A stretch of 64,000 nucleotides of DNA from positions 1 to 64,000 of the IMG/VR virus record IMGVR_UViG_3300044911_003339. The stretch is one strand, 5' to 3'. The notes below the pieces were generated by a model. That model saw only the letters and a list, made by a program, of their open reading frames with translations. It did not search any database and was not told the origin of the DNA. The position numbers were made by a program, and so were the translations under genes. Positions 1 through 64,000 of the stretch are shown piece after piece (the first letter of the stretch is position 1; each line of letters starts with the position of its first letter). The stretch comes from a virus.

Positions 1-618
1 AAGGAGCCCGCCAAGGCCCCCGAGAAGCCCGCCAAGCCCGCGAAGGCGGCCAAGGCTGCTCCGGCCCCGAAGAAGGCGGCCAAGGCCCCCGAGAAGCCCG
101 CGAAGGGCAAGGCCGAGGCCAAGCCCACGAAGCCCGCCAAGCCCGCGAAGAAGGCGAAGGGCAAGAAGGCAACGACGAACGGCAGCAAGGCGAAGCTCCC
201 CGCGAGCTACGACCTGACGCCGAATCCCAACGGCAAGGGCTCGGAGTTCGGCGGCAAGGGCTGGCCGACGGTCATCGCGGGCGGGAAGCTGAAGCCGCTC
301 CCGCGCCCGCGTGCTCTCTCGCCCGAGCAGATGAAGGAAGCGCTCGCTCGCGCGAAGATCGGCGCGCCCTTCGATCTGACGGTCGGGATGAAGGTCATCC
401 GTCACCGCCGCAGCGGCGAGGACGTGATCGTCGAGCTTCGGAAGGATGGATTCCACATGGACGGCGAGACCTACCCGTCGCTCACGGCGTGCGCGATGTG
501 GGCGGAGCGCCGCATGCGGTCGGGCAACGACTACTTCTCGGTCGAGGCGCACGACTGCGTGGAGATCAAGGGCAAGGGCGTGCCCGAGGGCAGCTACACG
601 CGCAAGAGCGCCGAGTGA
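1..618 (+). CDS. 5'-truncated histone H1-like (K/A/P-rich) protein with C-terminal DUF2924/RAMA-like domain
   Basis: Frame 1 is open from base 1: KEPAKAPEKPAKPAKAAK... repeats, then VELRKDGFHMDGETYPSLTACA..SGNDYF resembling the DUF2924/RAMA pattern (V..dGf...G..y.SLsa.A...nG..fF). Confidence 0.6.
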   Translation, partial: KEPAKAPEKPAKPAKAAKAAPAPKKAAKAPEKPAKGKAEAKPTKPAKPAKKAKGKKATTNGSKAKLPASYDLTPNPNGKGSEFGGKGWPTVIAGGKLKPLPRPRALSPEQMKEALARAKIGAPFDLTVGMKVIRHRRSGEDVIVELRKDGFHMDGETYPSLTACAMWAERRMRSGNDYFSVEAHDCVEIKGKGVPEGSYTRKSAE

Positions 619-633
619 TCGGCACGTGAACAG

Positions 634-666
634 GGCCACCTCGACTTCGGTCGGGGTGGCCTTTTT
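634..666 (+). terminator. Rho-independent terminator
   Basis: GGCCACCTCGAC-TTCG-GTCGGGGTGGCC stem with UUCG loop followed by TTTTT. Confidence 0.85.
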
Positions 667-680
667 CATTCCGTCCGCGT

Positions 681-690
681 AATCGGGTAA
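681..690 (+). promoter_or_regulatory. AATCGKGTAR motif copy (AATCGGGTAA)
   Basis: 9 nt before ATG 700, no SD; directly after a terminator. Confidence 0.75.
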
Positions 691-699
691 TGTCCTGGC

Positions 700-957
700 A
701 TGAAGGGCTGGAGCATCAACATCCACAGGCCAGACGACACGCGCGAGGTCGAGCGCGAGCAGCCCCCCGTGCTCGTGCTCGACGGCGGCGAGATCGTGTT
801 CGAGGTGTGGTTCTGGCACGCGCGCAGCGCTCGCTGGTTCGTGATGACGTGGCAGGACGACCCGAGCTTCGCAGCGCGAGGCATCGTCGCCTTCCGGCCC
901 ACGGACGTACCGTCGGCGCTTCGTGAACGCGTGGCCGCTCTCAGGAGCGCGGCGTAG
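700..957 (+). CDS. hypothetical protein
   Basis: ORF between motif and polymerase; stop overlaps polymerase start. Confidence 0.7.
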   Translation: MKGWSINIHRPDDTREVEREQPPVLVLDGGEIVFEVWFWHARSARWFVMTWQDDPSFAARGIVAFRPTDVPSALRERVAALRSAA

Positions 958-3185
958 TGGCCGAGCAAATGATCTTCGGAGGTGCGGACTTCGATCCGCA
1001 CCCGTGGCGCGACTCCGAGGAGATCCGCCTTCGTTCAGGCAGAGTGATTACGCTGCGCATGGTGCTCGTCCAGGACGAGAGCGCGCTGCGTGCGATGGAG
1101 ACCATCGCGTCCGTGCTTCCGTGGATCGCCTACGACTCGGAGACCAGCGGGCTCTTCCCGTGGCTCGGAGCGCGAATCTGCGGTCACGCGCTGGCCGGAT
1201 GGATCGACGCGAGGACGATGATCGCGTGGTACGTGCCCGTGCGTCACGTGGGGGCGATCAACTCGCAAGAGCGCCAGCTTGATCCGGCTGTCGTTGCTCC
1301 GGTGATCGATCGGATTCTGCGAAGCCCCGGACGCTGCGCGCTGCACCACGCGAAGTTCGACTGGTCCCAGCTTCGCGCCGATGGCGTCTCGTGGTCGAGC
1401 ATGCTCGTGCATGAGCGGGGTGGAATCGACTGCCGCGACTTCGACGACATCTCGCTCATGGCGTGCATCGCCGACGAGAACGAGCGCAGCTTCGCGCTGA
1501 AGACGCTGGGTCAGAAGTACATCACCGATCACGCTGCTGACGAGCAACACGTGGTCGTGGACTGGATGAAGGCCGACGCGAAATCGCTCGGCATGAAGTA
1601 CAAGCAGCGTGGCCGATCGGCGAAGGCCGACGAGGGAACGCTCGACGAAGCAGACGAGTCCGAAGAGGTCACCTACCTTCAGCGCTACGGGCACTCGCGC
1701 GTACCGCTGAAGCTGGAGGGGCGCTACGCGTGCCACGACGTGTTCCTCACGCTCGCGCTTCAGGAGCACTACCAATGGATTCGCTCTCGGTACGGACGCG
1801 TCTACGATCGCGAGCGCGCCATCGAGTGCGAGCTACACGAAATGGAGTGGAACGGGCTGCTCGCGGTGCCCGAGGAGATCCACAAGACGCACGACCTCAT
1901 GAAGCGCGAGGTCGCGCACTGGATCACGCGTGTGCGCTCGCTGATCGGAATCGACGATTGGAGCGCGACCGACGAGGAGATGCGCAAGCTCTTCTATGAG
2001 ACGTGGGGCTGTGAGGTCCCGAAGGAGAGCGAGGGCGGCAAGAAGAGCGTGGACAAGGAGACGCGCGCGGTGCTCGCGAGGAAGCACCCCGAGCGCGCGC
2101 CCGTGCTCATCGCGATCGATCGTCTCGCGAAGGCGCGCAAGCTGCGCTCGACCTACGCGAGCGGATTCCTGCGCTACGTCACGCCGTCGAATCGCATTCA
2201 CCCGACCTACAACCAACTGGAGGGGCGAGACGAGGGAGGATTCCCAGTCACCGGCCGCCTCTCGTCGTCGGACCCGAACATCCAGAACGTCGCGAAGAAG
2301 CCCTTCCACACGTTCGAGTGCGGCTGCAAGGCGTGCGTCGAGGAGTTCGGCAACGCGCCCGGTCCGAAGAAGACGATCAGCATCCGCCGCTACTTCGCGG
2401 TGCCGAAGGGATTCGTCCGCGCGTACATCGACTACTCGCAGATCGAGCTTCGCATCCTCGCGTGGTACTCCCAGGACCCGAAGCTCCTGGAGTGCTACGC
2501 GCAGAATCTCGACGTGCACGCGATGGTCGCCGACAACGTGACCGACGGCGATCGCGACATCGCGAAGCAGGTCAACTTCGGCAACTCGTATGGCATGACC
2601 GCGATCGGCCTCGCGCGCCGCGTCGTGTGGACCGACCCCGTGACGGGGAAGAAGAAGCGCTACTACGACGACCCCGAAGAGGCGATTCGTCGCGCCGAGA
2701 AGATCCTGGAGGCGTACTTCCAGTGGCTCACCGGAATCCCGATCTTCCGCGCGAACATGTCGATGGGCATGCGGAAGAACGGCTGCATGTTCGAGAACCC
2801 CTTCGGTCGTCCGCGGCGCATCCCCGAGATCGCGTGGAGCGGCGGAGCGAGGAATCGCGCCGAGCGGCAGATGATGTCGAGCATCATCTCCGGGACCGCG
2901 GCCGACTTGATGAAGGAGGGCCTCCTTCGCGTCGCTCGCTACCTCCGGCAGACGGGCGCGGGCATCCTTCGGCAGTCGATCCACGACGAGCTTGTGATCG
3001 ACCTCGTGATGAGGCCGGGCTGGGCGCAGCACCTCCGCAAGCTGCGTGACCTCATGATCGATTTCCCCATGTTCCCCCGCGGCGGAGTCCCCGTGCTCGC
3101 TTCAGCGGCGATCACGACGACGACGTGGGAGGAAAAGCGCGAGATCGAGCTTCTGGACGACGGTTCGTTCAAGCTCGCCGCGTAA
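957..3185 (+). CDS. polA: DNA polymerase family A with 3'-5' exonuclease
   Basis: ExoI YDSETSG, ExoII HHAKFD, ExoIII YACHD; TGRLSSSDPNIQN; motif A DYSQIELR; motif B KQVNFGNSYG; motif C IHDEL. Confidence 0.97.
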   Translation: MAEQMIFGGADFDPHPWRDSEEIRLRSGRVITLRMVLVQDESALRAMETIASVLPWIAYDSETSGLFPWLGARICGHALAGWIDARTMIAWYVPVRHVGAINSQERQLDPAVVAPVIDRILRSPGRCALHHAKFDWSQLRADGVSWSSMLVHERGGIDCRDFDDISLMACIADENERSFALKTLGQKYITDHAADEQHVVVDWMKADAKSLGMKYKQRGRSAKADEGTLDEADESEEVTYLQRYGHSRVPLKLEGRYACHDVFLTLALQEHYQWIRSRYGRVYDRERAIECELHEMEWNGLLAVPEEIHKTHDLMKREVAHWITRVRSLIGIDDWSATDEEMRKLFYETWGCEVPKESEGGKKSVDKETRAVLARKHPERAPVLIAIDRLAKARKLRSTYASGFLRYVTPSNRIHPTYNQLEGRDEGGFPVTGRLSSSDPNIQNVAKKPFHTFECGCKACVEEFGNAPGPKKTISIRRYFAVPKGFVRAYIDYSQIELRILAWYSQDPKLLECYAQNLDVHAMVADNVTDGDRDIAKQVNFGNSYGMTAIGLARRVVWTDPVTGKKKRYYDDPEEAIRRAEKILEAYFQWLTGIPIFRANMSMGMRKNGCMFENPFGRPRRIPEIAWSGGARNRAERQMMSSIISGTAADLMKEGLLRVARYLRQTGAGILRQSIHDELVIDLVMRPGWAQHLRKLRDLMIDFPMFPRGGVPVLASAAITTTTWEEKREIELLDDGSFKLAA

Positions 3186-3193
3186 TCGTGTAA
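3184..3193 (+). promoter_or_regulatory. AATCGTGTAA motif copy
   Basis: Overlaps polA TAA stop; 10 nt before AGGAGG SD of gene at 3217. Confidence 0.75.
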
Positions 3194-3216
3194 GAGAGGG
3201 TCTAGGAGGTCGCAGA

Positions 3217-3861
3217 ATGAGCAACCACGTCCGTGCGGCGGAGATCGTCCGTCGCCTGAAGCTGTCCATGCCGGTGCATCTCACGATGTCCGATCCGTTC
3301 ACGGGACAGCCCTACACGCTCGCGAAGGAGAACCTGCTCTCGCTGCTCGCGCTCGACGTGACCCGGCTCACGTTCGAGGGGCAGGTGGTGCCGGCGCTCC
3401 ACGCGGAGATCGCCCGAGCGCAGCGCGCGTGCGAGGGCGAAGCGATCAAGGCCGAGGTCGCCTACCGCAAGTGGAAGGCGCAGATCGCAGCGCAGACCCG
3501 CGCGCAGGACGGCCGCGTGACCGAGAAGATGGTCGAGGAATCGTACCGTCAGCGCGCGGAGTACGAGACCATGAGCGAAGCGCCCGAGCGCTGGAACCTT
3601 CTCGCTCGCCTCTTCGGCGACCTGAAGGATTCGGTGCGTCTGAAGGGCGAGATGATCAAGGCGCAGGAGCGCTCGCTCGACGCCGCGGCTCGCACCGAGC
3701 CGAGTGAGACGCTCGACCGCCTGGAGGAGTACGCACGCGAGAGCCTCGCGAGCGCCGCGCCGTCCTGGCAGCACATCGTCCCGAAGGACCCGCCCACACC
3801 CCCGCCCGCAGTCGTCGAAGAGCAGAAGTCGCGCGGTCGCAAGCCGCGAAAGGAGACGTGA
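3217..3861 (+). CDS. UvsY-like recombination mediator (putative)
   Basis: Helical coiled coil with RVTEKMVEESY...EY pattern; located between polymerase, SSB and RecA. Confidence 0.5.
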   Translation: MSNHVRAAEIVRRLKLSMPVHLTMSDPFTGQPYTLAKENLLSLLALDVTRLTFEGQVVPALHAEIARAQRACEGEAIKAEVAYRKWKAQIAAQTRAQDGRVTEKMVEESYRQRAEYETMSEAPERWNLLARLFGDLKDSVRLKGEMIKAQERSLDAAARTEPSETLDRLEEYARESLASAAPSWQHIVPKDPPTPPPAVVEEQKSRGRKPRKET

Positions 3862-3865
3862 AGAG

Positions 3866-5470
3866 ATGATTCCCGCAGGATGGCTTCCGAACCCGAACGC
3901 GCCCGGTTGGTTCTACAACCCGGCGAACCCCTCCCAGCAGATGCAGGGACCTCCGCCCGCCCCGACGGGCTACGCGCCGCAGCCCGGAGCCGTCGCGCCC
4001 GGCACGTACCAGCCTCCCGCTGTGGACCTCGCGAGCCTCGCGGGGCTCTACAACGTCCCGACGCAGGAGGCCGCGGAGCGCGAGCGCGAGCGCGCGGAAT
4101 CCGCAGCGTACGGCGGCGGCACGGACGACTACATCTTCATCGACTTCGAAGAGAAGCTGAACAAGGTGGGCGAGGAGACCTCGCTTCTGCTTCGGCTGCT
4201 CCCCGCGCCCGCGATCATCGACCCCGCGACGGGACGCACGAAGGACGCGTGGTGCCCCGTGCTGCGTCATCGCGTCTACGCGAATCTTCTCCCCAACCCG
4301 CCGCAGGGGAAGGAAGTCGTGTGGATCGACTGCTTCGAGAACGAGGGCGGCCCGAAGGACTGCCCGCTCGACGCGCTGCTCGCAGAGGCGTCGGCGTCGA
4401 GCAACGAGGAGGCGCAGAAGTTCTGCTCGACGATGAAGCCTCGTCAGCGAATCTACTACCAGGCGCTCAACCTGAACGACATCGCGAGCCACTGGGTCCA
4501 GGAGAAGGACACCGCGGGCAACCCGGTGATCGATCCCCTGACGGGGCAGCCGAAGTGGAAGATGATTCCCGGCATCGTCGCCGTCGGCCCGACCGCACAC
4601 ACCGACGTGCTCGGTCTCTTCCGCCACAAGGGCAACCCCTTCAATCCGCTCGCGGAGGGATTCCCGATCAAGCTCGTCAAGACGAAGACGGGCACGAACC
4701 AGATGGACGTGGAGTACAAGGTCTACGACATGGAGCGCTCCGCGATCTCCGGCCAGGACGCGCACGTGTTCAAGTCGCTGATCGACTTCCACAAGTCGGG
4801 CGTCGTCTTCTTCCGCAAGCGTGAGGAACTGGAGGCGATCGCGGACAAGGTGCGCTCACGCTTCGGGCTGCGTCGCGGAGCCCCCGCGCCGACGGCCCCG
4901 ACCTACCCCGCGCCGACGGGTCACGGCGGTCCTCCGCCCGCCCCCTACACGGCCGCGCGCCCCGAGCCCGCGCTTCCGCCTCCCGCGCCCGCGTCGGCCG
5001 GTCTCCAGCCCGGATGGGAGCCGCATCCCAACTACCCGACGCACGCGTGGAATCGCACCACGAACGCCGTGGTGCCCATCGAGCAGGTGCGCGCCGCGCC
5101 CCCGCCTCCCCCGCCGCAGGCAGCGCCCCCGCCGCCTCCCCCGCAGGCAGCGCCGCCCCCGCCCCCGCAGCAGGCCGCGCTGCCCGCGGGCTACGGACTG
5201 CCGCCCGCCGTGGCTCCTGGGCTGCCCCAGGGCGCTCCTCCCCCGCCTCCGGGGTACGGCGCGCCCCCGCCGCCTCCGGGCCACGCAGCCCCGCCCGCGC
5301 CCCAGGGAGCGCCCCCGCCGCCTCCGGGCCACGGCGCTCCCCCGCCGCCTCCGGGCATGCCGCCCGGTCTCGCACCGAACCTCGCAGCGCCCGCGGGCGG
5401 TGCGGTCATGACGCCCGAGCAGTTGGAGGCGATGCTCGCCTCCGGCCGCATCCCCGGCGTCCCGTTCTGA
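3866..5470 (+). CDS. gp32-like ssDNA-binding protein with long Pro-rich tail
   Basis: LRLLP, CPLD, KPRQRIYYQAL, GFPIKLVKTKTG..VEYKV core; context beside RecA; C-terminal PF; start reassigned to ATG 3866. Confidence 0.7.
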   Translation: MIPAGWLPNPNAPGWFYNPANPSQQMQGPPPAPTGYAPQPGAVAPGTYQPPAVDLASLAGLYNVPTQEAAERERERAESAAYGGGTDDYIFIDFEEKLNKVGEETSLLLRLLPAPAIIDPATGRTKDAWCPVLRHRVYANLLPNPPQGKEVVWIDCFENEGGPKDCPLDALLAEASASSNEEAQKFCSTMKPRQRIYYQALNLNDIASHWVQEKDTAGNPVIDPLTGQPKWKMIPGIVAVGPTAHTDVLGLFRHKGNPFNPLAEGFPIKLVKTKTGTNQMDVEYKVYDMERSAISGQDAHVFKSLIDFHKSGVVFFRKREELEAIADKVRSRFGLRRGAPAPTAPTYPAPTGHGGPPPAPYTAARPEPALPPPAPASAGLQPGWEPHPNYPTHAWNRTTNAVVPIEQVRAAPPPPPPQAAPPPPPPQAAPPPPPQQAALPAGYGLPPAVAPGLPQGAPPPPPGYGAPPPPPGHAAPPAPQGAPPPPPGHGAPPPPPGMPPGLAPNLAAPAGGAVMTPEQLEAMLASGRIPGVPF

Positions 5471-5479
5471 TCTTCACGG

Positions 5480-5697
5480 TCCAGCCCTCGGGGTGTGAAA
5501 GCCCCTCGATCCCGTGGTCACACGGCTGGAAAGCGACCCCCTGATTGCGCTGGGGTAAGCGGGCAACGTCAAGCCCGTAGCGCAAGAGACGTGACAGCCG
5601 GGAGAGACCGGCACTTCTCCTCGTTCGTGTGCTGCGCTCGTTCACCGGAGACGCCTCGGCCGATGCCAGTGGGCGAGCACAGCACAGGGCCGAGGAG
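5480..5697 (+). ncRNA. candidate structured RNA / recA leader
   Basis: About 240-nt gap in otherwise gapless DNA, filled by successive stems (5480-5486/5524-5530; 5545-5551/5579-5585; 5597-5601/5608-5612; 5617-5697). Confidence 0.45.
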
Positions 5698-5712
5698 CCC
5701 GCTGGAGGAATC

Positions 5713-6846
5713 GTGAAGCAACGCAAGCCGCGCAAGGTCGAGGACGAGAAGGCACCGAAGCCTCCGAAGAAGGAGGTCGATCGCAAGAAGTCGTCGGTCG
5801 ATACGAGCGATTACCTGAAGCTGCTCAACGACGTGGACGAGAGCGACTTCCTCACGCTCGCCGATCCTGGAATCGACGCGACCGTCACCGACTTCATCCC
5901 GACCGGCTCGATCGCCATCGACCGCTTGATCGGTGGAGGCTGGCCGGTCGGTCGCATCTCCGAGGTCGCCGCGTGGGAGGCCGTCGGGAAGAGCACGCTG
6001 CTCGATCAGTCGCTCGCGCAGTGCCAGCGCATCGGCGGAATCTGCGGTCTCGTGGACACCGAGAAGGCACGCGACACGAGCTACACGAGCACGCTCGGCG
6101 TGGACCCCTCGCAGGTGCTCTCTCCCGATCTCGGAGACGACATCACGATCGAGGGTGCGTTCAACGCGATCGATCGACTGCTCGACGTGCAAGCGAAGAT
6201 CGCCGCGCAGATGAAGAAGGGCATGCCGCCCCCGCCCATGCTCATCGTGTGGGATTCGGTCGCGGGCTGCCCCACGCGCGCGGAGCGCGATGGTTCGTCC
6301 GATTCCAAGCACGTCATGGCCGCGGCGCGAACGATCAAGATGAACCTGCGTCGCATGACCGCGCGCCTCCCGATCCTCCGCACGGCGCTCGTGTTCTCGA
6401 ATCACTTCTACGAGGCTCCGCAGGCGCTCGCGCACGGCCCCTCGCTGAAGACCTACGGCGGCAGCGGCATCCGCTACTTCTCCTCGCTCCGTCTCTGGCT
6501 CACGCGCATCGGCAACCTCACCGCTGGCGATTCGATCGTCGGTCACATCGTCGAGGCGAAGCTGAAGAAGACGCGAATCCAAAGGCCGCGTCCGCCAGCA
6601 CACACCGGCCTCGTGTACGGCGCGGGCTTCGACAACTCCTACACGCTGTTCGAGTGGGGCAAGACCCACGGCGTCGGCGGCGAACACAAGTGGATCGCGC
6701 AGCGTGGCTCGTGGAGCTACCTCATGATGCCCGACGGAGAGTACAAGGCGTTCCAGTCTGGATTCCGTGGCTTCGGAGAGCACCTCCGAGAGAATCCTGC
6801 TCTCTACGAGCAGATGGCCGCGCAGTATCTCTCGGAGGCAACGTGA
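5713..6846 (+). CDS. recA: RecA/UvsX recombinase
   Basis: IPTGSIAIDRLIGGGWPVGRISE, Walker A AWEAVGKST, DTEKA, Walker B LIVWDSVA, YGGSGIRYFSSLRL; GGAGG before GTG 5713. Confidence 0.95.
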   Translation: MKQRKPRKVEDEKAPKPPKKEVDRKKSSVDTSDYLKLLNDVDESDFLTLADPGIDATVTDFIPTGSIAIDRLIGGGWPVGRISEVAAWEAVGKSTLLDQSLAQCQRIGGICGLVDTEKARDTSYTSTLGVDPSQVLSPDLGDDITIEGAFNAIDRLLDVQAKIAAQMKKGMPPPPMLIVWDSVAGCPTRAERDGSSDSKHVMAAARTIKMNLRRMTARLPILRTALVFSNHFYEAPQALAHGPSLKTYGGSGIRYFSSLRLWLTRIGNLTAGDSIVGHIVEAKLKKTRIQRPRPPAHTGLVYGAGFDNSYTLFEWGKTHGVGGEHKWIAQRGSWSYLMMPDGEYKAFQSGFRGFGEHLRENPALYEQMAAQYLSEAT

Positions 6847-9842
6847 GCAGGACCCGCAAGCCCCGCGCGCTCTTCGCAGCGCCGGCACCGATCGAAGCAG
6901 CCGCGCCGTTCCGCTTCGTCGCGTTCGGCGATCTCCACGTCAGCGCGAAGACGCTCGACCGAGCGATCGATCTCCTCACGCGTGTCGGCGAGGTCGCCGA
7001 CGAGCACGGCGCGGAGATCGTGTGTCTCGGCGACTTCTGGGATCTCCGCAACGTGCTCCACGTGCGGCACGTCGATGCCGTGCTGAGCGTGATCGAGTCG
7101 TGGAAGGCTACCGCGTGGTTCATCCCCGGTAATCACGATCAGGTCACCATCGACGGCAGCGTGCACGGTGTGCGCATCTTCGGTCCGCTCCCGCGCGTGA
7201 AGGTCGCGACCGACCTCATGCTCGACGAAGCGCGCAAGCTCGCGTTCGTGCCGTGGCGCGAGGCCGAGGGCGAGCAGGAGGCCATCTTCCAGCGCGTGCC
7301 CGACGGCTACACCGTCTTCGCTCACGCGGAGCTTCAGGGCGCGACCGCGAACAACGGCAAGCCCGCAGCGGGCAAGCTCGCGCTGCACAGCGCGGAGCGA
7401 TTCCGCGCGCTCTACATGGGCCACTACCACGCGCGACAGAAGCTCGGCACGCGCTCGTGGTACATCGGGTCGCCGTTCGAGATGGATTTCGGCGAGCGAG
7501 GAGAGCCGCACGGGCTCGCGCTCCTGACGAGCGACACCATCGACCCGGCCTTCCTCGACCTCGACCACTACCCCAAGCACTACGTGATCGAGCCTCCCTT
7601 CGACGGCAGGAATCCACTGCCGCCGATTCGTGAGAGCGACATCGTGGAGTTTCGAGGGCCGCGCGAGATGCTCTCGGGAGGGCTCGTCCAGGGCATCATC
7701 GAGAGGCTGCCCACGAAGGACGTGCGCACGGTGCCGGTCGCCGCGCCCGACAAGGCAGGCCCTCCGCAGTTCGCGCTCACGCTCGCCGACGCGCTGGAGA
7801 AGTACGTCGAGCAGGAATCCGAAGCCGCACAGGACCACGGCGCGGACCTCGCGCTCGTGTCGAAGGAGGATCTCCTTCGTGCGGGCCGTGACCTGCTCGC
7901 CCAGGTCCCCGACGCGCGTCTCATCGCACCGGCCGGCGCTCGCGTGCGGGTGCTCGGCGCGTTCGTGATGGACTTCATGCGCGTCCGCGGCGCGGTGAAT
8001 CTCGGGCTGGAGAACCGAGGCACGACGCTGCTGCGCGGTCGCATGGGAGCGGGCAAGACCTCGCTCGTGGATGCGATCACGTGGTGCATCTACGGCGTGA
8101 CGACTCCGCGCAAGGCAGGCGCGGCAGGCGCGTCTCTGCGCGCCGATGACGTGATCAACGACGAGGCCGAGCAGTGCTGCGTCTCGGTCGCTCTGGAGAT
8201 CGACGGCAAGGCCGCGAAGATTTCGCGCACCAAGCGTCGCGGCAAGACCGCGGTGATCGAGATCGACTACGACGGCGTTCCGCCCGCGGGCATCTCCGAT
8301 CAACAGGCGATCGTTCAGCATCTCGTGGGGCTGCCCTACGATCTCTGGCGCTCGTGCGTCTACCTCGGGCAAGGGGCCGTCGCGAACTTCATCACGGACG
8401 CGGACAAGCGCAGGAAGGAGATGCTCTCGACCGCGTTCTCGCTCGGCGCGTGCGTCGATGCGCAGAAGCTCGTTCGCTCACAACTGAAGACCGTCGTCTT
8501 CCAGTGCGAGCGCCTGCGTCTGGAGATTTCGAGCAACACGCGCGCGCTCTCCGAGGTGCAGGCGTTCGACTACGCGAAGCAGATCGCGGATTTCGAGGCA
8601 CGCCGCGAGGCTGCGAAGCAGGCTGCTCGCGACGAGGGCGACGCGGCGAAGCAGGCCATCGCGCAGTGCGAGGAATCGCTCGGCGCAGAGGCGCAGTGGG
8701 TCGAGGCCCGCGCGCAGTACGACGAGCAACTCGCCAAGCTCATGAAGAGCTACGGCGAGGCGTTCGCAGGTCCGAGCGCTGCGTCGCGAGAGCGGCTCGG
8801 AGGGCTCCGCACTGAACTCGGAATCAACCAGCGCGACCGCGCTCGCGTCGAGACGCAGATCGCACACCTGAAGTCCGAGCGCGCATCCGGCCTCGGCGCG
8901 TGCCCCGCGTGCAAGCGTCCGCTCGACGCCTCGGGGCTGGAGACGCAGATCATCGAGGCGGAGGTGAAGCTGCGGCAGTACGACGTGTCGATCCAGGAGA
9001 TCGAGGCGCGCCTCTCGCAGCTTCTCACCGAGCAAGTCGAGGCCGAGGAAGGCGTCGCCGCTCGCCGCGCTGCGATCGAGGAGGACATCGCGAAGGTGCG
9101 CAAGCACATCGACTCGTGCGCTTCAGCGCAGGTCACCTTCGCGCGTCTTCGCGACAACCGAGCCGCGGCCGAGCATCGCCTGAAGAGCGCCCGCGCGCTC
9201 TGGCAGCACCACGAGAGCGAACTGAATCCGTGGAAGGCGAAGCAGGCCGAGCAGGAGGCTCGCGTGTCCGCGCTCCGCGCTGCGATCGAGCGCGACGACG
9301 CGGAGCTTCGCAGCCTCATGCTCACGCGCTCGACGCTGGAGTTCTGGGAGACGGGATTCGGTCAGAACGGGATTCCCGTGCTCGTGCTTCGGCTCGCGCT
9401 CTTCGACCTGGAGGAGCACGCGAATCGCTTCATCGCTGCGCTCACTGAGGGCTCCATCACGTCGCAGCTTTCGATCGAGGGCGACGACCTCATGGTGCGA
9501 TTCTTCAAGCACGAGAACGGGCAGACGCGCGAGCGCACCTACCTGCAACTCTCGGGTGGCGAGAAGCGCTGCGTCGAGATGGCGTTCTCGCCCTTCGCGC
9601 TCTCGGAGATGATCTTCTCGCGCTGCGGCGTGCGCGTGGGGCTGCTCGTGATCGACGAACTGACGACGCACCTCGGGGCCGAGGAGAAGCCCATCGTGTG
9701 CCGGCTCCTGCGCTCGCTCGACCGCGAGACGGTGCTCGTGATCGACCACGACGAGAGCGTGCGCGGCGCGTTCGATCGCTCCATCCTGTGCAGTCGTGAT
9801 TCCGGTGTGCTCGTGCTGACCGAGGGAGGAGTCGAGGGATGA
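6843..9842 (+). CDS. Fused SbcD(Mre11)-SbcC(Rad50) nuclease-ATPase
   Basis: Phosphoesterase motifs GDLH, GDFWD, GNHD, GHYH, then Walker A GRMGAGKTS, coiled coil with CPAC zinc hook, LSGGE, LLVIDE, IDHD, all in one frame. Confidence 0.93.
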   Translation: MSRTRKPRALFAAPAPIEAAAPFRFVAFGDLHVSAKTLDRAIDLLTRVGEVADEHGAEIVCLGDFWDLRNVLHVRHVDAVLSVIESWKATAWFIPGNHDQVTIDGSVHGVRIFGPLPRVKVATDLMLDEARKLAFVPWREAEGEQEAIFQRVPDGYTVFAHAELQGATANNGKPAAGKLALHSAERFRALYMGHYHARQKLGTRSWYIGSPFEMDFGERGEPHGLALLTSDTIDPAFLDLDHYPKHYVIEPPFDGRNPLPPIRESDIVEFRGPREMLSGGLVQGIIERLPTKDVRTVPVAAPDKAGPPQFALTLADALEKYVEQESEAAQDHGADLALVSKEDLLRAGRDLLAQVPDARLIAPAGARVRVLGAFVMDFMRVRGAVNLGLENRGTTLLRGRMGAGKTSLVDAITWCIYGVTTPRKAGAAGASLRADDVINDEAEQCCVSVALEIDGKAAKISRTKRRGKTAVIEIDYDGVPPAGISDQQAIVQHLVGLPYDLWRSCVYLGQGAVANFITDADKRRKEMLSTAFSLGACVDAQKLVRSQLKTVVFQCERLRLEISSNTRALSEVQAFDYAKQIADFEARREAAKQAARDEGDAAKQAIAQCEESLGAEAQWVEARAQYDEQLAKLMKSYGEAFAGPSAASRERLGGLRTELGINQRDRARVETQIAHLKSERASGLGACPACKRPLDASGLETQIIEAEVKLRQYDVSIQEIEARLSQLLTEQVEAEEGVAARRAAIEEDIAKVRKHIDSCASAQVTFARLRDNRAAAEHRLKSARALWQHHESELNPWKAKQAEQEARVSALRAAIERDDAELRSLMLTRSTLEFWETGFGQNGIPVLVLRLALFDLEEHANRFIAALTEGSITSQLSIEGDDLMVRFFKHENGQTRERTYLQLSGGEKRCVEMAFSPFALSEMIFSRCGVRVGLLVIDELTTHLGAEEKPIVCRLLRSLDRETVLVIDHDESVRGAFDRSILCSRDSGVLVLTEGGVEG

Positions 9843-10351
9843 AGACCGCGAAGTACAAGCCCCGGCTCATGCCGGGCGAGCAGTGGTTCGAGGTCGTGTC
9901 GTGCTTCGATCCCGCGCGCATCGAGCACTTCCCCTACGGGCCCAACGGCGAGCGCGCGTTCGTGCTCGGCGCTCTCGACAAGCTGCTCGTGGTCGAGGTG
10001 CCACGCACGATGGACGGCGAGTCGATCGGAGCGCTCGGGCGGCACCTGTCGGAATCGGGTAAGGAAGCACTCATCGTGAGCGAAGGCATCCGGTTCCTCC
10101 GGCTGCGCGCGCTCTCTGTGAGCGAGGAACGAGACATCGAGCGGCAGATCAAGGAGGCCGAAGATGCGCAGCGTGCGAGAGAGGGAGAGCGGCTGGACGC
10201 CCCCGAAGTTGCTGGGGGCGGATCCGGGGTTGGCGAACTTCGGCATGGCGGTTCTGGAGGTGACTCCGGGCCGCGCGCCGATGCTGCTGCACCTCTCGAC
10301 GACGCGAACGTCGGGCGAGCCGAAGAAGAAGCGGACGATCCATCTCGCTGA
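9839..10351 (+). CDS. hypothetical protein (3' end overlaps ruvC)
   Basis: ATGA coupling and SD; typical codon usage. Confidence 0.65.
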   Translation: MKTAKYKPRLMPGEQWFEVVSCFDPARIEHFPYGPNGERAFVLGALDKLLVVEVPRTMDGESIGALGRHLSESGKEALIVSEGIRFLRLRALSVSEERDIERQIKEAEDAQRAREGERLDAPEVAGGGSGVGELRHGGSGGDSGPRADAAAPLDDANVGRAEEEADDPSR

Positions 10352-10772
10352 CGAGAACTTCATCCGCACGCGTGCCATCGGGCGCGCGCTCGACCACGTG
10401 CTCGTCCAGTACAACCCGGCCGCCATCGCCGCGGAATCTTTCGCGTGGGTCCGAGACGCCTCGTCTGCGGCGAAGACCGCGATGACGTGGGGCGTGCTCG
10501 CGCTCGCGTGCGAGCGTGCATCGCTGCCCCTCGCGTCGCTCGGTTCTCAGGACGTGAAGAAGGCCCTGTGCGGGAAGCGAGACGCGTCGAAGGAATCTGT
10601 CGAGCAGGCCGCGCGCAAGCGTCTCGCTCGTGGGAGCGAGCACGTGATCGCGGCGTTCGAGCAGACGACTTCCGCGACGCATCGAGAGCATGCATGGGAT
10701 GCCCTCGCGACTGCTCTCGTGGCACTCGAACAGAGCGAGGTGATCCGTGCTGTCGTCCGCGCTGCCCCCTGA
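10164..10772 (+). CDS. ruvC: RuvC Holliday junction resolvase
   Basis: LLGADPGLANFGMAV, AESF, VKKALCGKRDASKESV, HAWDALATA. Confidence 0.9.
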   Translation: MRSVRERESGWTPPKLLGADPGLANFGMAVLEVTPGRAPMLLHLSTTRTSGEPKKKRTIHLADENFIRTRAIGRALDHVLVQYNPAAIAAESFAWVRDASSAAKTAMTWGVLALACERASLPLASLGSQDVKKALCGKRDASKESVEQAARKRLARGSEHVIAAFEQTTSATHREHAWDALATALVALEQSEVIRAVVRAAP

Positions 10773-11199
10773 CACCAAGAAGCGGTTCACCGAAGCCGTC
10801 GCGTGGATCAAGAAGAGCGTTGCGCAGCGCATGCGCACGCGCCCCGATCGCGTGCGCGTGAAGCTCTTCTACGAAGAGGCCAAGATCACGCTCCGCGTCA
10901 GCATCCCGGCCACGCTCGAAGTGAGCGTGTCTCACGCGGAGGTCTACAAGCACGCGACTGCGATCTGGAACGACTGGCTCAGGACGAATCCCGATCTCGA
11001 ATACCTCACGACCGAAATGGTGGAGCCGGGGAAGGACACGCGCGCTCTCAACAGCGCCGACTTCGCGCAACGCATGCGCGCTCTCAGGGAGAAGAATCGT
11101 GGCAGTGAAGAAGCTGAAGAAGCCCGCACCGAAGAAGCCGCTGGTGATTCCAACTGCGTCTGGATCTGGAACGACTACCACGGTGGTGCGCAGTTCTGA
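10747..11199 (+). CDS. hypothetical protein
   Basis: GAGG SD before GTG; typical codon usage. Confidence 0.6.
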   Translation: MLSSALPPDTKKRFTEAVAWIKKSVAQRMRTRPDRVRVKLFYEEAKITLRVSIPATLEVSVSHAEVYKHATAIWNDWLRTNPDLEYLTTEMVEPGKDTRALNSADFAQRMRALREKNRGSEEAEEARTEEAAGDSNCVWIWNDYHGGAQF

Positions 11200-11866
11200 G
11201 ATCGCGAAGAAGGCGATTGCTCTTCCCGAGCACATGCCTCTTCGCGAAGAGGCGCGTCTTCGCTTCATCATGGACGCCGATGCGAACCCCGTGATCTGGC
11301 ACTGGGAGCGCTACGGCAAGCACCACGGAATCCCTTACAAGACGTGGGACAAGTGGGCCGAGCGTGACGGCTGGCTCGACGCTCGCGGGCAGTTCTGGGA
11401 AGAGGCCCGCGCGAGGCTTCACGCCGAAGCGCAGAAGAGGCTCGCCGCGCACAACGCGCGATTCCTGGAGAAGATGTTCTCCATCGCCGACCCTCTGCTC
11501 GAACGCCTCATGCCGGTCACCGACGAGGACGGCAACGTGGTGCTGGACGAGAACCGCAAGCCCAAGTTCGCGATTCCCTTCCGCTCGTACGAGGGCGCGA
11601 TGTCGGCGCTCGGAGGCTTCCTCGATCGCATCGCGACTCGCACGGGTGACGTGTCGAGACGCGTCGCGACCGTGAACGAGTCGAGCGAGGAGAAGCAGCG
11701 GAGCACGCTGCTCGACCCCGTGACGCAGCGCCGCGCTCTCAGCCCGGCCGACTACCGAGCGCTCGCAGTGACGATGATGCGCCTGCGAGAGCAGAATCCC
11801 GGCGACGACGAGGACGTGCTCGACGCACTGCCCGAAGAAGAACCCGAACAGAAGGAACGCACATGA
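11099..11866 (+). CDS. HTH protein, possible terminase small subunit
   Basis: HGIPYKTWDKWAERDGWLDAR HTH-like segment followed by helical oligomerisation-like region and acidic tail. Confidence 0.45.
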   Translation: MAVKKLKKPAPKKPLVIPTASGSGTTTTVVRSSEIAKKAIALPEHMPLREEARLRFIMDADANPVIWHWERYGKHHGIPYKTWDKWAERDGWLDARGQFWEEARARLHAEAQKRLAAHNARFLEKMFSIADPLLERLMPVTDEDGNVVLDENRKPKFAIPFRSYEGAMSALGGFLDRIATRTGDVSRRVATVNESSEEKQRSTLLDPVTQRRALSPADYRALAVTMMRLREQNPGDDEDVLDALPEEEPEQKERT

Positions 11867-12069
11867 GCAGCAAGTTGCCGATCGTCGGCACCATCTACAC
11901 GAACGACCGCGCGGGATTCCTGAAGCTCATCGCCGACGCGAACGAGCACAGCGACTCCCACGTGATCGTGAACGCCTTCCCGCTCGGGGGAGACAAGATC
12001 GCCGCCATCTTCAGGCGGCGCGAACGAGAAGAGGCCAAGGGCTCCTTCTTCGACCCGCTGGACGGATGA
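11863..12069 (+). CDS. hypothetical protein
   Basis: ATGA overlap. Confidence 0.6.
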   Translation: MSSKLPIVGTIYTNDRAGFLKLIADANEHSDSHVIVNAFPLGGDKIAAIFRRREREEAKGSFFDPLDG

Positions 12070-12072
12070 ACC

Positions 12073-12696
12073 ATGCGCAAGATTCTCACTCTGCTGCTCG
12101 TGCTCCTGCCCGCGACCGCCATCGCGCAGGACAGCCCTTCGATCGAGCGCGTCGAGCACACGCTGCTCGATCTCATCTCGATCGGCCGCCCTGGGCACGA
12201 GCGACCGAACCCCGCGTGTGCTCGTGCTCGCGGAGGATGCGATGCCCGGCTCCACGCGTTCGCCACCTACTTCGTCGAGGCCGGCGCGCGACACGGTGTC
12301 GATCCTCTGCTGCTGGGCGCGATGGCGTTCCGCGAGTCGAGCCTGAATCCGTTCGCGACGGGCGCGACTCGCGCGGAGGGCGGCATCATGCAGATCAACC
12401 CGTGTCGCTCGGACATCCCTCCCGAGGTCCGCATCTTCGTGGGCCCGTGCCCGACGAGCACGCAGGATCGCGAGAGGCGCGACGCTCGCGCTCGTGCGTT
12501 CCGTGAGCGATGCGAGCGCGAGATCGGCGCGTGTCAGCAGCCCATCGTCGATTACGCCGCGCAGCATCTCGCGGCGTGCATCTCGCGGTGCGGCTCGATC
12601 GAGTCCGGCCTCACGGCCTACAACGGCGGCGGGTGCGGAGAGAGCGATTACGCTGCTCGCGTTCTCCGCACGCGCTCCGAGATGGAACCCGAGTGA
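12073..12696 (+). CDS. Secreted SLT-type lytic transglycosylase
   Basis: Signal peptide MRKILTLLLVLLPATAIA; GVDPLLLGAMAFRESSLNP, GIMQI, AYNGG motifs; many Cys. Confidence 0.88.
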   Translation: MRKILTLLLVLLPATAIAQDSPSIERVEHTLLDLISIGRPGHERPNPACARARGGCDARLHAFATYFVEAGARHGVDPLLLGAMAFRESSLNPFATGATRAEGGIMQINPCRSDIPPEVRIFVGPCPTSTQDRERRDARARAFRERCEREIGACQQPIVDYAAQHLAACISRCGSIESGLTAYNGGGCGESDYAARVLRTRSEMEPE

Positions 12697-12956
12697 GCTT
12701 CGGTCGCGTACGACGCGTGCTCTCGCGCCTCCGAAGCTCCGGCGTGTCGCCCGAGACCGAGGCGCAACTGCGCGTGATCGAGCAGGCTCTTCTCGACGCG
12801 CCCATCGCGGTACGACGCGCGAGCCCGCCGCGTGTGACCCGCATCATGACGCCCGAGCAGATGGATGAGATTCTCTATTCGCTGCTCGGAGAGGTGATCG
12901 TTTCGCAGCTTGTCTCGATCGTTCGGGATGAGCGAGATAGGAGGAATCGGGTATGA
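12693..12956 (+). CDS. hypothetical protein
   Basis: GTGA and ATGA overlaps at both ends. Confidence 0.55.
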   Translation: MSFGRVRRVLSRLRSSGVSPETEAQLRVIEQALLDAPIAVRRASPPRVTRIMTPEQMDEILYSLLGEVIVSQLVSIVRDERDRRNRV

Positions 12957-13267
12957 GTGACTGGAAGCCCAACATGTTCGTTCGACGTGGATACACCGTT
13001 CGCGACGACCGGCTCGACAAGGCCAAGCGTGTCGAGATCATCGTGCGCGTGGACGGGCAGACGATGGCGCAGGTGCAGGCGCGAGAGCCCGGTCTCGTCG
13101 CGTTCGTCTCGCGCCCCGACGAGCCCGGCTTCGACATCGAGATCGTCGAGGCGAGCGGCGCGCGCTTCACGGACATGAAGCTGCCGCCCGCGAAGGGCAC
13201 GCCGCTCTCGTGGCAGCAGGACGCGCTCTTCGGGCCCGTCGAGCCGAAGGAAGGAGACGAGGGATGA
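12953..13267 (+). CDS. hypothetical protein
   Basis: AGGAGG SD, coupled ORF. Confidence 0.65.
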   Translation: MSDWKPNMFVRRGYTVRDDRLDKAKRVEIIVRVDGQTMAQVQAREPGLVAFVSRPDEPGFDIEIVEASGARFTDMKLPPAKGTPLSWQQDALFGPVEPKEGDEG

Positions 13268-14238
13268 TCGACCTGCGCCACTGCCGGAACGACGATGCCG
13301 TTCGCGGCCTCGCCACGCTGCCGGACAAGTCGGTGGATCACATCATGACGGATCCGCCATACGACGCCGACACGCACGGCAGTGGTGCGATGATGCGCGT
13401 GAGCAGCACCAAGCTCACGCGCGAGTTGAAGGGAATCGACGGAGAGGGGCCGAAGCAGTTCGGCCTCGGCTTCGCGGCTCTCGCGGAGGGACAGATCGAG
13501 TGGTGCGCGAAGCAGTTCGTGCGCCTCTCGCGCGGATGGATTCTTGTCTTCTGTGCGACCGAAGACGTGGGCGAGTGGAAGCGTGCGCTCCTCGCCGCTG
13601 GCGCGCGCTACCGCGGCTCGCACCTCTGGCACAAGACGCGAGCGGCCCCGAAGATCCAGGGCAACGGACCAGCGAAGGGATTCGAGAACTTCGTCCTGTG
13701 CTGGGCTGGCGAAGGCGATTCGAAGTGGAACGGCGGAGGGCGTGTCGGCAACTACAGCTACCCGCCCGACAACTGGCAGGTCGAGGGACAGAAGCCTCAC
13801 GCGCTCATGCGCCAGTTGGTGCTCGACTTCACGCTGCCCGACACGATCATCCTCGACCCGTTCATGGGCCGCGGCACGACCGGCTGCGCAGCGAAGGCGC
13901 TCGGTCGCTCGTTCATCGGCTACGAGGTCGGCGATCGTCAGTTCGGAATCGCCGAGAAGAACATCGCCGACACGAGCGAGATGCGGCAGACGACGATGTT
14001 CGCGGTGCATCGCGAGGTGAAGGCTCGCGCGTACGGCATCGAAGCGACGAAGGTGCTGAAGGCCGAGCAGTACGGCGTGATCGATTACATCGATCGCAAG
14101 CTCGACGAAGAGAGCGGCGCGAACCCTCACGTCGAGACGCTCACGCAACACGAAGAGGCGCACCTGATCCCCGTGACGGTGGATTACGATGCGGTGTGGT
14201 TGGAAGGCTCCGAAGAGGAAGAAGAGGCGGCGGCATGA
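13264..14238 (+). CDS. DNA N6-adenine/N4-cytosine methyltransferase, beta class
   Basis: Catalytic TDPPY precedes QKP and SAM-binding ILDPFMGRGTTG, FIGYE; no cognate REase adjacent. Confidence 0.93.
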   Translation: MIDLRHCRNDDAVRGLATLPDKSVDHIMTDPPYDADTHGSGAMMRVSSTKLTRELKGIDGEGPKQFGLGFAALAEGQIEWCAKQFVRLSRGWILVFCATEDVGEWKRALLAAGARYRGSHLWHKTRAAPKIQGNGPAKGFENFVLCWAGEGDSKWNGGGRVGNYSYPPDNWQVEGQKPHALMRQLVLDFTLPDTIILDPFMGRGTTGCAAKALGRSFIGYEVGDRQFGIAEKNIADTSEMRQTTMFAVHREVKARAYGIEATKVLKAEQYGVIDYIDRKLDEESGANPHVETLTQHEEAHLIPVTVDYDAVWLEGSEEEEEAAA

Positions 14239-14417
14239 GCATCGAGGAACGAGAGGACCCCAACGCGGTTTCGGGCTGGACGCTGATCTTCGTGCTGCTC
14301 GCGATCGCAGCGCTCTCGTCGTTGATCAGTCGGCACGCGGCCCCAGACTGCCGGCCGTCGCCCGCGTGCGTCTGCCGTGACCGCGAGGCGCGATGCTGGG
14401 ATGATCCGAGGCCATGA
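14235..14417 (+). CDS. small membrane protein with Cys-rich tail
   Basis: One hydrophobic helix WTLIFVLLAIAALSSLI. Confidence 0.55.
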   Translation: MSIEEREDPNAVSGWTLIFVLLAIAALSSLISRHAAPDCRPSPACVCRDREARCWDDPRP

Positions 14418-14845
14418 GCTACCTCGCGACGAAGCAGACACCTCCCGACCTCGCAGCCGCGGGCTTCCCGTGGCGCATCACGACCGCCGAGTCGTGGACC
14501 GACGCAGAGTTCCGCGCGCCCATCATCGCGTTCCTGCGAGAGTTCCAGCGCACGCCCGGCCGCAACTGGGTCGCGCGCATCGAGGACGTGACCGAGCACA
14601 TCCTCTCGGGCGCGAACATGAACAAGCCGCTGCCGCGCACCCCGCGCTGGCCCGCCGACGTGCCCGACCCCGTGCGTGTCGGGCTCGCGTCTCTCGTGTT
14701 CCGCGTTCGTAATCGACTCACGGGCAGCGTGTACGAGTACGGCATCCCGTTCGTGGATCGCCTCGAATCGGACCCCGCGCAGACGCGCGACTGGTTGCAG
14801 ACGATGGGCGACACGTTCGACGCACGCGCCCGCGCGAGCGAGTGA
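14414..14845 (+). CDS. hypothetical protein
   Basis: Coupled ORF. Confidence 0.65.
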   Translation: MSYLATKQTPPDLAAAGFPWRITTAESWTDAEFRAPIIAFLREFQRTPGRNWVARIEDVTEHILSGANMNKPLPRTPRWPADVPDPVRVGLASLVFRVRNRLTGSVYEYGIPFVDRLESDPAQTRDWLQTMGDTFDARARASE

Positions 14846-15444
14846 TGGGAATCAGGTTGCGGCCCAAGGCCGAAGTGCTCGCGATGAGGCGCGCACTGAA
14901 GGAGACCACGATGCAGATCGAGAACCGGAATCTTCCTCTCCACGACTGGGCCAAGAAGGTCGCGGAGGTCTCTGCGAGCAAGGGCTTCGTGCTCGCGACG
15001 TGGGAGACGCTCCCCATGAAGCTCATGCTCATGGTGACCGAGGTGCAGGAGGCGATCGACGCCGCGCCCGGTCGCCGCGAGGACTTCGCGATGGAGCTTG
15101 CGGACATCGCGATTCGCATGCTCGAATCTCTCGACTCGATCTGGCGAGGCCAGTGGAGCGCGGGGCGCGTGACGCGAAGGCAGCGCATCGACGACACCTC
15201 CGGCCTCGTGTGGCGCTCGCCGCCTGAGACGTTCGCTCCCGTGCTCCGCATGCTCGTGCTCGCGTGCGAGGCGTGGCGAAAGGACAACCGGCCGGACGCG
15301 ATGAACGCGCTGGAGATCGCGCTCGTGTACGTGTTCCGCGTGGCGGACTCGACGAACATCAACCTCATGGAAGCCATCGCGGAGAAGACCGCGCGCAACG
15401 AGTTGCGCCCGCACCTCCACGGGAAGGCGAAGGCCAACGCATGA
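14842..15444 (+). CDS. MazG-like NTP pyrophosphohydrolase (apparent tandem repeat)
   Basis: KLMLMVTEVQEAIDA...ELADIAIR (ExxE...ExxD) and C-terminal INLMEAIAEKTARNELRPHLHGK. Confidence 0.8.
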   Translation: MMGIRLRPKAEVLAMRRALKETTMQIENRNLPLHDWAKKVAEVSASKGFVLATWETLPMKLMLMVTEVQEAIDAAPGRREDFAMELADIAIRMLESLDSIWRGQWSAGRVTRRQRIDDTSGLVWRSPPETFAPVLRMLVLACEAWRKDNRPDAMNALEIALVYVFRVADSTNINLMEAIAEKTARNELRPHLHGKAKANA

Positions 15445-15980
15445 CGACGATTCCGAAGTTCGGCGATCCGCAGCTACTCCCCAAGCCCGATCTCGTGCGC
15501 CCCTCGCGCGAGCGCAGCCCTTGGGACAGCGGCGGCAATCTGAAGTCGGGTGGAGCCGGGCCGTACCCGGAGGGCTTCCTCGACGCACCCGATCTCCAGC
15601 CTCTCGGAGACCCGCACAACCCGCACTCACGCTACGTGCGCCGACGAGGCGACGAGTGGAGCACGAGCACCATCCGCGCGCAGGTGCTCTCCTGGGTCGC
15701 CACGTTCGCCCGAGACCGCGCGTGGGTCGCAGGGTGGCAGGTGGTGGAGCGCTGGGCTCCGCAGCGCTCGCAGGAGCTTGGAACGAGGCACCTCGTGGTC
15801 CGCGTGTCGCGCCGCACGCCTCCCTCGCCATGCGCACGCACGACGCGGCAGCCGCAGGTCACGCAGATCGAAAGCTCGGCGATGGTCCCGCGAGGGGCCG
15901 ACACGAGCACGACCGAGCTTGCGAGCATCCTCGCGAGCATCGCCACGGCGCTCGACGCCGAGCATGTGAGGCAGCCGTGA
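15441..15980 (+). CDS. hypothetical protein
   Basis: Coupled ORF starting MTTIPKFG. Confidence 0.55.
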   Translation: MTTIPKFGDPQLLPKPDLVRPSRERSPWDSGGNLKSGGAGPYPEGFLDAPDLQPLGDPHNPHSRYVRRRGDEWSTSTIRAQVLSWVATFARDRAWVAGWQVVERWAPQRSQELGTRHLVVRVSRRTPPSPCARTTRQPQVTQIESSAMVPRGADTSTTELASILASIATALDAEHVRQP

Positions 15981-16108
15981 GCGAAGAGCGAACCGTCGTG
16001 AACCACAACCACGTTGCTGATTACACGGGCTGCGGTTGCTTCGTGTTCCTCAGCGTGTGCGTGATCTGCCTGACCCTCATCGTGCTCGCGGAGGGCGGAC
16101 ACCTGTAA
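15977..16108 (+). CDS. small membrane protein
   Basis: Single TM; TAA stop overlaps motif. Confidence 0.5.
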   Translation: MSEERTVVNHNHVADYTGCGCFVFLSVCVICLTLIVLAEGGHL

Positions 16109-16116
16109 TCGTGTAA
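16107..16116 (+). promoter_or_regulatory. AATCGTGTAA motif copy
   Basis: 9 nt before ATG 16126. Confidence 0.75.
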
Positions 16117-16125
16117 GAGGCTCTC

Positions 16126-16434
16126 ATGCCGATCTTCACGAAGAGCTACACGCACGTCTGGGACGAGAACGCTCCGCGCTGCGGTCTCGCCACGCCCGGA
16201 GGCGAGTGCAACTGGGCCCGCGAGCCCGGCCTGCCATGGTGCAACGCGCACCTCTGCGCGTTCTACTGCAAGCTCTACACGCGCGGGCTCCGCACGGAAT
16301 CGCTCCCTCAGATCCCGCTTCCCGCGGGGCTGACCATGGAGCGATTCCGTGAGGCGTTCGGGCAGTACATCACGCACGTCGAGGAGATGCACCGAAGGCA
16401 GTCCGCGCCCGGCGCGAAGGAATCCAGGAGGTGA
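16126..16434 (+). CDS. hypothetical Cys/His protein
   Basis: C-x7-C...WCNAH possible Zn site. Confidence 0.6.
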   Translation: MPIFTKSYTHVWDENAPRCGLATPGGECNWAREPGLPWCNAHLCAFYCKLYTRGLRTESLPQIPLPAGLTMERFREAFGQYITHVEEMHRRQSAPGAKESRR

Positions 16435-16685
16435 CCGTGGAGAAGTTGAGATTGCATCCTTTCACGTTCCTCGCCGTGTTCGCTCTCGCGATGCTCGCGG
16501 GTGGACTGATCGGCTACGCCGCGCGAGCACAGCCCGACCGCTTCGACAACGAGGCGTTCGCGGAGGGCTTCGATTACGGCTACCGCGCCGCGCAGGACGA
16601 CGACACGATTCGCGAGGTCTGCCCGGTCTGGTACTGCGAGGGCGAGATGGCGATCGAGCGCGACGACGATGCAGGCGCGCCATGA
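16431..16685 (+). CDS. small membrane-anchored protein
   Basis: N-terminal TM, acidic C-terminus. Confidence 0.6.
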   Translation: MTVEKLRLHPFTFLAVFALAMLAGGLIGYAARAQPDRFDNEAFAEGFDYGYRAAQDDDTIREVCPVWYCEGEMAIERDDDAGAP

Positions 16686-16864
16686 AGTGCCCCAACTGCG
16701 AGGGCGAGATGGAGCGCGACGAAGTGGACAACGGCGTGTGCATGCAACCCGTTGGTCCGTGGGGCTGCCCCGCCTGTCACTACGTCGAGCCCCGCGACAC
16801 GTGGGAAGTGATCTCGTGGGAGCCGATGACGGTGCCCGACCTCTACCCGAAGAAGGAATCGTGA
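16682..16864 (+). CDS. zinc-ribbon protein
   Basis: MKCPNC...CPAC. Confidence 0.65.
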   Translation: MKCPNCEGEMERDEVDNGVCMQPVGPWGCPACHYVEPRDTWEVISWEPMTVPDLYPKKES

Positions 16865-17081
16865 CCTGCCACGAATGCGGCGAGACGCTTCGTCAGTGCG
16901 CGCCGAGGACACGAAGCGACTCTGCGAGGCACACGAAGCGGCGATCAAGCGTGAGCGTGCGAGGACCGCGAAGTGGCGTCGTATCGCCCGCGCGTTGCAG
17001 CGCGAGGCCGACGCCTACACCGAACGACAGATGCGCGAAGCCGAAGCCGTGAAGGGGTACAGGACCGATGACGAACGCTGA
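16861..17081 (+). pseudogene. small Zn-finger/coiled-coil gene with apparent 1-nt frameshift
   Basis: VTCHECGETLRQCA continues as EDTKRLCEAH if one base is added at 16903-16904. Confidence 0.4.
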
Positions 17082-17325
17082 AGCCATCGCAGAGGCCACG
17101 CGCCTCGCGAGCAAGCTGGAATCTCTCATCGCCGAAGGCGTCATCCCGCCGCGGCCCAACTACATCCACGACCACACCGGCTACCAGCGCTGGTACGACG
17201 AGCACGTGCGTTGCGCGACACCCGCGCATCGTCACATCCAGCGCGAGCACCCGAGCCCGTACTGCAAGCTGTGCACGACCCCAACCGAAGAGCCGCGACG
17301 CGTGCGTCGTGTGCGAGCCGCGTGA
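17068..17325 (+). CDS. hypothetical protein
   Basis: ORF with His/Cys tail. Confidence 0.55.
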   Translation: MTNAEAIAEATRLASKLESLIAEGVIPPRPNYIHDHTGYQRWYDEHVRCATPAHRHIQREHPSPYCKLCTTPTEEPRRVRRVRAA

Positions 17326-17341
17326 GCGGAAGGAGACGACC

Positions 17342-17824
17342 ATGAAGATTCCCGAAGAGCCCCAGCGTCCCCCGTTCGCGTCGAAGGTGGTGGAGGAGTG
17401 GTTCGACGCTCACCCGCTGCTTCACGTCGCGCCGTGGGCAGACGTGCTCGCGTTCATCCGCGCCGACTCTCCGCCCGAGGTGCGCGCGTGGGCCGATGCA
17501 CACGAGGAGTGGAAGCTCGCACACGAGGAGTGGCGCAAGAAGCTGCCCGTCGATTACGACATGTTCCGCGCGCACGGCAAGGTGCGATTCTACGGCGGAG
17601 ACTGGATCGACATCTTCGCGTTCCCCGGCACCGTGATCGAGGGCACCGTCGGAGACCAGCGCTGCACCGTGCTCCTCTACGACGCGATCAAGGCCGCGCA
17701 CGAGCGCATGGAGGAGCCCGAGTTCGTCGCGTTCGTCGCGACCGTCTACGAGCACATCCGCATGCGCGAGGCCGCGCACAACGCGCTCGTGGCGCACCTG
17801 CTCACCGGCCAGGGGCGAACGTGA
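17342..17824 (+). CDS. hypothetical protein
   Basis: AAGGAG SD before ATG 17342. Confidence 0.7.
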   Translation: MKIPEEPQRPPFASKVVEEWFDAHPLLHVAPWADVLAFIRADSPPEVRAWADAHEEWKLAHEEWRKKLPVDYDMFRAHGKVRFYGGDWIDIFAFPGTVIEGTVGDQRCTVLLYDAIKAAHERMEEPEFVAFVATVYEHIRMREAAHNALVAHLLTGQGRT

Positions 17825-18393
17825 GGGCCCTCGCTCTCCTCGTCGTGACGCTCGTGGGCGCATGCTCGCCCACGGTCGTCTACGTCTACCCCGACGCTCC
17901 CTCCGAGGACGCTGGTGTCCAGGCGCTCCCCGATGCCGTCGTGCTCGCCGACGATGCCACGTGGGACGCGTCGTGGGACGAGCACGCGTGTCTGCCCGAT
18001 CGCGTCGATGGTGGCGTGTCGAGCGCGGACTGCCACCGATTCCCCGATCGGCCGGTGTGCGACGGGCTCGTCACCAACACGTGCGTGCCCGAGCCGACGA
18101 CGTACTGCGGTGCGTGCGAGACCGACGAGCAGTGCCATCGAGGCGTCGATCTCCGAGCCGATTGCGTGTTCATCCCCTACTACGCCGATCGCTCGGGAAT
18201 CAACTACAACGATCAGGCGTGCCTCTCGCGATGCGCGACGGACAGCGATTGCGACTTCCTGCCTCGCCCCACGTGGGCCGGTGCGAGGTGCATGCGATTC
18301 TCTCGCGGCTCGTACTGCATCGTTCCGCACGCTTCCGACCCGCCCGTCGGAACGTGCTCGGACTTCATGGGCGGACGAAGGGGATCACCATGA
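17821..18393 (+). CDS. Cys-rich lipoprotein, myxobacterial style
   Basis: Lipobox LVGA-C; DAP/DAG/DAT low-complexity linker; C-x-x-D-x-x-C repeats (CETDEQC, CATDSDC). Confidence 0.7.
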   Translation: MRALALLVVTLVGACSPTVVYVYPDAPSEDAGVQALPDAVVLADDATWDASWDEHACLPDRVDGGVSSADCHRFPDRPVCDGLVTNTCVPEPTTYCGACETDEQCHRGVDLRADCVFIPYYADRSGINYNDQACLSRCATDSDCDFLPRPTWAGARCMRFSRGSYCIVPHASDPPVGTCSDFMGGRRGSP

Positions 18394-19049
18394 CCGTCGA
18401 TGAAATCGTCGAGACGCTCTCGTGGGGCCTCTGCCCGCCCAAGGCGCACAAGGAGAAGGGCTGCACCACGTGCGACCGCAAGCTGGCCGCCATCGCAGCC
18501 GTGCGCGCCCTGGAGAAGCGCGCCACGGACGCGGAGCACAAGCTCGCGAAGCTCCGAGAGGAAGCCGGGGCCAGCATCGAGCGCTACCTCGCACAAGCCA
18601 CCCCTGGCACGTGGCAGCCGACGATGGACGGGCTGCATCAGGCGAGCGTCCGCCAGGGAGGAATCACCGGGCCGGTCATCTTCGCGCACACGGAAGAGGC
18701 GGTCTGGGACAGTCGGGCAATCGCTGACACGTGCATCGTTGCGGCAGGAATCCGCGTGCTGCGCGCGCTCGTCGCCACACCGGCCGTCGAGCCCGCTCCC
18801 CCAACCTCCCCCCACGTGAAGGTCGCCGTCTCCCAACTGGCTCCCGGCGACTGGATCATCCTGCCGGAAGGAGTCGGCCCCAACGCAGGGCAGAGGGTGC
18901 TCGTCGTGAACGCGAGCCCCATGCTGGAGGGAGGCCCGGTGTGGGGTGTGGGCTACGAGCCCGCCAACCCGACGGCATCGCTGCACCTGTGGTGCGCGCT
19001 CGCGACTCGCGAGGTCGAGAGAATCTCTTCAGCCGCCGACGGGAAGTGA
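18390..19049 (+). CDS. hypothetical protein
   Basis: Coupled ORF. Confidence 0.6.
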   Translation: MTVDEIVETLSWGLCPPKAHKEKGCTTCDRKLAAIAAVRALEKRATDAEHKLAKLREEAGASIERYLAQATPGTWQPTMDGLHQASVRQGGITGPVIFAHTEEAVWDSRAIADTCIVAAGIRVLRALVATPAVEPAPPTSPHVKVAVSQLAPGDWIILPEGVGPNAGQRVLVVNASPMLEGGPVWGVGYEPANPTASLHLWCALATREVERISSAADGK

Positions 19050-19052
19050 GCG

Positions 19053-19751
19053 ATGGCGAGTCGGAAATCGGCGGAGCACGTCGGGCTCGCTGACCTGACC
19101 GGAACAACGGTGCATCGGCTCGACGGGAGACTCGTGTCGCTCGGGCCCGTGGTCGGGTTCAGCGTCTCGGCCAGCGTGAGCGAGGAAGGCGTGAATGCGG
19201 CGAGCCCGGAGGCCAGAAGTGCCGCAGAAGCCGTCAGAGACCGGCTCCACGCGCTGCTGACTGTCACGCGCGCGCAGGAGGCCCGGACCTTCGCGTCGGT
19301 GCGCGACTGGGCGTGGCGTGCACCTGCGATGCGATGCTCGCACTGCGGTCAGAGGATTCCCGACCACGAACGCAAGACGGTGCTGGGCTCGGTCGAGGAT
19401 GTCGTCGTGGACCTGCACCTCGTGCGCGCCGCGCTCGCAGCGATGCCCGAGACCCACGCGCTCCGAGTGACACCGGCCGAGCGACGACTCGTGATCTCGT
19501 GCGCGCCCTTCAGCATCGTAATCGCCGCGCGCATCCCGAGGCCTGAGGAGAAGATTCACCCGCTGCCCATGGTGCCCGCGCCGCTGCTGCGAAGGCAGGA
19601 CAAGCCCGCGAGGAAGGGCACGGACTACGGCTTCAACGCGTGGCCGCGCAAGTGGCCGAGCAAGGCTCGTAATCGTGTAAGCCCTGGGCAGGAGGTGAAT
19701 CGTGAGAGTGAGCGCAGCGAAGGAGACGAAGAAACGGATCCGCGACAGTGA
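19053..19751 (+). CDS. hypothetical protein (3' end uncertain)
   Basis: Contains CSHC; overlaps motif and next gene. Confidence 0.55.
   Translation: MASRKSAEHVGLADLTGTTVHRLDGRLVSLGPVVGFSVSASVSEEGVNAASPEARSAAEAVRDRLHALLTVTRAQEARTFASVRDWAWRAPAMRCSHCGQRIPDHERKTVLGSVEDVVVDLHLVRAALAAMPETHALRVTPAERRLVISCAPFSIVIAARIPRPEEKIHPLPMVPAPLLRRQDKPARKGTDYGFNAWPRKWPSKARNRVSPGQEVNRESERSEGDEETDPRQ
19671..19680 (+). promoter_or_regulatory. AATCGTGTAA motif copy
   Basis: 9 nt before AGGAGG SD of gene at 19702. Confidence 0.75.
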
Positions 19752-20298
19752 CGTGATCGAGGCCGTGCGCCTCGTGCTCGCCGTCGCGAGTGAGAAGCTC
19801 TCGTTCCCCGCCGACCGCGAGATCGTCGTCAACGTGTGGCTCGTGCGCACGCGCATCGGCCTCGTCCGGCAAACCAAGACGAGCAACGTGTTCACGGCGT
19901 TCATCAACCCGAAGGGCACGCGCGCCGAGTGGGCCGAGGAAGCGCTTCGCACGCTGCTCGGGACCTATGCGATGCGCGAAGTGATCCGTGCTCGCGTCGA
20001 GGCCAAGGGCATCCAGACGCGCTGGCCTTCGCGTGCACCTCGCGTCGTGCGTGAAGCGACGAAGGTCGAGAAGCTCGCGGAGGTCGAGTCGCGCATCGCA
20101 GAGTGGGAATCCAAGCTGAAGGATGCGACTCGCGCGCAGCGTCTCGCACGCACGAAGCTGAAGGGCTACCGCGCCTCGGCTCGCAGGCTTCGCTCTGAGG
20201 TCGCGAAGCAACCCACCACCGAGATGAACGCGCTCGACTTCTCCGAGGTCATGCGCATGAAGCGCGAGCGCGGAGAGATGCGAGAGGTGCTCGCATGA
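19702..20298 (+). CDS. basic coiled-coil protein
   Basis: AGGAGG SD plus GTG. Confidence 0.65.
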   Translation: MRVSAAKETKKRIRDSDVIEAVRLVLAVASEKLSFPADREIVVNVWLVRTRIGLVRQTKTSNVFTAFINPKGTRAEWAEEALRTLLGTYAMREVIRARVEAKGIQTRWPSRAPRVVREATKVEKLAEVESRIAEWESKLKDATRAQRLARTKLKGYRASARRLRSEVAKQPTTEMNALDFSEVMRMKRERGEMREVLA

Positions 20299-20693
20299 AG
20301 CGCGAAGCCAAGACCTACACGATCGGCGATCGCACGCTGACCGTGAGGCAATGGGCCACGGAGATGAAGATTCCCCCTGGCTACATCCACAACCGACTCG
20401 CGCTCGGGTGGGGCATCGAACGCGCGGTCATGACACCCGTGCTCACGCATGGAGGCCGGCGCGCGTTGCTTCACGAGCGCAAGCCACGCGAGAACGAGAC
20501 CCACCGCGTGTTCCCCGAGCGCGAAGGCAGCGGCTACGTGCCACTGCCGAAGAGCGAGAAGCAACTTCGCGAGGAAGCGGCGGACGCGCGCATCGAGGAA
20601 GAGATTCGCAAGCTCCGAGCACTCGTGCTCGTGGTGCCCGATCAACGTCACGTGGACTGCGACTGCTCCGCGTGCCTTCCCCCGACCTACTGA
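20295..20693 (+). CDS. HTH DNA-binding protein (HNH-endonuclease C-terminal-like domain, no nuclease)
   Basis: GDRTLTVRQWATEMKIPPGYIHNRLALGWGIERAVMTP. Confidence 0.6.
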   Translation: MKREAKTYTIGDRTLTVRQWATEMKIPPGYIHNRLALGWGIERAVMTPVLTHGGRRALLHERKPRENETHRVFPEREGSGYVPLPKSEKQLREEAADARIEEEIRKLRALVLVVPDQRHVDCDCSACLPPTY

Positions 20694-20700
20694 GGACATC

Positions 20701-20889
20701 ATGAAGATTCCCAGACTCACGACGAAGGCTCTCGACGCAATCGCGGACGCACTCGCCGCAGCGCTCGCGGGTGAGGAAGGCGAGGGAGACATGGCAGGAA
20801 CCTCGTTCGCGGATCTAGAGCAAGCGCAGCGCTGGGTCCGCGCCGAGAAGGCCCGACGCGCATCGCGTAAACGCGCGAGGACGCCATGA
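20701..20889 (+). CDS. hypothetical protein
   Basis: GAGGA SD. Confidence 0.6.
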   Translation: MKIPRLTTKALDAIADALAAALAGEEGEGDMAGTSFADLEQAQRWVRAEKARRASRKRARTP

Positions 20890-21077
20890 AGCGCGACCTG
20901 AAAGAGATCCTCGCGAAGCTCACACGCGCCGGCTGGGAAGCTCGCGTGACCGGCTCGGGACACTGGCGGCTACGCGCTCCCTCGGGCGCTCTCATCTTCA
21001 CGGCCTCGACGCCCAGCGATTACCGCGGGCTCGCGAACCTGAGAGCACGCCTGCGACGTGCGGGAGCGCCGGTATGA
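20886..21077 (+). CDS. HicA-like dsRBD-fold protein
   Basis: 63 aa; LTRAGWEARVTGSGHWRLRAPSG...TPSD pattern. Confidence 0.65.
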   Translation: MKRDLKEILAKLTRAGWEARVTGSGHWRLRAPSGALIFTASTPSDYRGLANLRARLRRAGAPV

Positions 21078-21514
21078 CGATTCCGTACGTGCGAGGTTCC
21101 GACACGAGTCGAGCCGCTGCCGAGTCCATGGTGGAGAATCGTCTCAACGAACTACAGCGACACGTGCTCGCGTTCCTGCGAAGCCGCGGTGCTCGCGGCG
21201 CATCGGACGAGGAGATGCAGGAAGCGCTCGGCATGGCCGCGAGCACGCAGCGCCCGAGACGCGTCGAGCTTATGCGCAAGGGCCTCGTCGTTGCGTCCGG
21301 CACGACGAGCATGACGCGCTCGGGCAGGCAGGCCGAGGTCTGGCTCGCGGCCGAGCCGGGGAGCGCCGTGGACGCGAGCGATGACACGCGCGCTCCGACG
21401 AAGGCGCAGATCGCGAAGGCCGTTGCAGCGATGCGCGCTGCGTGGCGCGCGGGTGTCGCGATGGACGACGACGTAATCGCTGTCATGCGCTGGCTCGCGA
21501 AGAAGAGCGCGTAA
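21074..21514 (+). CDS. winged-helix DNA-binding protein
   Basis: SDTSRAAA...GASDEE...RPRRVELMRKGLV...TRSGRQAEVW, a common phage wHTH pattern. Confidence 0.75.
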   Translation: MTIPYVRGSDTSRAAAESMVENRLNELQRHVLAFLRSRGARGASDEEMQEALGMAASTQRPRRVELMRKGLVVASGTTSMTRSGRQAEVWLAAEPGSAVDASDDTRAPTKAQIAKAVAAMRAAWRAGVAMDDDVIAVMRWLAKKSA

Positions 21515-21522
21515 TCGTGTAA
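21513..21522 (+). promoter_or_regulatory. AATCGTGTAA motif copy
   Basis: Overlaps TAA stop; 10 nt before AGGAGG. Confidence 0.75.
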
Positions 21523-21543
21523 GGCAGGACGTAGGAGGACCCG

Positions 21544-21800
21544 ATGAAGAAGCGCAACGAGGAAGACACGAGGCCGCAGGTCGAGCGAGACATCGACACG
21601 ATCAAGCATGAGCTTCTCCTGTTTCGGGAGAGGGAGCACGCTTGGGCCAAAGCGCGCGCCGACCTGGAGCGCGCAGTTGCCGCAGAGCAGGCAGCCGCCG
21701 CAAAGGAGCGAGAGCGCTCCGCCTCCTGGAGCGGGATCTGCGCAGAGCAACGCACGCCCTGCTCTCGCTCATCGGCACGGCCGGGATGTTGAAGCCGTGA
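21544..21800 (+). CDS. coiled-coil protein, probable 1-nt frameshift near 21749
   Basis: Shifted frame reads THALLSLIGTAGMLKP* and ends in a GTGA overlap typical of this genome. Confidence 0.45.
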
Positions 21801-22036
21801 CCGGCCGCGTACGACTCGGAAAGGGCCGACTGCCGTCTGCGGAGGTGTGCTTCGCGCGGTACCTGGCGGCGTGCGACGCGCTGCATGCGATTCGCGCGCG
21901 TGCTGACGCTGCTGCGCGAGAGCATGCGAGCATGCGAGGCACGCCGAACGAGATCGCGAAGGTGGGCGGCGAGGCCGATGGGCTGCGTGAAGCGGCCGAC
22001 GTGCTCGAATCGGCTCTCAGGAAGGCGAAGCCGTGA
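21797..22036 (+). CDS. hypothetical protein
   Basis: GTGA coupling at 3' end. Confidence 0.5.
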   Translation: MTGRVRLGKGRLPSAEVCFARYLAACDALHAIRARADAAAREHASMRGTPNEIAKVGGEADGLREAADVLESALRKAKP

Positions 22037-22284
22037 CCGATTACCAGTGCGCGCTGACCGCCGACGGACAGTGGCACACGACGCAAGAGCAAGCGGCACC
22101 TCCGGCGATCACGCGCGGAGGTGCCTTCTCGACGTGCGCGGTGTGGCTCGACTTCAAGCGAGGATTCGAGCGCCGCCGCCCGACGTGCCCCGAGTGCCTT
22201 CGCGCATGCGAGCACGACGAGCAACGCAGGAATCGTGTAGAACCAGCGCGGGTGCGAAGGCCGCGCCCAATGGAGGCAGCATGA
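22033..22284 (+). CDS. hypothetical Cys-containing protein
   Basis: CPEC; coupled. Confidence 0.55.
   Translation: MTDYQCALTADGQWHTTQEQAAPPAITRGGAFSTCAVWLDFKRGFERRRPTCPECLRACEHDEQRRNRVEPARVRRPRPMEAA
22231..22240 (+). promoter_or_regulatory. motif variant AATCGTGTAG (intragenic, upstream of tad2)
   Basis: 40 nt upstream of ATG 22281. Confidence 0.5.
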
Positions 22285-22523
22285 CGTTCGGAGATGCGAT
22301 CGAGGCGATGAAGCGGGGAGAGCGCGTGTCGCGCAAGGGCTGGAACGGCAAGGGCATGTGGCTCGTGCTGATCATGCCGGGCAACGCGATGCACGTGTCG
22401 AGCGCGGGAGGATTCGAGATGCAGCCGTGCATCGGCATGAAGACGGCGCAGGGCACGATGCAGCCCGGATGGCTCGCGTCGCAGGCGGACATGCTGGCCT
22501 CCGACTGGGAGGTCGTGTCGTGA
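22281..22523 (+). CDS. tad2: DUF2829 / Tad2-family anti-Thoeris sponge protein
   Basis: MTFGDAIEAMKRGERVSRKGWNGKGMWL...MKTAQG...WLASQADMLASDW matches the DUF2829 signature end to end. Confidence 0.88.
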   Translation: MTFGDAIEAMKRGERVSRKGWNGKGMWLVLIMPGNAMHVSSAGGFEMQPCIGMKTAQGTMQPGWLASQADMLASDWEVVS

Positions 22524-23251
22524 CGATGCGAGGCTGGGAGAACTACCTCGTGCGGCTCGGGATCGACGCGCTCGACGCCACGATGCGAGAGAGCACGCCG
22601 ACGAGCCGCGTGCGGTTCGAGAATCACCTTCGCGAGCGCATGCAGAACGCGGCGAAGGTGATCCACATGGAGGTCGAGAAGAAGAGCGAGCCCGTTCGCG
22701 ACATGCAGGTCGAGGTGATGATTCGCGACCTGCTGTCCGAGGTGCCCGTCGGGCGAAGGCCCGAGGCGCTTCGCAAGATCGAGGGCATGTGTCGCGCCGT
22801 GCGGCAGGTCGCCGACACCGGGCTGCTCGCGCGCAACGAGGCGGTGCAGGAGTTCATCCAGCGCATCGACGCAGCGGTCGTCCGGCACTCGGGCGACGAG
22901 GGGCGCTACGAGCCGTCGATCAAGTGGCTCGCGGGCTACGTCGAGAAGCTGTGCGAGGAGAGCGCTGCGCTGCGCTCTGTCGCGGAGGGCCGCTCGCCTG
23001 ACCCGGAGATGGCCGCGGACCTCGACGTGACTCGGCGGAACGCGGAGGTGGCGGAGAAGGCCGCCGACGACGCAGAGGCGAAGCTGAAGCGCGTGCTCGA
23101 CGCGTGGTCGCGCGTCGATGTCGGCGACCTCGCCTCGGGCATCTACGCGGCAGCGGGAAGCGGCGACGAGGGACGCGAGCGGTACAAGGCCGCAGCGCTC
23201 GCCATCGACGAGATGAACGAGATCGTCGCGAAGCTCGCGGAGGGCAAGTGA
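22520..23251 (+). CDS. hypothetical helical protein
   Basis: Coupled ORF. Confidence 0.65.
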   Translation: MTMRGWENYLVRLGIDALDATMRESTPTSRVRFENHLRERMQNAAKVIHMEVEKKSEPVRDMQVEVMIRDLLSEVPVGRRPEALRKIEGMCRAVRQVADTGLLARNEAVQEFIQRIDAAVVRHSGDEGRYEPSIKWLAGYVEKLCEESAALRSVAEGRSPDPEMAADLDVTRRNAEVAEKAADDAEAKLKRVLDAWSRVDVGDLASGIYAAAGSGDEGRERYKAAALAIDEMNEIVAKLAEGK

Positions 23252-23805
23252 ACCCTCTCGCGCAAGCGCTGCTCACGGGGCTCATGCTCCGCTTCGGATT
23301 CCTCTCGCGTGCGGAGATCGACGCGGTGTGGGCTTCGATGGTCGAGCGGCTCGGAACGGACCGCGCCATCGCGCACGTCCAGGGCGTCATCGACACGACG
23401 CTGGAGGCGCTCCCCGAGGGCTGCCCCAACGACCTCGCGGGGCGAGCAATCGCAGGTGCGGTCAAGGCCATCGTCGCGGAGTGGATGCCGCGCGTCGCCA
23501 CGCTGAAGGAGATCGAGGGTGGCGAGTTCAACCCGCTGCTGACGCATCTCATCGTCTCGTGGCGCGCACGCACGAGCGACCTGCTGACCGACGAGAACGA
23601 AGCCGAGTGGTGGAATCTGCTCGTGGAGGCGCACGGGGTGGCCGGTGCGAGCGAGCAGATCGAGCGCACCATGACGCACGCGGCGAGCAGCACGATCCGC
23701 ACGGAGAGCGACGACATGAAGCACGCGATGGCCGTCGGGCACGAGGCGGTGCGCGCGCTTCTCCGGCTCGTGGACGAGACACGCGCGAAGCTCACGCCTT
23801 CGTGA
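23248..23805 (+). CDS. hypothetical protein
   Basis: Coupled ORF. Confidence 0.65.
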   Translation: MNPLAQALLTGLMLRFGFLSRAEIDAVWASMVERLGTDRAIAHVQGVIDTTLEALPEGCPNDLAGRAIAGAVKAIVAEWMPRVATLKEIEGGEFNPLLTHLIVSWRARTSDLLTDENEAEWWNLLVEAHGVAGASEQIERTMTHAASSTIRTESDDMKHAMAVGHEAVRALLRLVDETRAKLTPS

Positions 23806-23821
23806 GAGACGCGAGAGTCGG

Positions 23822-23831
23822 AATCGTGTAA
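23822..23831 (+). promoter_or_regulatory. AATCGTGTAA motif copy
   Basis: Intergenic exact copy. Confidence 0.7.
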
Positions 23832-23878
23832 GAGGGGCTGTCGCGCGGGCGCAGGGCTCGCGCTGTAGGAGGAGCGAC

Positions 23879-23941
23879 ATCAAGAAGGCGACCGCAGCCT
23901 TCGCGAAGGTCGCGAAGAAGAAGGCCGCGAAGAAGGGCTGA
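23879..23941 (+). CDS. putative 20-aa Lys-rich micropeptide with ATC start
   Basis: AGGAGG at 23867-23872, 6 nt spacer, ATC-AAG-AAG... IKKATAAFAKVAKKKAAKKG*. Confidence 0.4.
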   Translation: MKKATAAFAKVAKKKAAKKG

Positions 23942-23966
23942 ACCACACACGTTGATCGCGAGGATT

Positions 23967-23996
23967 CGGGGCGGACTGATTCGTCGGTCCGCCCCG
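23967..23996 (+). terminator. strong UUCG hairpin (terminator-like)
   Basis: CGGGGCGGACTGA-TTCG-TCGGTCCGCCCCG; weak U tract. Confidence 0.6.
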
Positions 23997-23997
23997 T

Positions 23998-24007
23998 AAT
24001 CGTGTAA
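23998..24007 (+). promoter_or_regulatory. AATCGTGTAA motif copy
   Basis: 9 nt before ATG 24017. Confidence 0.75.
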
Positions 24008-24016
24008 GGGGTGAGC

Positions 24017-25903
24017 ATGAAGATCCAGATCACCAAGCAGTTGTCGCAAGAACTGAGTCGTCTCAGCAAGAAGGGCGCGGACTACGTGCCCGAGCACGGC
24101 GAGGCGGTTCGCATTCTGTTGCAGACGTTCAACTTCGAAGTGGACGAATACCGCTGGAGTCGTGACCGCGAGATCGACATCACGCGCACGCCGCACGACA
24201 AGCTCCAAGCGCTGCTCGCGAGCTTCCGCAAGCTGAAGGGAATCCGCGGCTACAAGTCCGCGTCGCTCGACATCGAGACGTGGCTCGACTCCCGCGACAA
24301 GACCGGCACGAAGAAGGCCCGCAACGTGAAGCACTACTGGCTTCTCGCTCGCGACTTCTTCGCGCACCAGAAGCACCAGCGGCTCTACGAGCAGGACGAG
24401 AGCGGAGCGCAGCGCGCGTACCATCTCGCCGCGCTCGATTACGAGCCGCAACGCACCTACAGCTACGGCACCTCGCCTGCTCGCGTCATCTTCACGCTCG
24501 CCTACCGCGAGTTCGGATTCGTCCGCACCACGAAGCGCTCGCACACGCTGGAGGAGTGCACCGTGGTCGAGGGTCTGCGCAAGGTCGGCCTCTTCCCGGA
24601 GAACGCATCGAACCGCGAGGAGTACCTGCTCGAATACGCGCGATGGCGCTCGCTCGCGGAGCGCATCGGCCTTCAGTGCTGGGCGCGCGGGCAGGCGAGC
24701 GACGACCTCGACGGGAATCCGAAGCGCACGGGATGGTGGTGGTCGCGCAACGTCGTGACGCTCGACCCGCAGGGCGAGGCCGGCAAGGTCGTGATCGACG
24801 TGTTCGAGGAAGAGAGCGACGTGAGGCAGGAGGATCGGTGGTACCGCACCGACAGCCGAAGCTCTTCGGACAAGATCGACAACGCGTACTGGGAGAAGCT
24901 CCGCGTCGCGAAGGACGAGGATGCGGACGAGGACGTGAAGGAAGAGCACGTGCACGAGGACGACGAGGACGAATCGTCTTCTCCTTCCGCTGAAGAGGGC
25001 GGCGAGGTCGGCGAGGGCCCGCTGGAGATTCCCGTCTACCCGATGCTCGCGGTGTTCGACATGAAGCGACACCTGCGACTGCGCGTGCACGTGTCGCAGT
25101 TGGAGGATTACGCCTTCGACCCGCGACTCGGCGAGCGTCTCATCCTGCCGCCCGACGTGCGCGACCTCGTGACCGTGCTCCTCTCGCACAAGGCGCAGTT
25201 CGCGGACGTGATCAACGGCAAGAGCGGCGGCGTCTGCATCCTGTGCGCGGGCCCGCCCGGCACGGGCAAGACGCTGACGGCGGAGGTCTACTCCGAGATC
25301 ATGCGGCGTCCGCTCTACGCGGTGCAGACGGCGCAACTCGGGACCTCGGCGGAGGAACTGGAGAACGAGCTTCGGCGCGTGTTCGCGCGAGCGCAGCGCT
25401 GGGGCGCGATTCTCCTGCTCGACGAAGCCGACGTGTACGTGCGCGCTCGCGGTGACGACCTCGACCAGAACGCGATCGTGGGCGTGTTCCTCCGTGTGCT
25501 GGAGTACTACCAGGGAATCATGTTCATGACGACGAACCGCGTGGACATGGTGGACGACGCGATCGCGAGCCGGTGCATCGCGCGCATCGACTACAAGATT
25601 CCGCACCCCAACGACCAGAAGCGGATCTGGCGCGTGCTCGCCGACTCGTCGGGCATCGAGCTTCCCGACGCGACCATCGAGGAGATCGTCGCCGCGTGGT
25701 CGGACCTCTCCGGCCGCGACATCAAGAACCTGCTGAAGCTCTCGCGCATGGTGACGAGCGCGAAGAGCGAGCCGATCACGAAGGCCACGATCGAGTTCGT
25801 GAAGCGCTTCAAGCCGACGGGCGCGCAGGAGGTCTACGACACGCGCGAGGGTGGCTCTCTCACGCTGCGTCAGAAGGGCGTGCGCTCTGTGAGGAACGCA
25901 TGA
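24017..25903 (+). CDS. AAA+ ATPase with large N-terminal domain
   Basis: GPPGTGKT, ILLLDEAD, FLRVLEYYQGIMFMTTNR, DDAIASR. Confidence 0.93.
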   Translation: MKIQITKQLSQELSRLSKKGADYVPEHGEAVRILLQTFNFEVDEYRWSRDREIDITRTPHDKLQALLASFRKLKGIRGYKSASLDIETWLDSRDKTGTKKARNVKHYWLLARDFFAHQKHQRLYEQDESGAQRAYHLAALDYEPQRTYSYGTSPARVIFTLAYREFGFVRTTKRSHTLEECTVVEGLRKVGLFPENASNREEYLLEYARWRSLAERIGLQCWARGQASDDLDGNPKRTGWWWSRNVVTLDPQGEAGKVVIDVFEEESDVRQEDRWYRTDSRSSSDKIDNAYWEKLRVAKDEDADEDVKEEHVHEDDEDESSSPSAEEGGEVGEGPLEIPVYPMLAVFDMKRHLRLRVHVSQLEDYAFDPRLGERLILPPDVRDLVTVLLSHKAQFADVINGKSGGVCILCAGPPGTGKTLTAEVYSEIMRRPLYAVQTAQLGTSAEELENELRRVFARAQRWGAILLLDEADVYVRARGDDLDQNAIVGVFLRVLEYYQGIMFMTTNRVDMVDDAIASRCIARIDYKIPHPNDQKRIWRVLADSSGIELPDATIEEIVAAWSDLSGRDIKNLLKLSRMVTSAKSEPITKATIEFVKRFKPTGAQEVYDTREGGSLTLRQKGVRSVRNA

Positions 25904-26115
25904 AGCTCTACGTCATCACGACTCGCACGAAGGACCACGGCGACAAGTACGTGCTCCGCGCACACCTCGTGACGCCCAGCGGTAGCTTCCCCGAGGCGAT
26001 TCCGATCGCCGTGGTGGACACGATCGAGGAAGCGCGCGAGCACGTGCCGTTCGGCTGCATGAACCTCGGACGCGACGAGCAGGATGATCCCGTCATCGTC
26101 GAGACGTGGCTCTGA
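25900..26115 (+). CDS. hypothetical protein
   Basis: Coupled; ends DDPVIVETWL. Confidence 0.65.
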   Translation: MKLYVITTRTKDHGDKYVLRAHLVTPSGSFPEAIPIAVVDTIEEAREHVPFGCMNLGRDEQDDPVIVETWL

Positions 26116-26118
26116 GGG

Positions 26119-26128
26119 AATCGGGTAG
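26119..26128 (+). promoter_or_regulatory. motif variant AATCGGGTAG
   Basis: 8 nt before ATG 26137. Confidence 0.65.
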
Positions 26129-26136
26129 AACCGCGC

Positions 26137-26895
26137 ATGCTGAAGTGTGATCACTGCGCGCAGCGGTTCGTGCTCACGGTCGTGATCGGGCCCGTCGCCG
26201 ATCCGACCGTGTGCGCGCGTTGCTGGCGAGAGAGGACGACCGTCGTGCTGCCTGCGAAGACCGAGCTTCGATTCCACCTCTACGCGCAGCCTCGCGGCTC
26301 GACCGGCCTCGTGAAGATCGGGCGCTGCGACCATCACGCGAGCGGCGGCTACTCGCTGGAGTTCGACAAGCCCGCGCTCGCCGACATGCAGCGCTGGATT
26401 CTCGCGAGCGCGCACGAGTGCTCGACGTGGGCCGACTTCGGCCTCTCGGCGCTCCCCGACACGCTCGACGACATCCACGTGTGGGCCGACTCGGTTCTCG
26501 TGATGAGCGGCTCGCGCCTGCCCTCGGGCTACTGCGAAGGCGTGGCCGAGAAGATGATTCTCTTCCCTCGGGCCGGTGCGACGACGTTGCCCGCGCGTGC
26601 CACGGCGTTCCATTCGCTCGCGTCCGTGACGCCGTGCCCCATCGAGGGCTGCCGCCTCATGGCGTGCCCTGGGAGGCCGCTCTGCGTCTCGCACTGGGCG
26701 ACCCTGCCCGAGCCCGAGCGGGAGGCCGTCTGGCGAACGCCTGAGGGCCCTGCGCGCGATGCGCGGTTGCGGGAGGCGGTCGAGAAGGCGAAGCTCGGGA
26801 CGTGCCGCCCCGCCGACGCCCCGCCGCCCGTGCCGCCTCCGGTCCCCGAGACTCCCGTGGCCGCTTCGCGCGTGCGCCGGCCGAGGCTCGCGTGA
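26137..26895 (+). CDS. hypothetical Zn-binding protein
   Basis: CDHC...CARC; CPIEGC...LCVSHW. Confidence 0.6.
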   Translation: MLKCDHCAQRFVLTVVIGPVADPTVCARCWRERTTVVLPAKTELRFHLYAQPRGSTGLVKIGRCDHHASGGYSLEFDKPALADMQRWILASAHECSTWADFGLSALPDTLDDIHVWADSVLVMSGSRLPSGYCEGVAEKMILFPRAGATTLPARATAFHSLASVTPCPIEGCRLMACPGRPLCVSHWATLPEPEREAVWRTPEGPARDARLREAVEKAKLGTCRPADAPPPVPPPVPETPVAASRVRRPRLA

Positions 26896-27209
26896 CGCCG
26901 CTCTCGCCGCTGTTCTACGTCGAGTGCGCCGCGTGCGGTGCAGAGGAGCCTGCCGTGCGCCGCGAGGGCCGCATCGAGCCTCCCGACGGCTGGGCCATCC
27001 TCACGCCCGAGTGCTGCGGAGCGAAGCGCGATCTCTTCGCGTGCGAGACGCACGGCTGCCCGACGAAGACCGTCGAGCGGATGTTCGACGGGCACCCGGA
27101 GACCACGCGCCTCTTCGTGATCATCCTCGGGAAGCCTCGCGACGACGGCACGCCCTCGCGATTCTTCTACGTGCGTGAGGGCAAGCGAGTCCGCCTCGTG
27201 CCCGCGTAA
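26892..27209 (+). CDS. hypothetical Zn-binding protein
   Basis: CAAC...PDGW...CETHGC. Confidence 0.6.
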   Translation: MTPLSPLFYVECAACGAEEPAVRREGRIEPPDGWAILTPECCGAKRDLFACETHGCPTKTVERMFDGHPETTRLFVIILGKPRDDGTPSRFFYVREGKRVRLVPA

Positions 27210-27217
27210 TCGTGTAA
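27208..27217 (+). promoter_or_regulatory. AATCGTGTAA motif copy
   Basis: Overlaps TAA stop; 8 nt before ATG 27226. Confidence 0.75.
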
Positions 27218-27225
27218 GCCCTCGC

Positions 27226-27939
27226 ATGGCCGACACGAGACACATGACCGAGGACGAGTTTCGTCAGCACCTCCGCAGGCTGCGCGGCGAGCCTGTCCTC
27301 TCGCCGCCCACGCTGCCCTGCTTCGGCCCTCGCGATTCCGTGCTCGCGTTGCTGGCGAGCATGGACAGGGCGCTGCGCTCTGCCTCGTTCGGGCATCGCC
27401 TCTACTGGGGTCGCTGGGCTCGTGAGCACCTCGCTCCTCACGCGAAGCACGCACACGCGACGGACTGCGATTTCGACACGGACATCAAGGGCGCGCCGCT
27501 CGTCCGGTTCTCCGGCCTGATCTCTGGGCACGACTCGGACGATCTCATCAAGTGGCAACTGCACAACGCGGACGGGTCGTCGCTCTACCTCTCGCTGAAG
27601 CACTACGAAGCCGCGCTCGCGCCCGGAGGCATGGAATCCGTTTGGGCGGTGCTTCGCGAGCTTGCGGAGTTCAGGGTCGGTCCGGTTTCGTCGATCATCG
27701 CGACGAGCGTGTTCCGCACGCAGGGCGTGCGTCTGCTCGTGAGCGAGATTCAGACCGAGGACGCGGATCGCAGGCTCGCTCTCCGCCAGTGGTGGGGCGA
27801 GCAGGCGGCACTCACCCTGGGTCCGCAACCGCTCATCGTCGCGCCCGGCACGCGCGACGACATCGACCGGACGACCATCATCATCGAAGCAACGACGAGC
27901 AGCGGCGAAGAGTTCGAGTTCGCATTGGAGGTACCGTGA
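27226..27939 (+). CDS. hypothetical protein
   Basis: Leaderless-type start after motif. Confidence 0.6.
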   Translation: MADTRHMTEDEFRQHLRRLRGEPVLSPPTLPCFGPRDSVLALLASMDRALRSASFGHRLYWGRWAREHLAPHAKHAHATDCDFDTDIKGAPLVRFSGLISGHDSDDLIKWQLHNADGSSLYLSLKHYEAALAPGGMESVWAVLRELAEFRVGPVSSIIATSVFRTQGVRLLVSEIQTEDADRRLALRQWWGEQAALTLGPQPLIVAPGTRDDIDRTTIIIEATTSSGEEFEFALEVP

Positions 27940-28388
27940 GAATCTACGTTTCGACACGAGGCGACACGCTCGGGATGTCGCAGGCAAAGCGCGCAGCCGA
28001 GCTTCTGGAGGCGCACGGGCACGAGATCACCTACCGATGGTGGGAGACCATCGAGGCCCAGCACGCGGGAGGCACGACGAACGACGCGGACCTCACGCCC
28101 GAGCAGCGCGAGATGTTCGCTGAGGCCAACTTCGACGGCGTGCTGACCGCGCAGGTGCTCGTCTACATCGAGCCGCACGAGAAGAGCGAGGGCGCGGCGT
28201 GGGAGCTTGGCGTGGCGTGGGGCCTTCGCTACATGCTCCGCCGCGAGGACATCACCGCGCTGCCCGTGATCGTCGTCGGCGCTCGTCGGGGATTCATGTT
28301 CTCCGAGTTGAGCGATTTCCGCGTGCCCGAGATCGCGCTCGTGCCCAAGCTCCTCGACACGATGATGCTGCGCGCGAGGCGGCGATGA
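27936..28388 (+). CDS. nucleoside 2-deoxyribosyltransferase-like protein
   Basis: RIYVS...GHEITYRWW...DGVLTAQVLV...SEGAAWELGVAWG...PVIVVG. Confidence 0.75.
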   Translation: MRIYVSTRGDTLGMSQAKRAAELLEAHGHEITYRWWETIEAQHAGGTTNDADLTPEQREMFAEANFDGVLTAQVLVYIEPHEKSEGAAWELGVAWGLRYMLRREDITALPVIVVGARRGFMFSELSDFRVPEIALVPKLLDTMMLRARRR

Positions 28389-28789
28389 CGATGCTCTCCG
28401 AGATCGTTCGCAAGCAGCGCTGGCTCGCCGAAGAGCTTCCGCGCCTTCGTCGCCAGATCGAGGAAGAGGTGCGCGCGCAGACGCACGCCGAGCACGGGCT
28501 CGACGCCGTGATCGCGGCTGCGTTCGCGGAGCCCTACGACCGCACGACCGGCAAGACGATCGGCCTGCGCATCCCCGACGAGCTTCGGCTGCGTCTGGAG
28601 GCACAGGTGGGGCGAGGCGCGGATTCCTACTCGCACCTCGTGATGGTCGCGATTCGCGTCGGCGTCGCGGCGATGGAGAACGCGCCGATGCCCGTCGAGA
28701 GCGAGGACGTGGAACCCGAGCAGGAGCCCGTGCATCATGACGCAGATGAACCCGCCGAAGAGGATGCCAGTGACCCCGATCTCGACTGA
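28385..28789 (+). CDS. ribbon-helix-helix-like regulator
   Basis: KTIGLRIPDELRLRLEA...SYSHLVMVAI. Confidence 0.5.
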   Translation: MTMLSEIVRKQRWLAEELPRLRRQIEEEVRAQTHAEHGLDAVIAAAFAEPYDRTTGKTIGLRIPDELRLRLEAQVGRGADSYSHLVMVAIRVGVAAMENAPMPVESEDVEPEQEPVHHDADEPAEEDASDPDLD

Positions 28790-29219
28790 GTTCCTGGAGG
28801 AGATTCGCGCGTTCCTGCGCGCGAACGAGAGCCTCGTCCCGTCGGCCGGCGCTCTCGCCGATCGCCTCGACGCCGTGCTCGGCGCGGAGCCCACCGTGAC
28901 GCGTGCGTGGCTCCTCGCGTGCCTCGCTGCCGTCGAGGCAGAGATGCCGCCTCCCCCGCCTTCCGAGGCAGAGGCGAAGCTCGACGGCTGGGACGACACG
29001 ACGCGACCGCTCGCGCTCTACGTCCAGCGCATCACCGGCCGACAGCCGATCGTCGTGGGCCGCGTGATGACCTTCTGGCTTCGCGACTCGTACGGCGAGG
29101 TCTGCGAGCGGGAGTACGACCTCTCGCAGCATCATCCGCGCGAGGACGTGCTGCTCGGGCTGCGAGCAGTGCAGCGCATCGTTCGGCTCGACCACAACGG
29201 CGGGCCGCTGGAGGACTGA
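28737..29219 (+). CDS. hypothetical protein
   Basis: AGGAG SD. Confidence 0.6.
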   Translation: MTQMNPPKRMPVTPISTEFLEEIRAFLRANESLVPSAGALADRLDAVLGAEPTVTRAWLLACLAAVEAEMPPPPPSEAEAKLDGWDDTTRPLALYVQRITGRQPIVVGRVMTFWLRDSYGEVCEREYDLSQHHPREDVLLGLRAVQRIVRLDHNGGPLED

Positions 29220-29221
29220 AC

Positions 29222-29626
29222 ATGGCGAAGGACAGGGGACGGGTGCCGCTTCAGGCGGCACTGCTGGAGAAGGAGATTCGGCGGCTGACGCTCGCGGGAC
29301 AGCGTGTGCAGGACGAAGCGAACATGCGTCGCTTCTTCATGGCCGCGGTGCTCCGCAAGGTCGGTCGCGTCGTCGAGTTGACCTCGGCGGACATCGAGGA
29401 GACGAAGCGAATCCTCGCTGCGCACGAGGCCGACCTTCGCGTCGAGCCGCTCGACGACAGCGATGGCGGCGTGCGGCTCTCGTTCGTGCTCTCGCACGAG
29501 CCCACGAAGCCGACCGCGCAGACGGTGCTGACTCACGCGCTCGCGAAGCCGGTGCCGTGGTGGCGTCGTGCGATCGCGAGGGCGAAGCTGTGGTGGTGGG
29601 GCGTGAAGCTCGAAAGGGGCGAGTGA
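29222..29626 (+). CDS. hypothetical protein
   Basis: GGAGG SD; amphipathic Trp-rich C-terminus. Confidence 0.6.
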   Translation: MAKDRGRVPLQAALLEKEIRRLTLAGQRVQDEANMRRFFMAAVLRKVGRVVELTSADIEETKRILAAHEADLRVEPLDDSDGGVRLSFVLSHEPTKPTAQTVLTHALAKPVPWWRRAIARAKLWWWGVKLERGE

Positions 29627-29629
29627 GAG

Positions 29630-30565
29630 ATGACGACGGCGAAGTACATCACCTATCACGATTACGCGGGCTTCCTCGTGCGAGGGGACTACCCGATCGC
29701 GATCGTCCCGACCGAGACGCGGCACATGCACGTTGCCGCGTACCTCACCGCGCAGATGGAATCGGCGCGCTGGGGTACGGTGCAGAGCTACGACGGCGCG
29801 GGCATGAGCGCGGGCCTGCTGCACAACATCGCGGTGCAGCCGCGCGACCTCGCGCAAGGCTCGCTCTGGGCGCTGCTCGACGCGATTCGCGATGCGGTCG
29901 CGCTGCCGAACAATCTTCTGCCGCCCTTCCGCGCTCTGGAGGAGATCCTCGCGCGCCTCGACGCCGCGGGGCTCGTGCTCTCCGAGGACGGCAAGCTGCG
30001 CGAGAAGCGCGCCGGCTCACTGGCGACCGGCCAGACCATCCGCAACCTGCTGAACGGCAGCGTGAACGGCAAGACGCCTCCGAAGGGGCCCGAGCACGAG
30101 AACGCGAAGCGCTGGGCCCTGCTCTTCTCGGAGGTGTTCTCCGACCCGCGCACGCACGACGCGCAGGTGCGCTACGCCGTGCGCTGGCTCTGCCAGGGGC
30201 GCGCCGCGGAGGAACTGGAGGTCTACCGCGCGTTCGTGCACGAGTCGGTGGACAGCCCCATCGCGCTGAACCGCTCGGACCTCCCGATGGAGGTCGATCT
30301 CGCGATGTGCGTCTACCACTCGTTCTCCGCGAACGGGCCGACGCCTGCCGCGAAGATTCTGAGCGACACGCTGCGCGCGTTCCCGAAGGTGCCCGAGACC
30401 TTCGCGAAGCGGCTGATCCGCAAGCTGGGCACGAGCGACTTCGGCCGGTGGAAGGACGACCCTGACGACAAGACGGGGCGCTACGACCACACGCGCAAGG
30501 CGGTCGAGGCGAGCGGTCTCTGGCCGAAGGCGATGGTGGCCGATCTCATGCCGAGGAATCTGTGA
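29630..30565 (+). CDS. putative lysozyme-like glycoside hydrolase (candidate endolysin)
   Basis: MES.....VQSYDGAGMSAGLLH resembles the E..v.sYD...S.G..Q motif of lysozyme-like muramidases. Confidence 0.45.
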   Translation: MTTAKYITYHDYAGFLVRGDYPIAIVPTETRHMHVAAYLTAQMESARWGTVQSYDGAGMSAGLLHNIAVQPRDLAQGSLWALLDAIRDAVALPNNLLPPFRALEEILARLDAAGLVLSEDGKLREKRAGSLATGQTIRNLLNGSVNGKTPPKGPEHENAKRWALLFSEVFSDPRTHDAQVRYAVRWLCQGRAAEELEVYRAFVHESVDSPIALNRSDLPMEVDLAMCVYHSFSANGPTPAAKILSDTLRAFPKVPETFAKRLIRKLGTSDFGRWKDDPDDKTGRYDHTRKAVEASGLWPKAMVADLMPRNL

Positions 30566-30831
30566 TGGCGCGTCTGCCGCCGCGCGTGGGAGACCAGATC
30601 CTCGTTCGGCTGCCGGGCGACTTCGACACACACGGCTATCCGGCCATCGTGATTCGGGTGTGGCGCGTCAACGGCGTGCTGCACCTGAACGCCGCGGTCT
30701 TCGTCGATTCCGTGGCGAAGAGCGCACAGGCCATCGGACCCGTCGTGACCGCCGAGGACGTGCTCGCGCTCGACCGCGCGAACGCCGCTCGGGGAGGTTG
30801 GTACTGGCGCGAGGACAGTGGCGGGGGCTAA
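30562..30831 (+). CDS. hypothetical protein (P.VG..V...AIV..V family)
   Basis: PRVGDQILV...PAIVIRVW...LNAAVF. Confidence 0.6.
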   Translation: MMARLPPRVGDQILVRLPGDFDTHGYPAIVIRVWRVNGVLHLNAAVFVDSVAKSAQAIGPVVTAEDVLALDRANAARGGWYWREDSGGG

Positions 30832-30879
30832 GCTGATCACTCCCTTCCCGCGATTGCGGGCTCCCGGAGGAATCAGAAC

Positions 30880-31131
30880 ATGCCGATCGCCGACACCAAC
30901 CAGCGTCATCGAGCCCGCATCCGACGCGGGCGCACCGTCCGCTACAACCCGACCACGGCGCAGGCCGCGGCAAACGGAGCGGGCCCGTGGCTCGCGTCCA
31001 TCACCAACATCGACGCCTCCGTGCGCTTCCCCGCGCAGATCGACGGCTTCGTGCTCCGAGCCGACGGCACGACGGCCGCGCTCTCCAACGTGCGCATCGG
31101 CGGAGGGAGCGGTCAGGCCAGCCTGATCTGA
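30880..31131 (+). CDS. hypothetical protein, possible paralog of upstream gene
   Basis: GGAGG SD; RGRTVRYNP...ASIT...GFVL. Confidence 0.55.
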   Translation: MPIADTNQRHRARIRRGRTVRYNPTTAQAAANGAGPWLASITNIDASVRFPAQIDGFVLRADGTTAALSNVRIGGGSGQASLI

Positions 31132-31138
31132 GGCAGCC

Positions 31139-32872
31139 GTGACCACCACTACAGGGGAGTCCACGCACCGGGCCCGGAAGCCACGAATCGTCTCAGACGA
31201 TCGCGCGCTTCCGGGCTCTGTCGTTTTCTCGGCTGCATCGCCCGACCCGAGCATCGAGGTCTCGGCGGAGTTCGATCCGTCGGACCCGTACTGGCGCACC
31301 GTCTACGACGGCATGCTGCGCTCGTCGCTCGCGTTCTTCTCGAAAGAGATTCTCGGGCTGCACATCGGTCCGCACATGCACGCGTGGGACCGGATGATCG
31401 GGGAGCATCGGCGTCTCGCGGTCAACGCAGCGCGCGACCATTCGAAGAGCACGTTCTTCAGCTACGCGTTCCCGATCTGGCGCGCGTGGTCCGAGCCCGG
31501 AGTCGAAATCTACATCTTCTCGGCGACCATGGAGCAGGCCGTCGAGTTCATCGACATCATCATCTACGGCCGCGCGAACCTGCGCGGGATGATCGACATC
31601 CCCGAGCTTCAGCACCTCGTGCCGGACCTCGACGAAGTGCGCCGCAATCCGAAGGTGCGTCTCAACCGCGCCGACGTTCGATTCCGCAACGGCTCCCGCA
31701 TCCGCGCAGTCGGCTACGGCAAGGCGATTCGTGGCCGTCACCCGAAGTACATCATCCTCGACGATCCGCTGAACGACGAGGACATGTGGAGCGAGACGGT
31801 CCGTCGGAAGAACATCGAGTACTTCAAGAGCGCCATCGTGAACATGGCGACGCCCGAGGGTCAGGTGTGCGTCGTCGGGACGCCCTACCACGCGGCCGAC
31901 CTCTACGGCTGGCTCCGCAAGAATCCCGTCTACAAGTTCCGCCGCTTCCCTGGTCTCTTCCGCGACCGCCGCACGGGCGAGGAGCGCGCGCTCTTCCCGT
32001 GGCGATGGACCGTCCCCGCGCTGAAGGGGAAGCGCGACGAGATCGGCTCGGTCGCGTTCGCTCGCGAGATTCTCTGCGAGCCGGTCACGGACGACCTCTC
32101 GATCTTCCCGTCGCATCTCTTCCCGCCGCTGCGCGACGAGACCCTGCGACTCCGGCCGACGCTGGCCGAGCTTCGCGCACGCAGGATCACGACCTTCATG
32201 GGCGTGGACATCGCGCGCTCTGCGAGCGTGGGCGCGGACTACTTCGTGATCTTCGTGCTCGGCCGTGACCCTGCCGGCCAGCGCTACATCGTAGACATCA
32301 TCCGCAGCCGCGGCCTCACGTTCCGCAAGCAGTTGGAATCCATCGCGCTCGCCGCGCAGAAGTACGATCCTGCGCTGATCTACATCGAGAGCAACGCGAT
32401 GCAGCAGGTCTACACGGACGAGATGCGGCGAGCGACGGACCTGCCCGTGCGCGAGTTCGTGACGCTGGCGCAGAACAAGTACCCGCTCGACCGTGGCGTG
32501 CCTTCGCTGCGCATCATCCTGGAGAACGAGAAGCTCACGATTCCGTATGCGAACGACGTGTACACGCGCACGACGATCGACACGTGGGTCAGCGAGGCGA
32601 CGCAGTTCGGATTCGTCGATGGCAAGCTCCAAGGCATCGGCGAGCACGACGACACCGTGATGGCGTGGTGGTTCGCCGAAGAGGCCGCACGCTCGGGTGG
32701 CTTCTCGTTCGCGTTCGGCGACGAGGACGAGGCAGCCGACGAGGACGAGAACGAGACCGGAGAATCCTGGGAAGACGTGTTCCTCGGGGGCGAAGAGGAG
32801 CGCGAGGATTCGGGCGAAGATCGCGCGAAGGGTCCCGACGACCCTGGCGGGCTCTCAGCGTTCAACGAGTGA
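31139..32872 (+). CDS. terL: terminase large subunit
   Basis: AARDHSKST, IRGRHPKYIILDDP, VGTP, nuclease GVDIA and HDDTVMA; start uncertain. Confidence 0.95.
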   Translation: MTTTTGESTHRARKPRIVSDDRALPGSVVFSAASPDPSIEVSAEFDPSDPYWRTVYDGMLRSSLAFFSKEILGLHIGPHMHAWDRMIGEHRRLAVNAARDHSKSTFFSYAFPIWRAWSEPGVEIYIFSATMEQAVEFIDIIIYGRANLRGMIDIPELQHLVPDLDEVRRNPKVRLNRADVRFRNGSRIRAVGYGKAIRGRHPKYIILDDPLNDEDMWSETVRRKNIEYFKSAIVNMATPEGQVCVVGTPYHAADLYGWLRKNPVYKFRRFPGLFRDRRTGEERALFPWRWTVPALKGKRDEIGSVAFAREILCEPVTDDLSIFPSHLFPPLRDETLRLRPTLAELRARRITTFMGVDIARSASVGADYFVIFVLGRDPAGQRYIVDIIRSRGLTFRKQLESIALAAQKYDPALIYIESNAMQQVYTDEMRRATDLPVREFVTLAQNKYPLDRGVPSLRIILENEKLTIPYANDVYTRTTIDTWVSEATQFGFVDGKLQGIGEHDDTVMAWWFAEEAARSGGFSFAFGDEDEAADEDENETGESWEDVFLGGEEEREDSGEDRAKGPDDPGGLSAFNE

Positions 32873-32885
32873 TCCGGCCGATTCG

Positions 32886-32914
32886 TTGACCTCGCGCGTG
32901 CTCTGGCGCACTCT
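32886..32914 (+). promoter_or_regulatory. possible sigma70-type promoter
   Basis: TTGACC-N17-CACTCT in an intergenic gap. Confidence 0.3.
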
Positions 32915-32968
32915 CTCGGCTGACCCGCCGTGCGAGACACGGCCAAGCCCTCACACGGAGAAAGCACC

Positions 32969-33382
32969 ATGCCGCGCGAATCCTACGCCCAGTCCCAGTT
33001 GCCCGCTCGCGGGCGAGATGCCGTCCCCTACCCGGACTACAAGACGCTCGTCGATGGTCTGCTGCTTCGCACGAGTGAAGCGCGCTCGGGCGGCGTCACC
33101 GGCACGGGTGCGGCGATCGACGTGACGCTCGACTTCGACCCCGCGGTCGTCATCCTCATCAACCGCACGGCACCGTGCCTCGTCATCAAGCTGCCGGGCA
33201 TGGCGACCTCCTCGTCGCTGAAGGCCGTCACCGCGGGCACGCTCTCGTTCGCAGCCTCGACGTGCACGCTCGGCGCGGTCGGCGAGAACAAGTTCACCAT
33301 CGGCACCGACGCCGACATCAACACGGTCGCCGAGGAGATCGAGTGGGTCGCGTTCGGCTTCTCGCCGAAGGACGGCGACTGA
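32969..33382 (+). CDS. putative virion structural protein
   Basis: GGAG SD; beta-rich T/A/G/V composition; followed by terminator. Confidence 0.55.
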   Translation: MPRESYAQSQLPARGRDAVPYPDYKTLVDGLLLRTSEARSGGVTGTGAAIDVTLDFDPAVVILINRTAPCLVIKLPGMATSSSLKAVTAGTLSFAASTCTLGAVGENKFTIGTDADINTVAEEIEWVAFGFSPKDGD

Positions 33383-33403
33383 TCGCTGATCAGCCTCTCG
33401 GGG

Positions 33404-33435
33404 AAGGGCTCTGGCGTGCTGCGCCAGAGCCCTTT
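33404..33435 (+). terminator. 13-bp perfect hairpin, terminator-like
   Basis: AAGGGCTCTGGCG-TGCTG-CGCCAGAGCCCTT. Confidence 0.65.
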
Positions 33436-33454
33436 CGCGATTGTGGAGGGTGCG

Positions 33455-33463
33455 TGCTAGGCT
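33455..33463 (+). promoter_or_regulatory. extended -10 promoter, leaderless
   Basis: TG-C-TAGGCT 7 nt before ATG 33471. Confidence 0.4.
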
Positions 33464-33470
33464 CGTCCGC

Positions 33471-33890
33471 ATGAGCACCAGCGTCGATTCCGCCAACTCG
33501 ATTCTGAACCTGATCTACCGAGCGGCAGCGTGGGCCGACGTTGCGGAGAACGACGCCTCGTCTCCTGCGACCGTGCTCGACATCGCGCTGCACACCGCCG
33601 CTCCCGCGACGAGCGCGCAGACGAGCAACGAGGCCACGTTCACGAGCTACGCGCGCGTGTCGGTCGCGCGCTCGGGTGCGGGCTGGAGCTTGGCTTCTGG
33701 AGGCTCGCTTCAGAACGCCGCCTTGATCCAGTTCCCCGAGTGCACGGGCGGGTCGAACACCATCACGCACGTCAGCGTCGGCATCTCCGGCACCATCATC
33801 CACTACGGCGCGCTCTCTTCGTCGCGCGCCGTCTCTGCCGGCATCCAGCCGCAGTTCGCGGCCGGCGCGCTGGTCTCGACGATGACCTGA
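33471..33890 (+). CDS. minor tail/fibre-associated protein
   Basis: IALHTAAP...NEAT..SYARVSV...NAALIQFP...ITHVSVG...YGAL pattern common in phage minor tail proteins. Confidence 0.7.
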   Translation: MSTSVDSANSILNLIYRAAAWADVAENDASSPATVLDIALHTAAPATSAQTSNEATFTSYARVSVARSGAGWSLASGGSLQNAALIQFPECTGGSNTITHVSVGISGTIIHYGALSSSRAVSAGIQPQFAAGALVSTMT

Positions 33891-33900
33891 GAGGGGAATC

Positions 33901-34077
33901 ATGAACCACGACACCAAGAACACCGGCTACGCGTGCTCGGTCTGCAAGGCGTCTGCTCTCGTGGTGAACGGGAAGCTGATTCGCTCGTGTGAGCACTCGG
34001 CTCCAGTCCTCGCCGACATGACCGCGACCGTCTCGCAGCACGGTGGGGTCTCCCTCCCGCAGCCGCAGCGGGTGTGA
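33901..34077 (+). CDS. small hypothetical protein
   Basis: MNHDTKNTGYACSVC...CEH; absent from ORF track (58 aa). Confidence 0.55.
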   Translation: MNHDTKNTGYACSVCKASALVVNGKLIRSCEHSAPVLADMTATVSQHGGVSLPQPQRV

Positions 34078-34078
34078 C

Positions 34079-34927
34079 GTGGGCTTCAGCAACTTCGGGT
34101 CGCTGAAGGAGGCTGCGGACTCGGGTCAGGTCCACACAGCGCATCTCCGCAAGGTGCCGTCACAGGCATCCGTTGCGGGCGGCTGGGTCGATCTCTCGAT
34201 GGCGGCTGGGAATCCTCTGCCCAACTACTACGCGAGCAGCCCCTTGGAGGCCGCGGTGCTGAACGGCTTCCGCGGCATCTTCCACGGCGACGCGAAGGCA
34301 CCGGCCACCAAGCACATCCTCGACATCGCGCTCTGCACTCCGACTGCGGCTCTCGTCGGCAACTACCAGCTTCTCGATTACCTGCTCTACTACCCCTTCG
34401 TCGATCTCGACGACCCGGCCGCGCAGGCGATGACGAATCTCGTCACCCTGCCTCGGTACGCAGACGGCGAGGGCGTGCGCGCGATGCTCGTCGCTCTCGC
34501 GCCTACGATCGGTGGAGGCAGCTTCACCTACAGCTACGTGAACTCGCAGGGGCAGGCGAAGTCCTCTCCCGTGATCTCGTGCAACACGTCGGCCGACAGC
34601 ATCGCCACGCTCGTCACGTCGCAGCAGGGCACCGTAGCGGGCGGGACGGTCTTCCTGCCGCTGGCGACCGGCGACACGGGCATCCGTCAGATCACCGGAG
34701 TGCAGATGCTCGTGCCCAACGGCGGGCTCGGTGCGCTCGTGCTCGTGAAGCCGCTCGCAGGCGCGACGGTGCGCGAGATCAACGTGCCCGACGAACGGAA
34801 CTACATGAACGAGATTCCGTGCGCTCCGCAGATCGAGGACGGCGCGTACCTGAATCTCATCGTCAACTGCGCAGGGTCCGTCGCCGCAGGCACGGTGGCG
34901 GGTCGCGCGACCTTCGTCTGGCGGTAG
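34079..34927 (+). CDS. putative virion structural protein
   Basis: FLPLATGDTGIRQI, LVKPLA, PQIEDGAYL; paralogous to the next gene. Confidence 0.65.
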   Translation: MGFSNFGSLKEAADSGQVHTAHLRKVPSQASVAGGWVDLSMAAGNPLPNYYASSPLEAAVLNGFRGIFHGDAKAPATKHILDIALCTPTAALVGNYQLLDYLLYYPFVDLDDPAAQAMTNLVTLPRYADGEGVRAMLVALAPTIGGGSFTYSYVNSQGQAKSSPVISCNTSADSIATLVTSQQGTVAGGTVFLPLATGDTGIRQITGVQMLVPNGGLGALVLVKPLAGATVREINVPDERNYMNEIPCAPQIEDGAYLNLIVNCAGSVAAGTVAGRATFVWR

Positions 34928-34936
34928 AGGTCACAC

Positions 34937-36097
34937 ATGGGATTCACGTCGCAGGATGCGCTCATCAACGCGATTACGACGCTCGGGCAGTACGTGCGTC
35001 GTGAGGGCCAGAAGATCACCTCGCCAGCGCACACCGCGGGCGGCTGGCACATGCTCTTCGGCGGCGCGGGCTACCCGAACGCGACCACCTACCCAGCAGC
35101 CGCGGACCTCGTGTTCCAGGCGTGCACCGAGACCGGAGGCGACGCGGCCGGCGCGACGATTCTGGGGATGCAGCACGGAGGAGTTGTCGAGAGCGGCAGC
35201 GTCACGAAGCACCTTCTCAGCATGGCGGCCCTCGTCGTCGCGGCGGCCGGCGCGCCGTGGCAACTGAAGCTCGTGGACCTTCAGGGCTACTACCGCATCG
35301 CGACGACGAACCTCACAGGCACTGGCTCGCGCACGCTGATCAACACGAACACGTTCACCGCCGACGCGGGCACCGACCTCATCACGTACACGAACGACTG
35401 GTCGAACTTCACGAAGGTGAGGTTTACGACCACGACGACGCTTCCCGCAGGTCTCTCGCTCAACACGGATTACTGGCTCATCCGGCAGAGCACGACGACT
35501 GCGCGTGTCGCTTCGTCGCTCGCAGACGCCATCGCGGGCACGTACATCGACATCACCGACGCAGGCACGGGCACGCACACGCTCACCATCCAGATGCGCG
35601 AGCCGGACGGCGTGGGCTGCGAAGCTGCGTTCGTGATCCAGACGGCTCCTGCGACGGGAGGCCCGAACCTCACGGCGTCGAGCTACACGAACGCGGCCGG
35701 CGCGACCGGGCGTGCGTTCCAGGGCTCGCCGACCTTCGGCGCGGCAGCCGACGCCTACGCGACCCGCATCCCGCACTCGGGCAACGCTGCGGGCCGCTAC
35801 GGACCGTTCCTGCCGAAGCAGGGCGGCGACACGGGCATCCGATCGATCCAGAGCTTCACGCTGAGCGGCGGCACCGCCTACACCGGCACGGGTGTCGCTG
35901 CGCTCACGATCGTCAAGCCGCTCGCCGATATCATGGTGCCCGTCAGCGGTGCGTACTCCGAGCGCGATCTCGTGAATCAGGTGATGTCCCTACCGAGGAT
36001 TCGCGATGGCGCATGCCTTGGCTGGATGATGTTCTCGACGGGCGCGACGACGAGCAACTCGCCTGTGAACACGGTAATCGACGCCGCGTGGGGGTGA
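34937..36097 (+). CDS. putative virion structural protein
   Basis: FLPKQGGDTGIRSI, IVKPLA, PRIRDGACL; has an inserted TTTLPAGLS domain. Confidence 0.65.
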   Translation: MGFTSQDALINAITTLGQYVRREGQKITSPAHTAGGWHMLFGGAGYPNATTYPAAADLVFQACTETGGDAAGATILGMQHGGVVESGSVTKHLLSMAALVVAAAGAPWQLKLVDLQGYYRIATTNLTGTGSRTLINTNTFTADAGTDLITYTNDWSNFTKVRFTTTTTLPAGLSLNTDYWLIRQSTTTARVASSLADAIAGTYIDITDAGTGTHTLTIQMREPDGVGCEAAFVIQTAPATGGPNLTASSYTNAAGATGRAFQGSPTFGAAADAYATRIPHSGNAAGRYGPFLPKQGGDTGIRSIQSFTLSGGTAYTGTGVAALTIVKPLADIMVPVSGAYSERDLVNQVMSLPRIRDGACLGWMMFSTGATTSNSPVNTVIDAAWG

Positions 36098-36100
36098 ACC

Positions 36101-37255
36101 GTGGCGCTCATCCGCAACGGCGTGTCGCTCAACTCGAATCCGATGCGCGTCGGGGGAGGACCGAACGTCAACTCGATCAACCGACCCATCGGGCCGGGCG
36201 CGCAGCGTGGCTTCTACGCAGGCGAGGGCACGGTCGTCAGCGGAGCATCGATCGCCGACACGGCGGCGTTCCCCAACGGCTACGAGGGCGGGACAGCGTG
36301 GCTTCTCGCGCCCCGAGGCGGCGGTCTCTCCGCCTACACGACGTTCACGCACCCGAACGTCGTCACCGCGGCGCTCGCCTCGGGCATCAACATCGGGGCG
36401 ACGCTCACGTCAGACGGCACGATCACGACCGCTGCGATTCAGGCGCTCGCGAATCTCGTCTCTACGCTCACGGCGAACGGCGCGGTCACGACCGCGGCGA
36501 TCACGACTCTCTCGAATCTCGTCGCGTCGCTGACGGCGACGACCACAGTCACCGCTGCGATTCAGGCGCTCGCGAACCTCGCAGCAACACTCACGGCTGA
36601 CGGCTCGATCTCGAACGCAGAGCTTTCACTCGTCGTCGGGCTCGCGTGCTCGATGGTCTCCGACGGTTCGATCTCGACGGCGAACCTGAAGCTCGTCGTC
36701 GGAATCGTATGCGCCATGCTCTCCGACTGCGGCGTGAGCGGCACCCTCACCGCTCCGGCCAACCTCGCGGCGACGCTGCTCGCATCCAACAACGTGACGG
36801 GTGCGCTCTCTGCTCTGAGTAATCTGATCTGCGAGATGACCGCGAACGGATCGCTCGTCGCGTCGCTGCGAGGCACTCTGAGCATGAGCGCTGTGCTCAC
36901 GACTGCCGGAAGCTCGACGGACGCTCCCACGCCAGCGGAGATTGCTGTTGCCGTCTGGCAGTACGTCCTGAGCGGTGTGACGGCAGGCGACCGCTTGTCG
37001 GAGGTCACCGCGGCCCGGATGTCGCTGCTCTCGACCGAACTCGACCCCTCGCTGTCCGGCAGCACGGCGGCGCAGATGGTGCTCGCGCGGAAGATCCTGC
37101 ACAATCGCCTGGAAGTGGACATCGGCTCGCAACGGCTGGTGCTCTACGACGACGACAACACGACCGTGCTGAAGCGCTGGCCGCTCCAGACCACCGGAGG
37201 CGAGCCGGTCACCACCTCGCCTGGTGTGCAGACGAAGAGAAGGGCTCCGACGTGA
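36101..37255 (+). CDS. putative fibre-like structural protein
   Basis: About 23-aa repeats (TAAIQALANL..TLTA.G); TPAEIAVAVW; LYDDDNTTVL. Confidence 0.6.
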   Translation: MALIRNGVSLNSNPMRVGGGPNVNSINRPIGPGAQRGFYAGEGTVVSGASIADTAAFPNGYEGGTAWLLAPRGGGLSAYTTFTHPNVVTAALASGINIGATLTSDGTITTAAIQALANLVSTLTANGAVTTAAITTLSNLVASLTATTTVTAAIQALANLAATLTADGSISNAELSLVVGLACSMVSDGSISTANLKLVVGIVCAMLSDCGVSGTLTAPANLAATLLASNNVTGALSALSNLICEMTANGSLVASLRGTLSMSAVLTTAGSSTDAPTPAEIAVAVWQYVLSGVTAGDRLSEVTAARMSLLSTELDPSLSGSTAAQMVLARKILHNRLEVDIGSQRLVLYDDDNTTVLKRWPLQTTGGEPVTTSPGVQTKRRAPT

Positions 37256-39552
37256 AGATTCGCAAGTCGATCACACAGGGGCTCAACGAGGTCGGCGGGC
37301 AGGTCTCTCAGGGCCTCAACGTCGGTGGCGCGGTCCCCGCCTCAGAACCGGCAAGCACGGGCTTCGTGCTGATCCAGGAACCGGCGCGGCACCCGAGTCG
37401 CCGGTTCCCGCACATGCAGACCGAGAGGCTTCGTCGCCTCGCGGAAGCAGGACTCGGCGAGACGCAGCGCTTCGTGCGCAGAATCTCGCAGACGGAGGAA
37501 GAGGGCACGCGCCCCGCTCCTCACGTCCTCTCGCCCGAGGACGTGACGCGACAACTGGGAGTGCCGCTCGACCTCGAACAGAAGATTCACGCCATCGTGC
37601 GTGAATCGATTCCTCCGAGCGACGGATCGAAGATCGTGGACGTGAAGCGCTTCGGCAGCGCTCGAACGCGACTCCTCGACTTCATGCGGAGACAGAAGGT
37701 CACCCTCGACTCGGACCTTCGCGCAGAGATCATGCGTCGCGCCCTTCACTACTGGCGAGCAAACTTCCGCGTCGATTACGGACGCACCCCGGAGATGCGC
37801 ATGGGCAAGGCACTGGTGATCCCCAAGCAGCGCTTCGTGCTCATGAAGGGCCCGAAGGTAGAAGCCCCTGGCGCGAGCCCGACGGGTCGAGTCTCGATGC
37901 ACCCGATGCACGTGGACGCGTCGTCGGGGAAGGTCGGCCACAAGTACATCGCGCGCAAGCCCGATGGGCATGGCGGCTGGCTCTACAAGTACCCCGGCGA
38001 CACCGAGTTCCGCCCCGGCGCGGGAATCGAAGAGGGGCACACGCAGGCCCCCGAGGGCGCGCACCTCGGCGTGCACGAGAGCGGATTCCGCCCGACGCAC
38101 GAGCGCCACGCGGACGGTGGGCACACGTTCCACTTCGGAGAGGACGTGTCCGCCCACATCCCGGCCAACGCGGACCGCGAGCACCACCGGAAGGAGCACG
38201 CGAAGCACGGGGCCGCCTACAAGAAGGCGATGGCCGAGGGCAACGAGGAGAAGGCCAAGGGGCACCTGCGCGCCTACCAGATGCACGCCGAGGCCCACAA
38301 CCGCGCCCTCTCGGCCGAGCGCAAGGCCGCGAAGACGGGCATGGCTCCGCCAGGGCACGGGCTGCCTCCTGACGTGGGCAGTCAGGTCGAGGGCAAGCCC
38401 CAGAAGCAGCCCCCCGGAGCAGGCGGTCCTGCTACGATGCCCGGTGCCCCTGGCGGCTCTCCAGGCCAGCGACCTCCTACGCAGGGCGGGATGGCCGCTG
38501 GGGGCGCTCCGATGACTCCTGGGGGCGCAGGGGAGCCCCCGCAGGGCTTCGCAGCCCGCACGCCTCCCGGAGCCGACGTGGGGCAGTACCGCCAGCATCT
38601 CCAGGCCGCGAGCGACGCGATGTCGAACCTCGCGGCGACGCATGCGCACGTCGCGGACCTCGACGCCCGCATCAAGACCGTGAAGGCGGATCGCTCGCTG
38701 CACCCGCGCATGAAGAAGCAACTCGCGGCGCAGCTACAGGCGGAGAAGGCGCAGGCGGAGCTTGACCGATTCCAGCACGAGGACGCGCACGACGCGGCCA
38801 TGGAGCAACTGAAGTCGATTCACTCCGCGCTCCGAAAGGAGAAGCTGAAGCACCACCCGATCGTGAAGATGATCGACGGGCTGCTGAAGCTCATGCAGAG
38901 CTTCGCGTCGAAGATGGGCCACGGGCCGAACCCGAAGGGCGAAGAGGGCGCGAGCCCCAACGAGCGCCAGCGGGTCGTGGACTTCTACAGCGCCCGTTCC
39001 GACGCAGCCGGCGAGGCGAAGGCCGGCGCAGGCGGCGAGGAGTTCAAGCCACGCGAGCGTACGCTCTCGCTGCGCGCTCCCACCGACACGGGCGGAGCCA
39101 AGCCCGTCGGAGAGAATCCCGCTGCGAGCCCCGCGACCCTCGCACAGAAGCGCGAGGCTCCGAAGACGGCGGCGAGCGACAGCACGTGGGACGCGGACCT
39201 CGCGAGCGCGAAGGCGAAGCGTGACGAGACCGAGCGTGCTGCGAGTCAGGCTGGCGACACGTGGCGGAATCGCCAGATCGCGCAGGGCAAGGACACGCAG
39301 GGCATGCTGCGTGAGCAGCTTCGCGCTCCCACGGAGACCTCGGAGGCCAAGACGGCAGCGCCGAAGCGCCCGACTGCGGCGGGCACGGTCGCGCCGCGGA
39401 AGCGGGCCGCGAAGTCGGCGACCGAGGCGGACCTCATCGATCTCCGCAAGGCGCTCGCGCTCGCGCACGAGGGCCTGCGTGAGACCGCGCTGACCGACAA
39501 GCGAATCGTCTTCACGCCCCCGACCGAGCGCCGCGTGCGCCTGGAGTGGTGA
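37252..39552 (+). CDS. large low-complexity putative internal head protein
   Basis: HKYIARKPDGHGGWLYKYP tag; K-[SAG] sites; His-rich and Pro/Gly-rich segments. Confidence 0.6.
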   Translation: MKIRKSITQGLNEVGGQVSQGLNVGGAVPASEPASTGFVLIQEPARHPSRRFPHMQTERLRRLAEAGLGETQRFVRRISQTEEEGTRPAPHVLSPEDVTRQLGVPLDLEQKIHAIVRESIPPSDGSKIVDVKRFGSARTRLLDFMRRQKVTLDSDLRAEIMRRALHYWRANFRVDYGRTPEMRMGKALVIPKQRFVLMKGPKVEAPGASPTGRVSMHPMHVDASSGKVGHKYIARKPDGHGGWLYKYPGDTEFRPGAGIEEGHTQAPEGAHLGVHESGFRPTHERHADGGHTFHFGEDVSAHIPANADREHHRKEHAKHGAAYKKAMAEGNEEKAKGHLRAYQMHAEAHNRALSAERKAAKTGMAPPGHGLPPDVGSQVEGKPQKQPPGAGGPATMPGAPGGSPGQRPPTQGGMAAGGAPMTPGGAGEPPQGFAARTPPGADVGQYRQHLQAASDAMSNLAATHAHVADLDARIKTVKADRSLHPRMKKQLAAQLQAEKAQAELDRFQHEDAHDAAMEQLKSIHSALRKEKLKHHPIVKMIDGLLKLMQSFASKMGHGPNPKGEEGASPNERQRVVDFYSARSDAAGEAKAGAGGEEFKPRERTLSLRAPTDTGGAKPVGENPAASPATLAQKREAPKTAASDSTWDADLASAKAKRDETERAASQAGDTWRNRQIAQGKDTQGMLREQLRAPTETSEAKTAAPKRPTAAGTVAPRKRAAKSATEADLIDLRKALALAHEGLRETALTDKRIVFTPPTERRVRLEW

Positions 39553-40262
39553 TGTCCAGCAAGGCCGAAGCCGTCGTCGTCGCGAAGGCGCTCGCGCTCA
39601 TGGGCAAGCGAGGTCGCCGAGGTCCCGTCGAGGACGAGGTGGCTCCGCGTCGCGCGAGCACGAAGCTCCATCGAGGCCGGAAGATGCCGGCCGAGCCTGC
39701 GTCTCGCTGGCCTCACAGCGCGAAGCGGCCGAAGGCCGTCGTCCAGCCCGACCTCACAGAGCCCGGTGTGCAAGGTCGCCCGCCGAAGTCGAGCGAGACG
39801 CCCGTCTACGGCAAGGGCTCGACCATCGGACCCGGACCAGGCGGCGGAGGGATTCTCGGCAAGCGGAAGGGGAAGCGCCCCTACGCACGCTCGCCGAAGT
39901 ACACGACGCTCGACATGATGGCGGCCGATCTCCACGGCAAGGTCGTCGGCCCGATGGGGTCGAAGGAGAACTCAGGCACCAGCTACGGGCCCGGCCCTGG
40001 ATGGAACTCGAACCCGATGCCGGACTTCGGCGACATGTTCCCCGGCCGAGACCCGAAGGGGTCGGAACGCGAGGAGACGAAGGCGCAAGCGAATCGCATG
40101 GTCTCGAATCGCAAGCGCAACGAGGGTACGATGGGGTTTCACGGAACCCCTCCCAAGCCGACGCTTCGGGCTGAAGCGAAGGAGCAGTTCTTCATCACCG
40201 CGACGCGCGAGAGCGAGAACAAGCCTCGCCTCTACGCGCGCGTCGGCTACAAGAGGTCGTGA
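39552..40262 (+). CDS. basic Pro/Gly-rich putative internal head protein
   Basis: Very K/R-rich, disordered; VVAKA site near N-terminus. Confidence 0.55.
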   Translation: MSSKAEAVVVAKALALMGKRGRRGPVEDEVAPRRASTKLHRGRKMPAEPASRWPHSAKRPKAVVQPDLTEPGVQGRPPKSSETPVYGKGSTIGPGPGGGGILGKRKGKRPYARSPKYTTLDMMAADLHGKVVGPMGSKENSGTSYGPGPGWNSNPMPDFGDMFPGRDPKGSEREETKAQANRMVSNRKRNEGTMGFHGTPPKPTLRAEAKEQFFITATRESENKPRLYARVGYKRS

Positions 40263-43200
40263 TGCCGCTCGGTCACAAGTACATCTCGCGCAAGCGCAAC
40301 GCTTCTGGCGGTTACGATTACGTCTACCCGCATCCCACGACGGGTGAACGCGTTCGCATCCGCACTTCCCTGCGTCTCGACGGCGAGCATCGCTCGGTCA
40401 CGGCCGAGAATCCCGAAGACCGCACGATGTCGGCGACAGCCTGGTCGCGTCGCGGGGCAGACGGCAAGACGCTGACCGAGGCTCACTCTGCGCTCGACGA
40501 GGCCGAAGCTCCGATTCATCGCGCCGCGGTCGCTGACACGATGAACCGGAAGAAGACGATCACGCGCCTCTCGCACAAGACCTCCAGCTACGGCGAGAAG
40601 CACGGCATCGGCCCTGACGACAAGGGAGGCTCTGCGGTTCGTGACGCCGCACGCAAGGCGGCGTGGGCTGCTTCCGAGCCGCCCACTGGAGGCCACACCC
40701 GCGAGACGCACGAGAAGGCCGCGAAGGCGCACGAACACGCCGCGAAGCTCGAACGCGAGGCCGGGCGACGTGATGGCTACGTGAGGCACGCTTCGATGGC
40801 CGAGCAGCATCGCAACGCGATGGAGCGGCTGGGCTCCTCAGAATCCGATTCACCAGTCTATCCGTTCTGGGTCCGCAACCAGAGGACCGGGGTCTCCGAG
40901 GGATTCAAGACGCGTGAGCAGGCCGACACGCACCTGCGGCACTACGTGAAGAATCCCGAGGACCACATCATCGAGCAGGTCGGCGCGAAGGGTCCGAAGG
41001 TCAACGTGGACCACCTGCTCTCCGGCAACATGGGAATCCCGCGCATCGAGATGCCGCAGATCCGTTCCTTCAAGCTGCCCGAGTTCCTCTCCAAGCTGGA
41101 GAAGAAGGGCATCAAGGCGACGAAGGGTGAGCGCGCAGTCGGCTCGCTGAAGCCGACGCAGAACGAGATCCACGGCGAGCGCGTCCAGGAGATCATCGAA
41201 GACCCGAAGGAGCGAGAGAATCTCGCGAAGCAGATCATCATCTCGAACGACGGCTTCATCCTCGATGGGCACCATCGCTGGGCAGCGCTCACGACGATCG
41301 ACCCGAAGGCGAAGATCAAGACGCTCCATGTGGACATGCCGATGCGCTCTCTGCTGAAGGAGGCGCACGCGTTCGAGGGTGTGGAGTACCAGAAGAGCGA
41401 ACAGGAGACGGACATGGGCGGCGACCTCATCGACAACCTCGAACTGCTCGCGAAGGGCGACACGCTCGTCGGCTTCTACTCGCCCGGTGTCGCTCGCGGC
41501 GGCAAGTACTACCGCCGAGTCCCGACCGGGAATCCGAAGCACCCGTGGAGGTACTTCTACACGGAGGCGGAGTACAAGGACGCGATGAAGGACGCTTCGC
41601 ACGTCGGCGGGACCGAGGCGAAGCGGGCGCGCGTGAAGAAGCGCGTCTTCGTGAGCGAGAAGGAGGCGCGCGAGAAGTACGGCCTTCCTGGTACGACGAA
41701 GGAGCTTCACGCGCCGGACGGGAACTACCCGCCCGAGCGGAAGAAGCTCCACGAGGAGATCATCTCGCACTTCCTCGACGGCAAGGGGAAGCCCCCCGCA
41801 GGCAAGAAGCCCGTCGCGCTGCTCACCGTCGGAGGTCCGGCCGCGGGCAAGTCCACGCTGCTGAAGCACCTCGGCGAGAACCTCGACGATTACGTGATGA
41901 TCGCCGCCGACGACGTGAAGGAGAAGCTCCCCGAGTTCCAGCGCGCGCTCAACCTCGGGAATCGCAAGGTGACGCAGCCCGACGGCTCGGTCACGAGCGT
42001 GCCAGTCACGGCGAGCCACTCGGGCTGGATGGCGCACGACGAGAGCACGGACATCTCCGACGAACTGGAGAAGCGCGTCATCGCCTCGGGCAAGTCGGCC
42101 ATCTTCGACGGCACGGGCAAGAACGTCCCGAAGATGCTCGCGAAGATCGCCGCGCTGAAGAAGGCCGGCTACCACGTGCGCGTGGTGATGCCGCACGTGC
42201 CGATGGGCGAAGCGATCAAGCGGCTGCACTCGCGCTCGGAGGACACGGGCCGCACGCTGCCCGTCGATGCGGCGATCGACATGCACCGGAAGATTCCGGG
42301 CAACTTCGAAGCCATCGCTCGCGCTGCCGACGACTTCTCGCTCTTCAAGTCGGGCAACCCGCCGAAGCCGATCTGGACGGGCGGCGCGGGTCAGGAGGAC
42401 AAGATCCACGACCACGAGGAGATGTCGAAGTTCAACCTCGCGCGAGGACTGCACCAGGACATCGGCGCAGAGGAGAAGGCGGGCGGAATCTACAAGAAGA
42501 GCGAGGACCCCGAAGCGCTCGACGCGACCGGCCCGAAGCAGCCGCACCACACCATGAACGAGTTCATGGAGATCCTCTCGCGCTGGAACGGCTCCATCGA
42601 CAACCACGAGGACGGCCGGAGCAAGGTGCCGCACGACGGCGACATCGAGGACGGCCTCGCGGACGTGATTCCCGACGCGGAGGACGAGACCGTCAAGCAC
42701 CTGAAGCGTCGTGCTCCGAAGGCCAAGAAGGCGAAGGGCGCTCGCTTCATGGAGCGAGGCGAGGTCGAGAAGAGCGGCGACCTCATCGACTCGCTGGAAG
42801 CTCTCGTGAAGGGCGGCGAGGCTGCGGGGCACAAGCTGGTGCACTCGGAGAATCCGCGTGCGCACGGAGGAGACGTGACGAAGAGCGACCGCTCGCGTCG
42901 CCTGGAGGAGAAGATCATGAGCGACGAGATGCAGAAGGGCCTCTACCAGTTCCAAGGTCTCGGCTCGGGCGAGGTCCCGGACCAGTACCTCTACGATTAC
43001 CTCTGCGCGTTCGTCGAAGAGGCGTACGAGCACGAGCGGCAGGAGAAGGTGCACCAGAACACGCTCGTGCCGCCGTCGAGCACGGGGGCGAGCATCGAGG
43101 ACGTGTGGGCGACCGCCGTCTTCAACGAACTCGTCAGCATGATGGGCTCGAACGCGAACCTGAAGCGCGCGGCGGTGAAGTACAACGTCACGAAGGACGT

Positions 43201-43624
43201 GATCGCGCACATCCTCCGCAGCAAGGGCCTCGTGCGCCCCTTCTCCGACGCCGGCACGTGGACGAGCGACTACGACTCGATGCGCGCGATGGACGGCGAG
43301 GGCGTCACGCGCCCGCTCGTGCTCTCCGAGTCGGCCCGCGCGCAGTACCGCGACATCGTGCCGGATCCGTTCGGGCACAACGTCGGAGTCGCGCTCGCGA
43401 AGGCCGAGCCCGCGCCGACCGCGCCGCTCTTCATCGACGATTCCCACGACCCGCACGGGAATCTCGCGAAGGCCGAGCGTGCTCGCCTCGCACTCGTGGA
43501 CTACCGGCAGAACGCCGAGTGGCGGCCGAACGTCTCGCCGACGTGTATGATCCACGGCAGCGCGGATCTCACGAAGTCGATGAATCTCTCGAACCCGCAC
43601 GCTCGCTGCACCTGCCCGCGCTGA
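40262..43624 (+). CDS. polyvalent protein: ParB-like domain plus zeta-toxin-like P-loop kinase plus unknown C-terminal domain
   Basis: LKPTQ...IIISNDGFILDGHHRWAA; GGPAAGKST, IAADDVKEKLP, IFDGTG. Confidence 0.85.
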   Translation: MPLGHKYISRKRNASGGYDYVYPHPTTGERVRIRTSLRLDGEHRSVTAENPEDRTMSATAWSRRGADGKTLTEAHSALDEAEAPIHRAAVADTMNRKKTITRLSHKTSSYGEKHGIGPDDKGGSAVRDAARKAAWAASEPPTGGHTRETHEKAAKAHEHAAKLEREAGRRDGYVRHASMAEQHRNAMERLGSSESDSPVYPFWVRNQRTGVSEGFKTREQADTHLRHYVKNPEDHIIEQVGAKGPKVNVDHLLSGNMGIPRIEMPQIRSFKLPEFLSKLEKKGIKATKGERAVGSLKPTQNEIHGERVQEIIEDPKERENLAKQIIISNDGFILDGHHRWAALTTIDPKAKIKTLHVDMPMRSLLKEAHAFEGVEYQKSEQETDMGGDLIDNLELLAKGDTLVGFYSPGVARGGKYYRRVPTGNPKHPWRYFYTEAEYKDAMKDASHVGGTEAKRARVKKRVFVSEKEAREKYGLPGTTKELHAPDGNYPPERKKLHEEIISHFLDGKGKPPAGKKPVALLTVGGPAAGKSTLLKHLGENLDDYVMIAADDVKEKLPEFQRALNLGNRKVTQPDGSVTSVPVTASHSGWMAHDESTDISDELEKRVIASGKSAIFDGTGKNVPKMLAKIAALKKAGYHVRVVMPHVPMGEAIKRLHSRSEDTGRTLPVDAAIDMHRKIPGNFEAIARAADDFSLFKSGNPPKPIWTGGAGQEDKIHDHEEMSKFNLARGLHQDIGAEEKAGGIYKKSEDPEALDATGPKQPHHTMNEFMEILSRWNGSIDNHEDGRSKVPHDGDIEDGLADVIPDAEDETVKHLKRRAPKAKKAKGARFMERGEVEKSGDLIDSLEALVKGGEAAGHKLVHSENPRAHGGDVTKSDRSRRLEEKIMSDEMQKGLYQFQGLGSGEVPDQYLYDYLCAFVEEAYEHERQEKVHQNTLVPPSSTGASIEDVWATAVFNELVSMMGSNANLKRAAVKYNVTKDVIAHILRSKGLVRPFSDAGTWTSDYDSMRAMDGEGVTRPLVLSESARAQYRDIVPDPFGHNVGVALAKAEPAPTAPLFIDDSHDPHGNLAKAERARLALVDYRQNAEWRPNVSPTCMIHGSADLTKSMNLSNPHARCTCPR

Positions 43625-43660
43625 ACGCGCAGGAGTCGCCCCGAGGCGTAGAGGAGACGC

Positions 43661-45460
43661 ATGGGCCTGTTCGACAAGTTCAAGGATGGATTCGAAGCGC
43701 TCGCGAAGGCGCTCGGCGAATCCGAGGAAGACGGCGAGGACATCCCCTTCGACAAGATGCGGGATGCCCTCGTGCGTTCAGGTCTCGCGGAACCGACGGA
43801 GGAGAAGCCGCGCGCGCTCTTCCACGATCCCTACGCGGTCACGGACTGGGGAGGCTGGCGAGAGCGACCGTCGTCGATGACGTACGAGACGCTTCGCATG
43901 ATGAGCGTGAAGAACACGGTCATCGCCTCCATCATCCAGATCCGGTGTAATCAGGTCGCGCAGTTCGGTCGGCCTCAGCAGGGCCCGTACGACAAGGGCT
44001 ACCGGATCATCCCGCGCGACAGGCGGGACAAGAAGAAGGTGCTCACGCCCGCGGAGAAGAAGCAGGCCGCGGAGATCGAGCGGATGCTGGAGACGACGGG
44101 CTTCCTCCTGCCCGGCGAGAAGCCCGCGGATCGCGACAGCTTCCGCACCTTCTTGCGGAAGGCCACGCGCGACATCCTCACCTACGACCAGTGGGCGTTC
44201 GAGAAGATTCGCGACCGCAAGGGTCGCGTCTCGCGCTTCATCGCGCTCCCCTCAGAGAGCATCCGGCCGGCGAGCGCGGACATCGAGCACATGGACGTGA
44301 AGTCCCTGCGCGAGCGCGTCTCGCACGTCCAGGTCTACGAGGACACGCCGATCGCCGAGTTCAGCCCCGAGGACATCGCGTGGTGCGTGATGAATCCTCG
44401 CTCCGACCTGCGCGCGAACGGCTTCGGCTTCTCGTACATCGAGATGCTCGTCTCGCTCGTGACCGCGTGGCTCTACGGGTTCGAGTACAACCAGCGATTC
44501 TTCATGCAGGGCAGCGCCATCAAGGGCATCCTGAACGTGAAGGGCGCGATTCCCGATCGTCAGCTTCGTGCGTTCCGACGCATGTGGTATTCGATGGTCT
44601 CGGGCGTGAGCAACGCGTGGAAGACGCCGATCCTCAACAGCGAGGATCTCCAGTGGGTCCCGCTCCACGTGAACAACCGCGAGATGGAGTACGGGCAGTG
44701 GATGGACTGGCTCACGAAGCTCACGTGCGCCGTGTTCGGAATCGATCCCGTCGAGATCAACTTCATCTTCGGCAACAGCGGGCAGTCGTCGTCGCTGAAC
44801 CAGTCGCGCCCGAACGCGGCGGAGGTCCAGGAGTCGAAGGACAAGGGCCTCGTGCCTCTCATGGACCACATCGCCGACAACCTGAACATGCACATCATCT
44901 GGGAACTCGCACCAGATTTCGAGTTCGCCTTCACGGGCTTCGACGCGCAGGCCGAGGAGAAGGAGCAGGAGGGTCGCATCAAGGCGGTCACGAACTACAA
45001 GATGATCGACGAGGTGCGCGCGCTCTACGAAGACGATCCGCTGCCGAACGGCATGGGCCAACTGATTCTGAATCCGACCTACATGCAGTGGGCGATGCAG
45101 AAGGAGCAGGCCGCGATGGGCGGACCTCCCGGTGGAGGTGAGGGCGACATGGGCATGGGCGATCCCGACGCGCTGCCCTCCACAGCACCGGGCAACGACG
45201 AGGAAGACCTCGCAGGGCCTCCCCAGAAGGGCCCGCCCAAGCCCGGCCAGCCCCCGAAGGGTCCGCAGGGCCCGCAACCCCCGAAGGGCGCGCAGAAGCC
45301 CCCAGGGAAGCCCTTCGGCTCCCCCGGTGAGGAAGCGCTCCAGGCGTCAGCCTTCGTCGAGCGCACGGCGCGTGGCATCCTCCGCAAGTCCCGCGTACAC
45401 ACGCGCACCGAAGGCGGGCGGGAAATCATCGACATCGAACTGCCGGAGGATCCGACATGA
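43661..45460 (+). CDS. portal protein
   Basis: NPRSD...GFSYIE...YNQRFFMQG...KGILN...EMEYGQW...FGIDPVEINF...SKDKGLVPL; SPO1/Twort-like. Confidence 0.92.
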   Translation: MGLFDKFKDGFEALAKALGESEEDGEDIPFDKMRDALVRSGLAEPTEEKPRALFHDPYAVTDWGGWRERPSSMTYETLRMMSVKNTVIASIIQIRCNQVAQFGRPQQGPYDKGYRIIPRDRRDKKKVLTPAEKKQAAEIERMLETTGFLLPGEKPADRDSFRTFLRKATRDILTYDQWAFEKIRDRKGRVSRFIALPSESIRPASADIEHMDVKSLRERVSHVQVYEDTPIAEFSPEDIAWCVMNPRSDLRANGFGFSYIEMLVSLVTAWLYGFEYNQRFFMQGSAIKGILNVKGAIPDRQLRAFRRMWYSMVSGVSNAWKTPILNSEDLQWVPLHVNNREMEYGQWMDWLTKLTCAVFGIDPVEINFIFGNSGQSSSLNQSRPNAAEVQESKDKGLVPLMDHIADNLNMHIIWELAPDFEFAFTGFDAQAEEKEQEGRIKAVTNYKMIDEVRALYEDDPLPNGMGQLILNPTYMQWAMQKEQAAMGGPPGGGEGDMGMGDPDALPSTAPGNDEEDLAGPPQKGPPKPGQPPKGPQGPQPPKGAQKPPGKPFGSPGEEALQASAFVERTARGILRKSRVHTRTEGGREIIDIELPEDPT

Positions 45461-46221
45461 GCGTCCGCACCTTCCTCGACATGAGCTTCCAGATCGGACT
45501 GGAGAACAGTCTCGACGATTCGCTGTTCGAGCGCACGAACTCGCAGCTTCTCGACACGCTTGACCACGCAACCGGAGGTGTCGTGTCGCTCGCGGCGCTT
45601 CAGACGAACGTCACGCTGCCCTTCGGCGACGTGACCGAGGCGCGAATCCTCTACATCGAGGCCGAGGACGGCGACGTGCGCTTCACGCTCGGCGGCGGGC
45701 TCGCGACCTCGGGGCGTATCGACGCCGTGGGCGCGGCCTACCCGACGGGCTTCGTCGGCGCAGAGACGCTCGACTTCGAAGTGGACGCCACGGCGATCGC
45801 CGTGACCTTCACGTCGGGAGACCAGACGATCACGCAGGTCATCAACCGTATCAACGCGGCGTGCGCGCTCGCGGGATTCGCCACGCCGATCGCGAAGGTG
45901 AGCGCGGGGCAGCTTCGCCTCGAAAGCCCGACGACGGGCACGTCTTCGTCGATCGAGATCATCGGAGGCACAGGCCGCGCGACGCTCGGCCTCCCCGCTC
46001 CCTCCACCATCAACTCAGGTGCGAACTCGACGCCCGGCACGAGCCCCGTGGAGCTTCGTCGTCCCGCGGACCCCGCGGGCGCGAGCGCCGCGGCAGGCGT
46101 GAAGGCGATCTTCTTCGGCACCGTGAAGACGAGCAGCATCGTCATGGAGAATCTCTCCGACAACGTGACGAAGGTGCGCTGGGCGATCGCGGGAGACCTC
46201 ACGACCGACGACGCGTGCTGA
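45457..46221 (+). CDS. putative structural protein
   Basis: Beta-rich; INRINAA...LRLESPTTGTSSSI domain seen in sheath-like insertions. Confidence 0.5.
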   Translation: MSVRTFLDMSFQIGLENSLDDSLFERTNSQLLDTLDHATGGVVSLAALQTNVTLPFGDVTEARILYIEAEDGDVRFTLGGGLATSGRIDAVGAAYPTGFVGAETLDFEVDATAIAVTFTSGDQTITQVINRINAACALAGFATPIAKVSAGQLRLESPTTGTSSSIEIIGGTGRATLGLPAPSTINSGANSTPGTSPVELRRPADPAGASAAAGVKAIFFGTVKTSSIVMENLSDNVTKVRWAIAGDLTTDDAC

Positions 46222-46231
46222 CGGAGGTCCC

Positions 46232-48046
46232 GTGGCTCGCGTACGCATCGAAGCCCCCGAGGGACTGGACCGACTGACGCTCGCGCAGATCGTCGTCGGT
46301 CCTCACCTGCTTCTGAAGTCCCAGCACGTCCGGCATGCCGGCGAGCGGACGTTCTCGCGCTACGTCGCGCTCCAGGAGTTGAACGAGCACGTCGTGAAGT
46401 CGTTCGAGGAGACGCTGAAGCAAGCGCTGAAGCGCGCGGACGATTACATGCAGCGCACGGTGCTGCTCGCCGACGTGGGGCTGCGGAAGGCGGACGAGCA
46501 CCTCCCCGCGTTCCCTCCGCTCTTCACGCCCGAGCAGATGGAGGCGGTGCGCCGCATCCTCACCGATCACGTGCACGGCTTCATCGCGACGACCGTGGAT
46601 CCGAATCTTCTCTCGCAGCACGAGGTCGCGCGCCTGATCGCCGAGGGAGTGATTCCCGCGTCGATGAGCTACGTGTTCCAGGCCGAGCCGGGGCAGGAGG
46701 CTCCTCTCGCCGAGGACTGGATCGGAGCGGCCTACACCTACGGCGCGATGCTCGGCTCGATGCGAGAGGGCGATGACGCCGCCTACGTGAAGTCGCTGTC
46801 GTGGCCGACGTTCGCCAAGAAGCAGAAGGCACAGCCGCTCGTGCTGACCCCGCACGAGCAGGCCGCGCTCGACGTGGCGAAGCACAGCGCGGGCATCCAC
46901 TGCCGCGGGCTCGGGAACGAAGTCGCCGACGACTTCTCGACGATCGCCATCGACACGGACCGCGCGCTGCGGAAGCGATTCGAGCACGAGATCCAGACCT
47001 CGACCGAGGCGAACATCGCGCGCCGCGACGCGTGGCGGAAGCTCGCGAGCGACCTCGGGCACAAGACCGGGGACTGGGCGCGAGGCTTCGGGCGCATCGC
47101 CGCGACCGAGAAGCAGCGCGCGTTCCAGGAGGGATTCTCCACGACGCTGAAGAAGCGCGAGAAGAAGCGCCCCGAGGACGTGCGCGTCGCCAAGCTCCCG
47201 GCACCCGACGCGTGCCCCGACTGCGTGCGCCTGCACCTCACCGCAGGTCCCGGTTCCAAGCCGCGCATCTTCTCGCTCGCAGACCTGGAGGCCAACGGCT
47301 CGAACATCGGCGTGAAGCGCGCCTCGTGGAAGGCCGTCGTCGGGCCGGTGCATCCGTGGTGCGGGTGCGAACTCGTGCACGTGCCCGACGGCTGGGATTT
47401 CGACGACGAGAACAAGCTCATGCCCACGAAGCTCGAACGCAGCGCACGCCTGGAGGCGGACCTGCGGAAGAGCGCGGACAAGCAGCGACACCTGACCTAC
47501 AGGGAATCGGTTCCCGAGAAGGGCATCGTCGTTCGCGTCGGCGACCCGCTCACGCGAGCGGAGATCGACAAGGTGATCGCGCGCACGCCCGAAGTGCTGT
47601 TCGACCACAAGGTCGGCGTCACGCTCATCACGACCGATCTGCCGACGGTGCAGAACGTGCTCGACCCGCACGATCTCGCCTACTGGACGGGCAACGAGAT
47701 TCGCCTCTCGCAGACTCTCGCGCCCGAGCGCGTGAACCTCGTGCTCATGCACGAGTTCGGTCACGCGCTGAACGTGTTCCTCTACCAGAAGTTCGACGAG
47801 AACACGGACCGCGTGCGCGCGTGGCACGACGCCCTGTTCGCCATCGCGAAGGTCGAGGGCTTCGTCTCCGATTACGCGACCCGCGAGCCGATCGAGAACG
47901 CAGCCGAGGTGACCCGGCTCTACCTCTACGACCGGCCGAAGCTCATGCGGGAGTTCCCGCGGCAGTTCGCCTTCTGCCAGAAGGACTACCGCGACATCCT
48001 CCCGCCCTGGAAGTGGAGGAACGATGGCGATTCTAAAGATCGCTGA
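46232..48046 (+). CDS. MuF/SPP1 gp7-like head morphogenesis protein fused to HEXXH metallopeptidase
   Basis: RIAATE...CPDC...GPVHPWCGC; then MHEFGHA...VSDYA...ENAAE. Confidence 0.85.
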   Translation: MARVRIEAPEGLDRLTLAQIVVGPHLLLKSQHVRHAGERTFSRYVALQELNEHVVKSFEETLKQALKRADDYMQRTVLLADVGLRKADEHLPAFPPLFTPEQMEAVRRILTDHVHGFIATTVDPNLLSQHEVARLIAEGVIPASMSYVFQAEPGQEAPLAEDWIGAAYTYGAMLGSMREGDDAAYVKSLSWPTFAKKQKAQPLVLTPHEQAALDVAKHSAGIHCRGLGNEVADDFSTIAIDTDRALRKRFEHEIQTSTEANIARRDAWRKLASDLGHKTGDWARGFGRIAATEKQRAFQEGFSTTLKKREKKRPEDVRVAKLPAPDACPDCVRLHLTAGPGSKPRIFSLADLEANGSNIGVKRASWKAVVGPVHPWCGCELVHVPDGWDFDDENKLMPTKLERSARLEADLRKSADKQRHLTYRESVPEKGIVVRVGDPLTRAEIDKVIARTPEVLFDHKVGVTLITTDLPTVQNVLDPHDLAYWTGNEIRLSQTLAPERVNLVLMHEFGHALNVFLYQKFDENTDRVRAWHDALFAIAKVEGFVSDYATREPIENAAEVTRLYLYDRPKLMREFPRQFAFCQKDYRDILPPWKWRNDGDSKDR

Positions 48047-51000
48047 TCTCGTGAAGAGCGGAGGTCCGTACATCGGGCCGAAGGGCGGTGTGTGGGCCGA
48101 CCCGCAGCACACGGTGCCGTGGAAATCGGATCATGAGGACACCACCTCTCACTTGTTCCACTCCACGCCCGCGTACGCGATGAGCCGGATCAAGCGGGAA
48201 GGTCTTGCTCCGCGCAAGGGCGCAGGTCTCTTCCAGCACGGCGGCTACGATCTGCACTCGCAAGGCAAGGTGTTCCTCTCGAACAACCTCTACGCGGCGA
48301 AGCAGTGGCACAGCAAGGTCGAGGCTCAACTCGAACACCACCACGATAATCCGAAGCACCACGTTGCAGTCATGCTTCGTGTGAAGCCTCGGGAGACGCA
48401 TCTCGACGATGTTGGAGACCGCGATGTGAGCGGCTCTCGCTTCGTGCGCGACGTTGTGCCTGCAACCGACATCGAGTTCTTCCACGAAGGTACGAAGCGC
48501 TGGAAGCCGGTGAAGGATTACAAGCACGGCACGCACGGTATCCCGGACGACCACTACGAAGCTCACGCGCCGCGCGACGAAGAGGCAGACGCCGCCGAGA
48601 AGGCCGCAGCGAAAGAGGCACGACGCGCGAAGCGCGAAGCCGAGGAGCAGGCGACTCGCGCGCGGCTCGCGGCGCTCCAGGAGGAGCGCGCGAAGCGCGA
48701 GGCTGCGGAAGCGCAGGTTCACTTCAGGGATTCTGACGAAGGCAAGGCAATCCTCACGCGCTGGAAGGGCCTCTCCCCCGAAGAGCGTCAGGCGAAGGCG
48801 AAGCGCATCCTCGACGCGCCCCGCCCTTTCCCCGGCGCTCCCTCGATGCTGTCGCTCGGGCAGCGAGGCGAGGTGTGGCGCGAAGCTCTCGGAGTCGATG
48901 AGAAAGGGAATCTCGTGAAGTCGCGATTCATCATCAAGGCAGGCCCCTCAGGTGGGGGTTGGATGCCGATCCCCGGAGGCCACCACGGAGGGCTTCGGCG
49001 ACGACACGGCGCGGGCTGGGAGTACTGGTACCCGAACGGAGCCCCGCACTTCGTGCTCCGCGAGCAGAAGCACCCCGAGGAGCAGCACGGGCACGAGCAG
49101 ATCGACCCGGAGCCCTCGCACTGGGCCCTCGTCACGCCCGGCCCCGGCCTGCCCCCGGTCGGGTGGACCGCGGGCGGCGTGAACCCGCACGACACGAAGA
49201 CCCCCGTGAAGGAGGCCGGTGTCTCGGGGAAGCTCTACCGCATCAAGAATCCGCACATCCGAGAAGGCTGGGCGCTGCTCACCGACGTGCGCTCGGGCGA
49301 GGACCACATGGTCCAGCACGACCGCGTGATGCCCGTTCGGTGGCTTTCGCCCGAAGAGAGGGCTCTCCAGGGCTCTACAGAGCCTCAGGAGCCGTTTTCG
49401 ACCTGGAAGCCAGGGGTGGGTCCCTCCAAGCGCCCGAGCGGCGGAGGGGCGTCTGAGGGCAAGCGGATGCCCTCCTTCCCCGACTCCCGAGCGCTGCCCG
49501 GAACCGAGACGCACAAGCTGGAGAACGGCGCGTACGTCTGGCGCAAGGTCACGCGGTACGAAGCCGACGAGGACGGCACCACTCGCAAGGTCGAGCGGCT
49601 CGCGCCTGGAATCCCCGACTCCGACAAGATCGCGCTCATCGCAGAGTACGAGGGCCTCGTCGCCAAGACGGCGAAGCGCGTGCGCAGCGCGTTCGGGCTC
49701 AGCGCCCGCCTCTCCACCGGCCCCGGTCAGCGCACGGTGGACGACACGCTCGTCGAGCTTCGGCAGGCCGGCGTGGAGGGTCTGCTCCACGCCATCGACA
49801 GCTATCGCCCCGTGGGCCCGTTTGCAGCGCACGCCCAGCAGTACGTTCGCGATTACGCGCGTCTCCACGCCGCACGGGAGTTCGCGGGAGGCATCGCGAT
49901 CCCGCGGCGGCATGCGCGCCTGCTCTCGTCCTACATCGCGGCCCGCGCAGAGGCCGCGCGCGTGAGCGGAAGCCACGACCCGAGCCCCGAGGTGGTCGCG
50001 GAGTTCTGGAAGCCGAAGAAGCGGGACCTGCACTCGGGCCTCTCGCCCGAGGAAGGCGGAGGAACGATTCCTCTCGCTGGCTACACGCTGAAGCGCAAGA
50101 CGACCTCGACCGATCCCGAGACGGGCAAGAAGAAGACGACCGTCGAGGGCGAGGACGTGGTGCAGCAGCCCGGCCGCCTGGAGTGGGCGCAGCAGTTCCA
50201 CGCGTTCCTCGTCGGGCAGGGAGGCATGGCGGACATCGACGAGCAGGCCGCGCTGTTCCCCGGCCTCGGCGTCGGCACGGGGCTCGGCGCGGACGAGCGC
50301 ATCGCCGTGCGCGAGGCGATGATGCGCGCGCTCCCTCCCGACGGGACGATCGTCACGGTCCAGGCGGGCCCGCAGGCCCAGTTCCGCGGCGAGACCTGGA
50401 AGGCGATCGACCTCGCCCTCGGGCTCTCGTCGGGCGATCCGCTGCCTCTCGACGAAGTGGTCCGTCGCGTGCCCGTCGAGGGATCGCGCGGAGGTGAGTG
50501 GAAGCGTCTCGGAAGCTCGCGAGCGCGCGCCGCGATCGAGGCGCTCATCCGCGACGGCCTGAACACGGTCGCGCGTCACCTGCGAGGCGACGAGGACCGA
50601 GCAGCGTCGCTCGCGCAGGCCCTCGTGACGAAGCTCGTGCCGACCGAGGCTCCGAAGGAGCGGCTCCCCACGATGCGAGAGCGAATCCGCGCTGCGATGG
50701 CCCGCATCACCCCGGCCGAGGTGCAGCGCTGGCGCGAGGAGACGCGAGCGCGCTACCCCGAGCGGCCCGACATCGGCCGACGGATGTCTCGTGTCACCGA
50801 TTCCGAAGCGAAGCGCCGCATCGTCGAGGAGCGCATCGCCGCAGCCCCGCTCACGCCCGAGATGCACGAGGCGATGCTCCGCACGATGACGGCGATTCGC
50901 CAGGGCGTCTCGGCCTCGGGCCAGAACGTCTTCGGCGTCGTGGACCCGAAGGGGTCGAAGAAGAGCCTGCGCGTGCACTCGCTCTCCAAGGCCGGCGACC

Positions 51001-51137
51001 ACGGCGCGTCCGATTCGGCTATGGTCGGGGAGTGGCTCCGGTTCCCGGAGCTTTCGCGACTTCGCTGGGCGAGCGAAGATCCGCTCGTGCACGCTCCGAC
51101 GATCGCTCGCGCACGGTTCGATTCCATCATCGGGTGA
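48024..51137 (+). CDS. polyvalent protein: ART/Tpt1-fold domain plus sigma70-like domain
   Basis: LFHSTP...IKREGLAP...VFLS...VMLRV; LIAEYEGLVAKTAKR...ELRQAGVEGLLHAIDSY...FAAHAQQYVR...IAIP...PSPEVVAE...LALGL...PLPLDEV. Confidence 0.8.
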   Translation: MAILKIADLVKSGGPYIGPKGGVWADPQHTVPWKSDHEDTTSHLFHSTPAYAMSRIKREGLAPRKGAGLFQHGGYDLHSQGKVFLSNNLYAAKQWHSKVEAQLEHHHDNPKHHVAVMLRVKPRETHLDDVGDRDVSGSRFVRDVVPATDIEFFHEGTKRWKPVKDYKHGTHGIPDDHYEAHAPRDEEADAAEKAAAKEARRAKREAEEQATRARLAALQEERAKREAAEAQVHFRDSDEGKAILTRWKGLSPEERQAKAKRILDAPRPFPGAPSMLSLGQRGEVWREALGVDEKGNLVKSRFIIKAGPSGGGWMPIPGGHHGGLRRRHGAGWEYWYPNGAPHFVLREQKHPEEQHGHEQIDPEPSHWALVTPGPGLPPVGWTAGGVNPHDTKTPVKEAGVSGKLYRIKNPHIREGWALLTDVRSGEDHMVQHDRVMPVRWLSPEERALQGSTEPQEPFSTWKPGVGPSKRPSGGGASEGKRMPSFPDSRALPGTETHKLENGAYVWRKVTRYEADEDGTTRKVERLAPGIPDSDKIALIAEYEGLVAKTAKRVRSAFGLSARLSTGPGQRTVDDTLVELRQAGVEGLLHAIDSYRPVGPFAAHAQQYVRDYARLHAAREFAGGIAIPRRHARLLSSYIAARAEAARVSGSHDPSPEVVAEFWKPKKRDLHSGLSPEEGGGTIPLAGYTLKRKTTSTDPETGKKKTTVEGEDVVQQPGRLEWAQQFHAFLVGQGGMADIDEQAALFPGLGVGTGLGADERIAVREAMMRALPPDGTIVTVQAGPQAQFRGETWKAIDLALGLSSGDPLPLDEVVRRVPVEGSRGGEWKRLGSSRARAAIEALIRDGLNTVARHLRGDEDRAASLAQALVTKLVPTEAPKERLPTMRERIRAAMARITPAEVQRWREETRARYPERPDIGRRMSRVTDSEAKRRIVEERIAAAPLTPEMHEAMLRTMTAIRQGVSASGQNVFGVVDPKGSKKSLRVHSLSKAGDHGASDSAMVGEWLRFPELSRLRWASEDPLVHAPTIARARFDSIIG

Positions 51138-51145
51138 GGTTCTCC

Positions 51146-51490
51146 ATGAAGAGGTTCTCCATCGACCCCGCCACGCTGCCGACCACATGGCGGGTCGGGC
51201 GGCGTGTCGGCAATAGCGGGCTGGAGCACGCCTTCGATCTCCGCCGTCGGGATGACGGCGGAATCTCCATCTCGAACGTCGAGCACCCGCTCACGGAGAC
51301 CGAGCGCACCATGCTGCTCTCGCACTTCGGCAAGGCGCGCGTCGTGACGATCGGAGGCGAGGCCGACAACGGCGCGCTCGTGACGACGATGCAGCGCCAC
51401 GAGCCGGGGGAGATCGAGAACTTCGTGGAGGCGGTCTACTCGCTGCCCTCACCCTTCATGGTGATGCCGAACGCTCGGAGGGAGACATGA
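51146..51490 (+). CDS. hypothetical protein
   Basis: GAGGT SD; coupled to the giant gene. Confidence 0.65.
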   Translation: MKRFSIDPATLPTTWRVGRRVGNSGLEHAFDLRRRDDGGISISNVEHPLTETERTMLLSHFGKARVVTIGGEADNGALVTTMQRHEPGEIENFVEAVYSLPSPFMVMPNARRET

Positions 51491-54400
51491 GCCGGTTCGT
51501 GATTCCTGCGCTCCGCGCCGCACTGCCGGACGCCCTGGCGAAGTCGTTCCAGCGAGGCCCGCTCGCGCAGCACAAGTACCTGAAGCGAGAGCCCTACTTC
51601 GTCGGGGGCAAGCTGCGCTGGAGGTACTGGTACGCGAGCGACGAGCTTCGCAAGCAGGGCATGGTCGAGCACGACCCCGCGGGCGAGCACGAGCACCACC
51701 TGCTCGCGAACATCGCGGACATCTACGAGCACTTCAAGTCCGTGATCCGCTCGACTGCTGCGACCCCGACGACGGCGATCGAGGGAATCTTCCAGGCCGC
51801 GGTCGATGACCCGAAGGCGCAGCGCGTGCCACAGGTCGCGATGTCTCCGGCGTTCCAGGCGCAGCACGTTCAGCCGTTCATCGACGCAGAGGCGAAGGGA
51901 GCACCTCCCGAGGCGAGCCCGATCGTGCGCGTGCACGACGCGCTGGAGATGGTGCCCGACTACCTCCTGAAGCTCGTGATGGGCGGGACGAAGAACACGA
52001 AGCACCCCGGCTACAAGGGGCTCGGCCCGTACCCCGGTCTCTCCGCGCTCGTGATGAATCGCCAGGAGGACGAGGGAGCGGATTACGCGAACACCGCAGG
52101 TTGGGCGCATCCGAAGACGGGCGAGCTTCACCTGCTTGGCGGCGGCTCGGGCAAGCACGGCAGCGATTCGAGCTACTCCTTCCTCGACGGCGGCGACCCT
52201 GCCACGGCTCCCACGCCGACGGACTTCAACGACGCGAAGGTGCATCTCGAAAAGGTCGTCTGGCACGAGCTTGGGCACCACGTGCACTTCACGCTGGAGA
52301 CCGAGCAGCCGGACGTGATGGATTCGTGGAGGGACCTCTCGACGGGTCCGGGTCCGAAGCCGACGGCCTACGCGCACACGGCATGGTGGGAGGACTTCGC
52401 AGAATCCTTCTCGGGCTGCTTCGCGCTCCCGAAGGTGATGGCGATGCGCTGCCCCGAGCGATACGACTGGATGCGACAGCACGTCCTGAAGTCGCTGCCC
52501 GAGAGGTCCGCGCTCCTGAAGATGTCGGACGAGGAACTCGCGTGGTGGAACAAGAAGAAGACCACGCCGCCCGGCAAGCTGCTGATGCACCTGAAGTCGA
52601 ACGCGCCCGCGCGTCGCTTCGGTGCCTACTACAGCGACAAGGACCAGTTCTTCACGGTCGGCAAGGGAGGGCGCACGGTCTACCTGCGCTTCGGTCCGTC
52701 CGAGCCTGATCAGGAGGACGGCTGGACGCAGGTCCCCTCGACCATCGACCCGGAGACCGGGCTGCCGGTCTACGACGCCGCCTACGGTCCGCGCTTCAAG
52801 GTGCAGGGCAACCTGAAGGAGATGTACGACGAGCGCGGGAATCCGCTCGACGACTTCCAGGCGTTCCTCTACCTCGGACAAGACGACCCCGAGGTGCAGA
52901 AGTTCGTCGCCGACACGATGGAGAAGTACGTCGCGACGTTGCCTCCGAACTCGCCGCAGCCGACGGAGTACGACGCGGTGCAGTGGCTCGCCGCGAAGGG
53001 CGGCGACGAGGCGAAGGCTCTGGAGACGCGTCTGCTCTCGTACAAGATGTACACGTCGCTCGGCTACAAGCGGGAGTCGGAGAAGATTTCCGCGAAGGAA
53101 GCCCACACGACGGAGAAGGAGCGCAAGCGAGTCGAGAAGGAGCGCGCGAAGGGCGGCACGGGCTACCTCGATCGCCACGACTGGGTTCCGGTCGAGATTC
53201 CTCGCTCGGAGTTCGTTCAGAAGTCGGGCACCTTCAAGTTCGACAACGTGCGACCCGCGGAGTACCAGCCGTGGCAGGCCCGCGAGTGGGATCCCGTCAC
53301 GAAGACCTCGCGTGTGAAGACCGTCTACGACCCTGCGGCCGGCAAGGTGGTGCCCGTGCGCACGGCGACGGTCTACGAGCAGGAGAACCCCGACGGCACG
53401 ACGTTCCGTGTGACGGTCGCGGAGGGCGAGCCCTTCTCGATCGGACAGACCATCCTCGCGCCGGTCAGCGTGAAGCTGCCCGACGGTCGCATCTCGCAGG
53501 ACTGGCAGCCCTACAAGCTGTCCGTCGAAGACGGCGAGATGACCGTCACGAACCTCGCGAAGAAGTTCCGCGTCGATCCTGAGGCGCTCCTTCGTCAGAA
53601 TCACCGCTACATGCGCGGGCAGATCACGGACCCGATGCTCGCCGCGCTCCTCAACCCGAGCGGCGAGGTGATTCGCGATCAGTTCGATCTCATGCGCCTC
53701 ATGAAGCTCGCGGCCGAGCAGCCCACGCCGCCGACCGCGTGGGTCAGCGTCCGGGGCAAGACGGGCTCGATCGCTCACTTCAAGGTGAGCTTCGACGGCT
53801 CGGGCCCGCCGCGCGTCGAGGGTCGTCAGTGGGCCGCGAAGCTCGGGAAGGACCCGACCGAACCCATCCGCCTCGATCAGATTCTCGGGAAGGACGACGA
53901 ACTCATCGGCGTCGAGACCGTGCGCGAGCGGAAGGCGAAGGAGGTCAAGATCAAGCCGGGCGGCCTGGTGTGGGTCACCGTCAAGAATCACCTCGGCGAC
54001 GCGAAGCGCGTGATGGCGCGCTACATCGAGAAGAAGTCGTTCGAGGAGAAGGGCAAGAAGAAGAACGCCCACGTCGTCCAGGTGCTCCCCGGTCAGGGCA
54101 CGGGTCTGCCGAAGGACCGCGTGATCGTCACGCGCGTGAACAAGAGCGACGAGAGCCAGATCCCCGGCAAGCCGGAGATTCGTCGGCGCTTCGTCGAGCC
54201 GATGCAGAAGGACGTGCTGCTCTACGCCGACGAGGTGCGGGTCGGCTCGGGCGACCGAGACACGAGCGGCGTGATCAAGATCCTCCCGCCGAAGAACGGC
54301 TCGGTCACGAAGGCGCAACTCGCTGCGATTCCTGGCGTGCGCATCATCGGACTGGAGAAGGCACGGAACAAGAAGGGCGGAGCAGTCACGGAGGAGCTTC

Positions 54401-57400
54401 CCGAGGGCGTCGAGCTTGCCATCTCGCCCCGTGACCTCCCGGCCTTCCGGGAGTACCTCGGCGGCTTCGTGATGGACGAGCGCGTCTCGTCCATGATGGA
54501 CGAGCAGGCTGCCATCATCCGAGAGCGCGCGCTCCAGGTGACCGGAGAGGACTGGCCTCCCGCAGACCAGATCGTCGATGCGGACGGCAACGTGAATCCC
54601 AACGGAGTGCTGCGCGGCATGGTGACGGGCGCGATGGGCATGCAGCCCGGCGCGCATCGCATCGAGGCGCTTCAGCGCGTCGCGATGAACAACGGTCGCC
54701 TCATCGCTGCGCACTTCATGGGCACGGGCAAGACCGCGTTCTCGATCGCAGCCGCGCAGATGATGCGGAACCTCGAATCCCGCGAGCAGCCCGGCAAGCC
54801 GCACCCGAATCAGGTGAAGAAGAAGGTGCTCGCGCTCGTGCCGCTCAACACCGCGAACAACTACGCCGACGAGGTGGAGGTGTTCACCGGAAGGCCCGCA
54901 ACGATCATCGGCTCGGGCTCGCTCGCGGGCAGCGTGCGGATGTTCCGCATGCCGAAGGACCAGGGCCAGAAGAAGAACGAGACGCGCGAGGCGTTCATCG
55001 CGCGCTCGCTCGCCGCATGGAAGGCGGCGGTCAAGACCGACCCGACGCTGTGGAACCCGTGGGCAGACGATTCCCAGATGTGCGTCTGCCCCTACGAGTA
55101 CTTCCGCGACAACGAGGAGTTGATGCGGGCCACGGAGATGTTCGACGGGCTCGTCGTGGACGAGGCGCACAACATCGCACGTGAGAACGAACTCTCACGT
55201 GCGGTCGAGCGCTGGAATCCGAACATGAACATGTTCCTCATGCTCACCGGCACGCCCGTGACGAACACGCTCGACGTGCTCCCGCGTATGGCGAGCCTCG
55301 TGAGCGCGGGCAAGGTGAACCTCGGCACGAAGCAGGAGTTCACGGAGCGCTACCTCGTCGGCTCGGCTGTCGCGAAGGGCGAGGGCGCGAAGAATCCTCC
55401 GAAGACGGACCTCAACCCGCAGCGTGCCGGCGAACTGGCGGCGATCATGCGTCCGCTCATGCACATCGCGACGACGCAGGACGTGAAGGGCAAGACGATG
55501 CCCGCGGTGCTGCTCGACGAGAACAAGCCCGCGCACATGATCGGTCAGCAGGCGCGCATGTACCGACTCTCGATGGCGAAGTTCACGCCCGAGGAGAAGG
55601 CGGCGATCATCGAGAGCGGTGCGGTCGGCACCGACGAGTCGTACGCGCTCGATGACGAGGGTCGCCGCAAGATCGGTGTCGCTCGCTCGATCGCGAACTG
55701 CCTCGCCTACAAGGCACCCGACCAGCGTGAGAATCTCACGTACGAGTCGAAGAGCACCGAGGAGAAGAAGGGCAAGGTCATCGAGAAGACCGTCACCCGC
55801 GTCTTCTCGCTGCCCACGCACGCGATGATGACGACGAAGCGCCCCGAGGGCTGGGGCGGGAAGTGGCCGACGTTCTCGGAGGTCGAGAAGGGAATCGTCG
55901 AGCCGGGCTACTACAACGTGCTCTCGGAGTACTACGAGCGCCTCTTCGGCGTGACGTACGACTCCGTGGAGGGCAAGCCCATCGCGAAGGAGATCCTGGA
56001 CGGCGTGAAGCGCGGCGACTACGTGACGCCGAGCGGCGCGCCGTGGGGTACGGTCGTGAATCCCGATTACGGCCCAGAGGGCATGATCTGTCGCGGCACG
56101 CTCGACCCGGTGACGGGCAAGATCGAGCCGCTGCGGAAGGAGATCGTCGAGAACGGGCAGAAGCGCGTCGTCGAGGTCAAGCCGGGCACGCGCTTCATCC
56201 GCGATCCGAACTCCAAGGCGGCGGGCCTCTTCTACCACGAGGATGACTGGAACTTCACCGGCCGCTTCATCGACTCGGGCGAGGGAGGCGGCGGCGAGGG
56301 TGGAGGCGAGGACGATCCGTCCGACCCGAAGCCCGCGTCTGCCGGCAAGCAGGCCCCGAAGGACCCCTCGCTCTCCATCCAGCGTTCGACGAAGCGCCGG
56401 AAGGAGCGAGAGATGTTCGACCTCGCGGTCACGGCGGGCAACGCGAAGAGCGACGAACTGGAGCAGTACATCCACAACGCGCTTCGCGACGACAACCTCG
56501 GGCCCGATCAGCAGTTCATCCTCTTCGGGAATCGCATCGGCTCTTCCTTCCGCACGATGGAGAGCAAGCTCCGCACGATGGGATTCCAGGACGTGAACGA
56601 AGCGCTCGGGCACCCCGAGTGGAGCACGGCCGAGGACAAGGCGATGATGCCTCGGAAGTTCTTCGTGACGTACGCGGGCAAGGGAGCAACGCTCGGCGAC
56701 CGCGACATCAACTCGGAAATCTTCCGACAGAAGCTCGACCAGTTCGGCCACAAGACCGGGCAGTCGATGTTCGTCTTCCGCACGCTCAACGGCGGCACGA
56801 AGAAGCCACCCAAGGTCGGCGAGATGCGCGAGGGCTGGAGCCGTGGCCAGCGGAAGCGCATCGCCGACGCTCTCGCGGAGCCCACGCGCAAGACGGCCGA
56901 GGGCAAGCCTGCGGGCCTGGAGGTGCCGATGCGCGTGACGAGCGTCGAGGTCGATGGTCGCATCGAGCAGCGGTACCTCTACGAGTCGGACATGAAGCCG
57001 AAGGATCGCGCAGAGTTCCTCCGGCTGGAGAAGGAGCGCCGCGGCGCGGACAAGGCGCGCAAGCAGGCGATCGACGGCGAGATGCGCGCGCTCGCCGACC
57101 GCTACTGGAGCGACCGGATTCCTCTGTCCGATCACTACCAGTACGTGCTGAACAACACGCAGATCATGGTGGCGACCGACGCCGCGAACGTCGGCCTCAA
57201 CTGGCCTGCTCCCAAGCTCGTCATGTACGACTCGCTCTTCTCGCCGATGGACGAGTGGCAGCGCATGACGCGTGCGGCCCGCATGCTCGACGCAGCGGTC
57301 ACCGGACCCGCGAAGAAGTACGTCGAGAAGATCGACGCGAAGCTCTCCGAGATGGAGAAGCAGACCGGGCTGAAGGAGTACGGACCAGAATCTTCCCTTC

Positions 57401-58122
57401 AGGCGGTGCAGGACGCGATCGAGTCGCTCCCCGAGGACGAGCGCGCCGAGCTTCTGAACCTGGAGGGAGGAGGCCCCGATCAGATCGTCGAGGCCATCTT
57501 CAGCCGTCGCGCCATGGACAAGATCGCGAAGCTCCGCCCCGAGGTCGGCGCGCATCTCCGGCAGGCCGGCGCTGCGCCTGATCCCGATCGCCCCGAGATC
57601 CGCATCCGTCCATCGGCCATCCAGGAATCCGACGTGACGAACGAGATCATCCGCAAGCACCTCACGCCCTTCGAGCAGCGCGTGCTCCGAGGACGCATGT
57701 ACCTCGTGGACGTGAAGCGGCTCACGACCTCGTGCGACGTGCCCGAGATGAAGTCGATTCGCATCGAAGACCCGATGACGGGCAAGAAGACCACGGTTCA
57801 GGTCCCGACCGGCAAGTGGTCGGTCGAGGCTCCGACGCAGGCCGAGCGAAGCCAACTCACGCAGGGCCGCATGAAGATGGTGCCCTACGAGAAGGCGATG
57901 AAGGCGTTCCAGAACGCGCAGCCGGTGAAGACCGACTACGACTTCCTCGTGACGCCTCGCGGGAGCGTGCGTAGCTTCTCGATCATGCCTGAGGAGATCG
58001 AGCGCGAGAAGGCGAGTCGCGCGAAGCGCGAGGTCGCGAAGCCGAAGCCCACGAAGACGAAGAAGTCGGAGAGCTACAGCCGATTCTTCATTCCAGCGCG
58101 AACCGCGCGCGGGGAGGCGTGA
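51487..58122 (+). CDS. 2211-aa polyvalent protein: HEXXH metallopeptidase plus SNF2/DarB-like helicase
   Basis: WHELGH...TAYA...EDFAESF; AHFMGTGKT, LVVDEAH, LTGTP, ATDAANVGLN, QRMTRAAR. Confidence 0.88.
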   Translation: MSRFVIPALRAALPDALAKSFQRGPLAQHKYLKREPYFVGGKLRWRYWYASDELRKQGMVEHDPAGEHEHHLLANIADIYEHFKSVIRSTAATPTTAIEGIFQAAVDDPKAQRVPQVAMSPAFQAQHVQPFIDAEAKGAPPEASPIVRVHDALEMVPDYLLKLVMGGTKNTKHPGYKGLGPYPGLSALVMNRQEDEGADYANTAGWAHPKTGELHLLGGGSGKHGSDSSYSFLDGGDPATAPTPTDFNDAKVHLEKVVWHELGHHVHFTLETEQPDVMDSWRDLSTGPGPKPTAYAHTAWWEDFAESFSGCFALPKVMAMRCPERYDWMRQHVLKSLPERSALLKMSDEELAWWNKKKTTPPGKLLMHLKSNAPARRFGAYYSDKDQFFTVGKGGRTVYLRFGPSEPDQEDGWTQVPSTIDPETGLPVYDAAYGPRFKVQGNLKEMYDERGNPLDDFQAFLYLGQDDPEVQKFVADTMEKYVATLPPNSPQPTEYDAVQWLAAKGGDEAKALETRLLSYKMYTSLGYKRESEKISAKEAHTTEKERKRVEKERAKGGTGYLDRHDWVPVEIPRSEFVQKSGTFKFDNVRPAEYQPWQAREWDPVTKTSRVKTVYDPAAGKVVPVRTATVYEQENPDGTTFRVTVAEGEPFSIGQTILAPVSVKLPDGRISQDWQPYKLSVEDGEMTVTNLAKKFRVDPEALLRQNHRYMRGQITDPMLAALLNPSGEVIRDQFDLMRLMKLAAEQPTPPTAWVSVRGKTGSIAHFKVSFDGSGPPRVEGRQWAAKLGKDPTEPIRLDQILGKDDELIGVETVRERKAKEVKIKPGGLVWVTVKNHLGDAKRVMARYIEKKSFEEKGKKKNAHVVQVLPGQGTGLPKDRVIVTRVNKSDESQIPGKPEIRRRFVEPMQKDVLLYADEVRVGSGDRDTSGVIKILPPKNGSVTKAQLAAIPGVRIIGLEKARNKKGGAVTEELPEGVELAISPRDLPAFREYLGGFVMDERVSSMMDEQAAIIRERALQVTGEDWPPADQIVDADGNVNPNGVLRGMVTGAMGMQPGAHRIEALQRVAMNNGRLIAAHFMGTGKTAFSIAAAQMMRNLESREQPGKPHPNQVKKKVLALVPLNTANNYADEVEVFTGRPATIIGSGSLAGSVRMFRMPKDQGQKKNETREAFIARSLAAWKAAVKTDPTLWNPWADDSQMCVCPYEYFRDNEELMRATEMFDGLVVDEAHNIARENELSRAVERWNPNMNMFLMLTGTPVTNTLDVLPRMASLVSAGKVNLGTKQEFTERYLVGSAVAKGEGAKNPPKTDLNPQRAGELAAIMRPLMHIATTQDVKGKTMPAVLLDENKPAHMIGQQARMYRLSMAKFTPEEKAAIIESGAVGTDESYALDDEGRRKIGVARSIANCLAYKAPDQRENLTYESKSTEEKKGKVIEKTVTRVFSLPTHAMMTTKRPEGWGGKWPTFSEVEKGIVEPGYYNVLSEYYERLFGVTYDSVEGKPIAKEILDGVKRGDYVTPSGAPWGTVVNPDYGPEGMICRGTLDPVTGKIEPLRKEIVENGQKRVVEVKPGTRFIRDPNSKAAGLFYHEDDWNFTGRFIDSGEGGGGEGGGEDDPSDPKPASAGKQAPKDPSLSIQRSTKRRKEREMFDLAVTAGNAKSDELEQYIHNALRDDNLGPDQQFILFGNRIGSSFRTMESKLRTMGFQDVNEALGHPEWSTAEDKAMMPRKFFVTYAGKGATLGDRDINSEIFRQKLDQFGHKTGQSMFVFRTLNGGTKKPPKVGEMREGWSRGQRKRIADALAEPTRKTAEGKPAGLEVPMRVTSVEVDGRIEQRYLYESDMKPKDRAEFLRLEKERRGADKARKQAIDGEMRALADRYWSDRIPLSDHYQYVLNNTQIMVATDAANVGLNWPAPKLVMYDSLFSPMDEWQRMTRAARMLDAAVTGPAKKYVEKIDAKLSEMEKQTGLKEYGPESSLQAVQDAIESLPEDERAELLNLEGGGPDQIVEAIFSRRAMDKIAKLRPEVGAHLRQAGAAPDPDRPEIRIRPSAIQESDVTNEIIRKHLTPFEQRVLRGRMYLVDVKRLTTSCDVPEMKSIRIEDPMTGKKTTVQVPTGKWSVEAPTQAERSQLTQGRMKMVPYEKAMKAFQNAQPVKTDYDFLVTPRGSVRSFSIMPEEIEREKASRAKREVAKPKPTKTKKSESYSRFFIPARTARGEA

Positions 58123-58123
58123 G

Positions 58124-58429
58124 ATGCCGTTGCTCGGGAAGCAGATCGACCCCATCTCGATGTTCCAGGGAGGCCCCTTCGGCGGGGCCCCTCAGGGCGC
58201 GATCGACCTGGAGGCGTTCGAGAAGATCACCAGCGCGGACCTCGCCTTCAAGCGGCTGAACTGGCTCCGCAACTACGACGTGGTGCTGCGCGGCTTTCAC
58301 GCGCCGTCCGACATGCAGCGCATGTGGCGCGCGGTCTTCCGCTCCTCACTCGCCTACGGCTCGCCCATCCCAACCGACATGATTCCGTACGCACGCGCGC
58401 TCGGCGTCGTGATCCCGTCGAGTTCGTGA
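58124..58429 (+). CDS. hypothetical protein
   Basis: GGAGG SD. Confidence 0.65.
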   Translation: MPLLGKQIDPISMFQGGPFGGAPQGAIDLEAFEKITSADLAFKRLNWLRNYDVVLRGFHAPSDMQRMWRAVFRSSLAYGSPIPTDMIPYARALGVVIPSSS

Positions 58430-58656
58430 TGCTGTGTCCTCACTGCGGATCGGCTGTCTTCAAGTCGAGCGGCGACGCCCGGCTGAAGGCGCGCGTCACG
58501 GTGCTCGTGCTCCGCAAGGGCACGGGAGGCGAGGTGCAGGTCGAGACGAACTGCGATTCGTGCAAGGGAGCAATCCTTCTTCCTCTCGTGCTCGCAGCCG
58601 GTCCGTTCGAGATTCGAAAGTCGGACCAGCCGCGACTCGTCGTGAGGCGGACTTGA
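58429..58656 (+). CDS. zinc-ribbon protein
   Basis: CPHC...CDSC; C-terminal IRKS..PRLVV. Confidence 0.65.
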   Translation: MLCPHCGSAVFKSSGDARLKARVTVLVLRKGTGGEVQVETNCDSCKGAILLPLVLAAGPFEIRKSDQPRLVVRRT

Positions 58657-58716
58657 CGCTGCTGCCGGATTCGTGACACACCATGGACCGTGGCCTGCTC
58701 CCGTGTGGAGCACGAG

Positions 58717-58752
58717 AGGCGACCGAAGGAGAAATCCATCGGTCGCCTTTTT
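58717..58752 (+). terminator. terminator-like hairpin upstream of protease gene
   Basis: AGGCGACCGA-A-GGA-GAAA-TCC-A-TCGGTCGCCT followed by TTTT. Confidence 0.7.
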
Positions 58753-58782
58753 CGTTCTCGGGTCGCAGATCGCGCGGACGCG

Positions 58783-59538
58783 ATGAAGACCTCTCCCCAG
58801 CGCAAGTTCAGCTTCGACTTCGATGTCGAGGTGTTCGAGAAGGCGAGCCCCGAAGGAACGGAGCGCCGCATCGGCGGAATCGTGTCCACCGATCACCTCG
58901 ATCGTCAGAGCGAGGTGCTGCTTCAGGAGGGCCTGGACTTCTCGCCCTTCCTGAAGGGCGGGTGGTTCAACGACAACCACGAGTCCACGACGGACAGCGT
59001 GATCGGCTACCCGACGGCGGCCGAGCTTCGTCACCTGCCGGACGGCAGGAAGGGCTGGTACGTCGAGGGCTACCTCCTGAAGACCGACCGCGCGAATCGG
59101 ATCTGGGACCTCGCGACCGAGCTTCAGCGCTCGGGCTCGGGGCGCAAGCTCGGATTCTCGGTCGAGGGCTCGATCGCCGAGCGCGACCCGGACGACCCGA
59201 AGAAGGTCCGCAAGGCCGTCGTGCGCGAGGTCGCGATCACGAAGTGCCCGGTCAACACGAACACCGCGCTGCACGTGCTGGCGAAGTCGCTGGCCGTTGG
59301 TGCGGGTGGGCCGCCCTCAGGGCCGACGGGTGACGCGAGCGTGCTCGCGCCCGAGGCTCTGGAGGGCGTGAGTCCCGCGCGCCCGAGTCCGAAGGACCCG
59401 AAGAAGCGCCGCAAGGTCAAGCAGCGGATGAACAAGTCCGAGGCTGTGGATTTCTTGCTGTCGGTTCGGCCTGGGATGTCTCGGGCGCTCGCAGAGCGCG
59501 TGGTCGAGTACGCGATTCGGTGGCACCCGGCCGCCTGA
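58783..59538 (+). CDS. prohead protease (HK97/herpes-like fold)
   Basis: IGGIVST...DRQSE...GLDF...GWFNDNH...IGYP...LGFSVEG...VAITKCPVN. Confidence 0.92.
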   Translation: MKTSPQRKFSFDFDVEVFEKASPEGTERRIGGIVSTDHLDRQSEVLLQEGLDFSPFLKGGWFNDNHESTTDSVIGYPTAAELRHLPDGRKGWYVEGYLLKTDRANRIWDLATELQRSGSGRKLGFSVEGSIAERDPDDPKKVRKAVVREVAITKCPVNTNTALHVLAKSLAVGAGGPPSGPTGDASVLAPEALEGVSPARPSPKDPKKRRKVKQRMNKSEAVDFLLSVRPGMSRALAERVVEYAIRWHPAA

Positions 59539-59553
59539 AGAGGAGAAGAGGAC

Positions 59554-60588
59554 ATGAGCGGAAGCAACGTCGAAGTGGACGTGAGCGGTCTGGAGGCCAG
59601 CCTGAACGATCTCGTGAAGGCAGCCGACGCGACCGATCTCGTCAAGGGCAAGGGCGCAGGCGGTTCGGTGAACCGGGACTACTCGGGTCACATGGACGAG
59701 CGCGGCAAGGTCGGCGGAGGTGCCGCGGGCAGCGGCGACATCGGCGGCATCGACGACATGATGATCGGCAAGATGGGCGAGACCGCGATGTCGGCCCTCG
59801 CGTCGGCGGGCTTCAGCGCGCCGCAGATCGCCGCCTTCATGTCGGGCAAGGCCGCGGACGAGGACGAGGACGAGAGCGACGACGAGGACGAGAGCGACGA
59901 CGAGGACATGAGCGGTCAGGCCGACGGCTCGTTCGTCTCGCACAACCGCCCCGAGCCGACCGGCAAGATGGCTCCTCCGATGCCGCCCTTCCGCGGCAAG
60001 GCGAAGAAGAGCGGCGCGGGCGAGGGCGAGCCCCTCAACAAGTCGCTCGACATGCTCCGGCAGGACCCGGACATCGGCGACGCGATCGACGTGTCGGCGT
60101 ACCTGGAGGCCATGACCGCGCGTGTCGCCGAGCAGATCGACGGGCTCGCGAAGGGCGTCCACGGCGCGCGCACGGAGCAGGCGCAGGTCAACCGCGCGAT
60201 GGCCGCGGCACTCTGGCAGACCGGCAAGCTGGTGAAGAGCCAGCAGGCGATCATCCAGGCGCTCGGCGAGCGTCTCGGAATCGTCGAGGCGACGCCGGTC
60301 CCGCCGAAGGGCGTCCAGGACCCGCGTCGGGCTGCCGCGCTCGCGAAGGGATTCGCGGGCGAGGCGGGCGGGCCGGGCTCGCGTCAGATGAAGAAGAGCG
60401 AGATCCTCGGAGCGCTCTCCTACATGACGCTGGAGAAGGGCATCCGCGAGATCAACGGCCAGAAGACCTCCGAGGTCATCTCGCTGTTCGAGGGCGGCAA
60501 CGTGATCGCCCCCGAGACCATCCAGGCGGTCGAGAGCTTCCTCCGCCAGAACCCGAGCGACGCCGCGAAGGCGCTCTCGTACCGCTGA
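59554..60588 (+). CDS. capsid scaffold-like protein
   Basis: Between protease and capsid; acidic DE tract; multiple LVKA/LVKG/LNKS/LAKG/LVKS sites. Confidence 0.7.
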   Translation: MSGSNVEVDVSGLEASLNDLVKAADATDLVKGKGAGGSVNRDYSGHMDERGKVGGGAAGSGDIGGIDDMMIGKMGETAMSALASAGFSAPQIAAFMSGKAADEDEDESDDEDESDDEDMSGQADGSFVSHNRPEPTGKMAPPMPPFRGKAKKSGAGEGEPLNKSLDMLRQDPDIGDAIDVSAYLEAMTARVAEQIDGLAKGVHGARTEQAQVNRAMAAALWQTGKLVKSQQAIIQALGERLGIVEATPVPPKGVQDPRRAAALAKGFAGEAGGPGSRQMKKSEILGALSYMTLEKGIREINGQKTSEVISLFEGGNVIAPETIQAVESFLRQNPSDAAKALSYR

Positions 60589-60658
60589 ACAACGTCTGGG
60601 CTCGCTCGGAAGTGATTCCGAGTGAATCCACCGAACCGAAGAGAGAAAGACCAGGATC

Positions 60659-62083
60659 ATGAACACCACCCCGTTCGTCAGCGCACGCGACTACGGCGGC
60701 TTCGGGTCGAGCAGCCCCGACGAGATCGCCGCACTCAGGAAGGCCCTCTACGCGGGCCAGGACGTGAACGCCCCCGCGGTCGTTCCCGGCGAGGGCTTCC
60801 CGCTCCGCACCGAATCTCTGGAGGCGAGCTTGAAGGTGCTCACCTACGAGATGGACGAGATCAAGCTGTTCAAGACGATCAGCAAGATTCCCGCGACGAA
60901 CACCGTCGAGGAGTTCAACCGTCTCCTGAGCTACGGCCGCGGCGGCAGCCGACGCTTCAACCTCGGCTGGATGACCGAGGGCGATCTTCCCGAGGAGGAG
61001 GACTCGACCTACGAGCGCATCACGATGCAGATCAAGTTCCTCGGCGTGGTCGGCCGCGTGACCCACGTCGCGAACACGATCCGCGCCGCGCACGGCAACG
61101 TGATCGCGATGGAGACGCAGAACAAGACGATGGAACTGCTGAAGCAGTTGGAGAACGCGCTGTTCTTCGGCGATTCCTCGCTCATCCCCGAGCAGATCGA
61201 CGGCCTCGAACGCCTCATCACCGCGGGTGCTCCGAACAACGTCATCGACCTCCGCGGTGGACCGATCACCGAGGAGATCATGAACGACTCGCTGCTCCAG
61301 ATCCGCGACAACTTCGGCATGGCGACCGACTGCTACCTCGGCACGGGCCCGTTCGCGGACCTCGCGAAGCAGGTCTACGACCGTCAGCGCTTCGGCGTCG
61401 CTCCGGCTCCGGGCGTGCTCGGCGCGCAGGTGACGGCGTTCCAGGGCCAGCACGGCAAGGTGTCGATGCACGACCACGTGTTCATCACGGAGGGTCAGAC
61501 GGCGCTCGCTGCGGGCCTCGGCTCGACCACGAAGCGCGCGGCGGCTCCGACCATCACCGTCGCTCCCGCGGCCGGTGCGGCGGCGGGCTCGCTCTTCACC
61601 GCGGCCGACGCGGGCACCTACATCTACCGCGTGGTGGCGGGCAATCGCTTCGGCCTCAGCGTCCCCGTGAACTCGGCGGGCGTGGCGGTCGTCGCGGGCG
61701 ACGGCGTGACCTTCACGGTCGCGGACGGCGGCCCCCCGAGCGCGACCTTCTACGAAATCTACCGCACGACCCCCGGAGGCTCGGCGGCAGATGCTCGTCT
61801 CATGACGCGCGTCGCGCGCACGGGTGCCACGCAGGTCATCACCGACCTCAACGCGGACATCCCCGGCACGTCGAAGGGCTTCATGCTCATGCAGAACGCG
61901 CGCTCGTTCTCGTGGGCGCAGCTTCTCCCGATGACGCGCATCCCGCTCGCCGCGATCGACACGTCGATCCGCTGGGCGCAGGTGCTCTACGGCGGCGTGA
62001 AGATGTACACGCCCGCGAAGAACATCGTGTTCAAGAACATCGGTCGCCTGCCCGGCTCGCTCCCGTCGTCGGTCGTCCCCTGA
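60659..62083 (+). CDS. major capsid protein (SPO1/Twort-like) with FN3-like insertion
   Basis: LRKALYAG, LRTESLE..LK, IPATNTVEEF, EGDLP...STYER...KFLG, LENALFFGDS, NVIDLRG, QLLPMTRIPLA. Confidence 0.93.
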   Translation: MNTTPFVSARDYGGFGSSSPDEIAALRKALYAGQDVNAPAVVPGEGFPLRTESLEASLKVLTYEMDEIKLFKTISKIPATNTVEEFNRLLSYGRGGSRRFNLGWMTEGDLPEEEDSTYERITMQIKFLGVVGRVTHVANTIRAAHGNVIAMETQNKTMELLKQLENALFFGDSSLIPEQIDGLERLITAGAPNNVIDLRGGPITEEIMNDSLLQIRDNFGMATDCYLGTGPFADLAKQVYDRQRFGVAPAPGVLGAQVTAFQGQHGKVSMHDHVFITEGQTALAAGLGSTTKRAAAPTITVAPAAGAAAGSLFTAADAGTYIYRVVAGNRFGLSVPVNSAGVAVVAGDGVTFTVADGGPPSATFYEIYRTTPGGSAADARLMTRVARTGATQVITDLNADIPGTSKGFMLMQNARSFSWAQLLPMTRIPLAAIDTSIRWAQVLYGGVKMYTPAKNIVFKNIGRLPGSLPSSVVP

Positions 62084-62110
62084 CGTGAGCGCCGTGAGCG
62101 TGTAGGCTCG

Positions 62111-62149
62111 GAAGGCGAGCGGGCTACGGCTCGCTCGCCTTTCACGTTT
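62111..62149 (+). terminator. terminator after capsid gene
   Basis: AAGGCGAGCGGGC-TACG-GCTCGCTCGCCTT followed by TCACGTTT. Confidence 0.75.
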
Positions 62150-62165
62150 GTAGGAGGATTTCCCC

Positions 62166-62621
62166 ATGGCCCGAATCCAGAACAAGAATCTCCCGTGGAC
62201 CCAGCTTCGCCTGCGGAGCGGCAAGGTCGTCCAGACCGACGGCGACGGCGTGCTCTCGGACATCTCCGACGAGGACGCGAAGATGCTCGGCGCGACCCCC
62301 GGCTGGCGCGTGGCAGGCGCGATCGGCGAGGTCCGGTCCGACGGCATCGCCACGGTCTCCAGGCGGGCTCCCGTGCCCCCGAAGGTCGAGGAGGAGCCTC
62401 CCGCCGCCAAGGTCGAGCCGAAGGCTCCCGAGAGCCCGGAGCAGGCCGCGAGCGAGACCGAGGAGAGCGAGGAGGCCGAAGGGCCGGACATCGACGGGCT
62501 CCGGTCGAAGGCCGAGGCTCTGCGCATCGCCGAGGAGTACGGCGTGGAGGGGCTGACCGAGGACATGAAGCTCGCCGACATGAAGGCGAAGCTGAACGCG
62601 GCCCTCTACCCCGAGGGCTGA
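62166..62621 (+). CDS. post-capsid hypothetical protein with helix-extended-helix-like C-terminus
   Basis: AGGAGG SD; SKAEALRIAEEYGVEG...KLADM. Confidence 0.6.
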   Translation: MARIQNKNLPWTQLRLRSGKVVQTDGDGVLSDISDEDAKMLGATPGWRVAGAIGEVRSDGIATVSRRAPVPPKVEEEPPAAKVEPKAPESPEQAASETEESEEAEGPDIDGLRSKAEALRIAEEYGVEGLTEDMKLADMKAKLNAALYPEG

Positions 62622-62662
62622 ACTCGCCGCAGAACTGATCTGCGCGGAAACGGAGGATTCTC

Positions 62663-63016
62663 ATGGCGGCTCGTGGCGACGATCTCCTCGACTTCTACAG
62701 GCGGGATCCCGACAAGGCGATCGTGCTCGCGCTGACGAACGTCTCCGCGCAGATCCCCGCGCCCCTGCCTCCCGGCAGGTACTTGCTCATCCTGCGGGCA
62801 GTCGCAGGCGTGTGGGCCTGGTTCCGGGCGGAGCCCTACGAGGACGGAAGCACCGTGACCGTGGTGGCCGCGCAGGGAATCCCACTTTCCATCGACGGTC
62901 TTCAGACCATCGAGATCAACGTGAGGAAGGGTCACAACGACCGCATCGCCGCCATCACCGAGGCCGGTGTCGGCACGCTCTACATCGTGCCTCTCGCGCG
63001 GCCCGCGCGCCGCTGA
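62663..63016 (+). CDS. putative structural protein
   Basis: GGAGG SD; beta-rich. Confidence 0.55.
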   Translation: MAARGDDLLDFYRRDPDKAIVLALTNVSAQIPAPLPPGRYLLILRAVAGVWAWFRAEPYEDGSTVTVVAAQGIPLSIDGLQTIEINVRKGHNDRIAAITEAGVGTLYIVPLARPARR

Positions 63017-63026
63017 AGGAGTCCCC

Positions 63027-63680
63027 ATGCCGCTCCCGCGCATGCGCACTGACGGTGCGCAGCCCATCACGAACGATGGCACCGTGCCGATGGCGGCTCC
63101 GCTGTCTCTCGGCGGGAATCGTATCGAGCGCCTGGGGCCTCCGACGCAGCCCGACGATGCGGCTCGACTGGCGGACGTGAGCGGGGGCGGGGCTGCGGAT
63201 GAGGTGACCTACGACGATTCCGCGGTCTCGCCTCCACTGGGAGCGGCCGATGTGCAGGGCGCGCTCGACGCCGTGAAGGGAGACCTCGCAGATCGCGCAA
63301 CGAGCAGCGCGAGCACCTACGCACCAACCATCACGCCCGTCACGCCCGGCACGCTGGTCGCTGCTGCGGCAGCGAACTTCAGGTACTTCCGAATCGGCTC
63401 GATGGTTCACGTCATGGGCACGCTCAACGTGACCCCTGCCTCGCTGGCGGGCAACAACCAGATCGACATCTCGCTGCCTGTCGCAACCGCGAGCGTCGCT
63501 GACCTCACGGGCGTCGCAGCAGGCTCGTCTCTCCCCGGATCGAGCTTCGACGTGATGTTCGTCCACGGGCCTGTGGTCGGCTCGGGAGGCAACGCTCGCG
63601 TCTACTTCTCGCTCGCCATCGCGAACGCTCCGGGCACGCAGTTCAAGCTGCCCGTGAGCTTCTCCTACACCGTCTCGTGA
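63027..63680 (+). CDS. fibre-like structural protein
   Basis: DGTVPMAAPLSLGGNRI..LG.PT..DDAA; DVQGALD; YFRIGSMVHV...ISLPV. Confidence 0.65.
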   Translation: MPLPRMRTDGAQPITNDGTVPMAAPLSLGGNRIERLGPPTQPDDAARLADVSGGGAADEVTYDDSAVSPPLGAADVQGALDAVKGDLADRATSSASTYAPTITPVTPGTLVAAAAANFRYFRIGSMVHVMGTLNVTPASLAGNNQIDISLPVATASVADLTGVAAGSSLPGSSFDVMFVHGPVVGSGGNARVYFSLAIANAPGTQFKLPVSFSYTVS

Positions 63681-63705
63681 TCAACCCTCTTGCCGTGAGG
63701 TTTCA

Positions 63706-64000
63706 GTGGACGCAGCGACGAGCACGCTCATCACACAAGGTGGAATCTTCGGAGCGTTCTTCGTCTTCGTCACCATCCCTCTCGCGCTCTACGCGCGCAC
63801 GCTCGCTCAACGTCTCAACGAGGTGCAGGCCCAGCGCGTAGCAGATGCCCGTGAGGTGCGAGACACGCTTCTCGCCGTCACGGCTGAGTTCTCTGGGGCC
63901 TTGCGAGAGCAGGTCCGCACTTCGACTGAAGTGAAGGGGGTCTACGAGCGCACCGTAGCGACCCTCGAACGCGTGGAGAAGAGAATCGAGACGCTGGAAG
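63706..64000 (+). CDS. 3'-truncated holin-like membrane protein
   Basis: LITQGGIFGAFFVFVTIPLALY TM followed by coiled coil (BhlA-like layout). Confidence 0.5.
   Translation, partial: MDAATSTLITQGGIFGAFFVFVTIPLALYARTLAQRLNEVQAQRVADAREVRDTLLAVTAEFSGALREQVRTSTEVKGVYERTVATLERVEKRIETLE

Follow-up and report, generated by a model that had tools for sequence, protein, structure and literature searches.

Hairpin copies in the head region of an uncultured phage

The window, a stretch of 64,000 nucleotides, belongs to an uncultured phage with a whole genome of 105,161 bp. Its head module starts with a large terminase gene (31139..32872; phrog_38, 1.5e-62) and contains a portal gene (43661..45460; Phage_portal, 1.5e-21; phrog_12, 1e-50), a head maturation protease gene (58657..59538; phrog_1028, 4.8e-50) and a gene for an SU10-like major capsid protein (60626..62083; phrog_752, 4.7e-87; SU10_MCP). 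A gene for a putative scaffold-like protein with an acidic run (59539..60588) lies between those for the protease and the capsid protein; all are on the plus strand. Four giant open reading frames (ORFs) of 766, 1,121, 1,037, and 2,211 amino acids surround the portal gene on both flanks, between the terminase and the protease/capsid genes, and the protease gene follows directly downstream of the last of them. Two of these ORFs each join two or more effector or enzymatic domains that are unrelated to each other, namely ParB-like (phrog_2859) and Zeta_toxin domains in the 1,121-residue protein, and SNF2/Helicase_C together with an H-E-x-x-H zincin motif, read in the translation and without a Pfam match, in the 2,211-residue protein.

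An earlier note had reported five short, related peptides in these four ORFs, and all five translate as claimed at their positions. A strict regular expression (K-Y-x-x-R, 4 to 16 residues, aromatic-x-Y-x-Y/F) was searched in the six frames of the entire genome and gave four matches, all in the coding frame of large plus-strand ORFs. Together with the fifth reported copy, which is a variant, they are the sole matches across all frames. The carriers are otherwise unrelated, as the note had stated, since BLASTP among the four proteins detected similarity at the motif positions only.

Two copies are canonical hairpins. The first (37939..37995, plus strand) covers residues 230 to 248 of the 766-residue ORF (37252-39552) and scores 35.7 bits, or 30.7 bits when the window sequences are left out of the profile; the second (40274..40330, plus strand) is at the extreme N terminus (residues 6 to 24) of the 1,121-residue ORF (40259-43624) and reaches 37 bits with the latter profile. 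The same ORF harbors, between its ParB-like and Zeta-toxin-like domains, a long-loop (9-residue) copy termed type B (41501..41560, plus strand), which is preceded by a junction helix (41423-41464). Type B interchanges with canonical copies in relatives, and its exact pattern was found in six stretches of viral contigs. Further along this ORF, and missed by the earlier note, is a truncated remnant of the hairpin cassette (42803..42835, plus strand) that retains only the first hairpin residues and a junction helix (42779-42820); at the corresponding site, a relative (P0004/L045) carries two complete copies.

The 1,037-residue ORF (48024-51137) contains a variant termed type C (48948..49040, plus strand; hairpin part from 48987), in which an extra P-P-G-x-G-W strand precedes a short-loop hairpin ending in W-E-Y-W-Y-P. 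A profile built with this copy included gives it 18.8 bits, and its extended consensus retrieved seven further copies in six viral stretches. A long-loop hairpin (51571..51633, plus strand) occupies residues 29 to 49 of the 2,211-residue ORF (51487-58122) and scores 10 bits with a profile built solely from copies of other phages. The copies at 41501 and 48987 are below the reach of such a profile; they are tied to the family by their pattern, by their equivalent position and by occurring alongside canonical copies within single proteins of relatives, rather than by independent statistics.

The N terminus of the 1,037-residue ORF carries a second tag (48060..48122, plus strand), also missed by the earlier note. 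It differs from the hairpin (G-P-Y-I-G-P-K-G-G-x-W-A-D ... H-T-x-P-W) and occupies an equivalent position, immediately following a Lys-Ser dipeptide. Among the proteins and loci retrieved, we found 59 nonredundant copies of it, 51 of which have K-[AGS] at most 8 residues upstream.

A virus-specific family of hairpins

The motif has a core of about 20 residues, consisting of H-K-Y-x-x-R, a short loop, G-G and aromatic-x-Y-x-Y. A profile search against 1.84 billion (1.84e9) representatives retrieved 696 protein clusters at an E value of ≤1e-3 and 75 at ≤1e-10, with single copies scoring near 50 bits and 1 to 5 copies per protein among the matched clusters (1 to 4 among 169 proteins). Such a search had been proposed in the earlier note; its matches proved to be virus specific and to lie in head-region proteins of the polyvalent type that adjoin portal genes. 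At the DNA level, viral contigs with GC contents of 30 to 73% contained 85 stretches that fit the pattern, with 100 matches in frame, compared with just 7 such stretches in cellular genomes totaling 596 Gb. By its sequence and its predicted structure, the hairpin belongs to an extensive and uncatalogued family of basic, aromatic beta-hairpins.

Since the motif is short, and since the copies at 41501 and 48987 are not significant against a profile of canonical copies from other phages, it could be argued that the copies have neither origin nor function in common and are alike by chance or through the composition of a GC-rich genome. Against this, the other frames of the genome lack matches, and the profile matches that are significant number in the hundreds. 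Furthermore, the viral stretches outnumber the cellular ones about 12-fold even though the viral collection is much smaller, and positions that the search pattern left free are nevertheless conserved (Pro in 81%, I/L/V in 75%, and Gly at position -2 in 65%). Taken together, these results refute a chance origin, to which we assign a negligible probability.

The family appears to have escaped description. No Pfam-A, NCBIfam, or PHROG model covers the hairpin in the proteins scanned, the best match among PDB chain sequences has an E value of 0.8, the ESM Atlas gave sub-threshold matches only (0.77), and literature searches on the motif and on polyvalent cargo signals found no description. A short-peptide tblastn search of plasmids and cultured phages, which is nearly blind and hence weak evidence of absence, returned one chance-level plasmid match and Leptospira phage LE1, whose gp26 begins with the hairpin.

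Payloads and gene neighborhood of the carriers

Carrier proteins combine the hairpin with a wide range of payloads, including ddrB-ParB, InPase, ART-PolyVal, RelA_SpoT, Zeta_toxin, DarA_C, LPD1/3 and SNF2 domains, methylases, an RNA ligase, and a SAM lyase. This repertoire, together with the SNF2 plus zincin combination, is that of the phage-type polyvalent proteins (PMC5512222), among them P1 DarB, DdrB, and DarA, which have the same giant multidomain build and genes adjoining those for portal and terminase. Two tallies, of 57 and 85 hairpin-bearing proteins, found the domain repertoire of the phage branch (DdrB-ParB, InPase, RelA/SpoT, DarA, and others), and outside this branch the tag seems to be absent. 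The searched text of PMC5512222 has no description of such a hairpin or junction cassette, and the Pfam LPD models that stem from that study do not cover the motif in the proteins scanned.

The portal is the commonest neighboring family of the carriers (12 of 109), and in 22 loci with the portal family of the window a tagged gene is mostly its immediate neighbor. Homologues of the head protease were found in four of five diverse hairpin-bearing phage records. When loci were chosen by portal homology, only 10 of 79 had a hairpin within 10 kb, so the hairpin is an accessory feature. Portals adjoining tagged genes have strongly acidic C-terminal tails; such a tail was rejected as a specific partner since tails without the tag are equally acidic (mean net charge of -14 versus -7.7 among the 79 portal-homology loci). 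A proline-rich portal tail, considered together with a WW-like reading of the hairpin, was likewise discarded, as it exists only in the window and its close relatives.

These distributions bear on whether the hairpin acts after injection, by anchoring all effectors to a shared host structure, for example, or by aiding their refolding after passage through the tail. The payloads are effector-like, and if the upstream cut considered below is real, the hairpin stays on every one of them. The tight linkage to one type of head module (portal, SU10-like capsid, and protease) points instead to a partner in the virion, and the hairpin is also borne by portal-like proteins, which are retained there. 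Moreover, its near-absence from cellular genomes implies near-absence from the polyvalent proteins of their plasmids and conjugative elements, which speaks against such a function. We consider this explanation very unlikely.

The hairpin as part of a cassette

The hairpin is part of a cassette that consists of a short helix ending in L-x-K-[A/G/S], 1 to 6 linker residues, the hairpin itself and the payload. K-[AGS] is present at most 12 residues upstream of 91% of the copies, compared with 25% of background windows. After cleavage at this site, the fragment would thus keep its tag. Internal junctions resemble the true N termini of stand-alone proteins. The L-x-K-[AG] motif recurs at the N termini of the scaffold-like and capsid proteins, which together with the dipeptide enrichment and the presence of a homologous head protease in four of five diverse carriers is indirect evidence that the hairpin sits just after a probable cut site of that protease. 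The earlier note had placed the tag at an N terminus or shortly after K-[SAG]; this holds well for four of the window copies, and for that at 37939 the nearest dipeptide is some 27 residues upstream. Its broader view of a shared element heading unrelated payload modules was borne out. In 107 of 169 proteins a copy starts within the first 80 residues, and many copies are internal; four are C-terminal, and two portal-like proteins are among those with a C-terminal copy, so that the tag does not always stand at the start of a module.

We estimate at roughly 55% the probability that the hairpin is a portable tag on the capsid-carried payload modules of phage-type polyvalent proteins, which serves to load, keep and release the fragments after the protease cut. 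The head maturation protease would cut at the lysine of L-x-K-[A/G/S], leaving the hairpin at the new N terminus of each payload. The hairpin would then anchor the payload to some abundant component of the head, either polyanionic or interior. This would at first be the scaffold or the capsid interior and later perhaps the DNA, and through this anchoring each fragment would be loaded, kept and released with the genome.

The same cassette could be read as a docking device, in which the hairpin is a primed-side exosite that brings the protease to the L-x-K-[AGS] bond and has no part in cargo address or retention. The spacing between lysine dipeptide and hairpin is tight, fixed at the length of the linker, the second, unrelated tag occupies the same post-K-[AGS] position, the same protease family is present in most of the phage records mentioned above, and the truncated cassette is located where a payload module was lost. 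In most stand-alone carriers, however, the hairpin follows a leader of merely 3 to 15 residues, the removal of which seems pointless. Furthermore, the scaffold-like and capsid proteins share the L-x-K-[AG] motif of the cargo junctions at their N termini and lack the hairpin, so the protease would not need it. We regard docking as unlikely.

Predicted structure and possible partners

The hairpin fold proposed in the earlier note agrees with an AlphaFold2 model of the copy at 51571, which has two strands (residues 31 to 39 and 42 to 49) with a pLDDT of about 90. Pairing of this hairpin with the N-terminal strand of the 2,211-residue protein was dismissed, because the model left the two unpaired with a pLDDT below 60 in that region. 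A fold search with a subfamily that has a beta domain after the hairpin gave no match at an E value of ≤0.001, the post-hairpin domain yielding weak Tudor/SH3-like rows only. The hairpin differs in this respect from small aromatic beta modules (WW, SH3, and Tudor-like), to which it has no significant fold or sequence match. The type C pattern, with P-x-G-W, a basic middle strand and W-x-Y-W-Y-P, recalls a three-stranded WW-like sheet, and serves as a lead only.

The composition of the hairpin, with a net charge of mostly +2 to +6 and 4 to 6 aromatic residues, invites the alternative that stacking and charge let it tether its payload to the packaged genome. The payload would then travel with the DNA or act on it in cis, and loading into the procapsid would depend on something else. 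Phage genomes have up to about ten copies, which implies an abundant partner, the copy on the interior-facing C terminus of two portal-like proteins fits a contact with DNA, and DNA is what many of the payloads work on (ParB-like nuclease, methylases, and helicases). On the other hand, many have no need of it, as illustrated by the Zeta kinase, RelA_SpoT, the ADP-ribosyltransferase, the pyrophosphatase, and the SAM lyase. Cargo must also enter the procapsid earlier than DNA, and neither the fold search nor the PDB chain sequences revealed similarity to a solved DNA-binding structure. We think tethering to DNA rather improbable as the explanation.

Several observations also count against the portable-tag explanation that we favor. 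The C-terminal copies, including those of the two portal-like proteins, are unexplained by a simple N-terminal address, and one cassette of the window has decayed (42803-42835). In addition, few of the portal-homology loci have a hairpin nearby, and acidic portal tails exist to the same degree without the tag. Finally, a single tag would serve a whole polyprotein if cleavage takes place within the capsid; the conservation of internal copies then requires that they act once the fragments are cut, or that cutting precedes loading.

Comparison with known capsid cargo systems

The closest parallels are the capsid-targeting signals of the T4 internal proteins and of P1 DarB, which are likewise short, often N-terminal peptides on head-carried proteins (here by prediction), linked to a head-protease site and portable between unrelated payloads. 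The T4 capsid targeting signal is cut off, whereas the cut in the window proteins is likely upstream of the hairpin, which would then be kept. In P1, the 30 N-terminal residues of DarB suffice for capsid targeting, and the authors found no consensus among the N termini of the Dar proteins (PMC9024508); the hairpin, in contrast, forms a profile-detectable family across phages of 30 to 73% GC. The N termini of P1 DarB and DdrB score about 0 bits against the hairpin profile. Domains of the MuF/SPP1 gp7 type are similarly head associated, encoded beside the portal and joined to variable payloads, with toxins or effectors at the C terminus. They differ from the hairpin, which is about 20 residues long, can occur several times in a single protein and comprises two strands only, and Phage_Mu_F had no match in the window proteins.

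Packaging, processing and injection have been predicted for phage-type polyvalent proteins (Iyer, Burroughs, Anand, de Souza, and Aravind, 2017, PMC5512222), and a polyvalent protein was detected in virions of phi24B (bioRxiv 10.64898/2026.04.10.717836).

Implications for the cargo of uncultured phages

On a tentative view, which we hold with somewhat less than even confidence, the hairpin, together with the tag at 48060-48122, would be a transferable loading signal that can be recognized from sequence, is common to a large phage clade with portal, SU10-like capsid and phrog_1028-type protease heads, and suffices to put any protein into these heads. The phage proteins that travel in the capsid and enter the host are mostly unknown, and to our knowledge such cargo is at present learned only through proteomics of cultured phages. 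A conserved, profile-detectable tag would permit cargo to be predicted from metagenome sequence, and much of it resembles counter-defense or host-takeover enzymes. The tag would also explain the build of polyvalent proteins, as a succession of cassettes each made of cut site, tag and payload, and would offer a compact handle to load chosen proteins into phage heads. If the tentative view is true, a scan for the tags would catalogue the effectors that uncultured phages inject, much as secreted proteins are recognized by their signal peptides.

The HKY hairpin in the window genome

The window spans the first 64 kb of an IMG/VR virus record that comprises 105,161 bp, is rated complete, has a GC content of ~67% and carries nearly all its genes on the plus strand. 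The ~20-residue basic, aromatic motif studied here, termed the HKY hairpin, is present at the five sites reported in an earlier note, with copies at 37939, 40274, 41501, 48987, and 51571. Searching all six frames of the whole genome with a strict pattern resulted in only four matches, all in coding frames of the tagged ORFs, to which the variant at 48987 is added. The note also held that the four carrier proteins are otherwise unrelated; in agreement, BLASTP among them detected similarity at the hairpins alone.

All carriers are encoded in the head module (coordinates on the plus strand). This module opens with the large terminase gene (31139-32872), followed by three genes without assignment, the tagged 766-aa ORF (37252-39552), a 238-aa ORF, the tagged 1,121-aa ORF with ParB-like and Zeta-toxin-like features (40259-43624), and the portal gene (43661-45460). 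After two ORFs of 254 and 604 aa come the tagged 1,037-aa ORF (48024-51137), the tagged 2,211-aa ORF with a zincin motif and an SNF2 helicase (51487-58122), and the genes for the head maturation protease (58657-59538), a scaffold-like protein (59539-60588), and an SU10-like major capsid protein (60626-62083). The neighboring genes at 34043-34927 and 34937-36097, neither of which matched a family, resemble each other in their C-terminal halves and both contain a G-D-T-G-I-R-x-I motif; they probably encode paralogous structural proteins.

A test profile constructed from the copies of other phages only gave scores of 37 bits at 40274, 31 bits at 37939, and 10 bits at 51571, and did not reach the long-loop copy at 41501 or the short-loop copy at 48987. 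The latter two types are recurrent variants that swap with canonical copies at equivalent positions in relatives. The window also contains a decayed cassette (42779-42835), in which the junction helix and the first hairpin residues (truncated remnant, 42803-42835) are followed by unrelated sequence. At the matching place, a relative (L045/P0004) has two cassettes that are both intact, together with an additional module; recombination at cassettes therefore adds and removes modules.

Size and distribution of the family

When the five copies served as queries in a word-seeded search, 27 proteins were retrieved, many with 2 to 4 copies. A 54-nt degenerate DNA pattern of the canonical form matched viral contigs (30 to 73% GC) 100 times, in 85 stretches; every match was in an open frame, and the matches shared an extended consensus at positions that the pattern leaves unspecified. 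In contrast, 596 Gb of bacterial and archaeal genomes contained only 7 matching stretches, all in metagenome-assembled genomes. The profile search that the earlier note had proposed, conducted with 33 positions against 1.84 billion cluster representatives, identified 696 proteins at E ≤ 1e-3, of which 75 reached E ≤ 1e-10, with 1 to 5 copies each and ~50 bits per single copy. The hairpins thus form a genuine and large family that is essentially confined to viruses. None of the Pfam, NCBIfam, and PHROG models covers it, no PDB chain contains it, and full-text literature searches found no description of it. One carrier came from a cultured phage: gp26 of the temperate Leptospira phage LE1 (L094:8932-9240; NC_048892 28608-31187), a ParB-N protein with the hairpin at its N-terminus. 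Its gene belongs to the block of structural genes, where it lies two genes past the one for the major head protein, and LE1 could thus serve as an experimental model.

Anatomy of the hairpin and the lysine dipeptide

When copies are aligned on the K-Y lysine, their logo is H-K-Y-(I/L/V)-x-R-x-P-x3-G-G-(Y/W)-x-Y-x-Y, with a loop of 7 residues in 266 copies and of 9 residues in 65. The net charge is mostly +2 to +6, and there are 4 to 6 aromatic residues. The proposal of a beta-hairpin was borne out by AlphaFold2, which, for the N-terminal 68 residues of the 2,211-aa protein and 86 aligned copies, predicted strands at residues 31-39 and 42-49 (pLDDT of ~90) and no confident structure flanking them. 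A separate small beta domain follows the hairpin in one subfamily, for which a fold search returned no significant match. A short S-R-F-(V/F)-I-P-A strand is near-identical at both ends of the 2,211-aa protein (51490-51510 and 58078-58098); AlphaFold2 left the N-terminal one unpaired with the hairpin. Similar strands precede hairpins in the 1,037-aa (48921) and 766-aa (37828) proteins and in many relatives (K-S-x-R-F-V-I-P).

Position -2, counted from the K-Y lysine, is usually glycine, and a few residues before it a Lys-(Ala/Gly/Ser) dipeptide usually closes a short leucine-rich helix. This K-[AGS] dipeptide was found within 12 residues upstream of 314 of the 344 copies (91%), as compared to 25% of windows drawn at random from these proteins. 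The helix and hairpin are arranged identically after a start methionine or a Lys-Ser dipeptide, so that internal junctions resemble the true N-termini of stand-alone carriers.

Payloads and genomic context

A hairpin copy begins within the first 80 residues in 107 of 169 proteins, and internal copies lie between payload domains. Pfam tallies of 57 hairpin ORFs from viral loci and 85 profile hits comprised ddrB-ParB, InPase, ART-PolyVal, RelA_SpoT, Zeta_toxin, DarA_C, LPD1, and LPD3, along with SNF2/helicase, DNA methylases, RNA ligases, PolyA polymerase, PAPS reductase, and SAM lyase. Several of these have been described as specific to phage-type polyvalent proteins, giant multi-domain proteins predicted to be packaged in the capsid (Iyer et al. 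2017, PMC5512222), and by each feature tested the tagged proteins qualify as such. One polyvalent protein, phi24B gp47, was detected in virions by proteomics (bioRxiv 10.64898/2026.04.10.717836).

Among 109 non-redundant neighbor ORFs, Phage_portal (12) was the commonest family, and InPase, terminase, and SU10-like capsid came next. An iterated profile built on the portal of the window detected this type in 22 of the 85 hairpin loci, many of which are short, with the tagged gene mostly immediately before or after it. A homologue of the window's head protease was present in 4 of 5 very different carrier genomes. Since only 10 of the 79 loci selected by portal homology alone had a hairpin within 10 kb, the hairpin marks accessory cargo and not a core head part.

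Two portal-like proteins bear the hairpin at their own C-terminus (L066:4218-5741, with 5726-6115; L077:1201-2628, minus strand), and in both the LPD3-type domain that comes next is read in a different frame; in a related contig (L086:3-995), hairpin and LPD3 share the portal-like ORF. These layouts could have arisen through fusion or fission of genes, or a programmed frameshift could load cargo on some portal subunits. The C-terminal tail of the window's portal (45100-45460) is rich in Pro, Gly, and Lys, in contrast to the poly-Asp/Glu tails of most family members; all these portals terminate in a Lys-(Ser/Ala) dipeptide and a short alternating beta-strand. An acidic portal tail was not supported as the specific hairpin partner, as tail acidity did not correlate with the tag.

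A proposed cargo tag that stays on the payload

A virus-restricted hairpin family, placed directly after a conserved lysine dipeptide, thus heads effector-type modules encoded beside portal genes. Scaffold and capsid proteins are usual substrates of head maturation proteases. Because two L-x-K-[AG] motifs also lie at the N-terminus of the scaffold-like protein (59539-60588), which has a long Asp/Glu run, and one lies near that of the capsid protein, we infer that the dipeptide is a putative site for this protease; the motifs suggest one specificity for cargo junctions and for both N-termini. A hairpin that merely docks the protease is rather improbable. After the cut, the hairpin would stay as the N-terminus of each released payload, and we consider its role as a cargo tag kept after cleavage somewhat more probable than not (roughly 0.55).

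The partner of such a tag should be abundant, given up to ten hairpin copies per genome and a possibly high cargo copy number (~40 DarB copies per P1 virion; PMC9024508). It may be the scaffold or capsid interior during assembly and DNA later, rather than the twelve portal subunits. That the hairpin is purely a DNA tether is unlikely, and a role after injection very improbable.

By analogy, the hairpin may work similarly to the sequences that target P1 DarB and the internal proteins of T4 to the capsid. Unlike these, it is conserved over very distant phages and lies downstream of the likely cut. For P1, no relationship by sequence was found: the N-termini of DarB and DdrB scored ~0 bits against the profile, and the mapped 30-residue targeting sequence of DarB includes L-K-Y-I-R, but has neither the second strand nor a profile match. 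P1 darB (L174:10469-17236) adjoins the portal gene prt, in divergent transcription.

A second tag of different sequence, with conserved G-P-(Y/F)-I-G-P-(K/R)-G-G-x-W-A-D and H-T-x-P-W segments, was found at 48060-48122 (plus strand) at the N-terminus of the 1,037-aa ORF, directly after a Lys-Ser dipeptide. The fetched proteins and loci contained 59 non-redundant copies, 51 of them closely preceded by K-[AGS]. Of the 79 loci selected by portal homology, 18 contained this tag, frequently on proteins that also bear the HKY hairpin. Because this second tag holds the same post-lysine position, the general design, as read from these sequences, appears to be a cut site, a small tag, and a payload, with at least two interchangeable tags.

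Follow-up and report, generated by a model that had tools for sequence, protein, structure and literature searches.

Enzyme proteins of the head-gene block

The window analysed here is a stretch of 64,000 nucleotides (positions 1 to 64,000 of IMG/VR record IMGVR_UViG_3300044911_003339) from an uncultured phage of 105 kb, and all of the features located below lie on its plus strand. Multi-enzyme genes that combine ParB-like and Zeta domains, or SNF2 and H-E-x-x-H domains, sit between the terminase and capsid genes, and it is the giant enzyme proteins of this head-gene block that carry two short motifs, DLID and SRF-x-IPA. An earlier note on this DNA had taken these motifs to be disposable prohead-targeting peptides, and each of them was found where the note had placed it, at a frequency far above chance. 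We refer to the DLID helix as a class-A and to the SRF-x-IPA strand as a class-B element.

The SRF-x-IPA motif occurs at both ends of a 2211-aa protein (51487–58122), which starts M-S-R-F-V-I-P-A and contains SNF2 as well as an H-E-x-x-H domain directly behind its N-terminal leader. This class-B leader (51487–51549) consists of a strand, a short helix, and L-A-K-S, and a hairpin that we call the HKY hairpin lies behind it (51571–51633). The C-terminal trailer (58060–58119) is made up of K-K-S, four residues, S-R-F-F-I-P-A-R, and six residues before the stop. Among 57 homologs with 26–98% identity, the N-terminal strand with L-x-K-[SA] is present in 46, compared with a background of 0.4%, and K19 is invariant. 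A C-terminal tail of K-[SAG] plus a strand, 7–29 residues from the C-terminus, was recovered from 43 of the 57 with a strict regular expression and from approximately 53 by eye (background 4.3%). Three homologs have the leader and lack the trailer, suggesting that the two are independent in this family. The two ends were modelled with AlphaFold2 in separate chains, and both residues 1–27 and the last ~23 residues are predicted with pLDDT below 50 (43–49 for the tail), such that both tails appear unpacked. The HKY hairpin is modelled as part of the fold, with two predicted strands (pLDDT 81–88) folded into the domain. As the motifs adjoin this hairpin and similar strands are found on both termini of the 2211-aa protein, they could be retained structural parts that pack on the hairpin, pair the terminal strands, or serve oligomerization. 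We find this quite improbable, because the models leave leader and trailer unpacked but fold the hairpin with confidence, the trailer can be lost with the leader kept, and a helix and a strand substitute for one another at one position (see below).

The 766-aa protein has an internal class-B element, V-I-P-K-Q-R-F-V-L-M-K-G (37807–37851, of which Q-R-F-V-L-M-K-G occupies 37828–37851), with an HKY tag downstream (37936–37992). In its tail, K-S is followed by a short class-A helix (DLID) and then by R-K-A (39406–39453), and a hydrophobic strand, R-I-V-F-T-P-P (39499–39549), ends 10 residues before the stop. This strand resembles the trailers of the 2211-aa family, its conservation being visible only in the near-identical locus L002. 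The 1121-aa protein matches a ParB-like domain (phrog_2859, residues 254–385, 4e-30) and a Zeta toxin domain (residues 509–690, 5e-20), which are separated by a junction of K-S, a spacer, a class-A helix, and L-A-K-G (41387–41461) with a tag at 41501–41560. At its second junction (42743–42817), E-K-S-G, a class-A helix, and L-V-K-G lead into a truncated tag; in L002, the ortholog carries two additional modules here, and its tag is intact. The C-terminus of the same protein has K-[SA]-M-N-L within a conserved Cys/His cluster, and some conserved K-S are therefore not cut sites.

The 1037-aa protein begins with a 12-residue leader ending in D-L-V-K-S (48024–48059), after which comes a second tag type, G-P-Y-I-G-P-K-G-G; further along is an internal class-B element, V-K-S-R-F-I-I-K-A (48912–48941, with K-S-R-F-I-I-K-A at 48918–48941), followed by a degenerate tag. 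Besides the 2211-aa family, the portal protein and a small zinc-ribbon protein also end in a strand trailer after K-S. The portal tail (45380–45457) has L-R-K-S and then an alternating hydrophobic/acidic strand (I-I-D-I-E-L), and 11 relatives retain L-x-K-[SA] with a strand, the most distant of them at 35% portal identity. The zinc-ribbon ORF (75 aa, 58429–58656), just upstream of the protease gene, is kept in at least 12 related loci and ends in R-K-S-D-Q-P-R-L-V-V-R-R-T (58615–58653), most copies having the K-[SA]/P-R-L tail. The similar strands mentioned in the earlier note (Q-R-F-V-L-M-K-G, K-S-R-F-I-I-K-A, and K-S-D-Q-P-R-L-V-V) were all located in this way.

The position of the H-E-x-x-H domain directly behind the leader of the 2211-aa protein raises the question of whether the F-V-I-P-type strand serves as substrate or pseudo-substrate for zincin domains of the cargo itself, which lie at the N-terminus of this protein and at the C-terminus of a 604-aa protein with a zincin peptidase domain. 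The termini would then be self-trimmed, or the enzyme held inactive until packaged. The model of the 2211-aa protein gave weak, non-significant matches to gluzincin peptidases, including a Pro-Pro endopeptidase (Foldseek E about 0.01), and polyvalent proteins have been proposed to be processed by zincin domains (Iyer et al. 2017, PMC5512222). However, the leader is not docked on the domain in the AlphaFold2 model (pLDDT <50), class-B leaders are also found on cargo without a zincin domain, and the proline pattern is absent from the portal and zinc-ribbon trailers. The conserved part is K-[SA] beside the strand, and the same site type occurs in the protease, scaffold, and capsid protein. We thus regard this explanation as improbable.

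Leader classes and the HKY hairpin across metagenomes

DLID is found three times where 0.08 occurrences are expected, and K-S with DLID no more than eight residues on is also found three times, compared with an expectation of 0.002 and with none of 5000 shuffles reaching that number. A class-A HMM trained exclusively on leaders from outside the window ranked the two sites of the 1121-aa protein first and second in the proteome of the 105-kb phage, at 15.0 and 8.5 bits (best reversed decoy, 4.4 bits), while the shorter DLID copy of the 766-aa protein was missed by this fixed-length profile. The DNA 15-mer that had been reported as common to both DLID sites of the 1121-aa protein is real, but it is uninformative alone because it uses the commonest codon at each position (codon frequencies 0.63–0.91). 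The two cassettes have 31 of 39 bases in common, and module-sized indels occur at cassette borders between the window and the 96–99% identical L002, both of which would fit junction repeats that matter mainly as DNA, acting as recombination linkers for the swapping, gain, or loss of modules. We consider this very unlikely, as divergent phages keep the amino acids and not the DNA, codon bias accounts for the shared 15-mer, the L002 break points do not correspond to a simple crossover between two cassettes, and the terminal motifs are not junctions.

In metagenomic cargo proteins, the consensus of class A is (K-S)-M-D-A-I-D-A-L-x-x-L-x-K-[GA] and that of class B is (K-[SA])-x-F-V-I-P-x-x-L-x-K-[AG], the DLID helix and SRF-x-IPA being local forms. 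Leaders of both classes stand either at Met1 or internally in a polyprotein after K-S, and the HKY tag begins 3–9 residues after either of them. Its cassette has a constant layout at module starts, namely K-[SAG], 2–10 residues, and H-K-Y-x-x-R ... W-x-Y-x-Y; four intact and two degenerate tags are present within the window, and Pfam contains no model for the hairpin. The junction layout was found again in loci with 59–99% portal identity, and a junction profile detected 257 protein clusters in a set of 1.84 billion, with 2–5 copies per protein in many of them. Upstream of the tag in these proteins, both leader classes were seen at Met1 (15 of class A and 5 of class B) as well as internally, and short class-A variants also occur in other proteins. 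The DLID helix directly precedes the hairpin, and at many N-termini the same helix begins at Met1. The adjacency of DLID to K|S sites described in the earlier note holds, but the helix does not simply follow such a site: K-S is upstream at internal junctions only, and L-x-K-[GA] is downstream.

The lysine sites around the leaders are not equally regular. Nearly all of the 268 tags have K-[GSA] 2–10 residues ahead of them. On the upstream side, [KR]-[SA] lies within four residues of 20 of the 40 internal class-A leaders (background 8.8%) and within seven residues of 9 of the 18 internal class-B leaders (background 17%); that an upstream K-S accompanies only about half of the internal leaders counts against the explanation we favor. 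The classes interchange ahead of homologous modules, and the ParB-like/Zeta junction, which has a class-A leader here, has a class-B-like one in loci L008 and P0009. The class-B motif is so short that its profile does not discriminate and its scores are at noise level. Assignment to this class relies on where an element stands and on its conservation in 46 of the 57 homologs.

The reading of the motifs as prohead-targeting peptides called for their conservation in homologs, and both recur in relatives and in unrelated metagenomic cargo proteins. DLID and SRF-x-IPA are conserved, flexible end-pieces that flank lysine sites at protein ends and joints. Judged from their sequences, they are the local versions of two end-piece classes that are widespread on putative capsid cargo, an amphipathic helix (class A) and a hydrophobic strand (class B). 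New here are both leader classes together with the trailers at C-termini. We found no published description in the literature searched and no cultured relative, and all relatives are metagenomic.

A lysine site in the protease, scaffold, and capsid protein

In the relatives, the prohead protease, scaffold, and capsid protein all have invariant sites of the type hydrophobic-x-K-[S/A/G]. Within the genome, hydrophobic-x-K-[SGA] is enriched only in the head-module proteins (67 sites compared with 41.4 expected, z 4.4), as the remaining proteins have 50 compared with 57.7 expected. The prohead protease (58690–59538) matches phrog_1028, "head maturation protease" (SPO1-like), at 4e-50, while its score against Pfam S78 (PF04586) is below the cut-off (E 0.011, 16.3 bits, cut-off 21). 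An alignment of 11 relatives identified conserved F-E-K-A (58828–58857), V-L-A-K-S-L (59272–59301), and x-K-S-E-A ahead of the last 33 residues (59422–59451), with L-A-K-S-L and K-S-E-A invariant or nearly so. Conserved hydrophobic-x-K-[SAG] sites number five to six in the scaffold-like protein (59554–60588), one of them being K-K-S-E at 63 residues from its end, and the major capsid protein has an N-terminal site, E-I-A-x-L-x-K-A-L (60719–60757), that is conserved in 13 relatives. No receptor for the peptides emerged from the comparisons: apart from the shared L-x-K-A, class A resembles the scaffold, and class B the N-terminus of the capsid protein, no more than at noise level. We found no confirmation in the literature of the cleavage specificity of this protease clade; these conserved sites suggest that the cut likely follows Lys and not Glu.

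The same comparisons fit equally well with peptides that serve as extended protease-recognition elements. A conserved scaffold site and the class-A leaders have K-S followed by M/L-D-A-[IFL] in common, K-S-E-A-[VI]-x-x-L-L begins the C-terminal piece of the protease itself, and several R-F-hydrophobic strands run directly into K-[GA], as P-side residues of a cut would. That the peptides act solely in recognition or presentation on the P and P' sides, with no part in cargo recruitment and with targeting left to the HKY hairpin or other parts, is in our view rather unlikely. Leaders at Met1 and trailers 7–29 residues long at C-termini would be purposeless if module separation were the sole aim, two classes that differ chemically occupy one position, and the N-terminal strand of the 2211-aa protein is 13–17 residues from the Lys, which is too far for an immediate cut site.

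Comparison with known systems and proposed processing

The capsid-targeting sequences (CTS) of phage T4, found on IPI-III and Alt, are N-terminal peptides of 10–20 residues that are removed by the prohead protease gp21 (Mullaney and Black 1996; PMC5694885, PMC9026906), and the protease of SPN3US removes its own C-terminus (PMC5694885). The leaders described here are likewise short N-terminal peptides on head-carried proteins (19 residues before K|S in the 2211-aa protein and 11 in the 1037-aa protein), and the adjoining site, here putatively hydrophobic-x-K-[SAG], is in both cases of a type found in structural head proteins. There is, however, no sequence similarity between them. T4 cuts after Glu (L/I-x-E) with a gp21-type protease, whereas the cut here is likely after Lys, at hydrophobic-x-K|[S/A/G], and the protease is probably of the HK97/SPO1 type. 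The present system also differs in having two leader classes, copies internal to polyproteins, trailers at C-termini, and a constant hairpin behind the site. Targeting, demonstrated for the T4 CTS, is putative for these leaders. The earlier proposal of disposable prohead-targeting peptides thus stands as far as their propeptide-like traits are concerned, since they are short, conserved, in stretches that AlphaFold2 leaves unpacked, and flanked by Lys-[Ser/Ala/Gly] sites; it does not extend to a sequence relation with the T4 CTS.

DarB of phage P1 provides a second comparison, as a reporter is directed into the capsid by its N-terminal 30 residues alone (PMC9024508). DarB and the 2211-aa protein are both giant (about 250 kDa), helicase-containing, and encoded among head genes, and the latter has a conserved, disordered N-terminal leader of 19–27 residues. 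Unlike the leader here, the DarB signal is not known to have bracketing protease sites, and no C-terminal counterpart to the trailer has been described. With the 2211-aa protein as query, tblastn gave no match among 50,697 phage records (P1 presumed included). The polyvalent proteins of Iyer, Burroughs, Anand, de Souza, and Aravind (2017, PMC5512222) are likewise multi-enzyme proteins whose genes lie next to portal and head genes and for which packaging and processing are expected, and the proteins here similarly combine at least two conflict-related domains per polypeptide among virion genes. In the passages covered, processing is attributed mainly to zincin peptidase domains of the proteins themselves, and junction leaders, Lys sites, and the HKY hairpin are not mentioned there.

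In herpesviruses, a C-terminal tail tethers an internal scaffold protein to the shell and is cut off by assemblin at an Ala|Ser M-site. Removal of a tail by a maturation protease of related fold is putative here, with K-K-S or N-K-S located 17–63 residues from the ends of the protease, scaffold, 1037-aa, and 2211-aa proteins. The site and the virus lineage are different, and shell binding of the tails here is hypothetical.

The end-pieces probably aid the loading of enzymes into the capsid or flag the positions at which the protease cuts. More specifically, we consider it about an even call that the motifs are removable docking or presentation peptides that would be trimmed by the probably HK97-type head protease. 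Each piece, bounded by Lys-[Ser/Ala/Gly], lies just ahead of the HKY hairpin with which a cargo module starts, both at N-termini and at module junctions. While exposed, these peptides would dock the uncut cargo on a prohead component, present the site to the protease, or both. Comparative evidence suggests that the prohead protease would then cut after Lys at hydrophobic-x-K|[S/A/G], so that leaders and trailers of 12–29 residues would be lost and the polyprotein modules parted. The mature modules, starting a few residues before the hairpin, would stay in the head and be ejected together with the DNA.

The head-gene block

The source record is a viral sequence of 105,161 bp with 67% G+C, of which the window represents the first 64 kb, and the plus-strand genes of the window make up a head module. 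In order, these encode a terminase (31139-32872), a 766-aa protein (37252-39552), a 238-aa protein, a 1121-aa protein that combines ParB-like and Zeta-toxin kinase domains (40259-43624), the portal (43661-45460), a 254-aa protein, a 604-aa protein with a zincin motif (46232-48046), a 1037-aa protein, a 2211-aa protein containing both an H-E-x-x-H domain and an SNF2 helicase (51487-58122), a 101-aa protein, a 75-aa zinc-ribbon ORF (58429-58656), the prohead protease (58690-59538), a scaffold-like protein (59554-60588), and the major capsid protein (60659-62083). The protease and capsid protein resemble their counterparts in SPO1-like phages at 35-43% identity. The 604-aa protein carries a C-P-D-C ... 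H-P-W-C-G-C part, which looks MuF-like and for which Pfam returned no match, as well as a C-terminal H-E-F-G-H zincin motif. Relatives, including those at only 23-28% identity, have a homolog of it in the equivalent position.

Helix leaders at module junctions

A sequence check of the window located all of the motifs listed in the earlier note, each where the note had placed it. The helix motif DLID, the local form of what we call the class-A leader, occurs three times in the 8031 residues of the head module (0.08 expected), and a K-S sits 1-8 residues before each of the three, an arrangement reached by none of 5000 shuffles. The 15-base string that had been singled out as shared between copies is real, but it adds little evidence because it consists of preferred codons. 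Since the codon is the preferred one at every position, we discarded recent duplication as its origin, and the idea that the peptides are recombination linkers, whose shared 15-mer is accounted for in the same way, appears very improbable.

Loci found through their portal (59-99% identity) have a common junction layout, consisting of K-S, the helix D-x-[IL]-D-x-L-x-x-L-x-K-[GSA], a few residues, and a hairpin tag, H-K-Y-x-x-R...W-x-Y-x-Y, that heads the cargo module. When 1.84 billion representatives were searched with a profile of this junction unit, 257 protein clusters matched, many of the proteins holding two to five copies, and the helix consensus in the matched proteins was M-D-A-I-D-A-L-x-x-L-x-K-[GA]. 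Of 40 internal class-A leaders, 20 had [KR]-[SA] a short distance upstream (background 8.8%), and among internal leaders in general only about half had an upstream K-S; the class-A helix was also found at Met1 in 15 proteins. With a class-A profile built excluding the window's own proteins, the two sites of the 1121-aa protein ranked first and second genome-wide, one separating the ParB-like domain from Zeta and the other separating Zeta from the C-terminal domain. Scaffold matches to the class-A profile were at decoy level, and the notion that class A was copied from part of the scaffold (D-A-I-D-V-S ... L-A-K-G) is therefore speculation. A tblastn search of 50,697 GenBank phage records with a protein bearing five tags and with the 2211-aa protein recovered no cassette (Lys site plus hairpin) and no homolog, and all 10 of the representative proteins that we checked were metagenomic.

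The ortholog of the 1121-aa protein in a near-identical relative, L002, is 96-99% identical and differs by module-sized insertions and deletions at cassette borders (window 42815-43000 versus L002:8231-9400). Two modules of the L002 protein headed by the H-K-Y tag, of about 181 and 130 residues, are missing from the window's protein, in which a truncated tag remains (G-H-K then L-V-H-S), and some 79 residues close to the N-terminus of the window's protein are absent from the L002 ortholog. In the 1037-aa protein (48024-48130), an 11-residue leader is followed by a different tag, G-G-P-Y-I-G-P-K-G-G-x-W ... H-T-x-P-W, which recurs in the related loci L005 and L007 and at the start of the homolog P0170; the system seems to have a second type of tag here.

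Strand leaders and C-terminal trailers

In the same survey, the class-A position is also taken by a strand, the class-B leader, with the form K-[SA], an optional Met, and x-F-V-I-P-x-x-L-x-K-[AG]; the two leader classes are interchangeable on homologous modules. The start of the 2211-aa protein (51487-58122) is of the class-B kind. Its SRF-x-IPA motif, to which the earlier note had drawn attention, proved to be conserved, as an N-terminal strand followed by L-x-K-[SA] is present in 46 of 57 homologs at 26-98% identity (background 0.4%), and the Lys of this leader is invariant. At the other end, a trailer made up of K-[SAG] and a hydrophobic strand was found in 43 of the 57 by a strict pattern and in about 53 by eye (background 4.3%), with 7-29 residues between its Lys and the stop codon. 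The trailer persists despite a poorly conserved preceding linker, and in one homolog an extra domain lies before it. Because three homologs have kept the leader and have no trailer, the two ends are mutually independent. A class-B profile scan of the genome was not discriminating, the motif being too short for a statistical profile. We also rejected the idea that class B imitates the N-terminus of the capsid protein (F-V-S-A ... L-x-K-A), as hhalign pairs just six L-x-K-A columns (P 0.037).

Models were built for the two terminal 420-residue stretches of the 2211-aa protein using alignments of about 40 homologs. The N-terminal model had a pLDDT of 81.9, with residues 1-27 below 50 and the hairpin (strands 33-39 and 42-49, pLDDT 81-88) integrated in the domain, while the final 23 or so residues of the C-terminal model were at 43-49. 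The leader and trailer motifs therefore behave as conserved linear motifs within tails predicted to be flexible. That the peptides are instead retained structural parts is quite unlikely; pairing of the two terminal strands is itself improbable, given that some homologs have the N-terminal strand alone. Foldseek returned weak, non-significant matches (E ~0.01) of the modeled N-terminal domain (51487-52746) to gluzincin peptidases of the lethal-factor and Pro-Pro-endopeptidase type, which would be consistent with its H-E-x-x-H motif. Precomputed Pfam matches to the intein family PF14890 are present in several homologs (P0165, P0166, P0202, P0205, and P0206), some of which also match the HNH endonuclease PF13392, and it appears that the helicase region of these proteins has been invaded by mobile inteins.

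Similar C-terminal tails are found on the portal of relatives to 35% identity, on most copies of the zinc-ribbon protein, on MuF-like proteins of distant relatives, and on three unrelated giant cargo proteins. The portal tail (45380-45457) has L-x-K-[SA] and an alternating hydrophobic/acidic strand in 11 of 11 relatives. The string K-S-D-Q-P-R-L-V-V, previously noted as a similar strand, is present and forms the C-terminal tail of the zinc-ribbon ORF (58429-58656). This 75-aa ORF has two C-x-x-C pairs, lies immediately upstream of the protease gene, and matches no Pfam family. It is kept in at least 12 related loci, a tail of the K-[SA]-x-x-P-R-L type closing the majority of copies, and it may be a partner, regulator, or substrate of the protease.

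Lysine sites and a possible role before putative cleavage

V-L-A-K-S-L, which follows the catalytic domain, varies little or not at all across 11 related proteases, in which K-[SG]-[EA]-A ahead of the final 33 or so residues and [FM]-E-K-[AS] near the N-terminus are conserved too. Five to six L-x-K-[SGA] sites are kept in the scaffold and E-I-A-x-L-x-K-A-L in the capsid protein. The pattern hydrophobic-x-K-[SGA] is commoner than expected in head-module proteins (67 versus 41.4, z 4.4) but not in the remaining genome (z -1.1), and four head proteins have K-K-S or N-K-S 17-63 residues from the C-terminus. HK97 gp5 is cut at Lys|Ser. A literature search found no usable cut-site data for SPO1/Twort/A511-type proteases, and the link that we propose between protease and sites is a purely comparative one. 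Not every K-S can be a cut site. In the 1121-aa protein, the K-S close to the C-terminus (43540-43624) sits in a Cys/His cluster, C-x-x-H ... K-[SA]-M-N-L-x-N-P ... C-x-C, that is kept in seven relatives; it is probably structural, as in a zinc knuckle, and unlikely to be cut. It is unlikely that the zincin domains of the cargo itself act on the peptides as substrates.

These conserved peptides are short and exposed, and they are bracketed by a site type common to head structural proteins. From sequence comparison, the most economical reading would be a role before cleavage, in prohead docking or site presentation, because leaders at Met1 and trailers at the extreme C-terminus make little sense for module separation alone. 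For the same reason, the possibility that the peptides are recognition elements only, although it deserves some weight, is a doubtful one. As a tentative proposal, possible but far from assured, we suggest that capsid cargo carries a two-ended "dock-and-cut" address code. Helix or strand peptides, interchangeable with one another and placed at N-termini, internal junctions, and, unusually, C-termini, would attach to one shared site of the prohead as it assembles, for which the scaffold, or the portal with its similar tail, are candidate partners, and the head protease would then remove all of them at Lys-[Ser/Ala/Gly]. At the level of proposal, the logic is that of the T4 capsid targeting sequence and the N-terminal packaging signal of P1 DarB, but the Lys chemistry, protease type, and architecture differ.

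If the peptides work as proposed, they would amount to a simple and modular code in which a leader or trailer with its Lys site determines both the choice of enzymes for loading and the places where giant polyproteins are cut, so that mature cargo, including candidate injected counter-defence enzymes, would be predictable from sequence alone. This would also account for module gain and loss between near-identical phages. The dock-and-cut code, if true, would extend the T4/P1 capsid-targeting idea to a different protease type, include the first C-terminal capsid targeting signal, and represent a portable loading code shared by a large group of uncultured phages whose heads are SPO1-like.

Follow-up and report, generated by a model that had tools for sequence, protein, structure and literature searches.

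The ORF P0001 of an uncultured phage encodes a phage-type polyvalent protein, in which unrelated effector domains that are shuffled among relatives are brought together within the head-gene block, and its aa ~489-870 form a divergent, co-linear sigma70-type core (regions 1.2/2, 3.0 and 4). This core belongs to a C-terminal module that is preceded by an ADP-ribosyltransferase (ART) fold. Coordinates refer to the 64,000-nt stretch of DNA that was analysed (the window), taken from a genome of 105 kb; P0001 (1,037 aa) occupies 48024-51137, and this ORF and all features given below lie on the + strand. Direct observation covers both folds and the homology to sigma factors, as well as the borders of the modules, the conservation of gene order and the partner domains of polyvalent type.

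We give even odds to the proposal that P0001 is a head-block polyvalent protein delivering ART and core-RNA-polymerase-binding sigma modules together with the phage DNA, and we infer its packaging, cutting and injection from gene position, partner domains and motifs; promoter activity and an ART substrate are likewise presumed. In the first module (aa 13-296) we see a minimal ADP-ribosyltransferase with kinship to the NAD lobe of Tpt1/KptA; the second (aa 301-1037) has as its core a divergent member of the sigma70 family, which would bind the host core RNA polymerase via the beta-prime clamp helices. The protein would be produced late alongside the head proteins, taken into the prohead and cleaved after the Lys of the LVK/S borders (the slash marks the putative cut), with either the prohead protease or the zincin of the MuF-like neighbour making the cut. 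Its pieces would exit the capsid together with the DNA, whereupon the sigma module would steer the host RNA polymerase to phage DNA ahead of any phage gene expression, and the ART module would modify a host target.

A polyvalent protein in the head-gene block

The ORF is a genuine gene, as the preliminary description had assumed: it starts with an ATG at 48024, ends with a stop codon at 51135-51137 and carries a Shine-Dalgarno sequence (GGAGG, 48015-48019) 5 nt ahead of the ATG, and its start overlaps the stop of the 604-aa upstream gene by 23 nt. The head-operon setting proposed there holds as well, with TerL at 31139-32872, the portal at 43661-45460 and the major head protein at 60659-62083, and the amino acid strings that it quoted were recovered within about 12 nt of where it had placed them. 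P0001 is flanked on one side by the portal/MuF genes and on the other by the prohead protease, scaffold and capsid genes. The zincin matches at the C-terminus of the 604-aa MuF-like neighbour all fall below threshold, and the S78 match of the prohead protease ORF is weak.

P0001 itself passed no Pfam or PHROG threshold, either as a whole protein or as four pieces, and nothing relevant was returned. A tblastn search of 50,697 cultured-phage records (INPHARED) found no homologue in any cultured phage; the SNF2 neighbour likewise had no match in these records, an unexpected result for this kind of protein that may come from a limit of the tool. A GTDB genome scan yielded no P0001 relative, hence no prophage copies and no clue to the host. 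The sigma module nevertheless belongs to a family of about 130 representatives from uncultured phages. In L004-L015 and L020 the gene order is portal, MuF-zincin, sigma module, a 2,211-aa SNF2 protein, protease, scaffold and capsid, which amounts to 12 distinct contigs beyond the near-identical L004; the module always lies next to the giant SNF2 protein, and its position between portal/MuF and protease/scaffold/capsid is kept down to about 25% identity. More than half of the module homologues (15 of 29) are fused to InPase, a domain also present in the solved portal protein 9b41_L, and other fusion partners are LPD1, ddrB-ParB, topoisomerase IB and SAM lyase. Since InPase, LPD1 and ddrB-ParB are markers of polyvalent proteins, these partners suggest a protein of the head-delivered type. 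Furthermore, each module is also found as a stand-alone gene in relatives.

The catalogue of polyvalent proteins established by Iyer, Burroughs, Anand, de Souza and Aravind (2017; PMC5512222), which includes the P1 DarB/DdrB-type head proteins, offers the closest frame for this organization. Like P0001, polyvalent proteins are large, multi-domain and encoded in the head block beside portal and MuF, with freely shuffled effector modules, and the likeness extends to the InPase, LPD1 and ddrB-ParB domains carried by homologues of the C-terminal module; it may also extend to the putative zincin peptidase (below threshold) encoded next door. However, none of the Pfam families of the catalogue matches P0001, sigma is mentioned nowhere in it, and the 25-residue linker tags and h-x-K/[SAG] borders described below are absent from it (PMC5512222; "linker" has 0 occurrences).

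Two LVKS sites delimit the N-terminal module, the first at aa 9-12 (48048-48059), with a candidate maturation cut after Lys11, and the second at aa 297-300 (48912-48923), on the border of the N- and C-terminal modules. Both coincide with borders at which relatives exchange modules, in agreement with the earlier suggestion that the ART domain is fenced by such sites, and two copies were obtained in 0.011% of 200,000 composition-preserving shuffles (a chance of about 1e-4). Site 1 is followed by a type 1 linker tag (aa 13-34, 48060-48125, GGPYIGPKGGVWADPQHTVP) that recurs between modules in relatives, and site 2 by a type 2 tag (aa 301-337, 48924-49034), made of a Gly-rich stretch and a beta-hairpin (GWEYWYP), which is also found near the module starts of zeta-kinase and SNF2 proteins. 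Among relatives, the motif h-x-K-[SAG] stands ahead of the linker in 42 of 53 copies and ahead of the sigma-like module in 10 of 11 cases; it occurs in the scaffold too, and at the capsid N-terminus, where LRK/A is kept in all 5 relatives examined. P0001 ends with LSKA (aa 987-990) and a conserved 47-residue tail (together 50982-51134), which are common to the closer relatives L005-L009.

These features bear directly on the alternative that P0001 is not packaged and is a late regulator or enzyme co-transcribed with the head genes, for instance a late or next-cycle sigma, with the LVKS sequences being recombination joints. The stand-alone genes fit this reading, as the borders could then be gene-fusion joints, and so does the observation that the phage sigma factors known to us are all made after infection, as stand-alone products of early or middle genes. 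We consider it unlikely all the same, given the conserved position of the gene and the presence of h-x-K-[SAG] in scaffold and capsid, and because the partners InPase, LPD1 and ddrB-ParB mark head-delivered polyvalent proteins (PMC5512222).

The N-terminal ART-fold module

The preliminary description had recognized an ART fold by eye near the N-terminus, and this is borne out by both Foldseek and VIA, with KptA/Tpt1 as the nearest structures. The domain spans aa 35-170 (48126-48533) and resembles the NAD lobe of Tpt1/KptA: its model (aa 35-165) matches this lobe with a Z of 8.6 and an rmsd of 2.5 A over 86 residues in VIA, all 50 of the rows listed in that search are ART-fold proteins, and Foldseek gives probabilities of 0.99-1.0 against KptA/Tpt1. 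Residues 1-40 are modelled as a disordered linker. The identity with Tpt1/KptA is 23-25%, the match being confined to KptA residues 84-180, and the common motif is h-h-H-[GS]-T-P...G-L-x-P. Profile searches were silent, with no match of P0001 to PF01885 or PF18760 (ART-PolyVal) and no Pfam family at all for aa 1-200 at E up to 10, and single-sequence phmmer against the PDB returned noise and a weak Tpt1 hint (E 0.9).

The motifs of this domain are LFHST (aa 44-48), KVFLS (aa 82-86) and DIEFF (aa 149-153), and H46, R64, F84 and E151 are invariant. Three of these residues, H46, F84 and E151, are invariant in 13 sequences, lie on predicted strands and are candidates for the catalytic triad that ADP-ribosyltransferases carry on strands 1, 2 and 5. 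While the NAD-binding ART lobe is common to P0001 and Tpt1/KptA, the N-terminal RNA-binding lobe and the catalytic Arg-His of the latter are absent from P0001, and the invariant Glu151 is not needed by Tpt1. The ART domain is followed by a helical part (aa 171-296, 48534-48911), comprising a long charged helix and a small helical bundle, that is kept in stand-alone homologues.

A second point of comparison is T4 Alt, a virion-packaged, protease-processed ADP-ribosyltransferase that modifies the host RNA polymerase (PMC5512222). P0001 would likewise be an ART-fold enzyme encoded among head genes that may be processed and delivered with the DNA. In contrast to the Arg-Ser-Glu type site of Alt, the first motif of P0001 has a His (LFHST), and its fold is closest to the Tpt1/KptA NAD lobe; furthermore, the ART of P0001 is joined to a sigma-like module. 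The ART segment is indeed richer in A/T-ending codons, as had been noted, with a GC3 of 0.76 against 0.87 for the C-terminal module and 0.87-0.92 for other genes. The domain swapping hinted at on that basis is supported by this lower GC3 and by the protein closest to P0001 in its C-terminal module, which has InPase in place of the ART.

The sigma70-type core of the C-terminal module

The core begins with a domain resembling sigma regions 1.2/2 (aa 489-625, 49488-49898), which carries a beta-hairpin at the position of the non-conserved region of sigma70 and the strings LIAEYEGL (aa 538-545, from 49635), ELRQAGVEGLL (aa 578-588) and PFAAHAQQYVR (aa 599-609). It continues with a region 3.0-like helix (aa 626-665, 49899-50018), in which IAIPRRHARLL (aa 624-634) and PSPEVVAEFW (aa 653-662) pair with IRLPIH...PSPEEIA of RpoS, and with a region 4-like helix-turn-helix domain (aa 755-860, 50286-50603), with AIDLALGLSS (aa 794-803) and SSRARAAIEALIRDGL (aa 831-846, to 50561). 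The latter contains two beta-hairpin inserts that are absent from distant relatives. Around this core, the module comprises a small beta-barrel (aa 361-447, 49104-49364), Tudor/KOW-like with weak matches only (Z 5.0-5.4), a long beta-hairpin between regions 3.0 and 4 (aa 687-715, 50082-50168), and a C-terminal helical and beta region without known relative (aa 861-986, 50604-50981).

A profile of the sigma-like part, built from 12 sequences from distinct contigs and searched against the PDB, retrieved sigma factors only up to E 0.01, and they account for 15 of the 16 matches up to E 10. The best match was RpoS (E 2.2e-6), in two co-linear stretches corresponding to regions 2-3.0 and 4, and region 4 of M. 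tuberculosis SigB followed with E 4.8e-6, isolated sigma-4 domains with E 4.5e-4 to 1.5e-3 and FliA with 7e-3. A profile limited to sigma-4 had sigma region 4 as its 13 best matches (E 0.004-0.05), with region 4 of SigA/RpoD at 0.004-0.03. With hhalign, a single co-linear alignment to residues 103-298 of E. coli RpoS was obtained (E 9.5e-5), the probability against this single sequence being 59-76% only. The sole Pfam families that recur among homologues are Sigma70_r2, r4 and r3, all below threshold (r4 in 3 and r2 in 2 of 12 relatives), and in P0001 none of the three matched at E up to 10.

The structural evidence points in the same direction. The model of the 737-residue module has a pLDDT of 76.8, and the 50 best rows of the VIA re-ranking are all sigma factors (Z 6.8-9.2). 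In an unbiased search of 48,161 chains, ranks 1-13 are all sigma chains, as are 22 of the 23 first rows, rank 14 being an engineered epitope scaffold; 1sig was matched in this search with Z 8.5 and an rmsd of 1.5 A over 75 residues, and 5h6x has a Z of 8.9. Whole sigma-4 domains were matched separately (6ono_B, Z 5.8, 69/69 residues, rmsd 2.6 A; 4g6d_A, 62/62). The superposition on sigma factors has an rmsd of 1.5-2.7 A for domain 2 and of 2.3-2.6 A for domain 4. Phage and bacterial sigma factors were likewise indicated by BFVD and the ESM atlas. When Foldseek was run with the entire 737-residue model, the E values were weak and myosin chains appeared as noise among the sigma chains, so that the domain-level VIA comparison was needed. 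Since the best Z values of 8.5-9.2 can be reached by a common helical arrangement, the case for a sigma rests on the agreement of several lines.

The preliminary description had called this a complete sigma. Regions 1.2/2, 3.0 and 4 are indeed co-linear by profile and structure, but the term is too strong: no region 1.1 is recognisable, no sequence is alignable with the region 3.2 linker/finger, in the place of which stands the hairpin of aa 687-715, and the canonical residues of -10 recognition and melting (region 2.3/2.4) are mostly replaced. In the RpoS alignment the equivalent of Tyr430 is a His, the Trp433-Trp434 pair is Gln-Tyr and the equivalent of Gln437 is an Asp, while Arg436 is retained. 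The same order of regions is found in RpoS, SigB, FliA and the phage factors SPO1 gp28 and T4 gp55; P0001 is distinct from them in that its core stays below every Pfam threshold and is surrounded by extra domains in a unit of 737 residues, itself part of a head-block polyprotein, in addition to the replaced melting residues, the lack of a recognisable finger and the hairpins of region 4.

Modelling with the beta-prime coiled coil, as the preliminary description had proposed, places the region-2.2-like helix on the clamp helices. Residues 267-298 of beta-prime would touch aa 574-592 (this helix) and aa 532-539, with a score of 0.66 against 0.05 for the best of 3 controls; since a similar complex is already solved and E. 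coli is a stand-in host, this score tells of likeness and not of binding. Among 80 solved complexes, 58 attain the mark used for such scores, as do 2 of 110 mismatched pairs; the runs agree in at least 74% of contacts, and the partner pLDDT was at least 70. The model supports a predicted canonical contact of the module with the beta-prime clamp helices, and its score may owe something to solved holoenzymes already known to the predictor.

In a second reading, P0001 is packaged and injected but its sigma surface only holds the host core RNA polymerase, with no promoter choice. The module might then be a decoy shutting off host transcription, or a tether that attaches to the polymerase the end of the incoming DNA, the neighbouring SNF2 motor or the enzymes fused to the module (ART, InPase, topoisomerase IB). 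In favour of this, conservation is highest in the core-binding helix, which is also what docks in the model, the melting residues are replaced, a hairpin interrupts the helix-turn-helix of region 4 in P0001, the giant SNF2 protein is a constant neighbour, and there are extra domains such as the Tudor/KOW-like barrel. On the other hand, regions 3.0 and 4 are conserved throughout the module family and distant relatives keep region 4 uninterrupted, whereas a simple decoy would need neither, and the group-1 melting residues are also absent from many genuine alternative sigma factors. We hold this reading to be improbable. Finally, a chance or convergent likeness of helical bundles, which would make P0001 an internal structural protein of the head or a DNA-binding protein unconnected with RNA polymerase, could be argued from the missing Pfam match, the Z values within reach of helical domains and the modest hhalign probability, but it is very hard to maintain when domains 2 and 4 match sigma independently and in the correct order, both in the profile search (E 2e-6 and 5e-6) and structurally, with hardly any other family competing in either search.

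Possible transcription takeover and the meaning of a proposed virion sigma

The motif AATCGKGTAR occurs 11 times in the window (for instance at 16107, 23998 and 27208), always on the + strand, against 0.09 expected. These sites could be served, instead of by P0001, by a second ORF of the genome that has a sigma region 2 (positions 103722-105161 of the virus record), and its presence weakens the need for an injected sigma. With hhalign, the sigma profile showed no relation to this second ORF (probability 0.5%), so that close paralogy between them can be set aside. Nothing in the whole genome was matched by the Pfam models Sigma70_r3 and r4, and no multisubunit RNA polymerase was found in it.

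The preferred reading, that of a virion-delivered sigma, can be put in a more specific form, which we advance tentatively: a clade of uncultured phages with an SPO1-type portal would pack a sigma70 subunit with an ART, a pyrophosphatase or a topoisomerase, which would be freed at h-x-K/[SAG], injected and used to reprogram the host core RNA polymerase before any expression. The would-be strategy is that of the virion RNA polymerases of N4, phiKZ, AR9 and crAss-like phages, in which the means of first transcription are in the particle; whereas these phages inject a whole polymerase, P0001 would deliver only a specificity subunit for the host enzyme. Searching the literature for a sigma factor packaged in virions brought up nothing beyond reovirus sigma proteins, and we know of virion-borne transcription takeover only by whole polymerases (N4, phiKZ, crAss-like) or by modifying enzymes (T4 Alt).

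The virus may thus carry in its particle a ready-made kit for reprogramming RNA polymerase. If so, this would be a third takeover strategy beside the injection of a whole polymerase (N4) and of a polymerase modifier (T4 Alt), and a capsid-borne sigma would explain how transcription begins in a phage that lacks its own polymerase and whose promoters are not of the host type. It would also be a new cargo class of polyvalent proteins, and a starter kit for transcription, delivered to the host, would be suggested by the frequent fusion to pyrophosphatase or topoisomerase and by the SNF2 protein that always lies alongside. Packaging aside, the module family represents a deep branch of the sigma factors that has not been catalogued and bears unusual inserts.

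The head-gene block surrounding the sigma-like protein

The DNA analyzed covers the opening 64 kb of an IMG/VR virus record of 105,161 bp, judged complete by CheckV. The target gene (48024-51137, + strand), which encodes 1,037 residues, carries a GGAGG 5 nt upstream of its ATG and shares its first 23 nt with the 3' end of the preceding gene. It sits within an uninterrupted block of + strand genes that includes those from 31139 to 62083, and no promoter-like site or + strand terminator-like site interrupting the block was found between 43 and 62.5 kb. All on the + strand, this block comprises the large terminase (31139-32872), a 1,121-aa zeta-kinase polyprotein upstream of the portal (40259-43624; zeta-toxin/kinase domain, E 5e-20), the portal (43661-45460; 37% identity to SPO1-type portals), a 254-aa gene (45457-46221), a 604-aa MuF-like minor capsid protein with a zincin-like C-terminal region (46232-48046), the target itself, a 2,211-aa SNF2-family protein (51487-58122), a candidate S78 prohead protease (58690-59538; weak match to the Caudovirus prohead serine protease S78, E 0.011), a 344-aa scaffold-like gene (59554-60588), and the major head protein (60659-62083), in agreement with the head-operon setting first attributed to the target. 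An Arg-rich ATG ORF at 58683-59333 reads like a wrong frame; the overlapping 58690-59538 is the likelier of the two to be a gene.

Twelve further distinct viral contigs share the gene order portal, MuF-zincin, module, SNF2, protease, scaffold, and capsid, which persists down to ~25% identity. The SNF2-family giant, possibly a RapA-like partner of RNA polymerase, always comes after the sigma-like module in relatives. As for the MuF-like protein, its residues 97-417 share ~30% identity with the "minor capsid protein" of Bacillus phage Nachito, and an LRK/S motif at aa 411 (the slash marking a putative cut after Lys) is followed by a C-terminal region with below-threshold matches to zincin peptidases, making it, from its sequence, a candidate processing peptidase.

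Sigma and ART folds of the two modules

With the single target sequence, the C-terminal module (aa 301-1037) matches nothing in Pfam. A profile of 29 homologues retrieves RpoS from the PDB (2.4e-4), together with FliA and SigA. A profile of the sigma part built from the window sequence and 11 distinct viral contigs matches exclusively sigma factors in the PDB to E 0.01; extended to E 10, it gives 16 matches, of which all but one are sigma factors. These include RpoS at 2.2e-6 (aligned co-linearly over regions 2-3.0 and, as a second stretch, over region 4), Mycobacterium tuberculosis SigB region 4 at 4.8e-6, isolated sigma-4 domains at 4.5e-4 to 1.5e-3, and FliA at 7e-3. Sigma region 4 ranks first again when the profile is restricted to region 4, and hhalign against Escherichia coli RpoS yields a single co-linear alignment (RpoS 103-298, E 9.5e-5).

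The structure model of this module (pLDDT 76.8) leads to the same family. In an unbiased comparison with 48,161 chains, sigma chains occupy ranks 1-13 and 22 of the first 23 rows, the sole exception being an engineered epitope scaffold at rank 14. Model residues 455-560 are matched on their own by whole sigma-4 domains; region 4 of M. tuberculosis SigA, for example, fits over 69 of 69 residues at 2.6 Å. For domain 2, the fit to E. coli sigma70 extends over 75 residues at 1.5 Å (Z 8.5), and re-ranked Foldseek matches are sigma factors in 50 of 50 rows (Z up to 9.2). Taken alone, such Z values are within reach of helical domains by chance; the argument for sigma depends on two domains that match independently of each other and in the right order, in both sequence and structure. 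Nearest neighbors in BFVD and the ESM atlas include phage and bacterial sigma clusters.

The N-terminal module (aa 1-300) matches no ART family of Pfam. Its model (pLDDT 78) has a Foldseek probability of 0.99-1.0 against KptA/Tpt1, and VIA-align places model residues 35-154 onto KptA 88-180 (Z 8.6, rmsd 2.5 Å over 86 residues), all 50 matches listed being ART-fold proteins (Tpt1, catalytic chains of heat-labile and related toxins, DarT, and Arr). H46, R64, F84, and E151 are invariant in 13 sequences. While Tpt1 has an RNA-binding lobe with the catalytic Arg-His, the target ART domain has the NAD lobe only; the module is a predicted ART-fold enzyme and not a Tpt1 orthologue. Both fold assignments of the preliminary description, a sigma70-like factor behind an ART/Tpt1-like domain in a head-block protein, are thus confirmed.

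The target departs from ordinary sigma factors in several respects. The residues for -10 melting are largely replaced, with His at the equivalent of Tyr430 and Gln-Tyr for the Trp pair. Region 1.1 and a recognizable 3.2 finger are absent, a long hairpin (aa 687-715) occupying the place of the latter. Region 4 carries two hairpin inserts, one of them within the helix-turn-helix; more distant relatives are without them and resemble plain region 4. The C-terminal module further holds a C-terminal region without a recognized fold, a conserved 47-residue tail after LSK/A at the C-terminus, and a small beta-barrel (aa 361-447, window 49104-49364, + strand; Z 5.0-5.4) resembling Tudor/KOW domains. 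Folds of this type bind RNA polymerase in CarD, Mfd, and NusG; the modeled likeness is too weak to build on.

A complex model of target residues 489-678 with E. coli beta-prime 215-345 scores 0.66, versus 0.05 for the best of three controls. Among solved complexes, 58 of 80 attain this level, and among mismatched pairs, 2 of 110. Runs have at least 74% of contacts in common, with a partner pLDDT of at least 70, and the modeled interface is canonical, the clamp helix (267-298) facing the region-2.2-like helix (aa 574-592) and the 2.1-like helix (532-539). Since holoenzymes are already solved and E. coli is a stand-in, this model indicates a core-polymerase binding surface that looks preserved rather than proof of binding.

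Module exchange and putative cut sites

Homologue searches divide the target cleanly at residue 300. Residues 1-300 recur as free-standing proteins of 260-306 aa terminating exactly at LV[RK]x and within other multi-domain proteins, while residues 301-1037 form a family of ~130 representatives (50% clustering). The latter module is fused to a polyvalent-type inorganic pyrophosphatase (InPase) in 15 of 29 homologues, further partners being topoisomerase IB, SAM lyase, LPD1, and ddrB-ParB. Its closest relative (64% identity) has InPase in place of the ART module, which is retained in a 96% identical contig. The N-terminal module has a GC3 of 0.76-0.78, compared with 0.87 for the C-terminal one and 0.87-0.92 for other genes. 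Domain swapping, initially hinted at by A/T-ending codons in the ART segment, is therefore directly visible in this exchange, the recurrence of the modules, and their GC3 contrast.

The LVKS sites described as fencing the ART domain lie at residues 9 and 297, two copies arising by chance in ~1/10,000 shuffles, and a conserved linker comes after each. One linker type, G-(G)-P-[YF]-I-G-P-[KR]-G-G-x-W-A-D, has 53 copies in the homologue set, 42 of them preceded by h-x-[KR]-[SAGNT]; the second type terminates in a GWEYWYP hairpin, a motif also found near module starts of the zeta-kinase and SNF2 proteins. This hairpin tag, a basic stretch followed by W-x-Y-[WF]-Y, occurs at window 41546 (zeta-kinase), 49017 (target), and 51619 (SNF2), and in a 1.8-billion-protein library it is the sole match of many unrelated long proteins, several copies being present in some.

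The motif h-x-K-[SAG] immediately precedes the C-terminal module in 10 of 11 aligned relatives, and the scaffold-like protein contains eight motifs of this type. LRK/A of the major head protein (aa 26-29, window 60734-60745) is conserved in the five relatives examined, consistent with cleavage after Lys to release a short N-terminal propeptide. These borders and motifs would fit a putative head-protease code. Ten h-x-K-[SAG] motifs are present in the zeta-kinase polyprotein, where local GC3 falls to its minimum for the block (0.76); this protein is a further candidate for polyvalent cargo.

Probable promoter motif and predicted packaging

The motif AATCGKGTAR, put forward earlier as a promoter, is real, with 11 copies in the window (681-27217, all on the + strand) versus 0.09 expected. 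Genome-wide, 13 of 14 copies are on the + strand, those beyond the window being at record positions 87773, 88624, and 100087, and the motif search found none in the head block. The copies fall within 0.6-27 kb and 88-100 kb, 8-25 nt ahead of the start codon or ribosome-binding site of a non-structural gene, and often overlap the stop codon of the preceding gene. AATCGKGTAR is probably a phage-specific promoter giving leaderless or short-leader transcripts.

Sigma region 2 also occurs at the end of another ORF, at record positions 103722-105161. This region 2 scores 26.5 bits in the genome search (cut-off 24) and 21.8 bits, below cut-off, when scanned alone. The ORF is open at the record end and in frame with a 5'-open ORF that begins the window (1-618); should the genome be circular or permuted, the two may form one gene of ~685 aa. 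By hhalign (probability 0.5%), the ORF has no relation to the sigma module of the head block, and its product is another candidate reader of AATCGKGTAR. No multisubunit RNA polymerase was found in the genome.

Iyer et al. (PMC5512222) list the partner domains of the module as belonging to phage polyvalent proteins, for which they predict injection; sigma is never mentioned in that catalogue, and no packaged phage sigma factor was found in the literature searched. An InPase domain forms part of a solved portal protein (9b41_L). A Thermus phage preprint reports that mass spectrometry detects in virions a large helicase whose gene lies among structural genes, a possible parallel to the SNF2 neighbor of the target. 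From this context, it is plausible that the target is packaged, cut, and injected, and would act as a sigma factor at the motif promoters. The target can be described as a polyvalent head protein carrying a sigma-family cargo.
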